In this document: one piece after another, positions 1 to 54,233 of the stretch
Layout: the number at the start of each line of letters is the position of its first letter
Position numbering within the stretch: the first letter of the stretch is position 1
DNA from: Reclinomonas americana ATCC 50394
Lineage: Eukaryota
DNA length: 54,233 nucleotides
Reading direction: 5' to 3'
Assembly (NCBI GenBank): GCA_048213135.1
Contig: PS015119.1
Span: 247,084-301,316 of the forward strand
The notes under the pieces: generated by a model
The model's database searches: none
Seen by the model: the letters and a program-made list of their open reading frames with translations, nothing else
What the model was told of the DNA's origin: nothing
Program-made: the position numbers and the translations under genes

Positions 1-1726
1 TCCATGGGCGGTGCGGCAACAGACCCTCGAAAGCGCCGTGTTTCGGCTTCTTGAAGCTCCACAGCATGGCCAGCGCGTCGTCGGCGTCCTCACCGGCCTC
101 GATCTTGTCCATGGGCAGCACTTTCCTCCAGGAGAAAATCTGTTTCAAGGGTACACATGACGACGGTGAGACCGGACGCGAGAGGGGAAAGTGTAGCACG
201 GCGTACCAAAGGGTAGTAAATGTGAGCCATGATTTCGCACAACTTGCGACCGTCTTCGTCGAGGTACGACTGGAGGAATCGCAAGGTCCTGCTGTTCAGC
301 GAACTGATGACGGCGCTGGTGAACGAGGCGGCATCCGGTGCTGACAGGTACCGAATGCTGAAATTCCACCCGTCCTGCAGCAGCTTGCGGTCCAGAGTGC
401 CCTCAAATATGGTGCCGTGGCCGCCCGAAGTGCTCACAGTAAGCACGCTTCCGACCTCGCTGGCGGAGAACTGGGGCGGGCGCGCCGGGAAACGAGAGGT
501 CAGCAACACTTTGCAGCACATACGCACAGAAGCACACACACAAGTGCACAAACCTTGGCACCGACACCGTACTTGGAGTACATGTGCGAGATGAACAGAA
601 AGTTCTTGTGGCTGTTGAACACTCCCTGGCGGGCAGTCGACGACGACGAGTAGGCGAGGCGGAAGAACGTCCTCATGCGATTGCTGTCCATGCCCACTCC
701 ATTGTCGGTGATGCTAATGATGCCTTGCGGCTCGTCCTCCGATTCCTGCGCAACGTGGTGAGTGTAGTAGCTCCCCCCACGTCGCCGAGACTCAGACACA
801 CACCTCCGCCTCGTCGACCTTCCACAGCAGCTCGACCACCGGTTCCCCGGTCTCCGAGTCCCACACCATGTTCTCGCACGAGTTGTCGATGAACTCGCAC
901 GAGACAAGAACGGGATCGTACTGCAGCAGCCCAGAACCTGCAAGAGCCACACGCCATAAGCACGCAACGCAACGCACACACATGCACACACACACATGCA
1001 CGCACGCACCCATGATCTTGGTGTCGGGTGGCTCGTAGATTGTGTAGTTGCGTGTCACCGAGGCCAGCGACCATTGCTCTCTCACCTCTGCAGCCGGGGA
1101 AAAGAAAATACCGAGCAATCAGTCGACACGCGCGCGCGCGCAACACACCAGCAAGCAGCACATTTCGGATAACGAACCCTCCGAGACATCGTCCGTAAAC
1201 TGCACACAGCAATCCAGTCGCGTGATACGCTCATCGCTGCTGAGCATCTCGTGCGCTTTCTCCTCTGTCAGTGGCGTCTTCAGGTCGTCGACCAGCTGTG
1301 GANNNNNNNNNNNNNNNNNNNNCGCGCGCGCACACGCACAAAATCAATCGCAAGCTGTCAATGTGCGAGAGAGTGAGAGAGAGAGAGAGACACACACGAA
1401 ACATGCACAGCCATGTCAGAGGTAGAAATGTGGGCGAGTTCATCCTGGAAAGCATCGTAAACGAGTTGCACGAGTTCCTCTTGCGGTGCAATGGGCAAAT
1501 CCAAGTGCTTTCCATCCTGCAATCACACACGCACACGAATGCACACACAAACACACAAACACACACACACAGAGAGAGAGAGAGACGCAAAAGCAGCGTG
1601 AGTGCACATGCATTCACGCACGCACACACACAGAGAGACAAACACGTGCACACAATGCATGCACGCAACTGGACAGAGCACGTGGACTGGCGCCTTGGTG
1701 CGTGCAGGGGGTGCAGCCGCGGCCAT
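1..1726 (-). CDS. SMCHD1: SMCHD1-like GHKL ATPase, N-terminal part (spliced; runs off the left edge of the window)
   Basis: Spliced peptide contains YTIYEPPDTKIMGSGLLQY, CEFIDNS (N-box), ITDNGVGM (G1), STARQGVFNSH, SKYGVGAK (G2), SFTSAVISSL..FLQSYL and MAHIYYP. These are colinear with recalled SMCHD1 ATPase motifs (LAELIDNS, DNGRGM, FTRQGDFESDH, SYFGVGGK, SFTAVVITG, LAHIYHY). GT-AG introns; likely ATG at 1726. The hinge domain is not within the window. Confidence 0.68.
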
Positions 1727-1890
1727 CCAAGCACCTCTCTCACACACACTTTCTCGCTCTTGGAGAACTCTTCGACGTAACGCACAATCGCCGGAAGTCC
1801 CGCACGACAAACAACGTCGATTGCCTCGTAACAAACAGTTTTCTCTTTAGTTTTACTATGGTGATTAGGGGAGGTGGTTCCTGGCGTTGC

Positions 1891-4800
1891 TTAGCCGTGG
1901 AGGCGAAGGGTGCCAGAATGATGCGACTGGCCGGCAGTCGTCGGATACGTCGGCTGCAGGAGGAATTCGACGCCATCTCGCTTGGCCAGCTCGCGCCACT
2001 TGCGTCGAGTGCGTGTCCGTCGTGAACAGCCGCACACGTCGGTGACGCGCTGGATGTAGCGCCATATGAGAGGGAGGCCGACAGTGCACACGCCGATAAT
2101 GTACAGGACCAGGCCGGCCACGTCGCGGAAATGACCGCTGACTGCAGCGTCCGAGGTCTCCGACAGCGGGCCGGCGAGGAAGACAGCCGCCTATGTCGAC
2201 CACAGCATGAGAGACGAGTGGAAAGGCAAACGAAAAAAATGCATGCAAACCATCAGTACGAGGATACCGAGCGTCAGGGCCTCGATGATCTGCCGTACGC
2301 GCACACACATATGTGAGCGTAATGATGAGCTGTGAAGCACAGGACTGTGACCGCACGCACATTGTCAATGGGCCGTCGGTAGGGCCGCACAAATACGTGC
2401 AGTGCCAGGAACGCCATCTGTGCGCGCACACACACACCAATAAGCAACAAAATAAATAGCACACGAGGAAGCAAAGTACACCCTGCGACGAACCGACATG
2501 ATGAGCAGAGCAAAGTGCAATGTGCCGAGGTTGCCATTGTGCGACAAGATCAAGAAAGCGGCCACGTACAGCACTGCACACAACGGATGGTGAGCAACGG
2601 CGGAGATCGCGACGAAAAATGACACACACAGAGGCGCTCACCAGGTCGCGCCAACTGCACCGCCTGCCAGTAGTACATGCGGCTCCTGTAGCGATTGGAC
2701 AAGCCGGAGAACAAATGTCGCGCCTGCCCAATGTCCTTCCCATTGTCCGAGTCACCGTCGCCGTCGCCGAGTGTCGTATCTGCGACGCTCGACAACTGTG
2801 GGTGGCCCCCGTGGACACTGCGAGACGATGACAGTCACACGTCAATAGATCGCAGAGTAACACCAGCAAAAAAAAACTCGAAAAACATGCGAAACCTCTG
2901 CAGCGTGTGAGAGCTGGAGCCGGCGTGCGACGCAGAGAGCGACGCGTGCGACTGGTCCTCGTCGTTTGCCGCCGCACTTGCCTGCACTTAATTCGCCGTG
3001 AGTGACAACATACAAGGCACAAACACACACAGATAATCACAGCGCGCCGCACCGATAATCGATGCTCGTTGTTCGACGCCGGCGGCGACGCAGTCGTCTG
3101 CATCGGTTGCAAGGCAATCATACTGGTGTGAGCGCTCTTGGCAGTGCGCTGACGAGCCAGTCGTCGCCGATGCCACCACATGGCGATTCCGAGTGCTGGC
3201 GGCGTCAGGCACAACACCGCAGACAAGAGGCCAATCAGAGGCTCGAGTGCCGCGTGCAAGCGACAAGTATCGGTGGCCGATCCCTGCAGTTAATTTCCGT
3301 CAGACCAAGCGCACGCAATCAGCATGCGCTGCAGCACGTACCTCGATACAGCCAGTGCACTGCATGGACGGAATCAGAATGTTGAACGTGCCGAGATCGC
3401 CGACTTTGACGCAGTTCCAGAAGGAGAACGACTCGAACAGCAAGCTGCGCACATGTAAATAGGCGAGAATATGCGTGCTAAGACTTGTGTGTGAGAATGA
3501 CTCACCTCCAGAACACGCCAGTCGCCAGCATGACTCTGCACACGATGCAATCGGGGTCAGAACGACATGGTGATACAATTTGACTGAACACGGCAGGAAT
3601 GAACGCACGAGGATCGAGCATAGCGCGACACGTTGGAGGTTTGCACAAACTTGCGTACGACCAACCACACACGAGCCTTCCAGATATTGGTGCGCTCGAT
3701 TCGTATCCGCGCACGGTTGTCGGGGTGCATGTGATTGCCTGTGCGGAGCGCGAGTGAGCATCGGTACAGCGAGCACAACATCAGCAAGGCAAGCAGTGCG
3801 CAACTGTGTAGCGACGGTGGGCCAGAACCCGGATCCATACCAGACATCGGCAGCAGTGCCTCGCTCAGTGCTCCGGAATCCAGCGACTTGGAATGATGCG
3901 CTGCAGACAGGCGATTCCGCTCCAGGCCACCAAACAATGACAATGGCCCGTGATGCAACGGCCCGCCAGGCAAGTAGTCACGAAGCTCTGGCCAGATGCA
4001 GGCCAGCAGCACCGAAATGGAACGTTGCAGTGCAAAGAGAATCCACGTGCACGCAAAGTAGAGCTGGCCACACCAACGAAACACAATCAGATGAGGTGAC
4101 AAAGACGCACTTATTTCGCCACGTGATGCTCACCAGCGGATGCACAATCAGTGACATCATTTCGCCAAAGCCACTGGTCGGGAACGGACATTTTCCTGTT
4201 GTTCTCACGATGAGGTACTAGGACGCAGCTAGGTGGATTGTGCTCGTTCGTGCAAACCTTGAACCAGTTGGGTGATGGGTGCAAAGTCGAAAAACACCTG
4301 CAACAGGAACAGGACAAAGTGAGAAGGAGATCGAGGAATGGGAGACGCATGGAGAGTCATGAGCGTACCGTCGCCGCCTGAATCGTCGACTGTGGATAGA
4401 AGAGAAGCTGCAGTCCAAAAAGGAGCATTAGCGGTCACAGATGCACACAGAGAGAGCAGAGAATCGCCACGCAACTCCACTGGTCTGCGTGAAAAAGAAG
4501 AGCTGTGCGACAAGTAAACAGAGTTGCGTGAGAACGCCAGCCGGTCTTACTGACATTGACATAGTATTGCTCTGCTTACCATGTAGACCTCGCTGCGGCC
4601 GCGTCCCTGTGACACCACGTGCAAGAAACCAGCCAACATAAACAGCTCCAGAATCATCATGCCTGCGAGTGCCAACGATTAAGGCCAGCGATCACAGAGA
4701 AGGAAGCGGAAGACAAACAAATATCACAAACCAATGACTGACGTGTTGACACCCGGACATTCGAGGCAGACGTGCTGCCACTCGTGGTAGCCAGCTGCAA

Positions 4801-7800
4801 GCGTCATATTCAGTTAGTAAACTCCTTCATATACAGTGAAGGCACCGCATCAGCCGCCGCACCGGTGCAGAGACCACAGAGTGGTGACTGTGGGTCGCGA
4901 TGCAGCTGAGAGCCACAGAATTGGCCCTGCGCATCAACAGAGAGGGGCACAACATGAGCTCAACTGCCACGCACTGTGAGGGACGTTACATATTCTCACC
5001 AGCGCCACGGTGGATCCCGATGACAACGTCTGCGTGCCGACAATCAAACGGAGAGTCGAAACGTCGCTGAACGTGGTATCCGAGAAGCAGAAATTGTACG
5101 GACATCGAACGGTGGACACCACGTTGTCGACGACAACAGGCCAATAATCGTTGTTCACCTGTTGAAAGGACGTGTATGTGAGTGAGGAGCGAGTGGGAGG
5201 AGCACAATCACCGCACGCTGTCGCAACTGTGACGGCGCCATTGCCCGGGCAATCGAGATTGTCGTTTCGTGCGCACTGCTGGCAGGGATGGCCCGGAATC
5301 AAGCCAAAAGTGCCAAGCGGGCACGACAGACATTGCTCGCCGTAATAGCCGAAACCAATCTGCACGAGCGATGCAGCAGGGAGGAGGTGAGAGTGCGCAG
5401 CGACAGCTTTTGCGCACAAGCAGAGGCAACAAACCGGGCAAGACTGCAGCATCACTGTCTGCGTCGTTGGCGACGACGTGAACTGTGTGGACGACGAGCC
5501 CACTTGCACAACAACCGACTGTCCGAAACCACCCACTGGGACCACCGTGGCATTCACCACGCCATTCTGCACAGCCGATTAGCGAAAGGGACGGAACTCT
5601 TCTCCTCTTCCCCGCGCCACTCACCTCCGTCGCGTAAAGTGTCGTGTTTGTGATGCAGCCGGAACCCGTACAGGTGACGATGACCGGGAATTGACCCAAC
5701 GACGTGATGAGGTTACCGAACACGTCGCGAACACCAATGTCAAACTGCACGCCAATGCCTGGTGGCGACGACGGTGCGGCGCGCGGTTCACGAGGATCAG
5801 AGCGCGCCGACAGACCGCCTGCAACATGTGCAGTGAGATGCCAGACAATCATCGCCACGAGTCATTTTTTGCACAAAAACAATCACGCACCACCGAGCAC
5901 TGAAGTCGACAAGACGTCGACCGCGTAGGGCGAGGAGGCAAAGTTGTCGCCGTACGAGTATGCAACGTTGTTGGACCACAACAAGCACGATTCCCACGAC
6001 AATGCCGAGCGATTGACTCCAGGGGCTAAGCGCATAACAAGCATGTTAGTACCGAGCGCATGCACACAAGGCAAGTGCTCCAACAGACCGTAAATCTGGT
6101 TGTTGCAGAGCAAGTGGATACCAGGCTGATCGACCTCTACCGGCGACGGGATGGTGTACTCGCGACAAGATGACGCAACCAGAGCGGCGTCCGTGAGTGA
6201 CGACGGACGAGACGCGCAAATCCACGCCGACATGGTGCTCCAACAATTACCCAACGACTGACCAATGTCGCTCGACGAGCCTACGCAGAGAAAGACACAC
6301 AAGAGAAAGTCAAATGCGATGCTTCCCTCCCCACGAGTCGCTGCCAGCTGCGTGCATACCACTGATGAACATTCCGCCGCCACCTATCGCAGCAACCATG
6401 AGTGCACGAGTAAGTGAGCGGGCAGCTGGAAGAGAAACACACGCACCTTGCATGGCCGCTGCATTGCCGCCCAGTGGCATTGTCTGGTTGGTGTACGCAA
6501 TGTTGCCGATGACTTGCACGCCGTCGCCGAATCGAAGAGGATTGCAGTACACGGGAGGAATGTCGGCGGCACGTGGATGCGCATGTAGTGGTGGTGCTGA
6601 ATCGCGACGTCGGACTGAACGAAGCGGATTCTGATTGCTGGCCAACGCCAAACTGTCCACGTACAAGCCTGGTGCACAAAAGAGAGAATGATATGAGCCG
6701 AAACAAATAATGCAGAAGTCATCATCGCGTGCACTAGGGTACAGACCGCCACCCAATGTGGCCACATTCTGCTGCAATGTAGTGCTACTCAAATCCAGTA
6801 CGCCGTTTTCGATACCGAGGAAGATTGCTCCACCTGCCGAAGAGTGTGAGTGAATCGCGATAGAATTAGTGTCCGTGAAGAACAACGCACCGCGCGCAAT
6901 AGCAGTGTTGTTGGCGATCTGTTGTTCTCCACAGGTGAGCACAACGACTACAGTTGAAAGTAAAAAGGCAACAACACTGCATCGCAGACAAACCAGTGTG
7001 TTGTCGATGAAGAGCGACGACTCGGCAGCCACGTAGATTGCTCCTGAGTTGAGTAACGCGGGTGAGAACACGCGACAAGAATCCATGAGATAACGACCGG
7101 CGACAAAACCTGCGTCTGCAGACGCTACGCTGTACATGATGGAAGAGTACGACACGTACACGTTGAGACCGAAGAGACCGCTCATGTACACTGCGAGTGC
7201 GTGTGAGGAAAATGAACACAGCTACAAACCCTGCAATAGTACGCACAAGCGCCTCCCTGTGACATGCCACCACAGAGTAAGCACACCAACACATAATCTA
7301 TCCGATAATTGCAACAGATTCTTTTCGCAACTGTCACTGCTTGACCACCAGCGAGATACGACTCGACAATGTGCAGTTGCCCCGTGTCAGTCACGTACAC
7401 TAAGCCACCTGCAACGCGCAGCACACACACACACAGCAATATCAGCAGGCTAGCACATCAAATACGCGAGAAGAAGGGAAGAAATGGAACCATTGGCTGC
7501 GCTGGAGCTGTACAAGTCGCACTGCTCAATGGTCACGGTGGCAGACTCGGCACAGCGTACAGAGCCACCATCCTGGGTGGCAACGTTGTTGTAGAGGCGC
7601 GTGCTGACGATGGCCACCGTGGCGTAGTCGCCAATAACCACACCGCCACCATGCGTCGCTGCGAGACATAGGTGGTGCGTGCCGTCAGTCGCAAATCGCA
7701 GCACACACAAACTGAGTTCATCCATCACGCACCATTGTTGGCGGTGATCACAGAGTTGCTGAGGATGCTGATCGTGGCACCCTGCAGAGCACACACGGCT

Positions 7801-10800
7801 CCACCGTACCACCTGGCATAGTTGGACACCAACTGGACGCCTGATAGGGTCACTGTGCACTGCCCCGATGCGTATAGTGCTGTGTGAAAGCTCCGAGTGA
7901 GCGATCGACAGGGGTCAATACGAGCAAAGCAAAATAAGAGGCAACCTCCGCCATCAGCAAGTACTGCAGCATTCATCTGCAGCAAACTATCTGCGACGCT
8001 GACGGCCACCGCAGCACTCTGCACCCAGAAACAGTGTCAACAATTACCATCGAGCAGCAGATGGTGGAGTAGGACCGAATAGGAATGCTCACCACGTAGA
8101 GACCACCGCCAATCGCAGCTTGATTCCTCGTAAATACCGACGACTGGATCCCCATACTTATTCCGGTGCAATACACGCCTCCACCACCAGCGGCTGCCAA
8201 GTTGCCCACCAATTCACAGTTTGAAATGGACGTTGAGCCTTCATCAATAAACACGCCACCACCCTGTGACAGCCGACGAGTGTGAGGGTGTGTCGCTGCT
8301 TAAAGGCAGTGCGAGAGAGTCAGTGCACCTGAATGGCCGAATTGCCACTCAATAAACTGCTCGCGACAGTCGTCAAGTCACCGGTGGACGACAGACAACC
8401 ACCGAAAAGAATGCCAGTGTTGTTGAAACACTGCGAGTACGTGAATGTCACAGCCCCATCGACATGCACTGCGCCACCTTGTTCGGCAGTGTTGTTGGCA
8501 AAGAATCCGCTATTGACCTGCACCGTCGAGAAGTGGACACGCAAGAGCACATCAGCCATGCCGCTGCTCATAGGAATGCTGACGGACAAACAGGAGCCGA
8601 CAACACAAACCAGCAGCTGAGCGTTGTCTGACGCAAAGAAGACACCTCCCTGGTAGTCCGCACGGTTGCCAAGGGCCACTGAAAACGAATCGCTGGCCGA
8701 CAGTACATCAATGAGAGCGCCGCCTGCGGAAAGAAGGCAACGGTAAGCACAGACGCGTGAGAACAGGCACTGGTATTGCAACGGAATTTCTCGCCTCCTT
8801 GGCCCACGTGAATAATGTTCTCCGCATTGGTGACCAACGACGCAGTCACTGTGTTTTGTAACCTGCAAGTAGACAAGCGGGCAAATATCATGCCAGTGAG
8901 AAGCGCACGGACGCAGACAATGTTGGCTGTCGGTCACAAACGCACCACTGGTTACCCGACATAAACAAAGAGGCCGAATTCAGCGAGGAAAACGTGCTGT
9001 GTCCCATGGTGAGGAACACGCCACCACCGCCGACTCTCGTGAAAGGTGGGGTGAGGAACAATGAAATCACTTCCGTCTGGCGCGGCAGCAACCGAGTAAA
9101 GAGTGCGAGTGAGAGAGGAGCCGACGTCGACAGACGCACTGACACACAGAGACAAACCCTGACAAAATTGCGCGAAAAAACGTTGTTCCAAAAGTATGTC
9201 GTCACAACCGGCGCAGCCGTTGTGGGAATGACCACATATGCACCTAACACGATTCAACACGCCGGCGTGAGTGGAGAAACGCAAGACAAGTAGCAGTGAG
9301 CACATTTTCTCCAGCGAACCAGCACCACCGCTATGTAGCAGAGCGAGAGAGCAGTTGGGCACCGAGGAGAGGATCAGCGAGTTCCCCGTGAACACATTGT
9401 TGACTGCATCGAAGACCACAGTCGTTGCCGAGTCGGACACACCAACCTATGCGGTGGTCAGAGTGAGCGTCGTACCAACAAATCGTGCGTGGTGCAGCGC
9501 TCGAACCAAGTAAAACGATCCGCCAGCATACAGCTGCGTGACTGTGACCCCGGGGTAACCGGACACAGTCTGCACATACTTGTGTCAGCAGCACTGCGCA
9601 CACAAGAATAGCAACAGATACAGAACATTGTTGGTAAAGTGCGAGTTCCAAAGCGTGAATTTCGAGTTTGTCACTGCCGATTGTGCCTGCAGTCGCAAAG
9701 CGAGTGAGAACTGCGGTTAACGCACGCACACTGGCCTTGAACACCTCATGCCTACCTTATTCAGGATGTAGATGGCACTACCGCCGAAGAAGCTCGAGAC
9801 AGTTGGATTTGTGTCGCCGGCTAGCACTCTGTTGTTGGTAAATACACTGCGACCACAGAACAAACTTTAGTGTGCAAGACATGGTGCCGACTTTGCACAG
9901 TGCACCACCACACACCAATTGGTGACGTTGCCGATGAGACCGCCCAATTGAACCGAGCTGGCGTGAATGTAGATGACTCCGCCACCGGCGTAGTCAGCGG
10001 GTCCAGCACTGATGGAGAGTCAGTCTGAGTATGCGCACCAGATGCACCACATACATCCGACAAACCCAATAGACTTGGACACGTCGGCCTGGTTGCCCGT
10101 GAAGGTCGAGTCCACAAAGGTAACATTGAAGCTGACAGTGGTGCCGTAGATGTTGGTCAACAGAAAACCACCACCATTGCGATTCGACGCCGCTTGTCCA
10201 CTGGCCACTTGTGTCGGCACCGTCGCTGCGCAGTTATTCGTGGTAACATTCTGCACCACTAGCTGCGCATTCGTCGTGTACCTGGAGAATCAAGGAACAC
10301 TCGTATCAGCATGCCTGTCGCACAACGCAGATGAGGGACTGCACGCACCCGTTGAGGTTGTAGTAGACACTGCCGCCGCCGACAATGTTGTCGCCGTAGA
10401 ACGAACTCGAATAGGTGGATCCGACAGTGTCCATGGTGAACGTCGTGTTTTTCAGCGAGATGAGAGAATTGATGGTGGCCATTTGGTTGCTCGCCGAATT
10501 CGCGTAGAGATAGAGACTGCCGCCGCCACTCATTCGCCACGGGCTACACAGAGGAAACATGTGAGTAATCGTACAGCGACACAGCCCTCAGTACGAAAGG
10601 CACTCATGATGAACCTGTAGTTTCCGTTGAGCATGACCAAGTTGGTGTCGAATGAACTGTTGACCACATTGATCGAGATGGTGTGCGTCGCATCTGGATA
10701 CATCGATGTAAACGTGTACACGAAACTGCGAGAGATCAAATGATGTGAGTGCGTAAGACCCTGGCATTCTTCAGCACATCGACAGTGGAAAGCACAAAAC

Positions 10801-13800
10801 ATTGTGCCGCCCTCGCAATTAGAAACACTGGGCGTGAAACCATCACCAGGCACCGTGGTCGAGTTTGCCACGGTGCCGGATGCATTAACGATGTTGCTCG
10901 AAAAAGTACAGTCGGTGATGCTGACGGGGGCGGAAACAGACTGCGAGGTGGACGTGAACAAGTACAAGCCGGAGCCACCATTGAAGTTGCCGTTGTTGTT
11001 GCCATACTGTGCGTGCATCATGCAGCGCCGTGTGAGAGCAAGGCTAGACATGCGACACAGTACGGAGCACAATACCAACCGTCGTCGTTATGGTGTTGTT
11101 CGTGACGATCGCAGCATTCAGAATAAACGTGCAACCGCTGACTTGCACCGGCATGGATACTGTGCCTTCGCCGTACTGCAATGACAGCACCAAATAGTGA
11201 GGCATTTGGTTGGAGACAAGCGCATACAACAACGTCACCAGAGCGAGGAAAATCACGGTGCCACCTGCGCGGTTACTTAGGTGAGCAAGAGCGACGCTGA
11301 AACACAACAAAATCAAGTCCACACCGTTGTTGTTCGACGGATAATTCGTTGTCAGAGACTGAATGGCCGTATTGTTTTGCTGCACGAAAACACAAGCACA
11401 TCATCAGCACGGAATACACGCGAGAGCGCGCTCGGGCGAGTCACAAGACGCACCACAAGCACGACGTTTCCCGCAAAGTATCCATCCGTGACATTGAGAC
11501 CCATGTTGGTGACTCCTTGGCCTGCACGTCAAAAGAGAGACAGTGTCACCAGCCGCGACACTTCCATAACGTCAATCAGCACGTACCAATTGTGTAGAAC
11601 ATGAAACCGCCACCTACATCACACAGAACTAGTTGTGAGGGCCACGACAACACGACTGAAGCAAGCAGCTTGCCAAGCATCTTCGTCTCACCGTTTGCGT
11701 TGTTGTTGCCAGCTGCAGCATCGAATCAGCAGTCAGTCAGTCAGGGCACACATTGGCAACACGGAAAGAAGTGAGCTGTATACGCAGCAGGTGTACACAT
11801 TGTTGGCGACCACAACAGAGTCGACAAGCTGCACCGACGACAAGGTAATCTGGCCTTGCGAGTTGCCATTCTGCGCGATATTGCCTGCAACAGTTTCCCA
11901 GTGGTGAACAAGTGGACATCGAACCATATCGAGCTGTCAAGCAACAAACCGAAGAAAACACCGGAGCCGCCAATCGTGTTCAACCCAGCGGGAATTCCAC
12001 CACTGCCCTGGAGATTCCCGTTCGAGACCACGTTCGTGGCCTGCACTTGACACTTGAAGAATACGGAGTTGGAGATGGTCACCGAGCTTTGCGTGTTGCC
12101 GATGAACTGCGAGGATACGCGAGCGTAGAGGAAGCCACCACCAGCCAGATTGGCAGCTTGCGACGTCAGGTACTCGGCAGTCATCAGAAGGTAATTGGCC
12201 TGCACATTGTCCAGTGCGATCGTGGTCTGTGCACTGCCACCCGACGCCAGGGTGTAGGTGCAGATGGAGCCGCCACCTAGTTGCGCCAAGACAAACATGA
12301 GGAGGCTTCTTCTCCATGCGCAGCAGCGGCAGCGGATAACAGCGCACGTACCAACAAAATTGCCGCCTGGGTTGGACTGATACTGGGGCGCCGACGAGTA
12401 GCTGGCGTTGACCGAGTCGCCCGAGAACGAAGTGTTGGTGATCACAAGGCTCGAGCCAGCAGTGCCGAAGCTCGCTTGTTGCGCGAAGACCAGAATCGAA
12501 CCGCCGCCAGAGTTGTTGCCAAAGTCCTGCGCGACACCGTAACTTGCGTCGACTGAGTTCTGCATGAACTGCGAACTCGCGATACTGCGAACCACCAATG
12601 ATTAGCACAGGCCACCAACGCACATATGTGAATGCAAACGAACCGCAGTTGTGTCCATGTGCTCCCGTTGGAGGCCGAAATCATCGCCAGTGCACCGCCT
12701 CCATTCTGAGCATCCATAAAAAAACAAAGAGATGAGTGATCGCACATCCATCTCCACATACAGACTACACACACGCGCACAAAGTGCACACAACAATGTT
12801 GCCACTCGTTTGCGTCGCCGTGTTGTATCTCGCCTGCACCGAATTATTGGAGAATACACAGTTTGTGACCACGGCGGTGGTGTTGATGCTTTGGCTGATG
12901 ACATTGGCTTGCAGGTTGAAAAGCTGCGCGAACAAGTACACAGCTGTGTTCCGGGAACACAATCAGCACCACCGACAAAACAACAACAGTGAGCTGGTGT
13001 GCGTGAGAGACGCACCTGCACCGCCATTGTCGTTCGCACTTGCATTCACAGTGGCCTCGTTATTATTGGCAGTGACCTGCGCAAGACGTGTCAGTCGAGG
13101 GTAGGCAATGCAGGAGCCGCATGTGCAGCGCACCGAGTTGGCGACGAAGTTCGATTGAGCAAAGTTGGCCACCAGTTTGTTCCCATTGAGAATGCCGTCA
13201 TTCAACACAAAGAGTCCTGCAGCCCGCATGTAAGAGGAAAAAGACGGTGTGTCACTCGGGTTCAGCACCAGCTGCGCTCACCAGCACCACCATTATTGTT
13301 GCTCAGATTGGGAGAGTCGGTCTGGCCCGCAATCACTGTGTTGTTGCTCGTGAACGTGTTGTTGCTGTGCACGGCACGCAACGTGTCAACAATCGCTGGC
13401 TTGCAACTACAGAAAGGGCGACAACGTACTAGAATTGGCTGTTCAACACATCGAGATTGATGGTCGACGACTGGCCGCGAGAGAACACGTAACACGCGCC
13501 ACCTGCCACCACACAATGCACGCAGTCAGCGGTCGGTTGCACGATGCTAGGCACAGAGTGGAAGACGGCAAACCATTGGCGTTGAGAGCATTGTGTGCCA
13601 AGGCGTTGTCGGTGTGTGCCACGTTGTTGGAGAAGGTGCAGTCGGACACGAGCACATTCAGCTCACTGGTGCCGTTGAGAGCCAGCGACACAACGTACAC
13701 TCCACCTGCGAATCGATTCAGTGATCCACCTCCTTCACGCCCCACCTCGCCTCGCCACAACGCAACTACCGCCATTCATGTTTCCACCGGCGTTGTTGTT

Positions 13801-14037
13801 CCGGCCGGGTGCGTAACCGACAGTCGAGTTGTTGACAATTAGCATGTTGTTGTCGAATACGCAGTTCAAGAACGTGACATTCAGCTGCGACGACACGAGG
13901 CCGTTCATCTGCGAGAGCGCGATGTGTTGGTCAAACTGCGCACCGGGAGAGAGAGTGCACACACCACGCAACATTGATCATGACACCGGTGCCACCCTGC
14001 GCGACGACACATCTGTCAGGCACAAGATAACGCGAGA

Positions 14038-14075
<38 letters not shown>

Positions 14076-14884
14076 ACGCAACGTTCTGATTCCACTGATA
14101 CGTCAGCGTCTGGCTCGCATTCACGACCGAGTTGCGAAATGACGAATTTTTGAACATGCCACTGACTGCAGTTGTGTAGCCGTAGGCATTGCCGTACAGG
14201 CCACCGCCTGCCAACACCACACAGATGAGGATCAACCGCAGATACGACAAGAGAGTCTTCCGAGAGTGCTACACACCGCCATCAAGATTGCCTGCGAGCA
14301 AAGGAGAGTGTGAGCGTCGGACACGAACGAGAAGGGAGGGAGCGCAAGAGGTAGCCTCACCACCGATATTCATGGAGCCGGGGGTGGTGCCTGGAACGTA
14401 TACCAAATCACTGTCGAACGATGAGTTGGTGACGTTGATGGAGAGCAGTGCGGGCGTCAGGATGTTGCTGCTTTGGGACACCATGTACACGGAGGCGCCG
14501 CCGTCGAGATTGACGCGCGCTACAGCATTGGCCAAGTGAACCGAGTTGCCGGCGAATTCACATGCGTCAATGCTGACAGTCACGGCAGCCGGATCAGAGG
14601 TGCTCGCCACAACCGCCGTCGAATTCACTGCGCGTCGAGTGAGTACCAACAGCATGATGACAACGCAACGACTACTAGGCGACCCAAACCGTTGTTGGCC
14701 ACCAGGTAAATCGCACCGCCGACAGCGGTCATGCCAAAGTCGCTGGAGACCCAGCTGCCGGTGGCGTCCACCATACTGTTGGTGACCGAAGTATTGACGG
14801 CTGTGAACGACACAGAGGTGATGGCTGTCGGCAACGGCGAAGCCTGCCAATCAAATTCGCTGTCAGTAAGGAGAGACAAAGAGA

Positions 14885-14916
<32 letters not shown>

Positions 14917-16784
14917 CAGTCGCTCACCGGATGCACATCCTCGGCCAGCACGTACAGAGCAGCACCGCCAGCAAAGATACCTCCGTCCGAGAACCCAAAG
15001 AGCGGGGCCGTGTTCTGGTAGCTACCGCGCACATTGACAAAGTTGCGATCGAACACGCTCCCCGACACGTGTACCGTGCTGGTCGACACTTGGCCTCCAT
15101 ACATGACGGCAAAGACAGCGCCACCACCGTTCCGTGGTGCGTGCACGAGCGGAATATTGGCGGTGGGACTCAAGTACGGCGTCGGAGCCAGCAACGAGTT
15201 GGCCACAAAGGTCGAATTCGTGATCGCCATGTCCAGCGTGTTCGTCGTCACCGCCGACGAGACAATCGAGAGCGCACCACCACCTGACACGGACACATGC
15301 AACTCAGCTCGTGTTCAACGAGGGGGCATGCTAGAGTAGGAATGAGCGCACCAGCGGCCAGAAACGTCGTTTGCGACTGTGTGCTGGTGGCATTCAGCAT
15401 GTTGTACTGGAACATCGAGTTTGTCACCGTCGCTTGGATGGCGGTCGAATTGGAGCCGGTAATCACAAAGAAAGCACCACCTGCAGTCGCCGGGCCCAGT
15501 TGGTTCAGTCGCACAGAAATTGGAAGTGTGTGTGTATACATGTATGAGGAGCGTACCTCGAACATTCGACAACATGCTTCCAGCAGTGGCGCTGCAATAC
15601 ACCGCATTGTTGGCGACGACCGACTGCACAACACCGAGAGTCACTTGCACTGTGCCACTGACTTGTGCCACCACGGAGAAGCCACTCCCTGAGTACAAAC
15701 ACACGTGAGCGGCAACAGCTTCGACAAGAGAGTGAGCGCACTGTGGAAAGCGGACCTCCGAGCGCCACAAAGCCGCCCTGTGCTGCTGAAACGCCATCGG
15801 CCAGAAGGAACTGCGAAAGAACCGAGTCGCCAGTTGACGACAGCGAGATGGCGGGCGTCGATGCGGCGAGAAACACGCCTACGCCGCCCAGGTGCGACAG
15901 GCTCGGACCCAAGTCGGCAAAGCTGACCACCACGGCGTTTGTGACGTCCACGGTGTTGTCTGCCATCAGCGTCGCGGTCAACGCACAGACCCACAAAAAG
16001 GGGAGACACATGCACACAGCACAGCAGGTGCGCAACTCGTGAAGCGATTGCCGGTCAGCTGCACAGTCAGCGGTTGGGTGTAACTGTCACTGAACATCAT
16101 GATGCCGGCACCGCCGACCAGATGGGCAGCTGGGTGCGCCACGGCACGCACCAAGTTGCTGTGAAACACCGAGTTCCGCACCACCAATGTGTCGGCCAGC
16201 ACAAACATGCCGGCACCTGCAACACCCCGGGATGAGAATCCTTCTCCCCCAGTGAAAAAGGGATGCAGGCACGAACCGCCCATGGTCGGCACACAAGCCG
16301 CATTCGCGCACTTCACGACATTGCCAGTGACAGAACACGAATCCAGCATGAGCTGCGAGGTCAACCCGTCGTTCACGAAGCTCGTGTCGGTCAGGTTGAA
16401 GTAGGCACCAGCTCCGATCAGCGACGCCGTGTTATTAGTCCACGAACACTGCACGGCTGTCACCTGCGACCCCGAGGCGCAGTAGACGGCCAGAGCTGTG
16501 GTGCCGAGCGCGTTCGAGAAGCTCGTCTGCTCACCGCATGAGTTGAAGCGCAGAGCGACAGAGAGAGTGAACGCACAAGCAGACCTGTGCAAGAGTCACG
16601 TTCATGGCCGCGGTATGTTGAATGTACACAAGCGGCTGCGTTAGCGAGGCCGCAGAGCTGCCAAACGCCATGCCCACTAATGATACCTGTGTTCCAGCAG
16701 GCGTGAGAGAGAGGAGTGACAAGAGAGCAACTGTGCATACATGTGTGGTCTCTCTCTCTTCTCTCCCTCGCTCTCTCACTCACT

Positions 16785-16824
<40 letters not shown>

Positions 16825-17231
16825 ACGACGTTGACATTGGCGATGGAGAGCAACGGGGTGACACTAGCAGCCGTGGCCGTCCACTCACACGCTCCCACCA
16901 CCTCGCACACAATAGTCACATTGTGCAACGCAGACGAGGCAGTGGCAGTGGAGAGGAGGAGACCGCCGCCCGAGGCCACCGGGAAGAGGCCGGAGAGCAC
17001 TCGCCATTCGACACTGTTCGGCGGTGGCATGGCGCTATTGAGCACCGAGACAGCCGCCGAGGGTGTGCACGCCTGCGCGGGTGTGTCTCCACACGGAGCG
17101 CTGGTGTGCGTGCTGGCGGGGTCGACATAGGTCACCAGTTGTATGGTGGTGGCCGCGGTGCACACACACAACAGCAGCAGCTGCAGCAGCAGAAGCAGGT
17201 GTAATCGGCGGGTGGCCTCCCGCGCCGCCAT
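1891..17231 (-). CDS. Giant cell-surface protein: signal peptide, many GG[A/S/G][I/L/V] + FxxN (Pmp-like beta-helix) repeats, Ig-like segment, Cys-rich region, multi-pass transmembrane C-terminus
   Basis: ATG at 17231 starts MAAREATRRLHLLLLLQLLLLCVCTAA (signal peptide). Many short introns (~55-90 nt) join exons with GGAIY/GGGLY/GGAVF and FSNN/FTGN motifs. These are followed by FDIGVRDVFGN, CLSCPLG..CQQC..LDCPG..NDYWP..CPYNFC..PLCGLC and several hydrophobic helices; stop at 1891. I did not trace every junction; length is a rough estimate of >3000 aa. Confidence 0.75.
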
Positions 17232-17477
17232 CGTGATGGATGGAGGCAAGAGGATGTGCGTGAGAAAGTGTGTGTGTGTGAGAGAGAAAGTGTGAGGGTC
17301 AGAGTCTTGTTATGGCCATGCGTGCGCTCTCAGGGGGGGTCGCTGCGTTGATTGACTGCTTGCTGTGATGTACGGAAATTGCAGTTTCCCGAACACGCCC
17401 CCTTCCCCGCCCTCCTTCTCCTCCCCACTGCCAAGCACATGCCAACGAGGAATGAGACACACGTTCACTTGGATGAG

Positions 17478-18606
17478 TTAGAGCGGGATGTGACCGACAA
17501 GAATGTGGCCGCTGTCTGAATCCACGGCGATACGCGAGACCTCCAGCGACTTGCCCTGTTGGTGGCGACAGGGCAGTGAGAGTGAGTCTTCCGCACGCGC
17601 ATGGGAAGAAGCAAAAGGCGCACGGACCGACGCAAAAATGCCGCCGCCAGTGTGCCCGTTGTTCGAGGCCACCATCGTGGCGCCGTGATCGAACGACCTG
17701 CGCAGCGTGGTGAGCCCTGCGACGGAACAGCAACAGCACGCACGCACAGAGATGCGCACCACAGCTCAGGCGTGGCCACATCAATGCCTGGAATGGGGAG
17801 CGCAAACGAGTACAGGAAGTGGCGAATGCCCTTCGCCAGCAGCAGATCCTCGGGGGTGGAGTACAGAATGTCCTTGCAGGTGAAGATGCCGAGAGTGACC
17901 TCGGCCGCTCCACCAGCCGACGACGGCACCGTGGCGTTGAAGGAGACCAACTCCGGCGGCGACGGTCCATGGAAACACTCAGTCCAGTACGGATGCGTCT
18001 TGCGATACTGCGCCACCACGCTGCCGTCGGGCGCAAACACCACCTGCGTGTTGTACAAGTGGCCGTCGCGATCCACGCTATCCTCGCACATGTTCACCGA
18101 CAGGTACACGCCCGACGCACGCGCCGCCGCCTGCAGCACACACAGACCGCCCTGATCATCGCCGTCCGCCTGCGAGCACGGAGCACGCAGAGGCAGCGGC
18201 GTGCAGAACGGACGCAACCCCGCCGCGGACGTCTTGTTGCACGCGCTGTAGTCGCCGCCCAGGGTGAACTCTACACGCACGTGGTCAGCAGTGCCTCTGT
18301 GTGTGCGAGACAGAGAGATGCGCGCACCAGGGAACACCAGCACGCTGATGCCCGCGGCAGCTGCGGCTTCCACATACGGCACATAGCTGCGGAGGATGTA
18401 AGCGACTGTGAGTAGGCGCATGCACAGAGAGAGAGGGCGCGCAACGCTCGAGCATTGGCCGACAAGACACGCGCAGGCGAGAGGCCGCGATCGCCCGGGT
18501 TGACTGTGGTGGTCTTGATGACAGCGCCTGCGGTCCAGTACGCCGACGCAGACACGCCCGCGACCAGTACCGCCAGCACTACCAACAACAACGTCGCGCG
18601 CTGCAT
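17478..18606 (-). CDS. Secreted carbon-nitrogen hydrolase, vanin/biotinidase (pantetheinase)-like
   Basis: Signal peptide MQRATLLLVVLAVLVAG; catalytic-triad motifs VLVFP|E, YNTQVVF..YRKTH and GIFTCKDIL; 4 GT-AG introns. Confidence 0.85.
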
Positions 18607-18660
18607 TGCAAACGAGAAGAGTGAGATAAGAGGACACACGGAAGGACGCGCGCTGATTGT

Positions 18661-19347
18661 ATGATGCAGAGAGGAGGAGTGGGCGAGTCGACTGCCGCGA
18701 CTGCGGCCACCACTGGTGACGCAGAGGAGGATCGTCCGGCGTCCAAGGCAGCGGTGGGGNNNNNNNNNNNNNNNNNNNNNNNNNNNNNNNNNNNNNNNNN
18801 NNNNNNNNNNNNNNNNNNNNNNNNNNNNNNNNNNNNNNNNNNNNNNNNNNNNNNNNNNNNNNNNNNNNNNNNNNNNNNNNNNNNNNNNNNNNNNNNNNNN
18901 NNNNNNNNNNNNNNNNNNNNNNNNNNNNNNNNNNNNNNNNNNNNNNNNNNNNNNNNNNNNNNNNNNNNNNNNNNNNNNNNNNNNNNNNNNNNNNNNNNNN
19001 NNNNNNNNNNNNNNNNNNNNNNNNNNNNNNNNNNNNNNNNNNNNNNNNNNNNNNNNNNNNNNNNNNNNNNNNNNNNNNNNNNNNNNNNNNNNNNNNNNNN
19101 NNNNNNNNNNNNNNNNNNNNNNNNNNNNNNNNNNNNNNNNNNNNNNNNNNNNNNNNNNNNNNNNNNNNNNNNNNNNNNNNNNNNNNNNNNNNNNGAGAGA
19201 GAGAGAGAGAAGGAAGAAGAAGAAGAAGAGAAGGAGAAGGAGGAGGAGGAGGAGGAGGCGGTGGAGCAGGAGAAAGAGAAGAAGAAAGAAGAAGAAGAAG
19301 AAGCAGAAGAAGAAGAAGAAGAAGAAGAAGAAGAGAGAGAGAGAGAG

Positions 19348-19379
<32 letters not shown>

Positions 19380-20432
19380 GTGAGGAACGCGAGACACTAG
19401 AGGCGAGAGTGGAGGCTGAGGACAGGAGGCAACGAAGAGACTGCACGATCTGGCAAGTGTGTGTTTGACATGCAGCTTTCCGCTGTTGTCTTTCTTTTCT
19501 TCTCTTTGCAGCAACGGGGAGTGGTGCTTCGCAGCAGCGACGCACGTCGTTGGTGGTGCCGAAGGAGGGTGGGGAGATGGAGACTGTAGAGCTGGATCAG
19601 CATGTGGATGTGCCGCCGCCAATGTTTGCGCTGGCGTATGATGCGTTGCAGGCGCCAATGGAGACCGCTGCTGGTCTGTGTGTCTGCTCACAGTGTGTTC
19701 GCCTGCTGCATGCGTTCATCTTCTGCGTGTGTGTGTGTGTGTTGGTAGCCAAGGAGAGTGGTACAGCGGATCCGCGCGGCATCCTGAACCACGTGCACAT
19801 TGAGGGGTGCATTGAGAAGATGTTTTCTGTCCGCAAGGGAATGGACGATGTTGTGCGCTCGGCGAACAGTGTTGCGTGTTTTGCAGAGGGAGGGAAGGAC
19901 GAGGGGAAGGGGTGCGGGGAGCAAGAACTGAGAAGGAATGGGAGATGGAGGAAGGAAGGAGGAGAACGGATGAAGAAGAAGAACAAGACGCCTTACCAGA
20001 AGGCGAAATGCAGAGTGGTACTGCGAGAGTGGGAGGATGAGACTGCAGAAACGGAAAGGAAGTAGAGGACGAGAGACACGAAGAAGAAAAAAGACGCCCT
20101 TGCAGAAGGCGAGATGCGGAGTGCGGTGCTGCGAGAGTGGGATAAGCCTGCAGAATCGGAAAGGAAGCTGAGAGACATGAAAGAAGTTGCCCTTGCAGAA
20201 GGCGAGATGCGGAGTGCGGTACTGCAAGAGTGAGAGGCTGCAGAAACGGAAAGGAGGCAGAGGGCGAGAGACACGAAGAAGAAGGAGACGCCCTTGATAT
20301 GCAGACTGTAGAACTGCGAGAGTGAGAGGATATGCCTGCACGATCGGAGAGAAGGCAGAGGATAAGCCTGCAGAAGCGGGGAAACACGAGACATGCGATC
20401 TGAGAAGAAGGATGCAGAGGATGCCGCGTCCG

Positions 20433-20463
<31 letters not shown>

Positions 20464-20998
20464 GCTCACGATAATCGCTGCGTGCAGGAGCTGGAGGCCA
20501 CGGTGGCGGCGGTGTCATACGGTAAGGACGACACCTTCAACAGGTTCGACCGGACCATGAACCTCAGCAAGACTCCGGGCGCCGATGCTGCGCTGGCGAG
20601 GAAACGTGCCGCCACGTCCAAGCTGCTGGTGAGGCCACACTGCTCGTATGTCTTCCCGGTGATTCAATTGGTCGCTCAATCCGCCTCCCTGCAGCAAACA
20701 CCGCATCCCGACAAGAGGCGCAACACAAAGCTCACAGTCGACGAGCTGGGCGAGAAGATCTTCGAGGCATTTGCGACGCAGGAGTACTGGACAGCTGGCG
20801 ATATGCTGACCTACACTGGAGCCTCGTCTATGGTTCGGAAGATGTGCTGCCCATTGTTTGCTTGCAGTCGTGCTCACACGCGAGAGCCTCTCGCAGAAAG
20901 TACTCAAACAAACACTGGGCGACTTGTGCATTCAAGTACGCACGGGCGCACACAAGGGCGAGTACGAGCTCAAGGAGGAGTACAAGGAACGAGAGTGA
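18661..20998 (+). CDS. GTF2F2: Transcription initiation factor IIF beta subunit (RAP30/Tfg2); partly within an N-gap
   Basis: C-terminal winged helix ELGEKIFEAFATQEYW...LKQTLGDLC..GAHKGEYELKEEYK, and an N-domain IEGCIEK segment. The start at 18661 is tentative because a gap follows it. Confidence 0.75.
19195..19380. repeat. Compound (GA)n/(GAA)n/(GGA)n/(CA)n microsatellite, intronic
   Basis: Seen directly, next to an assembly gap. Confidence 0.9.
19964..20420. repeat. Degenerate ~100-bp tandem repeat (4-5 units) in a long GTF2F2 intron
   Basis: Recurrent gagagacac/atgaagaag...cccttgcagaaggcgagatgcggagtgcggt...ctgcagaaacggaaagga; the core is exact at ~20097 and ~20190. Confidence 0.8.
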
Positions 20999-21130
20999 TA
21001 ATGAAAAATCAAAACGTTGTTGTGACCGTTACACGCCCGTTCAATTGCGCAAGTGACGAGAGAAGACACACTCACGCACGCACACGCACACGCTCACACG
21101 TTCACACGCAACCCACTCGCTTCGTGAGCC

Positions 21131-24100
21131 ATGGCCACCGATAAGGAGAACTCGGCCTTGGCCGTGTCATACCCCCTCGCCAGCCCCGGCAAGGCACTGA
21201 TGTTGGTCTGTTCGCAACGCTTTTCCCCTCTTCCTCCTCCTCCTCCTCCACTGCCCTCCTCCTCTTACACACACGCACACAGCCGAGTGCCATGTCACCT
21301 GGACGCTCGCCAGGCAGCGCCTCGAAGCGCGACGGAGGTCGCCGTCGTGCCTTCTCGGACATCTCGCCCGACGATCCCAATGCTGCTCCCGTCAGTGTAC
21401 CGTCGGCCAACAAGCGCACCTCCATCCTCGTGACACAGAATGGCACAGCGAGTGCCGCCAAGTCGCCGTCGAAGAAGCGTGCGCGTCTCTCGGTCGCCCG
21501 TCGCGTGAGCTTTGCTCCGCCTCCAGAGCCCAGCACTCCTGGGTCGGCAGCAGCAGCCGCCGCCGCCGCAGCCGCAGCAGGCGGTGCACAGCCGTTTGCC
21601 ATCCATGTCGATGACGACGTGCGTGAGCAGGTGCGCCAGCAGCTGCGACAGACCATTCCCAACTTTGGCGAGATGAAGTCGTTGCGTGCGACTAGCAGGA
21701 GGGACGTCGTTTGTGTTGTGACTGACTGATGGTGGCGTACAGGTTGGAGGACTACCTGGCCGAGTGCGAGCGTGAGAACGCAAATGCCGAAGCGAGTGCG
21801 CCCGTGTCGCCTGCGCCTGTTTCGTAGCATGCCGTCTCTTATGAGGTGAAAACAGACCGAGCTTGGCTCACTCCTTGTTGTTCAATGCAGTCGGCCACCT
21901 CGCTGCTCTTCTCGCCGTTCCCCGAGTCGGATGCGCCAAACTTTGACGCCGACGTGCCACCGATGCCCATGTTTTCGCAGTCGCCGGCCATTCCGTCGCG
22001 CAGTCTCGTGTCGCCGAGCAAGCGACGCAGTCTCGACGCCTACAACGCCTCCAACTTTTCGTTCAGTGACGAATACGACGAGAAGAGTCCGCCCGCCGCC
22101 GCTGAGCAGCCGCAGGAGGCCAGCTTGATGGACATGAGCATGGCAGAGGTGAGCATACGCATCACGTAGATACGAGGCAACTGTGTGAGTTGCTCTGCTC
22201 ACGCGACCTGTGTTGGCAGGCGGATGAGGCGCTGGCAGCGACGCAGAAAGTGCTGGCCGACAACTCGTTTGCCGACCTGGAGCAGCAGACCATGGAACTC
22301 ACGCAAGCGTACGGACGCATCTTGCAGGCGCCTATCTCTGGCGGCTACAAGCTGGCACGCACGCCGGTGAAGCAAGCCGAGTCGGCCCCCGAACCACCTC
22401 AGCAGCAGCAGCCAACAGAGCAACAGGAGGAGGAGGATGGGGAGGAAGAGGAGGATGAGGAGATGCAGGAGACCATGGACTTTACACGCGCTCTCGGCAC
22501 GATCATCAGCACTCGGTGAGTCCACCGAGTGACAGTGCTGCCATTGTTGCTGTGTGCGCGCTGACCTGCAGCTGCCATGATCACAGGACGCCAGTGTCGT
22601 TGCCGAGCCGCTCGCCGGCTACCGAAAAGCCGTTTTCGGATTCATCGCCCTCGCAGGTGTCCATGGACATTACTCGCATGTACGGAGGAATCCTGAGCCT
22701 GGCCAATCGCACCGTGCAGGCCGACGACGACAGCCAGGAGTCCGTGTCGCCGCAACCACAAGAGCCAGTCTTTGAGGAGGAGGAGGAGAAGGAGAAGGAG
22801 GATGAGGACGAGGAGATGGAGTTCACCGGCACCTATGGAGTCATTCAGCAGGCTCCGCCTGCACCACCGGCTGTTGTCGACGACTCGAACGCGAATTCGC
22901 AGGAGGAGGAGGAGGACGGCGAGGCCATGGATCTGACCGGCGCCTTTGGTGCCATCATGGCTGAGGCTCGACGCATGTCGATTGCTGTACCCTCGGAGCA
23001 GGCGGCTGCCACCACGCCTGCCAAGTCGCCGCTGCGTCGCCAGACAATGTCGCCGATGAAGAAGGGCGCCATGTCACCGGCTCTCCACGCCTTCCTCACC
23101 AAGTCGCCACGCTCCACCACGAAGTCACCGCGCGCTGCTGAATCACCGGCGCCGATTGTGGCGCGCTCGCCAGCCACCACCACGCCCGGCTCAGCCGCGC
23201 GTCGCCTGCTGGCCATGTCACCCGGTGGCTCACGCTCCCTGGCTCGCACACCGCTCGGCAATCTGAGCAAGAAATTTGAGGAGGAGTCGGCGGAGGAACA
23301 GCCGCAGGAGGACCTCACGCAAGACATTACACGCACCATGCAAGGCATCATGATGCTGGCTCGCTCGCCTGGTCCTCATGGTACGTGCTGTGGGGGCATT
23401 GTGGTTTCACAACAAAAGCGTGACTGATTATCATTTTTCTACGTGTACAGCTACCCCAACAGCCACCAACACAATCGCCACCACCTTTACGGGTGTGTCG
23501 ACTCCGTCCGCTCTCTCCTACGATGGCTCGTTTGTCAGCGACGCTTCGGTGAGTGAAGTGTGCAGTTCTCTTGTGCATCACTGTGTAATCTGACAAATCG
23601 TGCTTGCACAGAACGCCCGTGACAGCCTGTGCAGTCCGGGAATGTCGGGCTCGGACGAAATGTGTGCCGATGAGTGGCGACTGGAGGACTTTTTGAGTCG
23701 AGGTGCGCCCCGCTAATCCTTTGTCCAACGACTCACATCCACCGACCTCGTTTGTTTCTAACTCGTGTGAATGCGGCACAGCAAACCTGCACTTCCCGAT
23801 TGACGATCTCGGCAAGCGCCGCGCGGCGTCCATGTGCCCAACGCGAGGTGGTCCGCTGCAGACTGTTCCGCCGTCGCAGCGTCCGCTGCAGGAGCGCATC
23901 ATTCTGGCCGCGTACACAGTGCCGCTGATGATGTCGACGGAGGAGGCCTGCTCGTCGCTCAAGGACCAGACGGAGCTGATTCGCAACAGCATCTCCAGCC
24001 TGGAGGAGCACGTCAACGAGAATGTGCCACCGATCTACGCGCAGCTGGAGAACGCACTGCGAACGGGTGACGAAGTGCAGATGCAAGATCAGCTGCGCTC

Positions 24101-25818
24101 ACTGAAGGAGGCCTGCAAGAACAAGGCGCAATGCGCATGGTACGAGTACATTACCAAGGTGCAGCAGAGCCTGCAAGCCGGCGGCCTGGCCGAGTGCATG
24201 CACGCCCTGCGTGACGACGCACAGGCGGTGGCGGAGATGAACCAGGCACTGGCCGCATCGGTGGGCGAACTCGAGCACGCCAGCCAATTGTTTGCGCGCG
24301 AGGAGGAGCGGCTGCGTGGCAAGTCGTCGCGCGTGGCTGACTTGGAGCAGTTGGTGGCCACCAACGAAGTGATGCTGCGCGAACGGCGTCGCACATCGGA
24401 CGAGCTGGTGCAGAGCGAGCGACACGCTGCCGACGAGGCCGATCGTCTCGAGGCACGCGGTGACGAACTGCAGGCTGTGCGTACGGATGGAACAATGGGG
24501 GGTGGTCACCGTCTTTTGTTGCTGACTTTACTACTGCACACAGGAACTCGACGCACTGCTGGCCGCCAGGGAGCGCCGACAGGCCGAGAAGCAGACGGCC
24601 AGAGCAAGTGCCGATGCAGTGGCGGCGGCTGCGGCCCTGTCTGCAGCCCGCGCGGCCGCTCCATCAATCAACCACGTGTCGGCGGCACTCAGCCGAGAAG
24701 ACAACACCATGAATCGCCGTGAGATGGAGGCCGCCAAGGGTATGTTGACACGGAGAAAGGAGCAGCAGTTTTTTTTCAAGCACGTTCTTATTTTTTGTTT
24801 CTCCCTCCGCAGACATGCTCCAACTGGTGCAAGCTGCCGGCCTGGCCGAGGAGCAGCTGACACGAGACGGCCGCAATGTCATTCGCTTCGCCCTGCCCAA
24901 TGTCGGCGCACTCTTTGCGTTCCCACCGTTGCGTCGTCTGCACAACGTGAACAATTGCACCTTTCATCCACGTCTCAATTCGTGTGCTTGCATGTCACAG
25001 TGAGGGCGACATGTGGCAATGTGCCTTCCTGCGCGGCTCGGCACCCAGCGATCGCAGTGCAGCACTCTTCTCGACATTCGGCAGCCATCCGTTTGTGGCC
25101 GACATGGGTCCGGAGATGCGCCTGTCGCTGTCCACCAGGGAGCTGCAGCAGGTTGCGTCGTGTTTTTTTGGGGGGTGAGGCAAAGGCAGGGAGCAGTGTT
25201 GCTGATGTGCCTATGTGAGCAGTTTGTGCTCGAGAGCCAGGTGCGCTCCGATCGCCTGCTGATGTTCAGCGAGATGGTGTCGGAGCTGGCTTCACGCTTC
25301 AACGACGTGCAAGTGCTGGCCAGTGGACTGGACGACGCACTGTTGAAGGTGCGTGTGTAAGGGAGAGAGAGAGAGAGCACGTCACATTGACTGACACGTT
25401 TTTTCTTGCGCGTGCAGGTGACCATCTCGGAGCCGCAATTCCACTGCAAGTTCACCGTGCAGCTGTGGTGCTCGCCCCTGTCTGGTGTCGGCGACGCTGT
25501 ACTCAAGGCCGTGTCACCATTTGCCGGCTCCGGAGTGGTGTCGAGTGCTTTCGGTGCACTGCCACGAGCGAGCACACTCGGAGCAGCGAGCCAGAGCTCG
25601 ATTGCTTTCGGCTTTGACAACTTGTTCGGAGGCGTCACCACTGCCCGTGTGCAGCAAGCAGTTGCATACTCGTTTCCCTTGCTCTTCGTCGCCATTGAAA
25701 ATGCTGACGCCGTGTGCTGTCGCAGATTGGTGGCGCACTGAGCGAGACTCGCCGCGATGTGCCACTGTTGTTCCGCGTGCTTGATTCAATTGCAGCACTG
25801 CCGGCGTTCTCCCACTGA
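21131..25818 (+). CDS. KNL1: Kinetochore scaffold KNL1/Spc105/Spc7
   Basis: N-terminal PP1 motifs (RTSILV, RRVSFA); MELT repeats MELTQAYG, MDFTRALG, MDITRMYG, MEFTGTYG, MDLTGAFG; Spc7-type region (ACKNKAQCAWYEY), coiled coil and C-terminal folded region; spliced stop TGA at 25816-25818. Confidence 0.88.
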
Positions 25819-26063
25819 TCAACCCCTCATATTTGAAAGAAAATGCCAATGCTCTCTCTTCTCCTCCTCACTCCTCTTTCTTGTTGTCGTTGTTTTGTTG
25901 TTATTGCTGTGAGAATTCGAGCCACGAGCGATGCCGTGTTGCTCTCTCCACACGATACCAGTCCGTTCTTCCTTCCTCTGCAATGCTGTCCCCACCCCCT
26001 GCCCCCCTTTTCAACAACCCTCTCCCCCAATCAATGTATACGGATGCTTTCAGGTTACTCGGT

Positions 26064-26549
26064 TCACTCTGCATAAATTGCAGCGACCCGGCGGGCGGCT
26101 CCCTCTAGGTGGAAGGCGGTTGCATAATTCGTCACTTCAGTGGTGTGTCGGCGAGCTGTGAGGGTGGAGGAGAGGGAGGGTGAGAAGAGAAGGGGGAAGG
26201 AGAAGCATGAGCAGCACACGCAATACACATCGTGAGAGGGGAGGGAGAGCAGAGAGAGAGTACATGCAAACAACCATCGCGAGCGAGAGCACGAAGAACA
26301 CGACGCAGGACGAGACATGCGAGCAGCCCGCGGAGGGACAGAGCGAATGAGAATGGAAGCAGCGAATGCACGCAAACTACCATCGAAAGCGAGAGAGCAT
26401 GACGTCTGATTGCGAGGTGCTGAAAGCGCAGGATGAGTCACGCGAGCAGCATGGGAGAGACAGAGCTGCACGCAGACACCGGAGTACGAAGAACACAAGC
26501 CGTCCACAAACTGCGGAGGAAAGAGAGAGACATGCATACATGCGGGTAC

Positions 26550-26605
<56 letters not shown>

Positions 26606-26843
26606 GCGAGAGGAGGAGGAGGAGGAGGAGAAGAAGAACGACAATAGAATAACAACACACGACGACGAACGAACGAAGAAGAACGAAGAAGAAGAGAGAG
26701 GACGACGTAGAATACACATAGAGAGAGTAGTAGACNNNNNNNNNNNNNNNNNNNNGTTAGGGGAAGGGGAAGGGAACGGGACGGGTACGCCGTTACGACG
26801 GTACGTACGGAACCGGTACGGACGGTACGTACGTACGTACGAC

Positions 26844-26881
<38 letters not shown>

Positions 26882-27685
26882 TGCGCAAGGAAGGAGGGAG
26901 GGAGGGAGAAAGACAACAAATGAATAACCATCACGAGCAAACGACAAGGAAAGCAAGAAGAAGATGAGGCGCTGAAATCACATGACGAGATATGCGAGGA
27001 GCACGATTGTGACGGATGAGACTCGTAACAGCGGGTGCAGGAAACCATAGTCCGCAAGACGAGGAAAACAGAAAGAGACAAAAGCGGCAGCACGTACAGA
27101 GCGAAAGGGAAAAGGGACACGATTGGAGGTCTGCAAACCTTGTTGGCACAGGCAATGAACTCCTTGGCTTTTTGTTGACAGTCGATAAACGTCTTTCCCT
27201 CCTTCAAGCATCCCAGCAGCGCAGAGCGCGCCTCCTGGCATGGAACGTCTCGCACGGGAGCACTGCGAGGGGGGAGGAGGGGTGAGTGGTGCACTGGGAC
27301 AACAAAGAGAGAGAAAGTGTGTGCGCACTGGACAAGGAAATGAGACTTGAATGCCGGAGATGTGTGACATAGAGCAAAGGAGAACAGTGAGATAGAAAGA
27401 GATGACACGATCGAAAATGCATGAAGAAGGGGCGCAAGTGAGAAGAGAGAGAGAAAGCAAGGCAGGATGCGAGAGATGCGCAACAGACTGGACAGTACGA
27501 GACTTGAACGCCAAGGGGGAAGAGAAAGAAGAGGGTGGCAGNNNNNNNNNNNNNNNNNNNNNNNNNNNNNNNNNNNNNNNNNNNNNNNNNNNNNNNNNNN
27601 NNNNNNNNNNNNNNNNNNNNNNNNNNNNNNNNNNNNNNNNNNNNNNNNNNNNNNNNNNNNNNNNNNCGTGTGTGTGTGTGCGTCT

Positions 27686-27759
<74 letters not shown>

Positions 27760-27884
27760 CACTCTCTCTTTCTCTGTCTTCTCTTACTCACTGCAATTCC
27801 ACTTCCGCCCTTGGTGAGTGGTGAGGGCTGTGCGTTGAACTGCACGCGGTCGTCTGCAGACGAGTTTGATCCCGTTGCGCCCAT
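26064..27884 (-). CDS. MIC19/CHCHD3-like twin CX9C protein (MICOS subunit); middle part in gap, 3' exons uncertain
   Basis: First exon MGATGSNSS.. (MGxxxS myristoylation motif); exon ~27139-27262 encodes CQEARSALLGC-x7-CQQKAKEFIAC (twin CX9C). Confidence 0.62.
26553..26602. repeat. (GA)n microsatellite
   Basis: Seen directly. Confidence 0.95.
27668..27756. repeat. (TG)n microsatellite, intronic
   Basis: Seen directly. Confidence 0.95.
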
Positions 27885-27953
27885 GAGAACAACAAACAAG
27901 GTGTGAAGGACATGTCCCCTTTATGTCCTCTTCTCCTCCTGTTTTCTTGTCGA

Positions 27954-28198
27954 ATGAGTGCGGTGTTTGAGGAGGATAAGTATGCGTTGCCGGCGAGTGG
28001 CACTCCGCTGCGACCGAGTGTGTTTGCGTATGGAACTGCGGGGTTTCGGTATGCGGCGAGTGTGTTGACGGGAGTCGGAGTGCGTGTGGGCGCCGTGGCC
28101 GCGGCGAGGGCGAGGGTGTTGGCGCGGGAGAGAGGTGAGGAGAAGGGGAGGAGATGGGGAGGAGAAGGGGAGGAGAGAGACACCTGGTGGTGTTGTAG

Positions 28199-28281
<83 letters not shown>

Positions 28282-28511
28282 CGACACACGACACGAGAGA
28301 GAGACGACGACGACGACGTACGTAACGACGTACGTACGTACGTACGTACGTACACGTACGTACGTACGTACGTACGTACGTACGACGTACGTACCGNNNN
28401 NNNNNNNNNNNNNNNNCGTACGGTCGGTCGGCCGCCCGTCCGGTCCGTCGCGCGCGTCGTCGTCGTCGTCGTACCGTACTACGTCCTCCGTCCGTCCGTA
28501 CGACGCGAGAG

Positions 28512-28591
<80 letters not shown>

Positions 28592-28695
28592 GCACACGCA
28601 CAGAGAGAGAGAGAACGCCATGAAGAGATGCCGTGATTGCATGCATTGCTTGCATCCTCACAGACTCCTCTCCCTTTCTCAACACACACACTCTT

Positions 28696-28733
<38 letters not shown>

Positions 28734-30618
28734 TCACAAAGAGACACTCCACTGATGCTCTCTCTCACACTCTCTCTCTCTCACTCGCTCACCCACCCAC
28801 ACACCACTGTGAGAGAGAATGCCGTGATTTGCATGCATTCATTCCCCGTTTCTCTCTTTCCCTGTCCCCCTCTCTTCCAGGTGGCTCCCCCGTGTGCGTC
28901 GGCGTAATGATCACGGCGTCGCACAATGCACCGCGCGACAACGGCTTCAAGATTGTGGATGCCGACGGCGGCATGTTGCATGCGTCGTGGGAGGCGGTGG
29001 CGACACGTGTGGCCAATGCTGGCACGGCACGTGAGGTGGAGGCTGTGTTGTCGGAGATGTTGCCCGTGGGGGGCGAGCCGGTGTTTGGTGGTGACCAGTC
29101 GCAGGTGTGATGTGCACGGGGGAGAGAAGGAAGGAGGAGAAACGTCTCATGTTGCTTGCTGTCGTCNNNNNNNNNNNNNNNNNNNNATCGGCTGCGCGCG
29201 CTCGAGTTGCTCGATGTGGTGATTGTCAATGACGGGTGTGGCGATGGTGCCGAGGAGATGGTTCGTGCGAGTGAGACAAGAATTATGAAAAGGAGGAAAC
29301 GATATGTGTGTGAGAGAGAGCTTGTAGTCTCTCTATCTCTCTCTCTCTCTCTTTGTGTCATCTCTTTCTCTCTGTGTGTGTGTGTGTGTCATGTTGAATG
29401 TCGTTCACGTTGGCGTCGTATATTACATAATTTTTGTACTCTCTCTCTCTCTCTGTCCCCTTTTCGCAGCTGAATGTCAATGCTGGAGCCGAACACGTGC
29501 ACAAGACGCAATCGTGGCCGCGACAACTGGCCACCGCCATGGAGCGGTCGCTGGCCGCCATTGGGGTGGAAGCGATTGCGGTACACGGCGCGGGTTCGGC
29601 GGGCCTCGCTCGCAGTGACAGTCTCGCCGCGGCGCCGGCCTCCGTTCTTCTGGCGGCCAGCCTCGACGGCGATGCCGATCGCGTAATGTGCATGGACCTC
29701 GCCAGTGCAGACGGTAGCGTGTCTCTCCCTCGCGTCAAGTGTGGTGATGACCTTCCCGGCTCACCGCTTGCTTGTCAATGATGTGCAGGCGAGCCACTTA
29801 CCGTGCTCGACGGCGACTACATGGCTGTGCTGCTGGCCGCCTTTGTGGTGCGCCAGCTCAAGGCCGCCGGCGTGCTGGTGGTCAAGGAGTCGGAGGCGTC
29901 GGCTTCCGACCGTGCTCTGTCGGTCGGCGTGGTGCACACGGCCTACACCAATGGTGCCGCGGTGCAGTACCTGCGCGAGGTAGTGAACATGGACACGGCG
30001 TGCGTGCCGACGGGCGTGAAGCATCTGCATGCACGCGCACACCACTACGACATTGGTGAGTGCGCACTCGCGTTTGGAGAGGCCTCGCTCCTCACTTTCT
30101 TTCTTGCCGACGATCTCCTCCTCCATGCAGGTGTGTACTTTGAGCCGAATGGACATGGCACGGTGCTGTTCTCCACCCGTGCACAGCGTGTGCTGGCCGA
30201 CGGCGGAGATGCGGTGGCGAGCGTGCGTGCTCTGTCGCAGTTGTTCAACCAGTACACTGGCTGTGCGATTGCCGATCTGCTGGCCCTGGTTGGTGTGCTG
30301 CTCTGCGAGGGCCTGTCGATCGGCGCCTGGAAGCAGATGTATGCTCCGCGCTGCTCCACGCTGCTGCGTGTCGAGGTGCATGATCGCTCCGTGGTGCGCA
30401 CAACGTCGGACGAGCAGACGGTGGTGGAGCCGCCGGATCTGCAGCCCCGACTCGATGCCATCATCCACGAAATCGGAGGCCCGGGAGCGCGTGCATTTGT
30501 GCGTCCCAGCGGCACAGAGGACGTGGTGCGTGTGTATGCCGAGGCCGAGACGCAGCCGTTGGCCGACGCCCTCGGTGCAGCGCTGTGTGAGAGTGTGCGA
30601 TCGCGACTTGGGTCATGA
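27954..30618 (+). CDS. PGM3: Phosphoacetylglucosamine mutase (AGM1/PCM1); central part missing in a gap
   Basis: [16 protein letters not shown] (catalytic Ser), DGDADR (Mg2+ loop), [17 protein letters not shown] and [17 protein letters not shown] motifs. Confidence 0.95.
28199..28735. repeat. Three (CA)n microsatellite tracts in PGM3 intron 1
   Basis: Tracts at ~28199-28278, ~28514-28588 and ~28696-28732. Confidence 0.95.
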
Positions 30619-30727
30619 GTGGAGATGGGGGAATGAATATCGGGGCGTGTTTGTGTTGTTAGAATAAGGGGGAAGAGGAGACAAACAATGGTACATGAAA
30701 GAAAAACAACCAGCACACACATTGCCA

Positions 30728-33700
30728 TCACTGACTGTCGAGCAGGTGCGAGCCAGTGCGGAAAATGATGCTGGGGAAGCGGTCGGCAATGTCAAAAATC
30801 AGCTCACCGAACAGGCCTGGGCACAAGCGGTGAGCGGTTTGAGGGAGATGGACAACGAGAGGCTAGTACAACACACCATTGGCCCAGACGAACCACGATC
30901 GTGTGTAGTTCTGCGGATCGTCCTTCCAGTACGACTCGTGCATGAAACCAGTGCCGTCGGCACTGTTCAGCAGCGTCTGCAGCAGCAACGACACCTCATC
31001 CTGGTCGTCGCTTGTCATGGCCTGCGCGGATGGAAGGAGGAGAAGCGTGAGAAGGAGAGCGATGAAAGGGAAGGGAAAGGAGGCTGAGAATCACAGCGTG
31101 GTGCACAGTGATGAATGCAGATGTGTGCTGATTGGTGCACTGCTATGATCCCATGTCGAGAGCAGCACAAACCTGGACGATGAGAGCAATCGGCCAGATG
31201 TTGCCGGCACGAGTGTGGAACGAACCAATGCCGGTGCCGGCCAGGCCCGAGTAAAAGTACTGCGAGAGACGATGAGTCTGCAGTGTGTACTGCGACAAGT
31301 GACCACGACTCACGGGGTTCGTGTACGGTGACAGCAGCAACTGGCGTGTGTTGCGGTACACAATGTCGGTGCGATTCAGGAAGCCGAGAAGCGGCAGTGC
31401 CATGAGCTGTACCGCATGGTGAATACGCAACGCAATTTCCACGAGCGAGATAAAGAAACGAACCGACGGCACATTGGCATCGTCCATGAACACCTGTGCA
31501 CAACCATTTCACATCAACTCACGAAAGATAACACACAGCTGCAGGCAACCGACCTTGTTGTAAAAGCCGTCCACCTGTTGCCAGCGTGTCAGTCACGACG
31601 TGCACATGAATGGCGAGCACAGATGGAAAGAACCTCGTAAAAGTACACACGCTTGTCTGGTCCCGGCAGCGCGTCGTGGTTGCCGACACAGTTTTGCTGA
31701 ATAGCGTAGTTCAGGTTGCCGGCGAGGGTCAGGGCCGACTTGGCCAACGCAGCACCGTTCGGAATCAAGTTGGCGATGCGAGCGGCATTGCTGAGCCCGA
31801 CGGCCATCATGGCATTCGCCGGGCAAAAGTACGGGAAAATGTGATTGTCATCGGAGGGGCGATAGGCGCTCTTGGCTGCGTGGGAACAGAGAAGCGGTAG
31901 GAATGAGGGGAATTCGAGGAGAGCACGAGCAAGAAGAGTAAAGCCGCACCGAGACCACATCGCCGACCGGGCAGGCCGACGCCGTACTGCTGATCGTCGT
32001 ACTGGTAGGGCGCAACGCAACCATGCTACATCGAGAATCGCGTGAGTAACCCCAGAGTGTTGCCGTGGCACGCTGCACGCCAGCAGCGCCGCAACTCCAG
32101 TCTCCTGCTCCACGGTGCCGGGCATTTGAGCGTACACGGTGTCGATCACCAGCTGCACAGCTTGTGCCCACTCGGGTGACGTGAAAGGGCGCAAATCCTT
32201 GCCCCCGGTGGCATCAAAGTAGCCGGCACTCAGACGGAGGAAGCTGGCCAGTGTGTCGAGCTCGTACTTGCCCCTGTTGTCGAGGGTGTGAGTTGAAGCT
32301 GAATGTTTTGCTGCTGCTGCTGCGATGTAATGCAACACGCAACTCCCACACAATCGGAGTCAGCGGAGGGACTCGGCGAGGCGCACCGACATTGTAGGCG
32401 GCATCGTTGGCGGCGTAGTTGAATGCTGTCGGAAAAACTACAGGTGAGCAGCGAGGTGATGAGAGAGAGAAACTGTCATGCGCACCATTGGCATACGGGT
32501 CGTGGAGCACGTTGTTGGCCTGGCGGTGAATCAGACCGCGGATCATGGTCGCCAGCTTGTCATCCTGCTGCACGAAGCGCAGATAGGGCCATACCTGTTG
32601 CGGTGGAGAGGAGTGAGAAACAGTTGAGAGCGTAGACACAGGGAAGGCGCAGACGCAGACAGACGAACTTGGTTCATCGAGTCGCGGCCCCACATGGCGG
32701 GAATGTCACCTGCACAATGGAGTGTGAGAGCGGGGCGGGAGATCGTGACCAGCATTATAGAGCACACTGACCAGTGATGACAAACTGTGAAGCGCAGTGC
32801 GAGTGAGATCTTCGATCGCTTGCAACGCTGCTTGACGACAAAAACGTACCGCGTCTGGCGTCGTGTAGTCCACGTGCGAGACGGTGGTGTCAAGCGTGTT
32901 GGGAAAGCAATTGGAGAACAGCTGCGAGGAGGACAAGGTGAATGAGTTGGGGCAAGAATGGGACGAAGGAGATTCGGAGGCACCCACCGTGGCGAGGTTC
33001 GGGTCCTTCATCTTGCTGGTCATTTCTGCAGGTGGGGCAAGGGAAAGGGCAATGACAAGGGGAATGACAAGGCGAATGACAAGGAGAATGACAAGGAGAA
33101 TGACAAGGAGAATGACCAGGGGAATGACCAGGGGAATGACCAGGGGAATGACCAGGGGAATGACCAGGGGAATGACCAGGGGAATGACCAGGGGAATGAC
33201 CAGGGGAATGACCAGGGGAATGACCAGGGGAATGACCAGGGGAATGACCAGGGGAATGACCAGGGGAATGACCAGGGGAATGACCAGGAGAATGACCAGG
33301 GGAATGACCAGGAGAATGACCAGGGGAATGACCAGGAGAATGACCAGGGGAATGACCAGGAGAATGACCAGGGGGAATGACAAGGGGAATGACAAGGGGA
33401 ATGACAAGGGGAATGACAAGGGGAATGACAAGGGGAATGACAAGGGGAATGACAAGGGGAATGACAAGGGGAATGACAAGGGGAATGACAAGGGGAATGA
33501 CAAGGGGAATGACAAGGGGAACGAGAAGAGGCACGAGAAGGAGAGATGAATCAGGAGCGACACAGTGAGATAGAGAGACCCCAACAATGCACACATTTTC
33601 CCGCAACACACGCTCCCCCCGTGACACCCCACACTACTCACGAGTGATGGCAGCCTCCACCGCCGGGCTCACGAACTGCGGGTGCAGAATGAGCACAACA

Positions 33701-33858
33701 ATGCACGGAAAAATAATCATGCACTCTTGTGTCTGTGTTGCTCTCACCAGCCGCTTTGATGGATCGGGACGAGCTGCTGGGATGGTGATGGCATGCGCGA
33801 GGCAGACAGCCAGGCAAACGCAGACGCACCACAGAAGGAGAGCTGTCTTGGCGCGCAN
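30728..33858 (-). CDS. Secreted glycoside hydrolase family 125 (exo-alpha-1,6-mannosidase-like)
   Basis: Signal peptide; [99 protein letters not shown]. The start ATG abuts a gap. Confidence 0.92.
33051..33525. repeat. 12-bp minisatellite (aatgac[c/a]agg[g/a]g), about 39 copies, in a GH125 intron
   Basis: Seen directly, with ordered variant blocks; it lies within the intron whose acceptor is near 33026 and whose gtgagt donor is near 33641. Confidence 0.97.
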
Positions 33859-34167
33859 NNNNNNNNNNNNNNNNNNNTCGTGAGCAATGTGTGTCTGGAA
33901 ATCCCAACCTGTCCTCTGGAAGGTGCCCTCTGGGTATGGGTATGGCAACCAGCGATCGCCGGTGAGAAAACGCTTGCTTAAGATTAGTCAACGAAGAGAG
34001 CGCATCATGTTTCATTCAACAGCTTTTCTCTCTTCTCTCTGCTCAGTCGTCAGGCAGAGCGATTCCGGCGAGCTGCGACAACAGAAGCAACGAAGAAGCA
34101 GTGAGCATGCACATTACACACAGCGCCCACACTCTTCTCCCACCCTCGTGCTTTCAAAGGAGATAGA

Positions 34168-34285
34168 GCTTTCAGATCAGAATCTTGTCGCCTTTTCATA
34201 TCATCGGATGGCGGCACACACATTGGGGCGGCGTGCCGTTCTCCACCCTACTAAGGTGTCCTAAGAGACAATTCATCATCGAAAG
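34168..34285 (-). ncRNA. Box C/D snoRNA with an LSU guide (SNORD58-like target region)
   Basis: C box ATGATGA at 34279-34273; guide CTTAGGACACCT (34265-34254) is antisense to conserved LSU AGGUGUCCUAAG; C'-like ATGAT; CTGA at 34180-34177 and 34175-34172. Confidence 0.8.
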
Positions 34286-34488
34286 AAGAAAAGGAGAAGA
34301 ACTTCTGCTCCCTCCCCTCTCTACCCCACATACAACATGACAACTCACCAGCCTATTTGTCGCTCACGGGAGTCGAGAAGGCCACCATCAACCTGCATCA
34401 TCATCATCAACACGAGTGAGACCAATCGTGCACACAAAAGCGGGCAGGAAAGAGTCAACAGTGGTGCAGAAGGCCGTGGAAAGACAAG

Positions 34489-34582
34489 CGTGCTCAGGTT
34501 CTTGACACAAGGTTCGTATCATTGGGCGCGCAAACACCCATTCTAAACATGCTGGGATCAAGAAAGAAACTCATCATTGGTC
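34489..34582 (-). ncRNA. Box C/D snoRNA, target uncertain
   Basis: C box ATGATGA at 34577-34571, internal hairpin tgggtgtttgcgcgccca, C'-like ATGATAC, D box CTGA at 34497-34494. Confidence 0.68.
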
Positions 34583-34799
34583 TCTCTATTCTGCTGCCTT
34601 CCGCCTTGTTTCTCTCGTTGGAGGCAAAGAAAGAGTGTGCACGAAAGAAAACACTCACCATCGCAGCAGGTCGACACGCGGCTTTCCGGGGTCGACTCAA
34701 GTCGCACATCCGCGTTCACATGCCTAATGCAACAAAAACCGAGTCAGCAACCAAGCTCGGAGGCGGAGGGAGGAAAGGAAACAAAGGAGGAGTGGGGGG

Positions 34800-34887
34800 A
34801 ATTATCAGATCGAGGATTCGTTATGCATTTAGAAGTTTTTGCATGGAGGCATGCGCCCCTCAAACTAATGCAGTTCATCATGTAACA
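34800..34887 (-). ncRNA. Box C/D snoRNA, target not recognised
   Basis: C box ATGATGA at 34882-34876, D'-like TTGA, D box CTGA at 34808-34805, short terminal tta/taa pairing; about 85 nt. Confidence 0.65.
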
Positions 34888-35089
34888 TGAGGGAAGAGAA
34901 GGAAAAGGGAAGCGAGAGAGATGAAGAAAAAAAGAGGCGGGAAAAAACACTCACCGAGATAATGCAACGGCTTCAGGGCACTGCGTCGACAATAAAAAAA
35001 AGTGCACACACACGTGTCAGTGTCTTGCGGCAGCAATGGAGGTGCAGCGCAGGTGGGGGGAAAGAGGGGGGTGGGCACAGCACACACGC

Positions 35090-35167
35090 GTGTCTCAGTT
35101 TAGCATACGGTTTCGCAGCACAGATAGTCAGACTAGAGGTGTCAAACGTTTTTCTTCGTCATTGAGC
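35090..35167 (-). ncRNA. Box C/D snoRNA with an LSU guide (snR48/SNORD60-like target region)
   Basis: C-box variant ATGACGA at 35162-35156; guide TGACACCTCTAG is antisense to LSU CUAGAGGUGUCA and lies one nt before D' CTGA (35131-35128); D box CTGA at 35098-35095. Confidence 0.8.
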
Positions 35168-36003
35168 TTATGTGCATGTGTGTGCTCGTGCGTGTGGAAA
35201 GGGAGACAAGGGAGAAAGGGGCAAAGAAGGGGGAAAAAAACTCACCGCATGATGCACATGGTCGACACACGCGACTTTTTTTCGTTCAGCGCGCGCGCGC
35301 GCGTGGTTGCAGCGTCGCATGCCGCAGAGTGGGGGCACTCGCGTTGTTGCAGTGGGCCTCGTGGTGGAGGTGCACAAAGGAGGAGCGCGTCAGCAGAAAG
35401 TCATGGCTCAACGAGAGAGAAGAAAAGAGATCTTGGCTGGACGGAAAGGATCGTGGACTGAAGACTGTAAACACGTTTCACGCGTTACAAAGAGACGCGC
35501 AGTGAGCGTGGACATCAGAAACAAGGAACGCACGCGGGAATCGAAGCTGTCTACGATTGCAATCGCAATTCCTCGCAAATGACGACGACGCCACCGCTTC
35601 GCGGATCCGGATCCGGACCCGGCTTTGCTTTGTTTGCCTGGCTGACCCGAGATTCGTTGTGCCGTGTATGATCGCAGAAAACGCTATGCGTCTATGCAAG
35701 TGCGTCAAACCCGCTGTTAAACTACGCTTATGCGGTGAAGATCGCAGTTCTCGACTTGTTCGGAGCTCCGAGAGCGAACACATACGCAATATTGCAAGGA
35801 ACCTGCTGCTGCCTCAAGACTTGTGTTTGTGTTGATGTTTTGGATAGGGTTGAACTTGGTCATCAAGACAGCTGTTGCTATGTTAGATATTATCCCATTG
35901 CAGTTCTCGACTTGTCCAACCTCCACGACAGAGAACCCTTTCGCTGCTGTCCCCCTCCCTCCCCCTTTTTCCACATCTATCACTCTTTACCACCACACCA
36001 CCA

Positions 36004-39000
36004 CTACCGCTGCTGCACCAACAAATCCCGCGAGGCCAACGCACTCACTCCCTGCGCTCTCAGTCCCTGCTCGTACAACCGGCGGTACTCCAGCACAGTC
36101 TCCCTTTGCAACACCAGCAATCGGTTCTCGTCCAACTCAAACCGCAGAAATCGATCCTCCTCGGTCGAACTCTGGCACGCGGTCTCCACCAAGTCGCGCA
36201 AGTGTCTGCGGCCACGCGCGTGTCAAGGACCGCGTCAATTACACTTGCATTTCGTCACCAGCACTCACCGCAGGTTTCGCAGCTCAACGCCGTTGAACTT
36301 TCGCACTTGTGCGTCTTGCCAGCCTTGGTAGCCAGCATTTTGGTCGTCGACCAGCACGTGTGCAAGAATCACAATCTGTGGACAACGTCAAAGCGCGAGG
36401 CACTGCACGACTCGACGTGGGAATGGCAGCATACCTCCTCGTCGGGATGCTTGGCGAGTGCAGTGACGGCCTTGTGCACGAGTCGACGAGGGGCGTTGTT
36501 GAACTGCACACAAGCACACCACAGAGCGTTGAATAAACCACCTTGAATCTCTCCCAGCACCCGGCACCACTCACCCACTCGTGACCCCACTCGTGAATGT
36601 ACGGCTGCATGTGTAGAATGAGGGCGCAGAGGTCACATGGCAAGACAACATCCACACAAACCTGCACAAAGCGCAGGAATACGAGACCAGCAACAATCTG
36701 TATACTCGACCATCGGTGAGTACTCACAGCAACGATGAATCCATCACTTTGTCCCACACGCAACATAGTAACTCGGTTGCTGCCCGTAAAACGTCGGTGG
36801 CACAAGCACCGGCAGTGGTGCCATCGTCAGTTGCAGGTCGTGTTGCTGTCGACACGACGCAGGGTCAATCTGCTTTCCAACAATACGCCCACAGTGTCAC
36901 ACTCCTCCAGCAAACCTGATGATCGCGCCACACCGACAGCCGGCAAGTCTCTCCCGGCAACTTCATCTGCACCAGGTAGTCGAACTGAACGCGCTCGCCG
37001 GTGGTTTCCAGTTGCGACGAATCGCTTGCTGTGTCACACACAAGTGTCCGTCGGCGCCGCAATACGTGCTCTCTCTCGCACTCCCACGCCAGACGCAACA
37101 TGCACGAAGAGGGACAGAGCCGTCATTTGCCACTTGGGTTCCATCAATGGCCAACAGTACGTCGTTGGTCTGCAGCACACCCTTGGCCGGGCTGAGCGGA
37201 TACACCTCGTTGACGAGGACGCCGGTCTGCGTGCGCGGGCAACGAGGGGAAGAGATTTGCATAAGTGAAGCGAAAGGAGAAGATAAACAAACAGAGAGAG
37301 ACAGAGAGTGAGAGCACGCACTAACACACAGAGGCATGTTGATATTGCGTCAGTGACAGGAAGGCAGAGGAATCGACAAACCAGCATTACTTGGTCACAT
37401 GAACAAACAGAGAGAGAGAGAGAGAGAGAGAGTGAGAAGAAAAGGAGCACAGGCACTCACGTACAGAGACATGTTGATATTGCGCCAGTGACTGACAGCA
37501 ATATGAGAAGACAACAGTTCACGGAATGCGATAGAGAAGAGAAAATATAAACAGAGGCAGCGAGACAGAGAGAGTACGCTCACGCACAGAGACGTGTCGA
37601 CAAAGTAACCCTTAAGAAGAGAGAAAGAGAAGCAAGGGTCAGGCGAAACAGACAACGCACTGCACACCGCTCACCTGTCCGTCTTGCATGCGAAGGAAGG
37701 CGCGCAAGTTGGGATTCTCCAACGCCTGACACAGCAGCCCCAGCGAACAGAACCCATTGAAGCGGCCGTTCTTGGCAACGTCTTGCCTGCAAGGTGGGTC
37801 AGCCACCACCCGCGCACACACGCGCACATGCCTCACGCAACAGGAAATGCCGAATGATGGGCACTGGAATCACCCAGCCAATGTTCTCTGCATCCTGGAG
37901 GTTCTGGAAAGCCACTCCAACGACTTTGCCACCTTGGACAACGGGACCACCGCTGCGTGGACAGGAATTTGTGGTGAGAAGGTAGAAGGCGAAAATGCAC
38001 AGCAGTATGATCGCTTGTACCTGTTGCCTGGATTGATGGCGGCATCGATCTGAATGGCCAGCAGCGTGGCGGCACCTGGAGTTCATGTGAGCAACAACCG
38101 CGACAGCGCAGCGGTCGACTGCCACACACCATGAGCGTAGAGGACTGGTTCCACACGGGAGACCACGCCCTGCGTCACGGACAGCGAGTCGCCACCAGTG
38201 GGGTAGCCAAGAACAACCACTTGATCTTGCAATAGCTGCCGCCATAATCAAGTCAGCAAAGACGACTCGCTCACTCCGAACAGCCTCATGCAAACAGCGA
38301 CTCACAACTCTTCGACAGCTCACTACAGACACACGTACTTTCCAAGCGTTCACTCGGATTATACTGACTGATCAACCCACGGACTNNNNNNNNNNNNNNN
38401 NNNNNNNNNNNNNNNNNNNNNNNNNNNNNNNNNNNNNNNNNNNNNNNNNNNNNNNNNNNNNNNNNNNNNNNNNNNNNNNNNNNNNNNNNNNNNNNNNNNN
38501 NNNNNNNNNNNNNNNNNNNNNNNNNNNNNNNNNNNNNNNNNNNNNNNNNNNNNNNNNNNNNNNNNNNNNNNNNNNNNNNNNNNNNNNNNNNNNNNNNNNN
38601 NNNNNNNNNNNNNNNNNNNNNNNNNNNNNNNNNNNNNNNNNNNNNNNNNNNNNNNNNNNNNNNNNNNNNNNNNNNNNNNNNNNNNNNNNNNNNNNNNNNN
38701 NAGTTTTGGGTCGGGTTGCAGTCGTTTGAGTTTGGAGAATTGCCGGTGAGGAGGAGGCGGGGGGAGGGAGAAGGGGAAGGAGGGAGAATAGAAGCATTGA
38801 GACAAGGAGAAAGGAGAGGGAATGACAGCGAGAAGACAGAGAAGAAAGCAGAGAGAACAGGCGGATCGAGGAGGAGGGAGTCAGACAGGGAGAACGGCAG
38901 AAGGCAGAGAGAAGGACAAGAGAGAAAGATGAGGACGATGAGAGTGAGAGAGAGAGTGAGAGAGACAGCCAGAGACAAAACAGAGAAGGATGCAGTCAGA

Positions 39001-39260
39001 CGGAGAGAACAGCAGAAGGTGTGCGTAGCGAGAAGAACACGAAAGAAAGATGAGGAAAAGGTGAAGAGAAGGATAAGTAGTGGGACGGAGTGCGAATGAC
39101 AACCAGAGACATGACAGAGAAGGCAGAAGGAAAAGACGAAGTGGTAAGGAGGGAGTAAAGCAGCGAGACAGAGGAGCGAGAGAAGCAAGGATGAGTTGAA
39201 GCAGGAGGCAGGAGAAAAAGCGAGACGGAAGGGGACTTTGTGTGGGAAAGGGAAGGAGGC

Positions 39261-39291
<31 letters not shown>

Positions 39292-40239
39292 AGAAGAAGA
39301 AGAAGAATCGCCGATTGCAGTGAGTGCAGTGAGTGAGCAAAAAAGAGCAAAGATCCTTGTTGGCGATCCAGTTATAGAGCGAGTGCNNNNNNNNNNNNNN
39401 NNNNNNNNNNNNNNNNNNNNNNNNNNNNNNNNNNNNNNNNNNNNNNNNNNNNNNNNNNNNNNNNNNNNNNNNNNNNNNNNNNNNNNNNNNNNNNNNNNNN
39501 NNNNNNNNNNNNNNNNNNNNNNNNNNNNNNNNNNNNNNNNNNNNNNNNNNNNNNNNNNNNNNNNNNNNNNNNNNNNNNNNNNNNNNNNNNNNNNNNNNNN
39601 NNNNNNNNNNNNNNNNNNNNNNNNNNNNNNNNNNNNNNNNNNNNNNNNNNNNNNNNNNNNNNNNNNNNNNNNNNNNNNNNNNNNNNNNNNNNNNNNNNNN
39701 NNNNNNNNNNNNNNNNNNNNNNNNNNNNNNNNNNNNNNNNNNNNNNNNNNNNNNNNNNNNNNNNNNNNNNNNNNNNNNNNNNNNNNNNNNNNNNNNNNNN
39801 NNNNNNNNNNNNNNNNNNNNNNNNNNNNNNNNNNNNNNNNNNNNNNNNNNNNNNNNNNNNNNNNNNNNNNNNNNNNNNNNNNNNNNNNNNNNNNNNNNNN
39901 NNNNNNNNNNNNNNNNNNNNNNNNNNNNNNNNNNNNNNNNNNNNNNNNNNNNNNNNNNNNNNNNNNNNNNNNNNNNNNNNNNNNNNNNNNNNNNNNNNNN
40001 NNNNNNNNNNNNATCCTGCGTCTGTCACAAAGACACAGTGAGTGAGTGAGAGCTTGACATGCATTCTCTTTCTCTCTCTCTTCTCTTCTCTTCACCAGTG
40101 GTGCTGCTGCTGGAGGAGAAGGAGGAGGAGGAGGAGGAGGAGGAGGAGGCAGGGCACTTGGTGGCCGTGTGCGCGGTCGCGGGCGCCCAGTCAGCGTCGC
40201 AAAGGAGCGCAGAACGCGACCGAGCACTGCGCTCAACAT
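36004..40239 (-). CDS. Deg/HtrA serine protease with PDZ domains (plant DEG10-like, probably mitochondrial); partly in gaps
   Basis: [38 protein letters not shown] (catalytic Ser), GVAFQ, PSYYIVAGLVF, PYIHEWG..PRRL. The Arg-rich N-terminus [14 protein letters not shown] at 40239 is linked to the rest across gaps by inference. Confidence 0.88.
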
Positions 40240-40337
40240 TGAGTTGTGTGGTTACTGTAAATCGTAAATGATCATTTACACAAGTCTGTGTGGGAGAGGA
40301 GAGGAGAAAAGCGAAACAAGAGGAGGAAAAAGCACTT

Positions 40338-42867
40338 CTACATGGCGTATCCGAGGCGTCGTCGCTCAGTCGACATGCTGCGGCCGCTGGGCTCGACGTC
40401 GGGTCGGCGGCGTGTGGCCGAGGTGGATCGCACGGCACTGACGCCGACTGCGCGCGGGCCGGCCAGACTGACGTTGCTGTTGCCGCGTTGAATAGCAGCT
40501 GGTGGTGGTGGCGGCGGCTGGCGGACTCCACTGCTGCGTCGGGCGCCCACGACGCCGGTGCCGGGGCCGTACTTGGAGCCGGCGCGCACGAGGTTGGCCG
40601 TCGTCGCTGTCGGCTCCACTGCATACCCAAAGCCCACACCGGTGTGGTTGCTCGCCGCTTGGCGGCTGCGCCCGCCTCCAGAAGCCGCCGACGCTGCGCC
40701 TGCGCCGTTGCCAAAGTACAGCAGCTGCTGCTGGTACATTTGCTGCTGCTGCTGCTGCGACTGTTGCTGCTGCTGATACCTTGGCGACGCGTACTCCTCC
40801 ACTCCGCTGCCGCGGCCCGACAGTGAACCCTGGCGGTGGTACGACTGGCCCTGCTCAATGGTGCGCTCAAAGTTGTACACCGACGGCTGCACGGCCATGC
40901 CTGCCGAGGCGAAGCCATTGGTGACCGAGTTTCGTCGGCCGTGGCTGGCGAGGCTCAGCCCGCTGCCTCGTCGCCCAGTGGATCCGGATCGCTGCTGTGC
41001 CGGTGCTTGCTGCTGCTGTTGCGGCTGTTGCTGCACTGCAGGAGGTGGCGGTGGCGGCGGCGCTTGTTGCTGCTGTTGTTGGCGACCACCATTGCGAGGA
41101 TTGCTGTTCGAGCGACCCTTGGCCGGCGGCGCCGAGGTGATGGTCATCGGCTGTCCCTGGTAGAACGCCTGACGCATCACCGACGCGTTGAGCTGCGCCT
41201 GCTGCACCTGCGCCTGTGCTTGTGCTTGGGCCTGCAAGTGAATGTCAGTGAGAAAAAAATGGACCATCACGCGTCGTCCTCTGCAGACTACACACTCACC
41301 GCCGCAAACAGCTGCGCACTCGTCCGCGTCCTCTGCTCCAACTGCAACTGCGCGCGCTCCTCCGGCGTCTGCAAATCGTAGTAGAGCTCCTCGTCACGCG
41401 GTGCCGCCCGAGCCGACATGGTCTCTTCCGGCACATAATAGTACACTGGTGCGTACTGACGCGGTGACTTGAGGGCGTCCTTGGGTCGCGGGCCTGCATT
41501 GCCGCCGCGGGCACTGCGCGGCGGCTCTGTCATCAGTGCTTCCGAGTCGGGATTGATGTGCAGCGGTTGTGACAAATCCAACTCCGACGACCGCTTCGTG
41601 ACAATCACAACTTGGCTCGTAGGCCGCACATCACTGGGCGCGGCTGCCATCCCTGCTTTCCCTGGCGTGATTCACATCTTGCTCGTCAGCAACGACACCA
41701 TGTGACGGTAATCATCTCGTCGTAAACATCTCACCTCTGTCGTGGGCAATGCCAGCTCGCGCCGAGACCGGCTGTGACTCGTAACGCGGAGCTCCCGACG
41801 GACCTGCGGTGCTCGCACCAGAAAAGCCATTGACCAGCGAGTCATCGTCATCGTCGTCGTCGTCGTCATTGTCCGTGTCGTCCAACCCGCCGCCGTCAAG
41901 GTGATCGGCCGCTGCCGATCCACCGACGCCAGAGTAGACGGAGGAGCCGTCATCCATGCCGCTCATGACGTCCTCGTCCTCACCGTCGTCATCGTCGTCA
42001 TCATCCTCATCGTCGTCGTCAGAGTGACCGTGAATCACCATAACATCGGCGGCTGGTGCCGAGTTGCGCTTGGGGCCTCGGGCATTCACCGGCGTCGCGT
42101 CATCCTCAGCAGCGCGGCGCGCCAGCGAGGTGGAGGTGTGCGCCGATGCAACGCGGAACGGTCGAGCGTTGCGTTCACCAGGCAGGCTCTTGACCTGCCA
42201 CGGAGATGAGAAACACAATCAAGAGCAGCAGTCATGAATCGCACGGCCACACTCACCAAGGGCGTGCGTGGCGGGCCTGAGGCGCGATTGACGGCCTCGC
42301 GCGCAATAGCCATTGCGGTGTCCGTGCCGTGTCCGCGACCGTAGAATGCCGACATCAAGTGATTGTTGTAGCGATTGGTCTCAAAGTACACCAGGTACTT
42401 GGCGGTGTCGGCGGTGGGGAAGATGCGCTTGAAATCGCCACGGCGAGAGAGCTGTGGGTAGGCAGCAGCAAAGTCAGAGGCCAGCAATACAGGTGAGGAA
42501 TGAGATCCTGTTTCCCCTTCTCACCTCTTCTTCAGTCTCCAGAATAATCTCAATCTCCTCGTCGGTCAGCGTCTCCGGGCGCGTAAAGTCAATCATGTCA
42601 ATGTCGGCAATACTGCGCTTGTGCGGACCCGTCAGGCTGGAGCTGGAGCCACCGTTGCTTCCCGACGACTGGCCCGTGGCCGGATCGAAACCCAACAGGC
42701 GAGTTTGTCTGCACCAAACAAATGAACTGGTCGTGAGTCTCTCTCTCCCTCTCCAAATCTCCCCTACTGTGGCGGTGACGCACCGCTTCTGCTCCGTCTC
42801 ACGTTCGTACTTTTTGCGATTGTACTGCATGAAGCCGAGCATGTTGAAGGTGTTGGTGACGACGGCG
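40338..42867 (-). CDS. Tubulin polyglutamylase TTLL4/5-like, C-terminal portion with a long low-complexity tail; catalytic core not visible
   Basis: VVTNTFNMLG and IILETEEE|LSRRGDFKRIFPT..KYLVYFETNRYNN match the recalled TTLL4 segment after the TTL core (EMEDEFSRRGQFERIFPS..RYLRFFEQPRYFN); truncated by the gap at 42868. Confidence 0.75.
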
Positions 42868-43164
42868 NNNNNNNNNNNNNNNNNNNNNNNNNNNNNNNNN
42901 NNNNNNNNNNNNNNNNNNNNNNNAGGTGGCGCTAATCGACGACTCTCATACAGCGGTCGATAGTGATCCTTCTTCTCTCTTTGTCTTTCTACTCCCCACT
43001 CACTCCGAAAAGAAACGCAAAACCCCGGGTCACATCGACGTCGGCAGCGGGGTGGCAATTGAATGTACTGTGTGTGTATGTGTACACGTGCGAGCACAAA
43101 GGGAGCACGAGTGTGCACGCCATCAATACCACCACTGCCACAGCAGCTTCAGTTTGAAATTGAC

Positions 43165-43704
43165 TTAGCCCTTGCTCTTGTTGAGTTGGTGCACTGTGTG
43201 CAAAGGAACAATGAGCGCGCGCATGAGAGGCACAGAGAGCGTGTGTGAGAGAGTCAACGCAACAGACAATGAGGATCGGCAGCGACACGCCCTGTAACAG
43301 AAGAGGAAGATGCGGACGGAATGTCAGTGCAAGATGCACACCCCAAATGCATCCACGACACACACTAACCGTCAGCGCGTACGCCGCGACACCAGCCAGC
43401 ACACCGGCCTTGGTCGGCGCCTTGTCGGCAAAGTACAGAGGCTGCACAAGAGAGAGTGTACGAGTGAGTGAGTGGCATGGACATCGCACATCTTTCACGT
43501 CACAGCGCTCCCCTCCTCACAACAACGCATGCACACACGCACACACATGAACACCAGTCATGAACAGACACTCGCACAGACACAGAGAGAGCAACGCACG
43601 CGAGACATGGCACACACACACAGAGACGCATGCAACTGACTCACCGGGTTGTGGTGGCCACCACGAGCAACGACGTTCTTCACGAAGCCAGTCAGGCGAG
43701 GCAT
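43165..43704 (-). CDS. COX7C: Cytochrome c oxidase subunit VIIc (yeast Cox8-type), 62 aa, 4 exons
   Basis: Spliced product MPRLTGFVKNVVARGGHHNP|PLYFADKAPTKAGVLAGVAAYALT|GVSLPILIVL|HQLNKSKG*: presequence, one TM helix and a PxxxVxHQL ending as in COX7C. Confidence 0.75.
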
Positions 43705-44338
43705 TTTCTCGAGTTTGAGGGTGTGTGTGAAAGAAGGACAGTCGCACGCGTGACTCATGCCGAATGTCCCGGATCCAACGGCTCGATCAGAAGTGTGGAG
43801 AGAATGGAAGTCGACGATCGCCAGTCGCCCTCAGAGGAGCACATCTCGGAGGAAGACGATGGCGGTGCTCCGTTCACTCATCGCTCACAGATCACCTCGC
43901 AAGCTCGTTGCGTCTCACACACACGCGAAGAGAGAGAATATGAGCTTGGGACAAGTGATCACTGACTCTCTCCTGTGAGCAGCGCCCAAGATGCGTGCCA
44001 AGAAGCTGGAGCCAGCCAAGTTCTGGNNNNNNNNNNNNNNNNNNNNNNNNNNNNNNNNNNNNNNNNNNNNNNNNNNNNNNNNNNNNNNNNNNNNNNNNNN
44101 NNNNNNNNNNNNNNNNNNNNNNNNNNNNNNNNNNNNNNNNNNNNNNNNNNNNNNNNNNNNNNNNNNNNNNNNNNNNNNNNNNNNNNNNNNNNNNNNNNNN
44201 NNNNNNNNNNNNNNNNNNNNNNNNNNNNNNNNNNNNNNNNNNNNNNNNNNNNNNNNNNNNNNNNNNNNNNNNNNNNNNNNNNNNNNNNNNNNNNNNNNNN
44301 NNNNNNNNNNNNNNNNNNNNNNNNNNNNNNNNNNNNNN

Positions 44339-45368
44339 ATTGCTTCTGGAGCTGTTGGACGCTGCTGCTGCTGCGGTAGTAGTCGTGGTCGTGCTGGTCG
44401 AGGTCGTCGTTGATGCCGTGCTTGAGGCGGCCTTGCCACCTCCAGCCGCCGACGGGCCGTCAAAGTACTTTTTGTAGACGACAAAGTTGTTGGCCTGTGG
44501 CGTGTAGTCGCGCAGTCCGTAGTGCTTGGCGAGGAAACCGAGCAGCTTGTGCGACGGTCGATCGTAGGCCAATTGCGACGGCACCACCTTTTCCTCCTGC
44601 ACACACAACAGCGATGAGCGACGATGATAATGATGGTCGACAAGTACAGACGCACCGCCAACATGAACTCAAACAGCTCCTTGCCGAATCCCTGTCGCTG
44701 GCGAGTCGGATGCACGAAAATGTCCAGCACACACAACGGCGACATCTCCTTGTAGGCACCGGTCTCCAGCTGCGCCACCCCCCACGGTCAGCACCACCGA
44801 CGCCCCAACCCACAGAGAAAGGATCGCGTGCGCAACTCGATGGAACAGCTTCTTGTGGCCGACCTTGAGCAAGCCGACGGCGAGACCATCCTCACAGCCG
44901 AGATACAGGTGCTGGTCGGGATTGTTAATCAGGCGACTGGTGGTGGTGATCACTTGACTCAGTCCTTGTGCCTGCAAATTGCCAAGAGTGAGACAAAATG
45001 AAGGAGGTGTGCGTGTGTAGACAGAGAGAGGGCGCACGCGGACCTCTTGCGAGGCCAGGCCCATGCGATCAATGATCCGACTGAGCGAGTCGAACGCATC
45101 GGATCGTCGCGCTCTCAGTTGCGCAAGTCGATCACCGTCCCATCGCGAAAGCCGCTCCGTAAGCAGACGTTTGCAGTGAGCATCCAGCTGCACAAGAGAG
45201 AGTGACACGAGAGAGAGTCAGATCAAGAGGAGATGTCCCTTTCGCCGAATAACACGCATTCGCAGAGGCGCGATGAGAGGCACACAGAGAATGCGACACA
45301 GGCATAGAGAGAGAGAGAGCACAAAGAGCATGCGGGGAGACAGAGGCAACGCGCGCACACACCTCCAT
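44339..45368 (-). CDS. ATAT1: Alpha-tubulin N-acetyltransferase (MEC-17); 3' end runs into a gap
   Basis: [74 protein letters not shown]. Confidence 0.95.
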
Positions 45369-45427
45369 GGCCGTTTCGTTGCGCGTGCCGCTCGTCCTGC
45401 TCCACGTCCTGCACTGCACTTCTATAA

Positions 45428-46537
45428 ATGTCCGTGGGCAAGGTTCTCTCCGGCTACGAGTCATTCCTCACTGGCAACCCATGGGTGGCACGCGAGATGC
45501 ACCAGTCACTCAGCGCAGTCGCCTTTCTCCTGTTCGATCTCAAGTCGCCTGCGCAGTTCGAAGGCGGTCAGTGACACACACTCCGGCATTCTCATCTCCG
45601 CGCGCTCTTTGCTCATCTGTTGTTGTTGTCAGTTCGCTCTGTGGAGTCACTGTTTGAGCTGTTCAACCGCTGGGTGCTGGAGAGACGATCGACGCACCCA
45701 CTGCTGCATCGCCAGTCGCCGACGGCGATCATTCTCAAGCTGATGCGCGTGGTCGAGCTTCCGCTGGATATCGCCCTGGCCACGCATCGCCCGGGCGCGC
45801 CACACACGCGCTTCCTTGTCCTGTGGGAGGCCGTCAAGTCGGCGCTGCGCTTGTGGTCGCTGTGGCGCTACCGTCGAATGCATGTCGATTTCGATGTGGT
45901 GCCTGCAGTGGAGGAGGCGGAGGGAAAGCCGCCTGCAGCGGAGGAGGAGGAAGGCGGCGGTGATGAGGAGGAAGAGGAAGAGGCGTCGGCACTGGTGAAT
46001 CGATTCCGCATTGGTGCCTCGTCGAGTCGGAGACCGCGTCGGCGGCAGGCGGCGAGGCAGGCGGCAACCGTGGCCGCAGGTGCGCCCGAGCGACTGCAGC
46101 CGCACCAGTCGGTCATCACTGCGCGTGTGCATCTGCTGGCCGAGACGCTGCATGCCGTGCGTCCGTTTGTGTACGTGTGTGCGTTGAAGGCGTTTCCGCA
46201 GCGGCGGTGGCTGGCGTGGGCGCTGTCGCTGGCCATCGATCTGCTGTCGCTGCGGTTGCACATGGTGCCGCGAGTGGGCGAGCACGAGACGCCGCCGACG
46301 GCGTTGGAGATGGCGGAGTTGTCGTCGCGGGCTCGCTCGTTGCCGACGACGTACCTGCTGCGCGATCCGCCGTTTGAGTGGATTCTGCGCACGCCACTGG
46401 AGCGCGTCTCGGCCTGGGTCAAGGACAAGACCGAACCCATTCCGCTGGTGCGCATGGTGGGATCGCTGGCCACGTCTATCGTAGACTACACCCTGCAGCT
46501 GCAGCGGTTCTACACGTACACGGCGAATAGCACGTGA
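45428..46537 (+). CDS. PEX16: Peroxisomal membrane protein PEX16 (2 exons)
   Basis: YESFLTGN N-terminus, EAVKSALRL, AETLHAVRPFVY, WLAWALSLAIDLLS, ELSSR...YLLRDPPF, FYTYT C-terminus. Confidence 0.85.
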
Positions 46538-46585
46538 AGTGCGACGGAAATGAACGTCGCTCGTATGTCCTGTTGTGTCTTGTCA

Positions 46586-47750
46586 ATGGAGTTTGAGCGC
46601 AGAGAGCCTGAGATCGCTGGCGGCTCGTCGTCGTCCAGCAAGGTGGTGAGCGACTCCAAGCGGCTAATCATTGTGCTGGAGAATGCGTGTCTGGAGACGG
46701 CCAAAGTTGGTGCGTGTGTGTGTGTGTCCATGTGCACATTCACATCACCAAGCACACACACTCACACTCACTCGGGAGCAGGCGCCGAGTATCAGCTGCT
46801 CAACTCTGACGATCACAAGCACATTCTGATGCGTAACAACCGCGATCCGAAGTTGTACAGGCCCGACATTGTTCATCAGGTTGGTCTCTCAGTAAGAGAG
46901 AGAAAGAGAGAGAGAGAGAGAGATGCACAGAGGGAGAGAGAGGAGGGGGTGAGTGTGTCAGAGAGAGACTCATGGTGTTCCTCTCTCGTCTCACTGTTCC
47001 TCTCTCTCTCTACAGTGCCTTCTGCAACTGCTGGACAGCCCGCTTAACAAGGCTGGCCTGCTGCAAGTGTTCATCCGCACCGTCAACAATGTGCTGATTG
47101 AGGTGAACCCCCGCACACGCATTCCGCGAACCATCAAGCGCTTCAGTGGACTGATGGGTGCGTAATGAGGAGAGCTCTTCGAAGTGTTTCATTAGTGGCT
47201 CATCTGTGGCGCAGTTCAATTGTTGCACAAGCTGAAGATCAGGGCCACCAATGGGCCCGACACGCTGTTGCGCGTGATCAAGAATCCCATCACGGATCAC
47301 TTGCCGACTGTCGGCTGCAAGTTTGGTGCGTACATGCCCTCCTCTTCCTTTGTCTCTTCCCTCCCTATCCTGACTCTCTCGCTGTCTCTTGTGGCTGCTC
47401 CCATGCCTCTTTCTCCTCCTCCTCCTCCGTCTTCTTCTCCCCCTCCCTTCGTCTTCTTTCTCCCCCTCCTCCTCTTTCCTCTTCTTCTCCTCCTTCTCCC
47501 TCCTCACCCCCTTCCCGTCTTCGGCACAGCCGCCTCAATGGACGGACAGCTGGTGAGACTGTCGGAATTCGTGCCGACACTGCCCAAGGACAAGCCGGTG
47601 GTGTTTGTCGTGGGAGCGTACGCACACGGCGATCTGAAGAAGGCCGACTGGATCGAGGAAGAAATCGCCTTCTCGGAGTATCCGCTCAGTGCGGCTGGCG
47701 CGTGCGGCAAGCTGTGCGACGCGTTTGAGGATGTGTGGGACATATTGTAA
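46586..47750 (+). CDS. EMG1: 18S rRNA pseudouridine methyltransferase NEP1/EMG1 (5 exons)
   Basis: [80 protein letters not shown]. Confidence 0.97.
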
Positions 47751-47825
47751 TCATTCAGAATCACCCATTTGCGTCTTCGTTTTCTAACAGTGTGTGCGCG
47801 TCTCTTTTTATGTTCAACATTATTT

Positions 47826-50800
47826 CTATGCTTTGCTGGAGGAGTACCGATGTCGCTGCTGGTACTGGCTGTGAAGATTGCGGAAGATATCCCGGCCGAG
47901 CGGCGACAGCATGAGGTGCAATTGTTGCAACCTGCGAGAGAGCAGGTGAGGTGCAAGTACGTGGGTGGAGAGTGAGGAGTGCATGATGACGCACCCGCTC
48001 TCGTCCGACACATCCATGAGTGCATACGTGCCGAGTGTCATGCGCCGCTTCGCCTCGCCGCCCATGCCATGCTCCTCCAACGTGGTGACATACTTGCCAA
48101 TCAATTGTGGCACGTACAGTCGCAACCAGTTGTTGGTGGCTCGTTGCCGTCCACTCGCTGCGAATAATAATCAGAAACCACACTTATAGAGAGAGAGAGA
48201 GAATTAGGATGATCGCCACTTACCATCGCCACTGGCTTGAGCGGCGGCTGCAGAACGAGACCGTGAATGGTCGTCAACTTGGGCACTGCTGAACGTGCTC
48301 GACACATTCTCCTCCGACGCCAGCTCGTTCATCACCCGCACCACCGCGTCCACGCATTGCAAGTGTACCGCTTCCTGTGTGCGCAAAACATTTGAGCAAC
48401 GAAGCACACACAAACACTCTCTCACATCACCAGCCGCCGCCGACTCAACTGTGCATTCGAACAGTGGACGACCAGCAGCACTTCCACTCATAGGGAAAAC
48501 GCCGACAATCAACACTGCGTGCGAGGTCATGAGCGACGAGAAACATCGTGACACCAGGCGATGTTTGTGCATGCGCAACTCTGCAAGAGTTCCACCAGCA
48601 GACCAATGTTGCTGCTGACAGCGTAGAGACGGTAACGGATCAGCAACATGAGCACTCGTGAGGCCACCTGCAACACTTGCGGGTGGCACAGCAAGCGCAC
48701 AACGCCAGACTTTCGACCAGTCTTGCCCAGCGACGGAGGCGCCACGACTGGAGCACCTGTGCCACACGTGCCAGTGACTGCCACCATCTGCGACTGCAGC
48801 ACGGCTGCCACCTCGGCTGCTGTCACTTGGAATGCCTGTCACAGCAAGGTGAAACAGATTTGAGACTGCTGCATACGTAACAAGAGCAGAGAACGCCCCG
48901 TACCTCTACCCGGCTGATCATGGCACACACGCAGTCGGCGGCCGTCTCGGCGAACGTGGGGAAGTGCGGCGTGCCGGCCAGCAACGCTGTCAGATCAACT
49001 ACATGAGACAGAATCGCCGCCTGCCGATGTCGCAGTATACGCATCGACAGCGATGCTGTTGAAATACGTGGAGGTCAGTGAGAGAGGCACGTAAACAGGA
49101 CTGCACTCGGCGACGTGTTGCGCAACAGTTTGCCGTCTGCAACACAGTGACCAGGAGATGCATGCCCAAGAAGAGTGCCGACTGCTCGCGCTGGCTGCGT
49201 GCACTGTCGGCACCGCGTTGCAGCAACGCAAGCGCCGACGAGTACAGCTGAACGAGAGTTTCGGGTCGCGCTGCTCGCACAATCACTCCGATGCACTCGT
49301 CGAGTTGTGCACAGTTGGGCCACACAGACTTGAGCCACAGCACAAAGGCGGCCACGCGACTGTGCACACTGAGTGGAACGGCGGGCGTCACTTGCGGCAG
49401 CGTATCGCACAGCGAGAACAGCAGGCGCAGCTCCGCTGCCACCGCCTCCTGCGAGTCATGCGATGATGAGCACGAGCATGGCCCTTCTTATGTACATACA
49501 AACGAAAGCGACAGAACTGCAGCTCCGTGCGCCTGAGCATGCCGCGCTAGTGTGCCCACCGTCGAGTGCAGCACACGACCGAGATGGCCGACAATGGGGA
49601 ACGCATCCGCTCGTGACAACTGTGGCGAGGACAGCGCGCACTGCAGCAACGAGTCCAGCACAGAGGACAGGCCGTGCGGTGGCCCCATATCCTCCTTGTT
49701 CTTCTTCTTCTTTTTCTTGTCCTTTTTCTCGTCGACCTCCACGTTGTCGCCCTGTGGGAGCAGACTGACAGTAGCCTCCTGCAATTCGCCAAACTTCTTG
49801 CGCAGCACGTTGTCCCTACTCGAAAGAGACACAATGAACAACGGCATCAACAGCACAAAACGTACACAGCATGCGCCTCCCAACAACACTTACGTGGTGA
49901 ACAGCAGTGGACGGACTCTCACACTCTCCGTAAAGGCGAGCACAATATATCTCGCCAGACGCAGGTCAAAGGACGTTGGCGACCTGTGCATGCATGTCAG
50001 CAGACGCAGAAACTCACAAAGAGGTTTGTCGACAACAACCCACCGGCTTTCCAGCGCTTTGCAAACGGGTTTCACAAAGGCCCTGACGCACTGCTTGGCG
50101 TTCGCCTTGTCCACAAGTGCCTGCTTGTCGTCTCGTCGTCTGTCACCCACTAGGCTGACAAACTCGTGACTGCGCAACGCCAAGAACACGGTAAGTGCGT
50201 GTGTGCGTGGTGGCATGGACGCGCATGCGGGCCAGGAGAACCTCATAGCTCGCACGAAGAACTCCTCTTCTTGCTTCTGGCTTGCCTCATCGTCGGCAAA
50301 CAGCGTGTCGCCCAGTTTCAGCAAATTGACGCGTGTCTGCAGCAGCAATCCGACCGCGCCTCGGTAGGCGACGGCCAGTGTGCCGAGCGCGCCGGATACC
50401 TGCCATGAAGCAAGGCTGGTTGGTGAGAGAGAAAGGGACCCTCCGAAGCTGAAGAGAAGGCACTCACCTCGGGCAAGTGCGGCACAATCGACGCAAGGCA
50501 GATCATGCGCTCCACCAGCAGTCTCCGCAGCGCTTCTTGCTCTTCCTTGTCTTCGTCGATTAGATACGCAGCTGCGTGCACATGCAACGACACGGTTGGT
50601 GCGCTGTCTCCGACTGTCATCAGATTCGCACGCAACTGTCTCCAAGTGCCGAGGGCAGCAGACCGGGTTCAACGCCAACGGCCGTCGGCAGCATCGAAAC
50701 AAATCGCGCCAAGCCAACAATCCGCTGAACAAAACTGTGTTGCGTCGACGATGCCGCGTGCAGTGCCTGGCGACAAAACTTGAAAACGGGCGACTTTTTC

Positions 50801-53800
50801 GCCGAGGCCTTGCCTTTCAAGAGACTACCGTCGAGCTCCTCGTGCTGCAATCACATACAATGAGTCGCGTCTCGCGTGGCACGTTACGAGGGGAAAACAC
50901 AATACGCACCGCCGCGAGCGTATCTTCCAGGATCGACTCTGTTGCGTGCACAAGTCGTCGCAAGAGGCAAGCTGATCACACAGTTGTCAGCACAGTGCGC
51001 ACACGTGCACACACACATATTTTAAGCAGCGAGTCACCTCGGAAAGCCGGCACATCCAGCAGAACCGAGTCGCGCACGAGGTGTTGCGCCACCGCCACAC
51101 ATTGCAGGCTCGCGTTCGACCCCGCGGCTTCGAATGCGTGAATCAGAAAGTCGGCCAAGTGGCCGCATGCTTCCTCTTTCAGATACCAGCTGCGCAGAGT
51201 GGATGAGCGCCCAATGCTTCAGTACACACAGAACAAGAAAGCGATATACACACCACAGCGTTGGTGAAAAGTGCGAGATGCAATGCCACAAGGCCGTACA
51301 AAAGACCGCCTCGTCAGTCACAACATCGACGCACTCGTCCCACGGTTCACTAGGAGTGGCGGGATGCAGTGACCAGTGAGTGCACGAGCATGGACTTGCG
51401 CGCAACAAGACAACAGAGGGGATTCGCTCACCTGGCAAGAATGTCGCTCAAAGTTGTCTGCGCCACCACCACAAGAAGCATCAGCAAGAGAGAACAGACG
51501 CGCGACGGAAACGTGTGGAGAGAGACGCAACTCGCTGCTTGACATACTTCCACACAATGCTGAGCAGCTTATTGATCTCCTTGGTGGACGCCGACGACGA
51601 GAAACCAATCGACTCCCACTGAGCCATGGAATCTGGAGCGCGGCAAAGCGAGTCAGTGAACGGACCAAGCTGCCTCAGGAACCACCTCATACAACCCTTA
51701 CCGTCAAACTGCGCCGAAAAGGTCGCGTGTTCCGCATTGCAGTGCAGCATGTGAATACGCTGGAGGCATATACGACACTGCACAAAACAAACAAATACGC
51801 AAGAGAGGTGACACGTGAGTATATCACAGAAGGCGACATACGCTTGACGGAAGACTACTGCCGTCGCACCAGTGCAAGCTGGGCACGGTAGTCGTCGCGG
51901 ACGGCGGCAATCTTACGCAGGCGACGCAAGTACGCGACCAGGCTTTCGCCTGGCACGACTCTGTCGACCAACTCCGACACTCTGTCGGGCGGGAAGCCGG
52001 CGTGATTGCGAAGTGTGAGACGCGTCTCCTGACACACTGCGGCACAGTCGATGCCAGCATACATGGCCTCCAGCAACGCAGCGTACACGTATCCGGCGCT
52101 GACCAGACAAAGAAAATAAACACGCCACGTAAGAAATGGACAAGAGGTGAAGGATCGTCGAGATCATGATCACACAGACCACGACTCTTCGACACTCGAT
52201 GCCACCTGGTCCAGCCCAATCAGTGCGGGTCTCAGGAACTGTGCTCCCATCACCAGTTAGCACAACGCACAGTGGCAAGAGCCACCACAGAAGCACTCAG
52301 CACGCACCTCCATGAGGAACATGTTGCAGCACTCGGCGGCCGCATCGACATTCGACTCGTCGACACGAACAGCGAAAAAGAGCGACTGCGCCAGTGCCAC
52401 TGCGCCGTTGACAACAATAGCCCGCGACTGACTGGTCGCATCTGCTCAACTCAGCTCGTTAGGGTCGACCACCACGTGACGACCGATCAGGAGATAAACA
52501 AACCACGACCGAACGGATCCACCAGGAACGGCAGCACCGTGTCCTGCAGCAGCTGCACGAGACGCCAGCTGAATGGAATCACTTGACCCGACGGCAGCGC
52601 ATCAACGGCCGACAACAATCTGCGTGTAGCACGATCAGCAAATATCATACAAAAACATGAAAGCGTGCATCGCATCGACGCACGTTTGTTGCACTTGCTT
52701 GTGGCGCAGCAGCACCGACAGACCGGCAGGTCGCTTCCCTCGACCAACAAAGGCCGCCAGATTCGCCAGCATGGTCTCACACAGCACATCGAGCTGGCGC
52801 AGCTTGTTGTACACTTGCAGACATGTCACCATAAAGTCGGCGGCACCCTGCAGCACGTGCTCAAGCGCAAAGATGCGCTCCAGCAGCGCATCCATGAACG
52901 GCTGCACCAGTCGGTGACTGAGATTGAGCAACCAGCGCGCCACGCGGAAAACAGCGTCGTGTTGCTGCGCAGAAGCATCGCATCACATAATGTCAGCTGC
53001 AGTGAAAAACAGGAGGCGAGGGAGAGGAGAGCGGCGCAACAATGGGCGAGGCAACGCAGGTGGACAAGCAGAGTGCCAGTCGGTTCCGCGCCAGCTCGTG
53101 CTTGGCGTCGGTTCGTGTGTCACGGTACACGTCGAAACGGTGCATCACCTCGAGCAGCGCGGCAAGAGCGCCAGCTCCACTTGCGACCTTGTCCTCATCT
53201 GCAGCACAGCAGTGAGTCGCAGCACAGCGAGATGAGGGTGAGAGCAGTGGCAAGCCCGGCGTACCATGGATGCGAATCATGTCGATCAGTGGCAGAGAGA
53301 GTTCGTGAAAGAACGCAAACATTTCGTAGTGCTGATCCCCTGAAGTGCTCACAGCGCCCAGCGGTCGCTTCCGACTACCGCTTGCAGTAGCCGGCGGTGG
53401 CTCTGCAGCTAAATCAGCAGAGGCCGACGCACTGCCACCGAGACTCCGGCCTGGTGTCAGGGCTTGTCGCTGAACGGCCTCACAGTACCAGGTCAACAGC
53501 GCCGGCATCACCGCCAGGGCGGCGGCTGTATGTGGGAGGAAACTTAGCAGCGGCACGAGAACAGAAATGTGACGTCATCCGCACCTTGTCGCTGGTCGCC
53601 GGCAGCACACATGGCAAACAACCGCACAAACAGCTGACTCTGGAAGCTGGCAAGCGACTGACCCTTGTACTGCACCACAGTACCCGTTTTGGCGCCCTTG
53701 CCCTTTTTCCTGCACAACAGGAATCAGCCTCTGGAACCACTCGGGAAAAGCACGCACGCCGCACGCAACTTGGGTGGCTCGCCGACGGTTTCCGCAGCCG

Positions 53801-54233
53801 CTGCGGAATCGCCGGCACTCGCGGCCGCCGCAACATCTGCACCCTCCCCTCGCAGGTGCGTGTAGGCCATGTTGAAGTCGGCCAGCACCGTCGGATGGAA
53901 GAGCGCCTGCTGCAGGAGCGACTCCACAGCCGTGCGCACCGACACCAGCTGCAGCGACTCGTTGCCCGTCAGCTGCATTTTCCTGTCGGTGAGCGAACGG
54001 CGAAGAGACGCTACTCCAAAGAAGGGGCACACTCACCGCCGAGTGCGCCAATGCATGTCGCAGGAGACACACAGGCTCCAGCAAGTCACGCGTGAACTGC
54101 TCAAACACCTTGCGCCTGTTCGACTGCTGCTGCAACGCCGCAAACAGCACATCAAACACCACTTGACTCCACGGCAGCAGCGCCTCCACCAGATCATCAT
54201 GCGCACGCTGCCGATGAAGCACGCGCAACCAGA
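47826..54233 (-). CDS. URB2: URB2/Npa2 nucleolar pre-ribosome-associated protein (5' end beyond the window)
   Basis: Long multi-exon helical protein ending GTYALMDVSDESGLQQLHLMLSPLGRDIFRNLHSQYQQRHRY, matching the recalled Urb2 C-terminal domain. Confidence 0.75.

Follow-up and report, generated by a model that had tools for sequence, protein, structure and literature searches.

Judged from the sequence, GTTGCG genuinely and frequently serves as the 5' splice site of ordinary U2-type GT-AG introns in the window, that is, the whole 54,233-nt stretch of DNA analysed, to which every count below refers, and it would account for roughly one in six (15-20%) of the introns modelled there. The class equals the local consensus donor G/GTGCGT (the slash marks the cut) moved one base into the intron. 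We consider GUUGCG followed by U or C to be a second U2-type 5' splice-site class, in which U1 pairing is probably shifted by one base (probability about 0.6); it is the role of U1 and the choice of register that we infer. The class suggests that two alignments of the donor signal are routinely read by the splicing machinery here. The observation of this class in an earlier note is confirmed, and its first interpretation, a shifted-register class perhaps served by altered spliceosomal components, is partly supported.

The hexamer occurs 47 times on the minus strand and 25 times on the plus strand. Sorted by the strand of the local genes, 48 copies are sense and 24 antisense, with a first-order Markov expectation of about 27 per strand; 29 of the sense copies coincide with donors that were listed or predicted, and the remaining 19 stand at background level. 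GTTGCGT is found in 26 sense and 7 antisense copies. When a Viterbi gene finder was run donor-blind, with GT as the sole donor requirement, GTTGCG was the top donor hexamer (7 of 56 introns), against a base rate of 72 in 7215 GT hexamers (1.0%; binomial p = 1.5e-6). A second donor-blind run, with the final codon model and the 3' model, ranked it second (10 of 156 introns) after GTGCGT (13), and in antisense it lay outside the eight commonest donors of 66 false introns. With learned donor scores, the gene finder used it in 17 of 115 introns. Among 123 donors, 0.7 GTTGCG would be expected from a position-independent model and 25 were observed. The earlier inference of a major donor class is borne out.

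All 25 hexamers of the earlier list (21 minus, 4 plus) lie where it placed them. Their reading as about 25 donors holds in part: 15 were chosen by the gene finder, those at 1664, 16821 and 19871 are unsupported, rival readings exist at 4470, 50631 and 53764, and the hexamers at 37094, 49121 and 53035 had been missed. In the curated set of variant introns (n = 25), the acceptors of nine were set by hand: eight of these introns were absent from the gene finder's choices, and 14082 was given a shorter acceptor; the competing predictions 4480, 53757 and 32016 were left out. The introns supported by the gene finder or by homologues are as follows.

32274..32343, minus strand: 70-nt GTTGCGT intron in a GH125 (alpha-mannosidase-like) gene, VWE/GKYE; homologues and gene finder
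36698..36764, minus strand: 67-nt GTTGCGT intron in a Deg2/9-like protease gene, PSYY/IVAG; junction scan
37787..37841, minus strand: 55-nt GTTGCGT intron in a Deg2/9-like protease gene, HFL/QD; junction scan
44770..44836, minus strand: 67-nt GTTGCGC intron in an alpha-tubulin N-acetyltransferase (ATAT1) gene, KKLFHR/LETG; exon spacing
18387..18445, minus strand: 59-nt GTTGCGC intron in a carbon-nitrogen hydrolase gene, downstream exon matched by Pfam CN_hydrolase; gene finder
7257..7331, minus strand: 75-nt GTTGCGA intron (or 110 nt to 7222) in a Pmp-like repeat gene, phase 0, branch-like CTTAC 21 nt ahead of CAG; gene finder
13706..13766, minus strand: 61-nt GTTGCGT intron in a Pmp-like repeat gene, phase 1, 70 codons open upstream, read-through stop after 10, 86 open when spliced; gene finder
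13997..14082, minus strand: 86-nt GTTGCGT intron with an internal (GA)n run, CTGAC 19 nt ahead of CAG; donor by gene finder
15960..16036, minus strand: 77-nt GTTGCGC intron in a Pmp-like repeat gene, phase 1, 186 codons open upstream, read-through stop after 19, 150 open when spliced; gene finder
21681..21742, plus strand: 62-nt GTTGCGT intron, phase 2, CTGAC 17 nt ahead of CAG, 178 codons open upstream, read-through stop after 16; gene finder
25152..25222, plus strand: 71-nt GTTGCGT intron, the sole member with G at -1, phase 0, 67 codons open upstream, read-through stop after 8, 45 open when spliced; gene finder
37029..37099, minus strand: 71-nt GTTGCGT intron (hexamer 37094) in the Deg gene, missing from the earlier list, its junction unfixed by homologues because it lies in a poorly conserved loop; gene finder
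48515..48579, minus strand: 65-nt GTTGCGC intron in a large gene without a family match, phase 1, 86 codons open upstream, read-through stop after 17, 102 open when spliced; gene finder
49056..49126, minus strand: 71-nt GTTGCGC intron (hexamer 49121), missing from the earlier list, CTCAC and CTGAC 19-23 nt ahead of CAG; gene finder
51458..51531, minus strand: 74-nt GTTGCGT intron, phase 0, CTGAT 23 nt ahead of CAG; gene finder
52965..53040, minus strand: 76-nt GTTGCGC intron (hexamer 53035), missing from the earlier list, phase 0, 178 codons open upstream, read-through stop after 15, 109 open when spliced; gene finder

Candidate, ambiguous and unsupported sites, together with one related donor, are listed next.

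13909..13972, minus strand: 64-nt GTTGCGT intron (or 37 nt to 13936), set by hand with compatible frames, preceded by a possible 24-nt micro-exon (13973-13996); the gene finder instead took 13936-14082 as a single 147-nt intron
24928..25000, plus strand: 73-nt GTTGCGT candidate, set by hand with compatible frames, which would connect the KNL1/Spc7 coiled-coil part with a C-terminal part; the gene finder ended a gene at 25003 and began the next at 25011, and a Pfam search of the downstream exons gave no match
32026..32095, minus strand: 70-nt GTTGCGG intron in the GH125 gene, CTCAC 17 nt ahead of TAG, where a frame change is needed between ...VEQETG and the stretch leading to the homologue-matched CGLxxSx[FY]RPSDD; an in-frame GTGCCA 24 nt downstream is a possible alternative donor
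3739..3804, minus strand: 66-nt GTTGCGC candidate, CTCAC 16 nt ahead of CAG, not needed by the gene finder since its length is divisible by 3 and the read-through is open
4408..4475, minus strand: 68-nt GTTGCGT candidate (or 86 nt to 4390), set by hand and ambiguous; the gene finder preferred GTGGAG 5 nt upstream with acceptor 4390
5159..5227, minus strand: 69-nt GTTGCGA candidate, CTCAC 20-24 nt ahead of CAG, in frame and open and so read through by the gene finder
43194..43263, minus strand: 70-nt GTTGCGT candidate, set by hand, CTCAT 18 or 30 nt ahead of CAG, followed by a small last exon (HQLNKSKG-stop); the gene finder read through, and a family search with the gene gave no match
50551..50636, minus strand: GTTGCGT candidate, ambiguous, placed by the gene finder with AAG acceptor 50551, or with a CAG about 65 nt in; an earlier gene-finder run made the same bases an exon starting at acceptor ...GACAG/
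53710..53769, minus strand: 60-nt GTTGCGT candidate, ambiguous; the gene finder chose the in-frame consensus donor GTGCGT 12 nt downstream
1664..1669, minus strand: unsupported GTTGCG hexamer, passed over by the gene finder; within range, no acceptor accompanied by a branch-like motif was found
16821..16826, minus strand: unsupported GTTGCG hexamer that opens a (GT)n run; the gene finder took GTGAGT at 16783 as donor instead, and the sole branch-plus-acceptor module in range would give a 140-nt intron
19871..19876, plus strand: unsupported GTTGCG hexamer, already marked ambiguous in the earlier note, adjoining the tandem duplication 19972-20262; the introns that the gene finder gave it, 143 or 344 nt long, belong to a weak gene model
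29714..29788, plus strand: 75-nt intron of the AGM1 gene with donor G/GTAGCGT, a single case in which A replaces T before GCGT and -1 is G; gene finder

If the class were an artefact, GTTGCG would be coding sequence (Val-Ala, Leu-Arg and the like) near frame changes, and the true donors would be canonical neighbours. The 19 sense copies that are not donors agree with such a reading, as does a strict open-frame test in which the intron has to be needed, the frame restored and at least 35 codons open on either side: 7 of 48 sense and 2 of 24 antisense GTTGCG copies passed, without separation (p = 0.7), and GTGCGT separated the strands (20 of 72 sense, 1 of 38 antisense). Some in-frame GTNNG also lies within 30 nt at 10 of the 25 sites, and the rivals at 53764 and 4470 are real. 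However, only two of the in-frame alternatives resemble the consensus, and 15 sites have no in-frame alternative. The donor-blind runs choose GTTGCG 6 to 12 times over its base rate, the preference for T or C at +7 is seen on the sense strand only, and four junctions are fixed by homologues, as described below. We regard an artefact as improbable.

The position of the cut should be noted, since frame alone is blind to the difference between a GT-AG intron and a GC-AG intron cut three bases on, as GTT/GCG, behind an invariant exonic GTT. GC-AG introns are present in most eukaryotes. The earlier note had held that conserved motifs fix the cut before GT, and the homologues do so at 32343, 36764, 37841 and 44836. 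In a junction scan against protein homologues without any dinucleotide rule, the GT..AG cut ranked second of 205 at 32343 (267 against 269; 238 with GTT exonic), first of 199 at 36764 (635; GTT/GCG 533, rank 16; 10 homologues) and first of 207 at 37841 (1602; GTT/GCG 1499, rank 20; 10 homologues). Three normal junctions of the same gene behaved alike as controls. The GTT/GCG reading adds a residue against every homologue at these three junctions and loses about one gap penalty per homologue. In a tblastn search with P0002 at 32343, ...LWE (to residue 170) and GKYELD (from 171) are aligned gap-free. At 44836, the exons on either side match solved ATAT1 chains and keep their spacing: in 4yrh, F74 lies at residue 98 and T3 at 103, with 4 residues between in both, and in 3vwd the residues are 109 and 116, with 6 between in both, so that an extra Val from GTT would break the match. 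At 18445, four homologues score best with the GT..AG length (105); lengthening by one residue gives 81 and shortening by one gives 85, which supports the intron length while leaving the exact junction position unfixed. Furthermore, GCGTGC differs from the local donor consensus, and GTTGCG introns are found in all three phases, in which an invariant exonic GTT would face different coding constraints. The GC-AG reading is very improbable.

Apart from the donor, the GTTGCG introns are the same as the other introns. All 25 modelled variant introns end in AG (CAG 22, TAG 2, AAG 1), their median length is 70 nt versus 67.5 nt (p = 0.48), and a CTNAY branch-like motif is present in 20 of 25, versus 79 of 98 others. 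Recent spread of related, introner-like elements, whose donor would be common by descent, could give one exact recurring hexamer, but local alignment of the interiors found no sequence common to the variant introns beyond the donor. Variant pairs have a median score of 6.5 and a maximum of 13.5, normal pairs 6.0 and 16, and mixed pairs 6.0 and 19. Since the interiors resemble one another no more than other introns' do, and lengths and branch motifs are as in the others, a common descent of these introns is scarcely credible.

The other donors (n = 98) follow the pattern GT-N-Y-G given in the earlier note, with G at +5 in 82 and C or T at +4 in 72; G/GTGCGT is the main local consensus and GTGAGT the second normal donor. 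In the variant donors, positions +4 to +7, GCG followed by T or C, copy +3 to +6 of the normal consensus, and the +7 base (T 15, C 7, A 2, G 1; n = 25) is distributed similarly to the normal +6 base (T 68, C 14, A 11, G 5; n = 98).

The last base of the exon differs clearly between the classes. At the 25 listed sites it is A in 14, T in 5, C in 5 and G in 1, this last being 25152, as noted earlier. The link of GTTGCG to non-G at -1 likewise stands: in the curated set, G precedes 1 of 25 GTTGCG donors versus 66 of 98 others (p = 3.6e-9), and in the gene-finder set alone 1 of 16 versus 65 of 98 (p = 5.8e-6). Exons ending in A precede 13 shifted and 7 normal donors, and those ending in G precede 1 and 66. 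A is the commonest -1 base in the curated class (13 of 25, versus A at the normal -2 in 27 of 98; p = 0.03). Compared with an unconstrained position (G at the normal -2, 17 of 98), the depletion of -1 G to 1 of 25 is non-significant (p = 0.12).

These positions can be placed on U1 snRNA in two ways, between which the earlier note did not choose. In the shifted register that we prefer, the intron +1 G would occupy the place of the normal exonic -1 G, +3 U that of the normal +2 U, and +4 to +7 (GCGU) those of the normal +3 to +6, giving the pairs +1G-C9, +3U-A7 and +6G-C4; -1 A, where present, would pair with U10. U6 would probably have to accommodate the extra base after U1, and the catalytic core may then select the GU adjoining the shifted helix, with cleavage ahead of GU. 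With a bulged U, by contrast, the normal register (+1G-C8, +2U-A7) would be kept, the +2 or +3 U would bulge, and pairing would resume at GCGU. The UU pair permits bulging of either U, and the single GTAGCGT donor at 29714 looks to be of this type. However, since +1 G would remain on C8 and leave C9 free for the exon, the 67% preference for -1 G should persist or rise under a bulge, and G is seen in 1 of 25. Any inserted base should also be tolerable, yet 25 cases have T and a single one has A; the sense and antisense counts are 3 and 0 for GTAGCGT, 6 and 6 for GTCGCGT, and 5 and 6 for GTGGCGT. The loss of -1 G and the enrichment of -1 A favour a +1 shifted register over a bulged U, which we hold to be unlikely, even though a bulge at +3 (or +2) is an established register of human 5' splice sites (PMC4856993, Figure 1C legend).

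Two observations count against the shifted register. The predicted duplex with the canonical U1 5' end averages -1.3 kcal/mol for GTTGCG versus -5.6 kcal/mol for normal donors, so that the class would have almost no stability on canonical U1, whatever the register. A generic shift should also yield GUUGAGU from GUGAGU, and GTTGAGT is absent as a class (1 sense and 2 antisense copies; GTTGAG 6 versus 12). The sole use of GCG after GTT goes further than a plain shift on canonical U1. Both points would fit an snRNA dedicated to this class or retuned towards it, with GCGU as the anchor: an additional U1 variant with a 5' end matched to GUUGCG, or one U1 that pairs with GC through its positions 5-6, possibly with altered U6, U1C, Luc7 or Prp8. 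The normal preference for C or T at +4 would follow from a G at position 5 of U1. Few RNA sequences are as strongly conserved as the 5' end of U1, which counts against retuning, and a search for snRNA genes in the window found none. Variant U1 genes occur in humans, according to the available parts of PMC3561869 and PMC10870369. We give this reading a small chance; it overlaps the shifted register, since two registers would remain open to a retuned U1.

Shifted 5' splice sites of the +1 type are rare in humans, unlike here, where they would make up 15-20% of modelled introns and share a single strict motif, GUUGCG. What is displaced also differs, being the local consensus GUGCGU rather than GUAAGU, with the shifted form of GUGAGU unused. 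The available text of PMC4856993 describes both the shifted register and the bulge at +3 (or +2) for human U1. It cites Roca and Krainer 2009, as does that of PMC9311317, for human atypical sites in the U1 +1 shifted register, and Roca et al. 2012 for bulged sites; its 'Shifted +1' test oligonucleotide is ACA/GUCAAGUAUA. As at the human +1-shifted sites in that text, cleavage here stays at GU with the consensus one base downstream, the exon end need not be G, and the canonical register pairs poorly (PMC4856993). The human bulged sites share with the class an extra U after GU, behind which the consensus resumes (PMC4856993); in the bulged register as described there, however, +1 G lies on C8 and -1 G is still usable, whereas -1 G is nearly absent here.

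A lineage-wide departure of 5' splice sites from the U1-pairing sequence has a parallel in the tunicate Fritillaria borealis, for which the available part of PMC13326754 reports genome-wide non-canonical splicing, a changed U2AF, and m6A on U1 and U6, and whose authors themselves raise a shifted register as a possibility. In that report 95% of the tunicate introns escape GT/AG; here, in contrast, the introns retain GT-AG, and the departure lies solely in the register of the extended consensus.

The window is a stretch of nuclear DNA from a eukaryote, 54,233 bases long, with a G+C content of 55% and 11 runs of N. It is gene-dense, most of its genes lie on the minus strand, and they carry many short introns. 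All results described below are based on the DNA of the window, its reading frames, and protein homologues. The recognized genes are as follows.

Genes in the window
KNL1/Spc7 kinetochore gene (Pfam)
Pex16 (Pfam)
EMG1
Carbon-nitrogen hydrolase
MORC-like ATPase
Phosphoacetylglucosamine mutase (AGM1; family given by the protein atlas)
GH125 mannosidase
Deg2/9-like protease
Alpha-tubulin acetyltransferase (ATAT1)
4800-17250, minus strand, cluster of large beta-helix, Pmp-like repeat genes (GGxGxxF/Y... NxT-rich)

Pfam gave no family for the C-terminal exons of KNL1, a small gene at 43 kb, and a large gene at 47.8-54.2 kb. In the Rfam search of the window, 0 matches reached the gathering score and no snRNA gene was found; at E values up to 1, microsatellite-driven miRNA look-alikes were the only matches, again with no snRNA. 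The region at 26550-28602 is gene-poor and carries long AG, GT, AC, and CA dinucleotide arrays, and it also contains an (ACGT)n array (28316-28394) that Rfam spuriously matches to miRNAs. A minisatellite (33046-33521; 12-nt unit AGGGGAATGACC, 39.6 copies, 96% matches) lies just ahead of the start of the GH125 gene; the gene finder described below translated it, probably wrongly, as a repetitive N-terminus.

The donors of interest are 5' splice sites beginning with GTTGCG. All 25 GTTGCG hexamers proposed as such in an earlier note on this DNA are present at the coordinates it gave (junctions on the minus strand are numbered here as the hexamer start plus 5). So that the sites were not judged by eye, we built a Viterbi gene finder that scores codons by log-odds learned from the window, allows introns of 35-400 nt, and checks split codons for stops. 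In a donor-blind first round, with GT as the sole requirement, GTTGCG was the top donor hexamer (7/56), although its share of all GT hexamers, both strands counted, is 72/7215 (p = 1.5e-6). In a second donor-blind run, which used the final codon model together with a 3' model, it came second (10/156) to GTGCGT (13), and on the antisense side it was outside the eight commonest donors of 66 spurious introns. With learned donor scores, 17 of 115 donors were GTTGCG. A plain count, with no gene model involved, finds the hexamer 48 times on the sense strand (the strand of the local genes) versus 24 times antisense; dinucleotide content predicts about 27 per strand, and 19 sense copies are left once listed or predicted donors are subtracted; GTTGCGT occurs 26 times sense versus 7 antisense. 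The excess over a position-independent model, on which the earlier note had made its case depend, is evident: 0.7 GTTGCG would be expected among 123 donors versus the 25 seen, so the donor positions are far from independent.

One result that counts against the class should be noted. We applied a strict open-frame test. To pass, a site needs at least 35 open codons on each side, a branch-plus-acceptor module, and a read-through that soon meets a stop. GTTGCG sites passed it in 7/48 sense versus 2/24 antisense cases (p = 0.7), and GTGCGT sites in 20/72 sense versus 1/38 antisense cases. The test fails to separate GTTGCG because many exons have fewer than 35 codons and because read-through stays open for long stretches in G+C-rich DNA. 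Two of the four junctions fixed by homologues, 32343 and 44836, themselves fail the read-through criterion, remaining open for 43 and 55 codons, respectively. Most GTTGCG sites are not proven by frames alone.

The composition of the class was compared with that of the other 98 donors in the window, referred to as normal donors. For the statistics, a gene-finder set (16 variant and 98 other donors) and a curated set (25 and 98) were used. In the latter, nine acceptors were set by hand (for eight variant introns that the gene finder did not choose, plus a shorter acceptor for 14082), and the competing predictions 4480, 53757, and 32016 were removed; the curated set thus leans slightly in favour of the class. 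Normal donors follow the pattern G|GT-G/T-Y-G-T, with G at -1 in 66/98, G at +3 in 59/98, G at +5 in 82/98, and T at +6 in 68/98 (the rest being C 14, A 11, and G 5). GTTGCG(T/C) is this pattern slid one base inward: positions +4 to +6 read GCG as +3 to +5 do in normal donors, and +7 (T 15, C 7, A 2, G 1) resembles the normal +6. The loss of the exonic G is equally distinct. As the earlier note claimed, 25152 is the sole listed site with G at -1, and the tie between GTTGCG and non-G at -1 is strong (1/25 versus 66/98, p = 3.6e-9 in the curated set; 1/16 versus 65/98, p = 5.8e-6 in the gene-finder set). A occupies -1 in 13/25 variant donors. Viewed from the exon, ends in A are followed by 13 shifted and 7 normal donors, and ends in G by 1 and 66.

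Apart from the donor, these introns resemble their neighbours. The 25 modelled introns all begin with GT and end with CAG (22), TAG (2), or AAG (1). The branch-like motif of introns in the window is CTSAY, 10-30 nt ahead of a CAG; CTNAY within the last 45 nt is found in 20/25 variant and 79/98 other introns. The median lengths are 70 and 67.5 nt, respectively (Mann-Whitney p = 0.48), and GTTGCG introns are present in all three phases. Since length, branch-like motif, and 3' end are those of the other introns, we regard them as ordinary introns of the major spliceosome, with the GT and AG ends, branch-like motif, and usual size of the U2 type. U12-type introns have the donor RTATCCTT and the branch sequence TCCTTAAC; with GTTGCG donors and CTSAY branch-like motifs, this type was rejected. 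Spread of an introner-like repeat family was also considered. The interiors of the introns are unrelated, alignment scores among the variants being those among other introns, and this origin was rejected for want of excess similarity between copies along the intron.

The reading frame does not distinguish a cut before GT (N|GTTGCG) from one 3 nt downstream (NGTT|GCG), which would give GC-AG introns, and homologues were therefore used. For the Deg protease, the representative search matched a 40-residue exon only, yet it gave full-length homologues aligning along the whole gene. Ten full-length relatives were used to score all frame-consistent cut pairs within 12 bases, with no dinucleotide rule. 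At junction 37841 (HFL|QD), the GT...AG cut scores 1602 and ranks 1/207, while GTT|GCG scores 1499 and ranks 20/207. At junction 36764 (PSYY|IVAG), the values are 635 (1/199) and 533 (16/199). Both junctions sit in conserved motifs, the penalty for GTT|GCG is about one gap per relative, and three normal Deg junctions scanned as controls gave the same behaviour. In the GH125 gene, the GT...AG cut at junction 32343 (VWE|GKYE) scores 267 and ranks 2/205 (top score 269), while the cut that leaves GTT exonic scores 238 and ranks 15/205; ...LWE and GKYELD flank the junction in a gapless alignment to one relative. The cut before GT that the earlier note read from these three motifs is thus borne out. 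Alignments of the GH125 exons to solved structures end before the junction. For ATAT1, a homologue search with an open frame containing only one short exon as the query gave no match, and the spacing was instead obtained from exon-by-exon searches of solved structures. The exon spacing at junction 44836 equals that in the structures, where 4 residues lie between the anchors in 4yrh and 6 in 3vwd. GC-AG introns are rejected, since a cut before GC inserts one residue at 37841, 36764, and 32343 and breaks the ATAT1 spacing. A one-base slide of both ends (TT...GN) leaves the protein unchanged or nearly so, and homology does not separate it from GT...AG; it was rejected because it has no constant 3' end, while GT...AG fits 25/25.

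Homologues were less informative elsewhere. At hydrolase junction 18445 they back the intron length, but the position is not pinned, and they do not place the cut at junction 37099 (GTTGCG) or at the normal junction 36915, which lie in sequence that varies too much. A paralogue comparison for checking junctions of the Pmp-like genes, whose cluster contains seven GTTGCG sites, gave self-matches only, the paralogues being too divergent. In metagenome contigs, the best segments did not exceed 40% identity along most of the query; longer matches showed 32-44%, and 51-70% was confined to fragments no longer than about 77 residues. Relatives at this distance do not provide a sister genome for orthologous-intron comparison.

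How U1 may read these donors depends on the register of pairing. Work on human U1 describes two registers for an extra U after GU, namely a one-base shift and a bulge at +3/+2 (PMC4856993; PMC9311317). In the bulged register, +1G would stay on C8 and +2U on A7, leaving C9 open to -1G, so that the preference for -1G would be kept. In the shifted register, +1G would pair with C9, -1 would lie opposite U10 with A favoured, and +3 would have to be U to pair with A7. In the GTTGCG class, a one-base slide restores the consensus, -1G is lost and -1A raised, and the G at -1 that a bulge would favour is found in 1/25. Of the extra bases, 25 are T and one is A. The near absence of -1G, the enrichment of -1A, and the identity of the extra base favour the shifted over the bulged register, and we infer that U1 reads GTTGCG donors in the shifted register. 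The earlier note had left this choice open; the class and the cut site that it described are well supported, and the shift is now statistically favoured over the bulge. The single case with A is the AGM1 intron at 29714-29788 (plus strand), whose donor is G|GTAGCGT, with A in place of T before GCGT and G at -1. This donor may be a true bulge case.

A plain shift leaves part of the pattern unexplained. If the U1 5' end is canonical, the GTTGCG class pairs poorly in the canonical register, as shifted-register sites should, and its predicted duplex stability is close to nil whatever the register. On the same assumption of a canonical 5' end, predicted duplexes with AUACUUACCUG average -1.3 kcal/mol for GTTGCG versus -5.6 kcal/mol for normal donors. 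GTTGAGT, which is the second normal donor in shifted form, would pair with canonical U1 better than GTTGCGT does, and it showed no use as a donor in the window. Furthermore, normal donors have C or T at +4 in 72/98 and A in only 22, unlike canonical U1/U6, which prefers A there. The poor pairing, the unused GTTGAGT, and the +4 preference together hint that whatever reads +3 and +4 in R. americana favours G and C. The simplest idea suggested by these sequences is an altered U1 base around position 5. A broader proposal, to which we assign a probability of about one in four, is that the recognition anchor has moved to intronic GCGU and that cleavage is set independently of the U1 register, so that two registers would be used genome-wide, at about 4-5:1, with the spliceosome picking between them by the last exon base. 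An exon-final G would direct the normal register, and an exon-final A mostly the shifted one. Such an anchor could act through a U1 that pairs with G and C at its positions 5-6; a U1 of this kind would also account for the C or T favoured at +4.

Shifted-register donors are rare curiosities of human genes. The scale of the GTTGCG class, as it appears in 54 kb of DNA, is surprising. The closest match is the human +1 shifted register, which shares with the present class GU cleavage, a displaced consensus, and a dispensable -1G (PMC4856993; PMC9311317); unlike those sites, the class is frequent, has a strict motif, and displaces the consensus of its own genome. The tunicate Fritillaria borealis, in which 95% of introns are non-GT/AG, is a more radical and different case, whose authors likewise weigh a shifted register (PMC13326754). 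Judged by title or abstract, the papers found on this register at splice sites and snRNA deal with genes of humans or other animals and with the genomes of tunicates. In the literature searched, no paper on GTTGCG(T) or GUUGCG(U) as a splice signal was found, literal matches to the motif were mostly primer sequences, and GTGCGT as a splice site led to unrelated papers only.

If about 1/6 of the introns are shifted, the genome would be a natural system for an old question in splicing, namely how the U1 helix relates to the bond finally cut and how U6 copes with an extra base. Position-by-position donor scoring would give GTTGCG almost no weight, and gene predictors that use it would then misplace or overlook many of the introns here; our own gene finder read through several GTTGCG introns.

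The support for individual sites is uneven. Twenty-two of the 25 listed donors are plausible, while 1664, 16821, and 19871 are without support. Four of the 22 are fixed by homologues, one is supported in length, and the remainder stand on frames and intron signals. The gene finder selected 15 of the 25 and read through 43258; rival readings exist at 4470, 50631, and 53764, and 3799 and 5222 lie inside introns that are not strictly needed. Three GTTGCG donors, with hexamers at 37094, 49121, and 53035, had been overlooked in the earlier note.

Several further features were noted in the window. The ambiguous site 19871 adjoins a tandem duplication at 19972-20262 (units of 93-106 nt, 1.8 copies, 82-87% matches). 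Intronic microsatellites directly follow two GTTGCG donors on the minus strand, (GA)n at 14040-14075 and (GT)n at 16790-16820. A Pmp-like repeat gene has a possible 24-nt micro-exon, GGTGVMIN (13973-13996, minus strand), with introns carrying GTTGCG donors on both sides. In AGM1, an in-frame 75-nt intron, G|GTGAGTGC...TGCAG, lies between HHYDIG and VYFEPNGH (30056-30130, plus strand); the gene finder read through it, and in-frame introns are thus under-counted. The predicted donors at 8782 (minus strand) and 25661 (plus strand) read GTTGCA; they lack G at both +5 and +6, are preceded by C or A at -1, and may be related to the GTTGCG class.

What the first reader, a model, noticed from the sequence alone, without database searches (positions are those of the whole stretch)
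34000..35300. Non-coding snoRNA host gene: four introns, one box C/D snoRNA in each
Seen in sequence: this apparently intergenic 1.3 kb has four evenly sized introns (231-276 nt, versus ~55-90 nt in coding genes). All four have the strong GTGAGT donor, which is a minority donor elsewhere in the window. They separate tiny exons with no meaningful ORF. Each intron has exactly one C box...CTGA unit ending roughly 80-115 nt upstream of the 3' splice site. Established: this architecture is that of the metazoan UHG/GAS5 host genes and of some fungal intronic snoRNA clusters. Inference: a dedicated, splicing-dependent snoRNA host lncRNA in a protist, invisible to ORF-based annotation.
Basis: partly seen in the sequence, partly recalled or inferred. 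Interest (0 to 1): 0.85.

Follow-up and report, generated by a model that had tools for sequence, protein, structure and literature searches.

The report
Four intron-hosted box C/D snoRNAs
Four consecutive, unusually long introns separated by tiny non-coding exons each carry one small RNA that most likely guides methylation of ribosomal RNA, a gene layout already known from animals and fungi.

Summary
Four introns of 265, 231, 266 and 276 nt all start G|GTGAGT. They are separated by exons of 26, 65 and 44 nt with no usable reading frame. Each holds one C box...CTGA unit ending 81-114 nt before the 3' splice site. None of the 59 other GTGAGT sites in the window is followed by such a unit.

Three units carry 5' guides complementary to conserved rRNA. 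Unit A pairs with large-subunit CUAGAGGUGUCA, directly upstream of a canonical CUGA D' box. Unit D has the SNORD58-type guide to AGGUGUCCUAAG. Unit C pairs with small-subunit AUCAAGAACGAAA at 12 of 13 positions. Unit B has boxes but no target.

The snoRNA reading is therefore well supported. The "dedicated lncRNA host" reading is only partly supported. The last intron ends about 215 nt plus a 20-N gap before the GH125 start codon on the same strand, so the exons could be the GH125 5' leader. Ten upstream ATGs argue against a translatable leader. No RNA reads, own genome or own rRNA were available.

This is a new member of a known kind (animal UHG/GAS5, Neurospora UHG-like clusters). Interest is modest.

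The parts
35246..35330 (-). 3' part of the first non-coding exon. Its 5' end (the transcription start) is unknown. An 18-nt pyrimidine tract lies further upstream at 35430-35413.
   Evidence: Sequence upstream of the first G|GTGAGT donor. It holds ATGs but no long ORF.
34981..35245 (-). Intron 1, 265 nt. Donor GTGAGT, CTGAC branch-like motif 36 nt before the CAG acceptor.
35095..35162 (-). snoRNA unit A, from C box to D box. C box ATGACGA at 35162-35156, D' CTGA at 35131-35128, D CTGA at 35098-35095. The 5' guide at 35146-35132 (TTTGACACCTCTAGT) abuts D'.
   Evidence: The guide forms 14-15 bp with large-subunit CTAGAGGTGTCAGA in references L027 and L003. The 12-nt exact core is conserved in 2 of 3 reference large-subunit rRNAs; 4 of 4000 random 24-mers from the window do as well. 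It also pairs in L077 and L126.
34955..34980 (-). Exon 2, 26 nt, non-coding.
34724..34954 (-). Intron 2, 231 nt. Donor GTGAGT, CTGAC motif 20 nt before the TAG acceptor.
34805..34881 (-). snoRNA unit B. C box ATGATGA at 34881-34875, D box CTGA at 34808-34805, and an internal GCATG/CATGC hairpin. No rRNA target was found, so it is an orphan.
   Evidence: Boxes and position. Weak box-level likeness to Rfam snoR118 (16.6 bits, E=4.4, below the gathering score of 44). No guide match above background.
34659..34723 (-). Exon 3, 65 nt, non-coding.
34393..34658 (-). Intron 3, 266 nt. Donor GTGAGT, CTCAC motif 24 nt before the CAG acceptor.
34494..34577 (-). snoRNA unit C. C box ATGATGA at 34577-34571, C'-like ATGATA near 34522, D box CTGA at 34497-34494. 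The 5' guide is at 34569-34557 (TTTCTTTCTTGAT).
   Evidence: 12 of 13 Watson-Crick pairs with small-subunit ATCAAGAACGAAA in all 4 reference small-subunit rRNAs (L038, L011, L029, L077). A 12/13 match to a conserved rRNA 13-mer occurs in 99 of 20000 random window 24-mers.
34349..34392 (-). Exon 4, 44 nt, non-coding.
34073..34348 (-). Intron 4, 276 nt. Donor GTGAGT, CTCAC motif 29 nt before the CAG acceptor.
34177..34279 (-). snoRNA unit D. C box ATGATGA at 34279-34273, C'-like GATGATA near 34206, D box CTGA at 34180-34177. The CTTTC/GAAAG terminal stem is offset by 3 nt. The 5' guide is at 34268-34254 (TCTCTTAGGACACCT).
   Evidence: Rfam SNORD58 hit through its guide (17.5 bits, E=2.8, below the gathering score of 42). 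13 Watson-Crick pairs with the L003 large-subunit rRNA. 15 pairs with L126. The terminal stem appears in the fold.
33878..34072 (-). Last exon of the leader, 195 nt. It runs into the 20-N gap at 33858-33877. It holds three ATGs, and a frame stays open from 34015 into the gap.
33748..33858 (-). First coding exon of the downstream GH125 gene. The A of the ATG would be the last N of the gap. It encodes the signal peptide [22 protein letters not shown] followed by RPDPSKRL.
   Evidence: Translations, and the sequence. It is collinear with the N-terminus of homologue P0002 printed (signal peptide, then RPPVNERKFISSAIENVINQTSSKMVDPYLAFLF...NTLDTTV).
36004..36222 (-). Last coding exon of the upstream same-strand gene, a Do/Deg-like PDZ protease. 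Its stop lies about 760 nt upstream of the first snoRNA-intron donor.
   Evidence: Weak PF17815 PDZ_3 match (E=0.015, below cut-off) and PDZ hits in an earlier exon. Sequence.

Best explanation
The minus strand from about 35330 to 33878 is a multi-exon, non-coding RNA polymerase II transcription unit. Its only evident products are four intron-encoded box C/D snoRNAs, one per intron.

Inferred mechanism:
- The primary transcript is spliced at four strong G|GTGAGT donors.
- Each excised lariat is debranched and trimmed by exonucleases from both ends.
- Trimming stops at the snoRNP that has assembled on the C/D kink-turn.
- The uniform placement of the units reflects splicing-coupled assembly. 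They lie 69-83 nt after the donor and about 61-78 nt before the putative branch point.

Predicted targets, from the 5' (D'-side) guides:
- Unit A directs 2'-O-methylation of the large-subunit G in CUAG*AGGUGUC. This is the snR48/U60 neighbourhood.
- Unit D acts at AGGUGUCC in the same large-subunit domain. This is the SNORD58 site.
- Unit C acts at small-subunit AUCAA*GAACG. This is the snR54/U59 site.
- Unit B is an orphan.

The spliced exons carry ten ATGs and only short ORFs. I therefore read them as a UHG/GAS5-like throw-away host RNA, not a productive leader for GH125. GH125 would then need its own start site close to its ATG.

What is shown: the sequence anatomy, its non-randomness and the guide complementarity. 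What is inferred: the splicing, the stable small RNAs, the methylation and the independence from GH125.

The confidence of 0.5 is for the whole statement, including independence from GH125. For the core claim alone, four intron-hosted C/D snoRNAs between non-coding exons, I would give about 0.85.
For: Anatomy and placement:
- 4 of 4 donors here are followed by a C...D unit, against 0 of 59 other GTGAGT sites.
- GTGAGT is used by only 2 of 8 GH125 introns, and 6 of those 8 are 54-74 nt.

Guides:
- Unit A's guide abuts a canonical CUGA D' box and pairs 14-15 bp with large-subunit rRNA. Its 12-nt exact core is conserved; 4 of 4000 random 24-mers match that well.
- 2 of 8 guide windows (A 5' and C 5') match conserved rRNA 13-mers at 12/13 or better. 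The background is 99 of 20000 random 24-mers.
- Unit D's guide is identical over 14 nt to the Rfam SNORD58 consensus guide. It pairs 13-15 bp with large-subunit rRNA.
- The same C box plus guide arrangement occurs in at least 116 metagenome contigs. Of 96 distinct copies examined, 70 have a D box and a terminal stem of 4 bp or more.

Literature:
- The Neurospora table lists snR48/U60 and snR54/U59 as D'-guided, with 13 bp each (PMC2780460, passages).
- A human site table gives Gm4228 for SNORD58, Gm4370 for SNORD60 and 18S Am1031 for SNORD59 (PMC11550049, passages).
- The two large-subunit targets lie 143-146 nt apart in reference L029. They are 142 nt apart in human.

Non-coding exons:
- There are stops in all frames and 10 ATGs in the spliced exons.
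- No Pfam match at E up to 1 for 6 ORFs in and around the region on both strands: two plus-strand ORFs over the introns, one plus-strand ORF over intron 4 and the last exon, two minus-strand frames over the last exon and the GH125 start, and one minus-strand ORF upstream of exon 1.
Against: - No RNA evidence of any kind. No RNA run was listed, so splicing and stable small RNAs are unproven.
- Rfam finds nothing at curated thresholds. The two sub-threshold hits have E=2.8 and E=4.4.
- The D' boxes of units C and D are degenerate (CCCA-like and TAGT/AGTA-like).
- Unit A has a variant C box (AUGACGA) and no clear terminal stem.
- None of the four 3' (D-box) guides has a convincing rRNA target. 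The best candidate fell in a non-conserved expansion segment of one reference.
- Unit C's guide has one internal mismatch.
- The rRNA references come from other organisms. They are eukaryotic rDNA contigs found in prokaryote assemblies and metagenomes.
- L077 and L126 were fished with unit D's own guide, so their match to unit D is by construction.
- Against independence from GH125: the last intron ends only 215 nt plus a 20-N gap before the GH125 ATG on the same strand. I could recognise no terminator or second promoter. The genome is compact, with the convergent GH125 and AGM1 stop codons about 110 nt apart.
Confidence: 0.5

Rival explanations
1. The four intronic snoRNAs are the same, but the small exons are the spliced 5' leader (5' UTR) of the GH125 mRNA. 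GH125 is then a protein-coding host gene with four snoRNA-bearing 5'-UTR introns.
For: - Same strand, and the last snoRNA intron ends 215 nt plus a 20-N gap upstream of the GH125 ATG.
- There is little room for a terminator plus a promoter. The genome is compact, with convergent stop codons about 110 nt apart.
- In Ostreococcus tauri all 72 intronic snoRNAs sit in protein-coding hosts, some in consecutive introns (PMC7671301, passages).
Against: - Ten upstream ATGs, including a 51-codon uORF and a frame open from 34015 into the gap. These would strongly block translation of GH125 from such a leader.
- Four introns in one 5' UTR would be unusual.
- The GH125 N-terminus is collinear with homologue P0002 from its own signal peptide. 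No N-terminal extension is therefore expected.
- The true gap length is unknown and could hide a promoter.
Confidence: 0.35
2. The four units are real snoRNAs but are made from an unspliced polycistronic precursor cut by endo- and exonucleases, as in plants, trypanosomatids and Euglena. The splice-like signals would then be unused.
For: Polycistronic clusters are the dominant mode in several protist and plant lineages (introduction of PMC7671301; background of PMC2780460). No splicing evidence is available here.
Against: - Four G|GTGAGT donors is far from chance, given 0 of 59 elsewhere with a unit and 2 of 8 GH125 introns with that donor.
- Each donor is paired at 231-276 nt with a YAG that follows a branch-like motif and a pyrimidine tract.
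- There is exactly one unit between each pair, at a constant offset.
Confidence: 0.07
3. Chance motifs or decayed snoRNA pseudogenes: no functional small RNA is produced.
For: - No Rfam hit at gathering score.
- Degenerate D' boxes and weak terminal stems in units A and C.
- No targets for the 3' guides or for unit B.
Against: The combined non-randomness of donors, unit placement and two to three conserved rRNA guides. The essential GA dinucleotides are intact in all C and D boxes.
Confidence: 0.04

Closest known systems
Vertebrate and Drosophila non-coding snoRNA host genes (UHG/SNHG1, GAS5, dUHG)
   Same: Multi-exon unit with one box C/D snoRNA per intron. Short exons without a meaningful ORF and many early stops. 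snoRNAs placed at a fixed distance upstream of the 3' splice site. (The GAS5/UHG description is partly from recall; passages of PMC2780460 describe them the same way.)
   Different: Transcription, splicing, a 5'TOP start and NMD sensitivity are not shown here. The introns are much shorter. The unit abuts a protein-coding gene and may be its leader. The organism is not an animal, judging by its 54-74 nt introns and by GH125 homologues of at most 32% identity at 83% query coverage (one short hit reaches 51% over 25% of the query).
UHG-like box C/D snoRNA clusters I-V of Neurospora crassa, conserved in yeasts (PMC2780460)
   Same: In a microbial eukaryote with short introns, C/D snoRNAs lie one per intron in host genes that hold only short ORFs. 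Canonical splice signals flank each snoRNA. D'-guided snR48/U60-type and snR54/U59-type snoRNAs exist there (passages).
   Different: The snoRNA composition differs. No U58 appears in the Neurospora text (0 occurrences). Splicing there was verified by RT-PCR; here it was not. No sequence homology of the host exons was tested or expected.
Intronic snoRNAs in consecutive introns of protein-coding genes of Ostreococcus tauri (PMC7671301)
   Same: A unicellular eukaryote with a compact genome and one snoRNA per intron in two or three consecutive introns (passages).
   Different: The hosts there are coding genes and the snoRNA introns interrupt coding sequence. Here the exons between the snoRNA introns are non-coding.
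Rfam SNORD58 (RF00151), and by function SNORD60/snR48 and SNORD59/snR54
   Same: Unit D shares the 14-nt guide UCUUAGGACACCUU with the SNORD58 consensus. Units A and C are complementary to the rRNA stretches that hold the snR48/U60 and snR54/U59 sites, and both use the D' side as in Neurospora.
   Different: No covariance-model membership. SNORD58 scores 17.5 bits against a threshold of 42, and SNORD59 and SNORD60 are not reported at E up to 10. Unit A's predicted G lies two bases 5' of the G that spacing arguments assign to U60. Exact site equivalence could not be fixed without this organism's rRNA.

Membership tests
Box C/D snoRNA (class) | C box RUGAUGA near the 5' end and D box CUGA near the 3' end | tested here: met
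   Units B, C and D have AUGAUGA. Unit A has AUGACGA, with the GA dinucleotides kept. All four have CUGA 68-103 nt downstream.
Box C/D snoRNA (class) | Terminal stem of about 4-5 bp that brings the C and D boxes together | tested here: inconclusive
   Unit D: CUUUC/GAAAG, 5 bp, offset by 3 nt. Unit B: 4 bp with one bulge, by inspection. Unit C: 6 bp, but 8 nt beyond the D box. Unit A: none evident.
Box C/D snoRNA (class) | Antisense element of 10-21 nt ending next to a D or D' box, with the target base pairing to the fifth base upstream | tested here: met
   Fully met for unit A, with 14-15 bp abutting a canonical CUGA D' box. Met with degenerate D' boxes for units C (12/13) and D (13-15 bp). 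Not met for unit B or for any 3' guide.
Box C/D snoRNA (class) | Stable 60-120 nt RNA bound by fibrillarin, Nop56, Nop58 and Snu13, with the target actually methylated | not testable with these tools
   No RNA run was listed and no genome or rRNA of the organism is held.
Rfam SNORD58 (RF00151) | Covariance-model score at or above the curated gathering score of 42 bits | tested here: not met
   17.5 bits, E=2.8 in a 2.2-kb search. No hit at gathering level. The likeness is in the guide and C box only.
UHG/GAS5-type non-coding snoRNA host gene | One snoRNA per intron in several consecutive introns | tested here: met
   Four of four predicted introns hold exactly one unit.
UHG/GAS5-type non-coding snoRNA host gene | Spliced exons lack a long or conserved ORF | tested here: met
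   Stops in all three frames and a longest complete ORF of 51 codons. No Pfam match for local ORFs. Conservation could not be tested.
UHG/GAS5-type non-coding snoRNA host gene | Independent, spliced, polyadenylated Pol II transcript, not the UTR of a neighbouring coding gene | not testable with these tools
   No RNA data. The GH125 ATG lies 215 nt plus a 20-N gap downstream on the same strand, so independence is open.
UHG/GAS5-type non-coding snoRNA host gene | 5'-terminal oligopyrimidine (TOP) transcription start | tested here: inconclusive
   An 18-nt pyrimidine tract lies at 35430-35413 upstream of exon 1, but the start site is unknown.

The most novel reading that the evidence does not exclude
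A genuine dedicated non-coding snoRNA host gene of the animal UHG/GAS5 type, with one snoRNA per intron and uORF-laden throw-away exons. It would belong to a poorly sampled, non-animal, non-fungal microbial eukaryote. Its GH125 has no relative above 32% identity at high query coverage among the longer proteins of a 5.8-billion-protein collection. The host RNA would share or read into the promoter region of the next gene. That would mean this architecture is either ancestral to a much wider part of the eukaryote tree or evolves repeatedly wherever introns and snoRNAs coexist. Transcription of the host might also gate expression of the downstream GH125.
Probability: 0.4. Interest if true: 0.5.

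Novelty: new member of a known kind. Interest (0 to 1): 0.35.

Why it matters
snoRNAs are badly under-annotated in protists and fungi. Rfam at curated thresholds sees nothing here, and a 2025 tool paper makes the same point (PMC12309372, passages).

This locus gives four candidate methylation guides. Three have testable predicted rRNA sites. It also gives a clean example of how snoRNA-bearing introns stand out in a short-intron genome: four times the usual length, consensus donors and a fixed internal position. That signature could serve to find more such genes in the same genome.

If the exons prove to be an independent lncRNA, the known range of UHG-like host genes widens. If they are the GH125 leader, this is an unusual four-intron 5' UTR used as a snoRNA nursery. 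Either way it extends a known principle and does not add a new one.

Tried and rejected
- **Own genome:** none is held, so the organism's own rRNA, paralogous snoRNAs and other host genes could not be examined.
- **Sequencing runs:** no RNA holder was listed for window 29700-36700. Read laying was therefore never used.
- **Rfam:** 0 hits for the whole window at gathering level. E-value scans of 33600-35800 and 35250-36100 gave only sub-threshold hits. The ROSE_2, CRISPR-DR64, RMST_8 and UPD-PKd hits are chance-level and were dismissed.
- **Tandem duplication of the four exon-intron units:** rejected. Mean column identity was 49% in a four-way alignment.
- **Target for unit A's 3' guide:** the candidate in L029 large-subunit rRNA (15 of 16 pairs) was rejected. 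It lies in an AT-rich expansion segment with no counterpart in the other references.
- **Other weak pairings judged chance-level and not used:** unit B to small-subunit UUGUUGCAGUU (7 Watson-Crick pairs, then a mismatch and G-U pairs), and unit C's UCCCAGCAUGU to large-subunit rRNA in L077 (10 Watson-Crick pairs plus one G-U).
- **Exact 12- to 14-mer scan of the whole window against the first rRNA set:** too noisy to use, because of low-complexity expansion segments.
- **Folding:** uninformative for units A, B and D (z-scores +1.0, -0.9, -1.4). Unit C folds well (z=-3.6), but in a way that buries its C box. The 296-nt stretch upstream of exon 1 is not structured (z=+0.4).
- **Close relatives of the locus among the fetched metagenome contigs:** none beyond the 25-30 nt pattern region. 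The test "snoRNAs conserved, exons not" could therefore not be done.
- **Own annotated GH125 protein:** not found among longer proteins, so no public gene model could be consulted.
- **Earlier findings of this scan:** nothing for this genome or sequence. A word search gave only unrelated intron cases.
- **Literature:** three searches turned up no paper on UHG-like hosts in protists other than fungi and algae. This is a limited search and no proof of absence. Supplementary tables, which list hosts and targets, were closed.
Full report
**What is there**

The feature lies on the minus strand. Between the stop of an upstream Do/Deg-like PDZ protease gene near 36004 and the start of a GH125 alpha-mannosidase gene there are four G|GTGAGT donors, at 35245, 34954, 34658 and 34348. 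Each donor pairs with a YAG acceptor that follows a pyrimidine tract and a CTSAC-like branch motif. The resulting introns are 265, 231, 266 and 276 nt, and the internal exons are 26, 65 and 44 nt.

Each intron holds exactly one C box...CTGA unit. Three C boxes are ATGATGA and one is ATGACGA. The units start 69-83 nt after the donor and end 114, 81, 101 and 104 nt before the acceptor.

**Is it more than chance?**

Yes.
- None of the 59 other GTGAGT sites in the window is followed by a C...D unit at 40-120 nt. Here it is 4 of 4.
- RTGAYGA occurs 42 times elsewhere. Only 7 of those have a CTGA at the right distance.
- I rebuilt the GH125 gene from homologue alignments and direct reading. Six of its 8 introns are 54-74 nt. 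The others are 151 nt and a 616-nt intron swollen by a minisatellite.
- Only 2 of those 8 introns use GTGAGT. The snoRNA introns are thus about four times the usual length and uniformly carry the consensus donor.
- The four units are not recent duplicates of each other. Mean column identity is 49%.

**Are they snoRNAs?**

Rfam reports nothing at curated thresholds. A permissive scan gives SNORD58 for unit D (17.5 bits, E=2.8), driven by a 14-nt identity to the family's guide. It also gives snoR118 for unit B (E=4.4), driven by the boxes.

No genome of the organism is held. I therefore obtained eukaryotic rRNA references from other sources:
- rDNA contigs present in prokaryote assemblies;
- a complete, high-scoring rDNA unit on a metagenome contig, L077.

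The guide results are as follows.
- **Unit A.** The 5' guide TTTGACACCTCTAGT ends exactly at a canonical CUGA D' box. It pairs 14-15 bp with large-subunit CTAGAGGTGTCAGA. Its 12-nt exact core is conserved in two of three reference large-subunit rRNAs, and only 4 of 4000 random 24-mers from the window do as well.
- **Unit C.** The 5' guide pairs 12 of 13 with small-subunit ATCAAGAACGAAA in all four reference small-subunit rRNAs.
- **Background.** A 12/13 match to a conserved rRNA 13-mer occurs in 99 of 20000 random 24-mers. Two of the eight guide windows show one.
- **Unit D.** The guide pairs 13 bp with L003 and 15 bp with L126 large-subunit rRNA. L126 and L077 were fished with this very guide, so for unit D they do not count as independent.
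- **The same arrangement elsewhere.** Of 96 distinct copies with full flanks, 70 have a D box and a terminal stem of 4 bp or more. Unit D's front half is thus typical of a widespread U58-like family.

**Which sites?**

- The Neurospora table lists snR48/U60 (26S Gm2751) and snR54/U59 (18S Am971) as D'-guided with 13 bp (PMC2780460, passages).
- A human table lists Gm4228 for SNORD58, Gm4370 for SNORD60, Gm4392 for SNORD1 and 18S Am1031 for SNORD59 (PMC11550049, passages).
- The two large-subunit targets lie 143-146 nt apart in reference L029, against 142 nt in human.
- By the fifth-base rule, unit A points to the G in CUAG*AGG. That is two bases 5' of the G which the 22-nt spacing to the snR38/SNORD1 site assigns to U60. 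From recall only, yeast snR48 is credited with both Gs.
- Unit C points to the A in AUCAA*G. This is position 972 in L077 and 974 in L038 numbering, close to Neurospora Am971.
- Exact equivalence needs the organism's own rRNA.

**Weak points**

- The D' boxes of units C and D are degenerate.
- Unit A lacks a clear terminal stem and has a variant C box.
- Unit B has no target.
- None of the four 3' guides has a credible rRNA match. One candidate fell in a non-conserved expansion segment.
- Folding adds little.

**Host RNA or GH125 leader?**

The spliced exons have stops in all frames, ten ATGs and a longest complete ORF of 51 codons. Local ORFs on both strands match no Pfam family. The exons are therefore non-coding.

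However, the GH125 coding sequence begins at the edge of the 20-N gap:
- (A)TG, then [22 protein letters not shown]...RPDPSKRL;
- a 72-nt intron, then [11 protein letters not shown];
- after the next intron, [13 protein letters not shown], then [14 protein letters not shown].

This is collinear with homologue P0002 from its own signal peptide onward. The last snoRNA intron thus ends only about 215 nt plus the gap before the GH125 ATG.

The genome is compact. The convergent GH125 and phosphoacetylglucosamine-mutase stop codons are about 110 nt apart. That leaves little room for a terminator and a promoter.

On the other side, ten upstream ATGs and a frame open from 34015 into the gap would cripple GH125 translation from such a leader. 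Four introns in one 5' UTR is also unusual.

I put an independent or functionally separate host at about 0.5, and the GH125-leader model at about 0.35. An unspliced polycistronic cluster gets about 0.07, and chance motifs or pseudogenes about 0.04. No RNA run was listed, so this cannot be settled here.

**Comparison and novelty**

- One snoRNA per intron in a non-coding host is the UHG/GAS5 design of animals. It has been shown by RT-PCR for five C/D clusters of Neurospora crassa, conserved in yeasts (PMC2780460).
- Intronic snoRNAs in consecutive introns occur in the unicellular alga Ostreococcus tauri, there in coding hosts (PMC7671301).
- The locus is therefore a new member of a known kind.
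- Three literature searches found no report of such a host in other protist lineages. This is weak evidence.

**Verdict**

- The snoRNA interpretation is well supported for units A, C and D and plausible for unit B.
- The "dedicated lncRNA" claim is open.
- Interest is modest, at 0.35.

Noticed in passing
window 33056-33513 (minus strand), inside GH125 intron 2 (33641-33026): A 12-nt minisatellite (CCCCTTGTCATT / CCCCTGGTCATT types, about 38 units) swells this intron to 616 nt. Read as protein, it gives the PLSF/LVIP repeats seen in the ORF list.
   Followed up: partly
window 35741-35759 and 35897-35915: A 19-nt direct repeat (16 nt exact, spacing 156 nt) lies in the spacer between the protease gene and the first host exon. 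It occurs nowhere else in the window. The region shows no special fold. It could be a promoter or terminator element, or a remnant of a small repeat.
   Followed up: partly
window 35579-35645, plus strand: A weak C/D-like unit antisense to the host direction: ATGACGA...CTGA, 67 nt, with a 4-bp CTCG/CGAG flanking stem. It has a 10-nt match to conserved large-subunit AAACAAAGCA, but that match ends 6 nt from the D box and its flanks do not pair. Probably chance.
   Followed up: partly
window 30616-30730: The stop codons of the convergent GH125 (30730-30728, minus) and phosphoacetylglucosamine mutase (ORF end 30618, plus) genes lie about 110 nt apart. Their 3' UTRs must be very short or overlap.
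   Followed up: partly
window 34670, 34691, 34985, 35261: The palindrome GTCGAC occurs four times in or next to the small exons, against 38 in the whole window. This is about a four-fold local excess and not significant on its own.
   Followed up: no
loci L001-L048 (for example L027, L029, L003, L038, L011): At least 48 contigs filed under bacterial or archaeal genome assemblies carry the 3' end of eukaryotic small-subunit rRNA. The five examined hold full or partial eukaryotic rDNA units, one with a group I intron. This is eukaryotic contamination of prokaryote assemblies.
   Followed up: partly
loci L082, L094 (four copies each), L063, L085 (three copies each): U58-like snoRNA genes occur as tandem arrays spaced 0.4-2.2 kb on single metagenome contigs. 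After the shared guide, the D' position reads CAGA, ATGA, TGGA or TTAA one base after CCT, and rarely the canonical CTGA.
   Followed up: partly
window 35499-35523 versus 34098-34122: A stretch upstream of exon 1 resembles the branch-site region of intron 4 at 80% over 25 nt. It is followed by TTTACAG at about 35474. There may be a further upstream intron of the host transcript.
   Followed up: no
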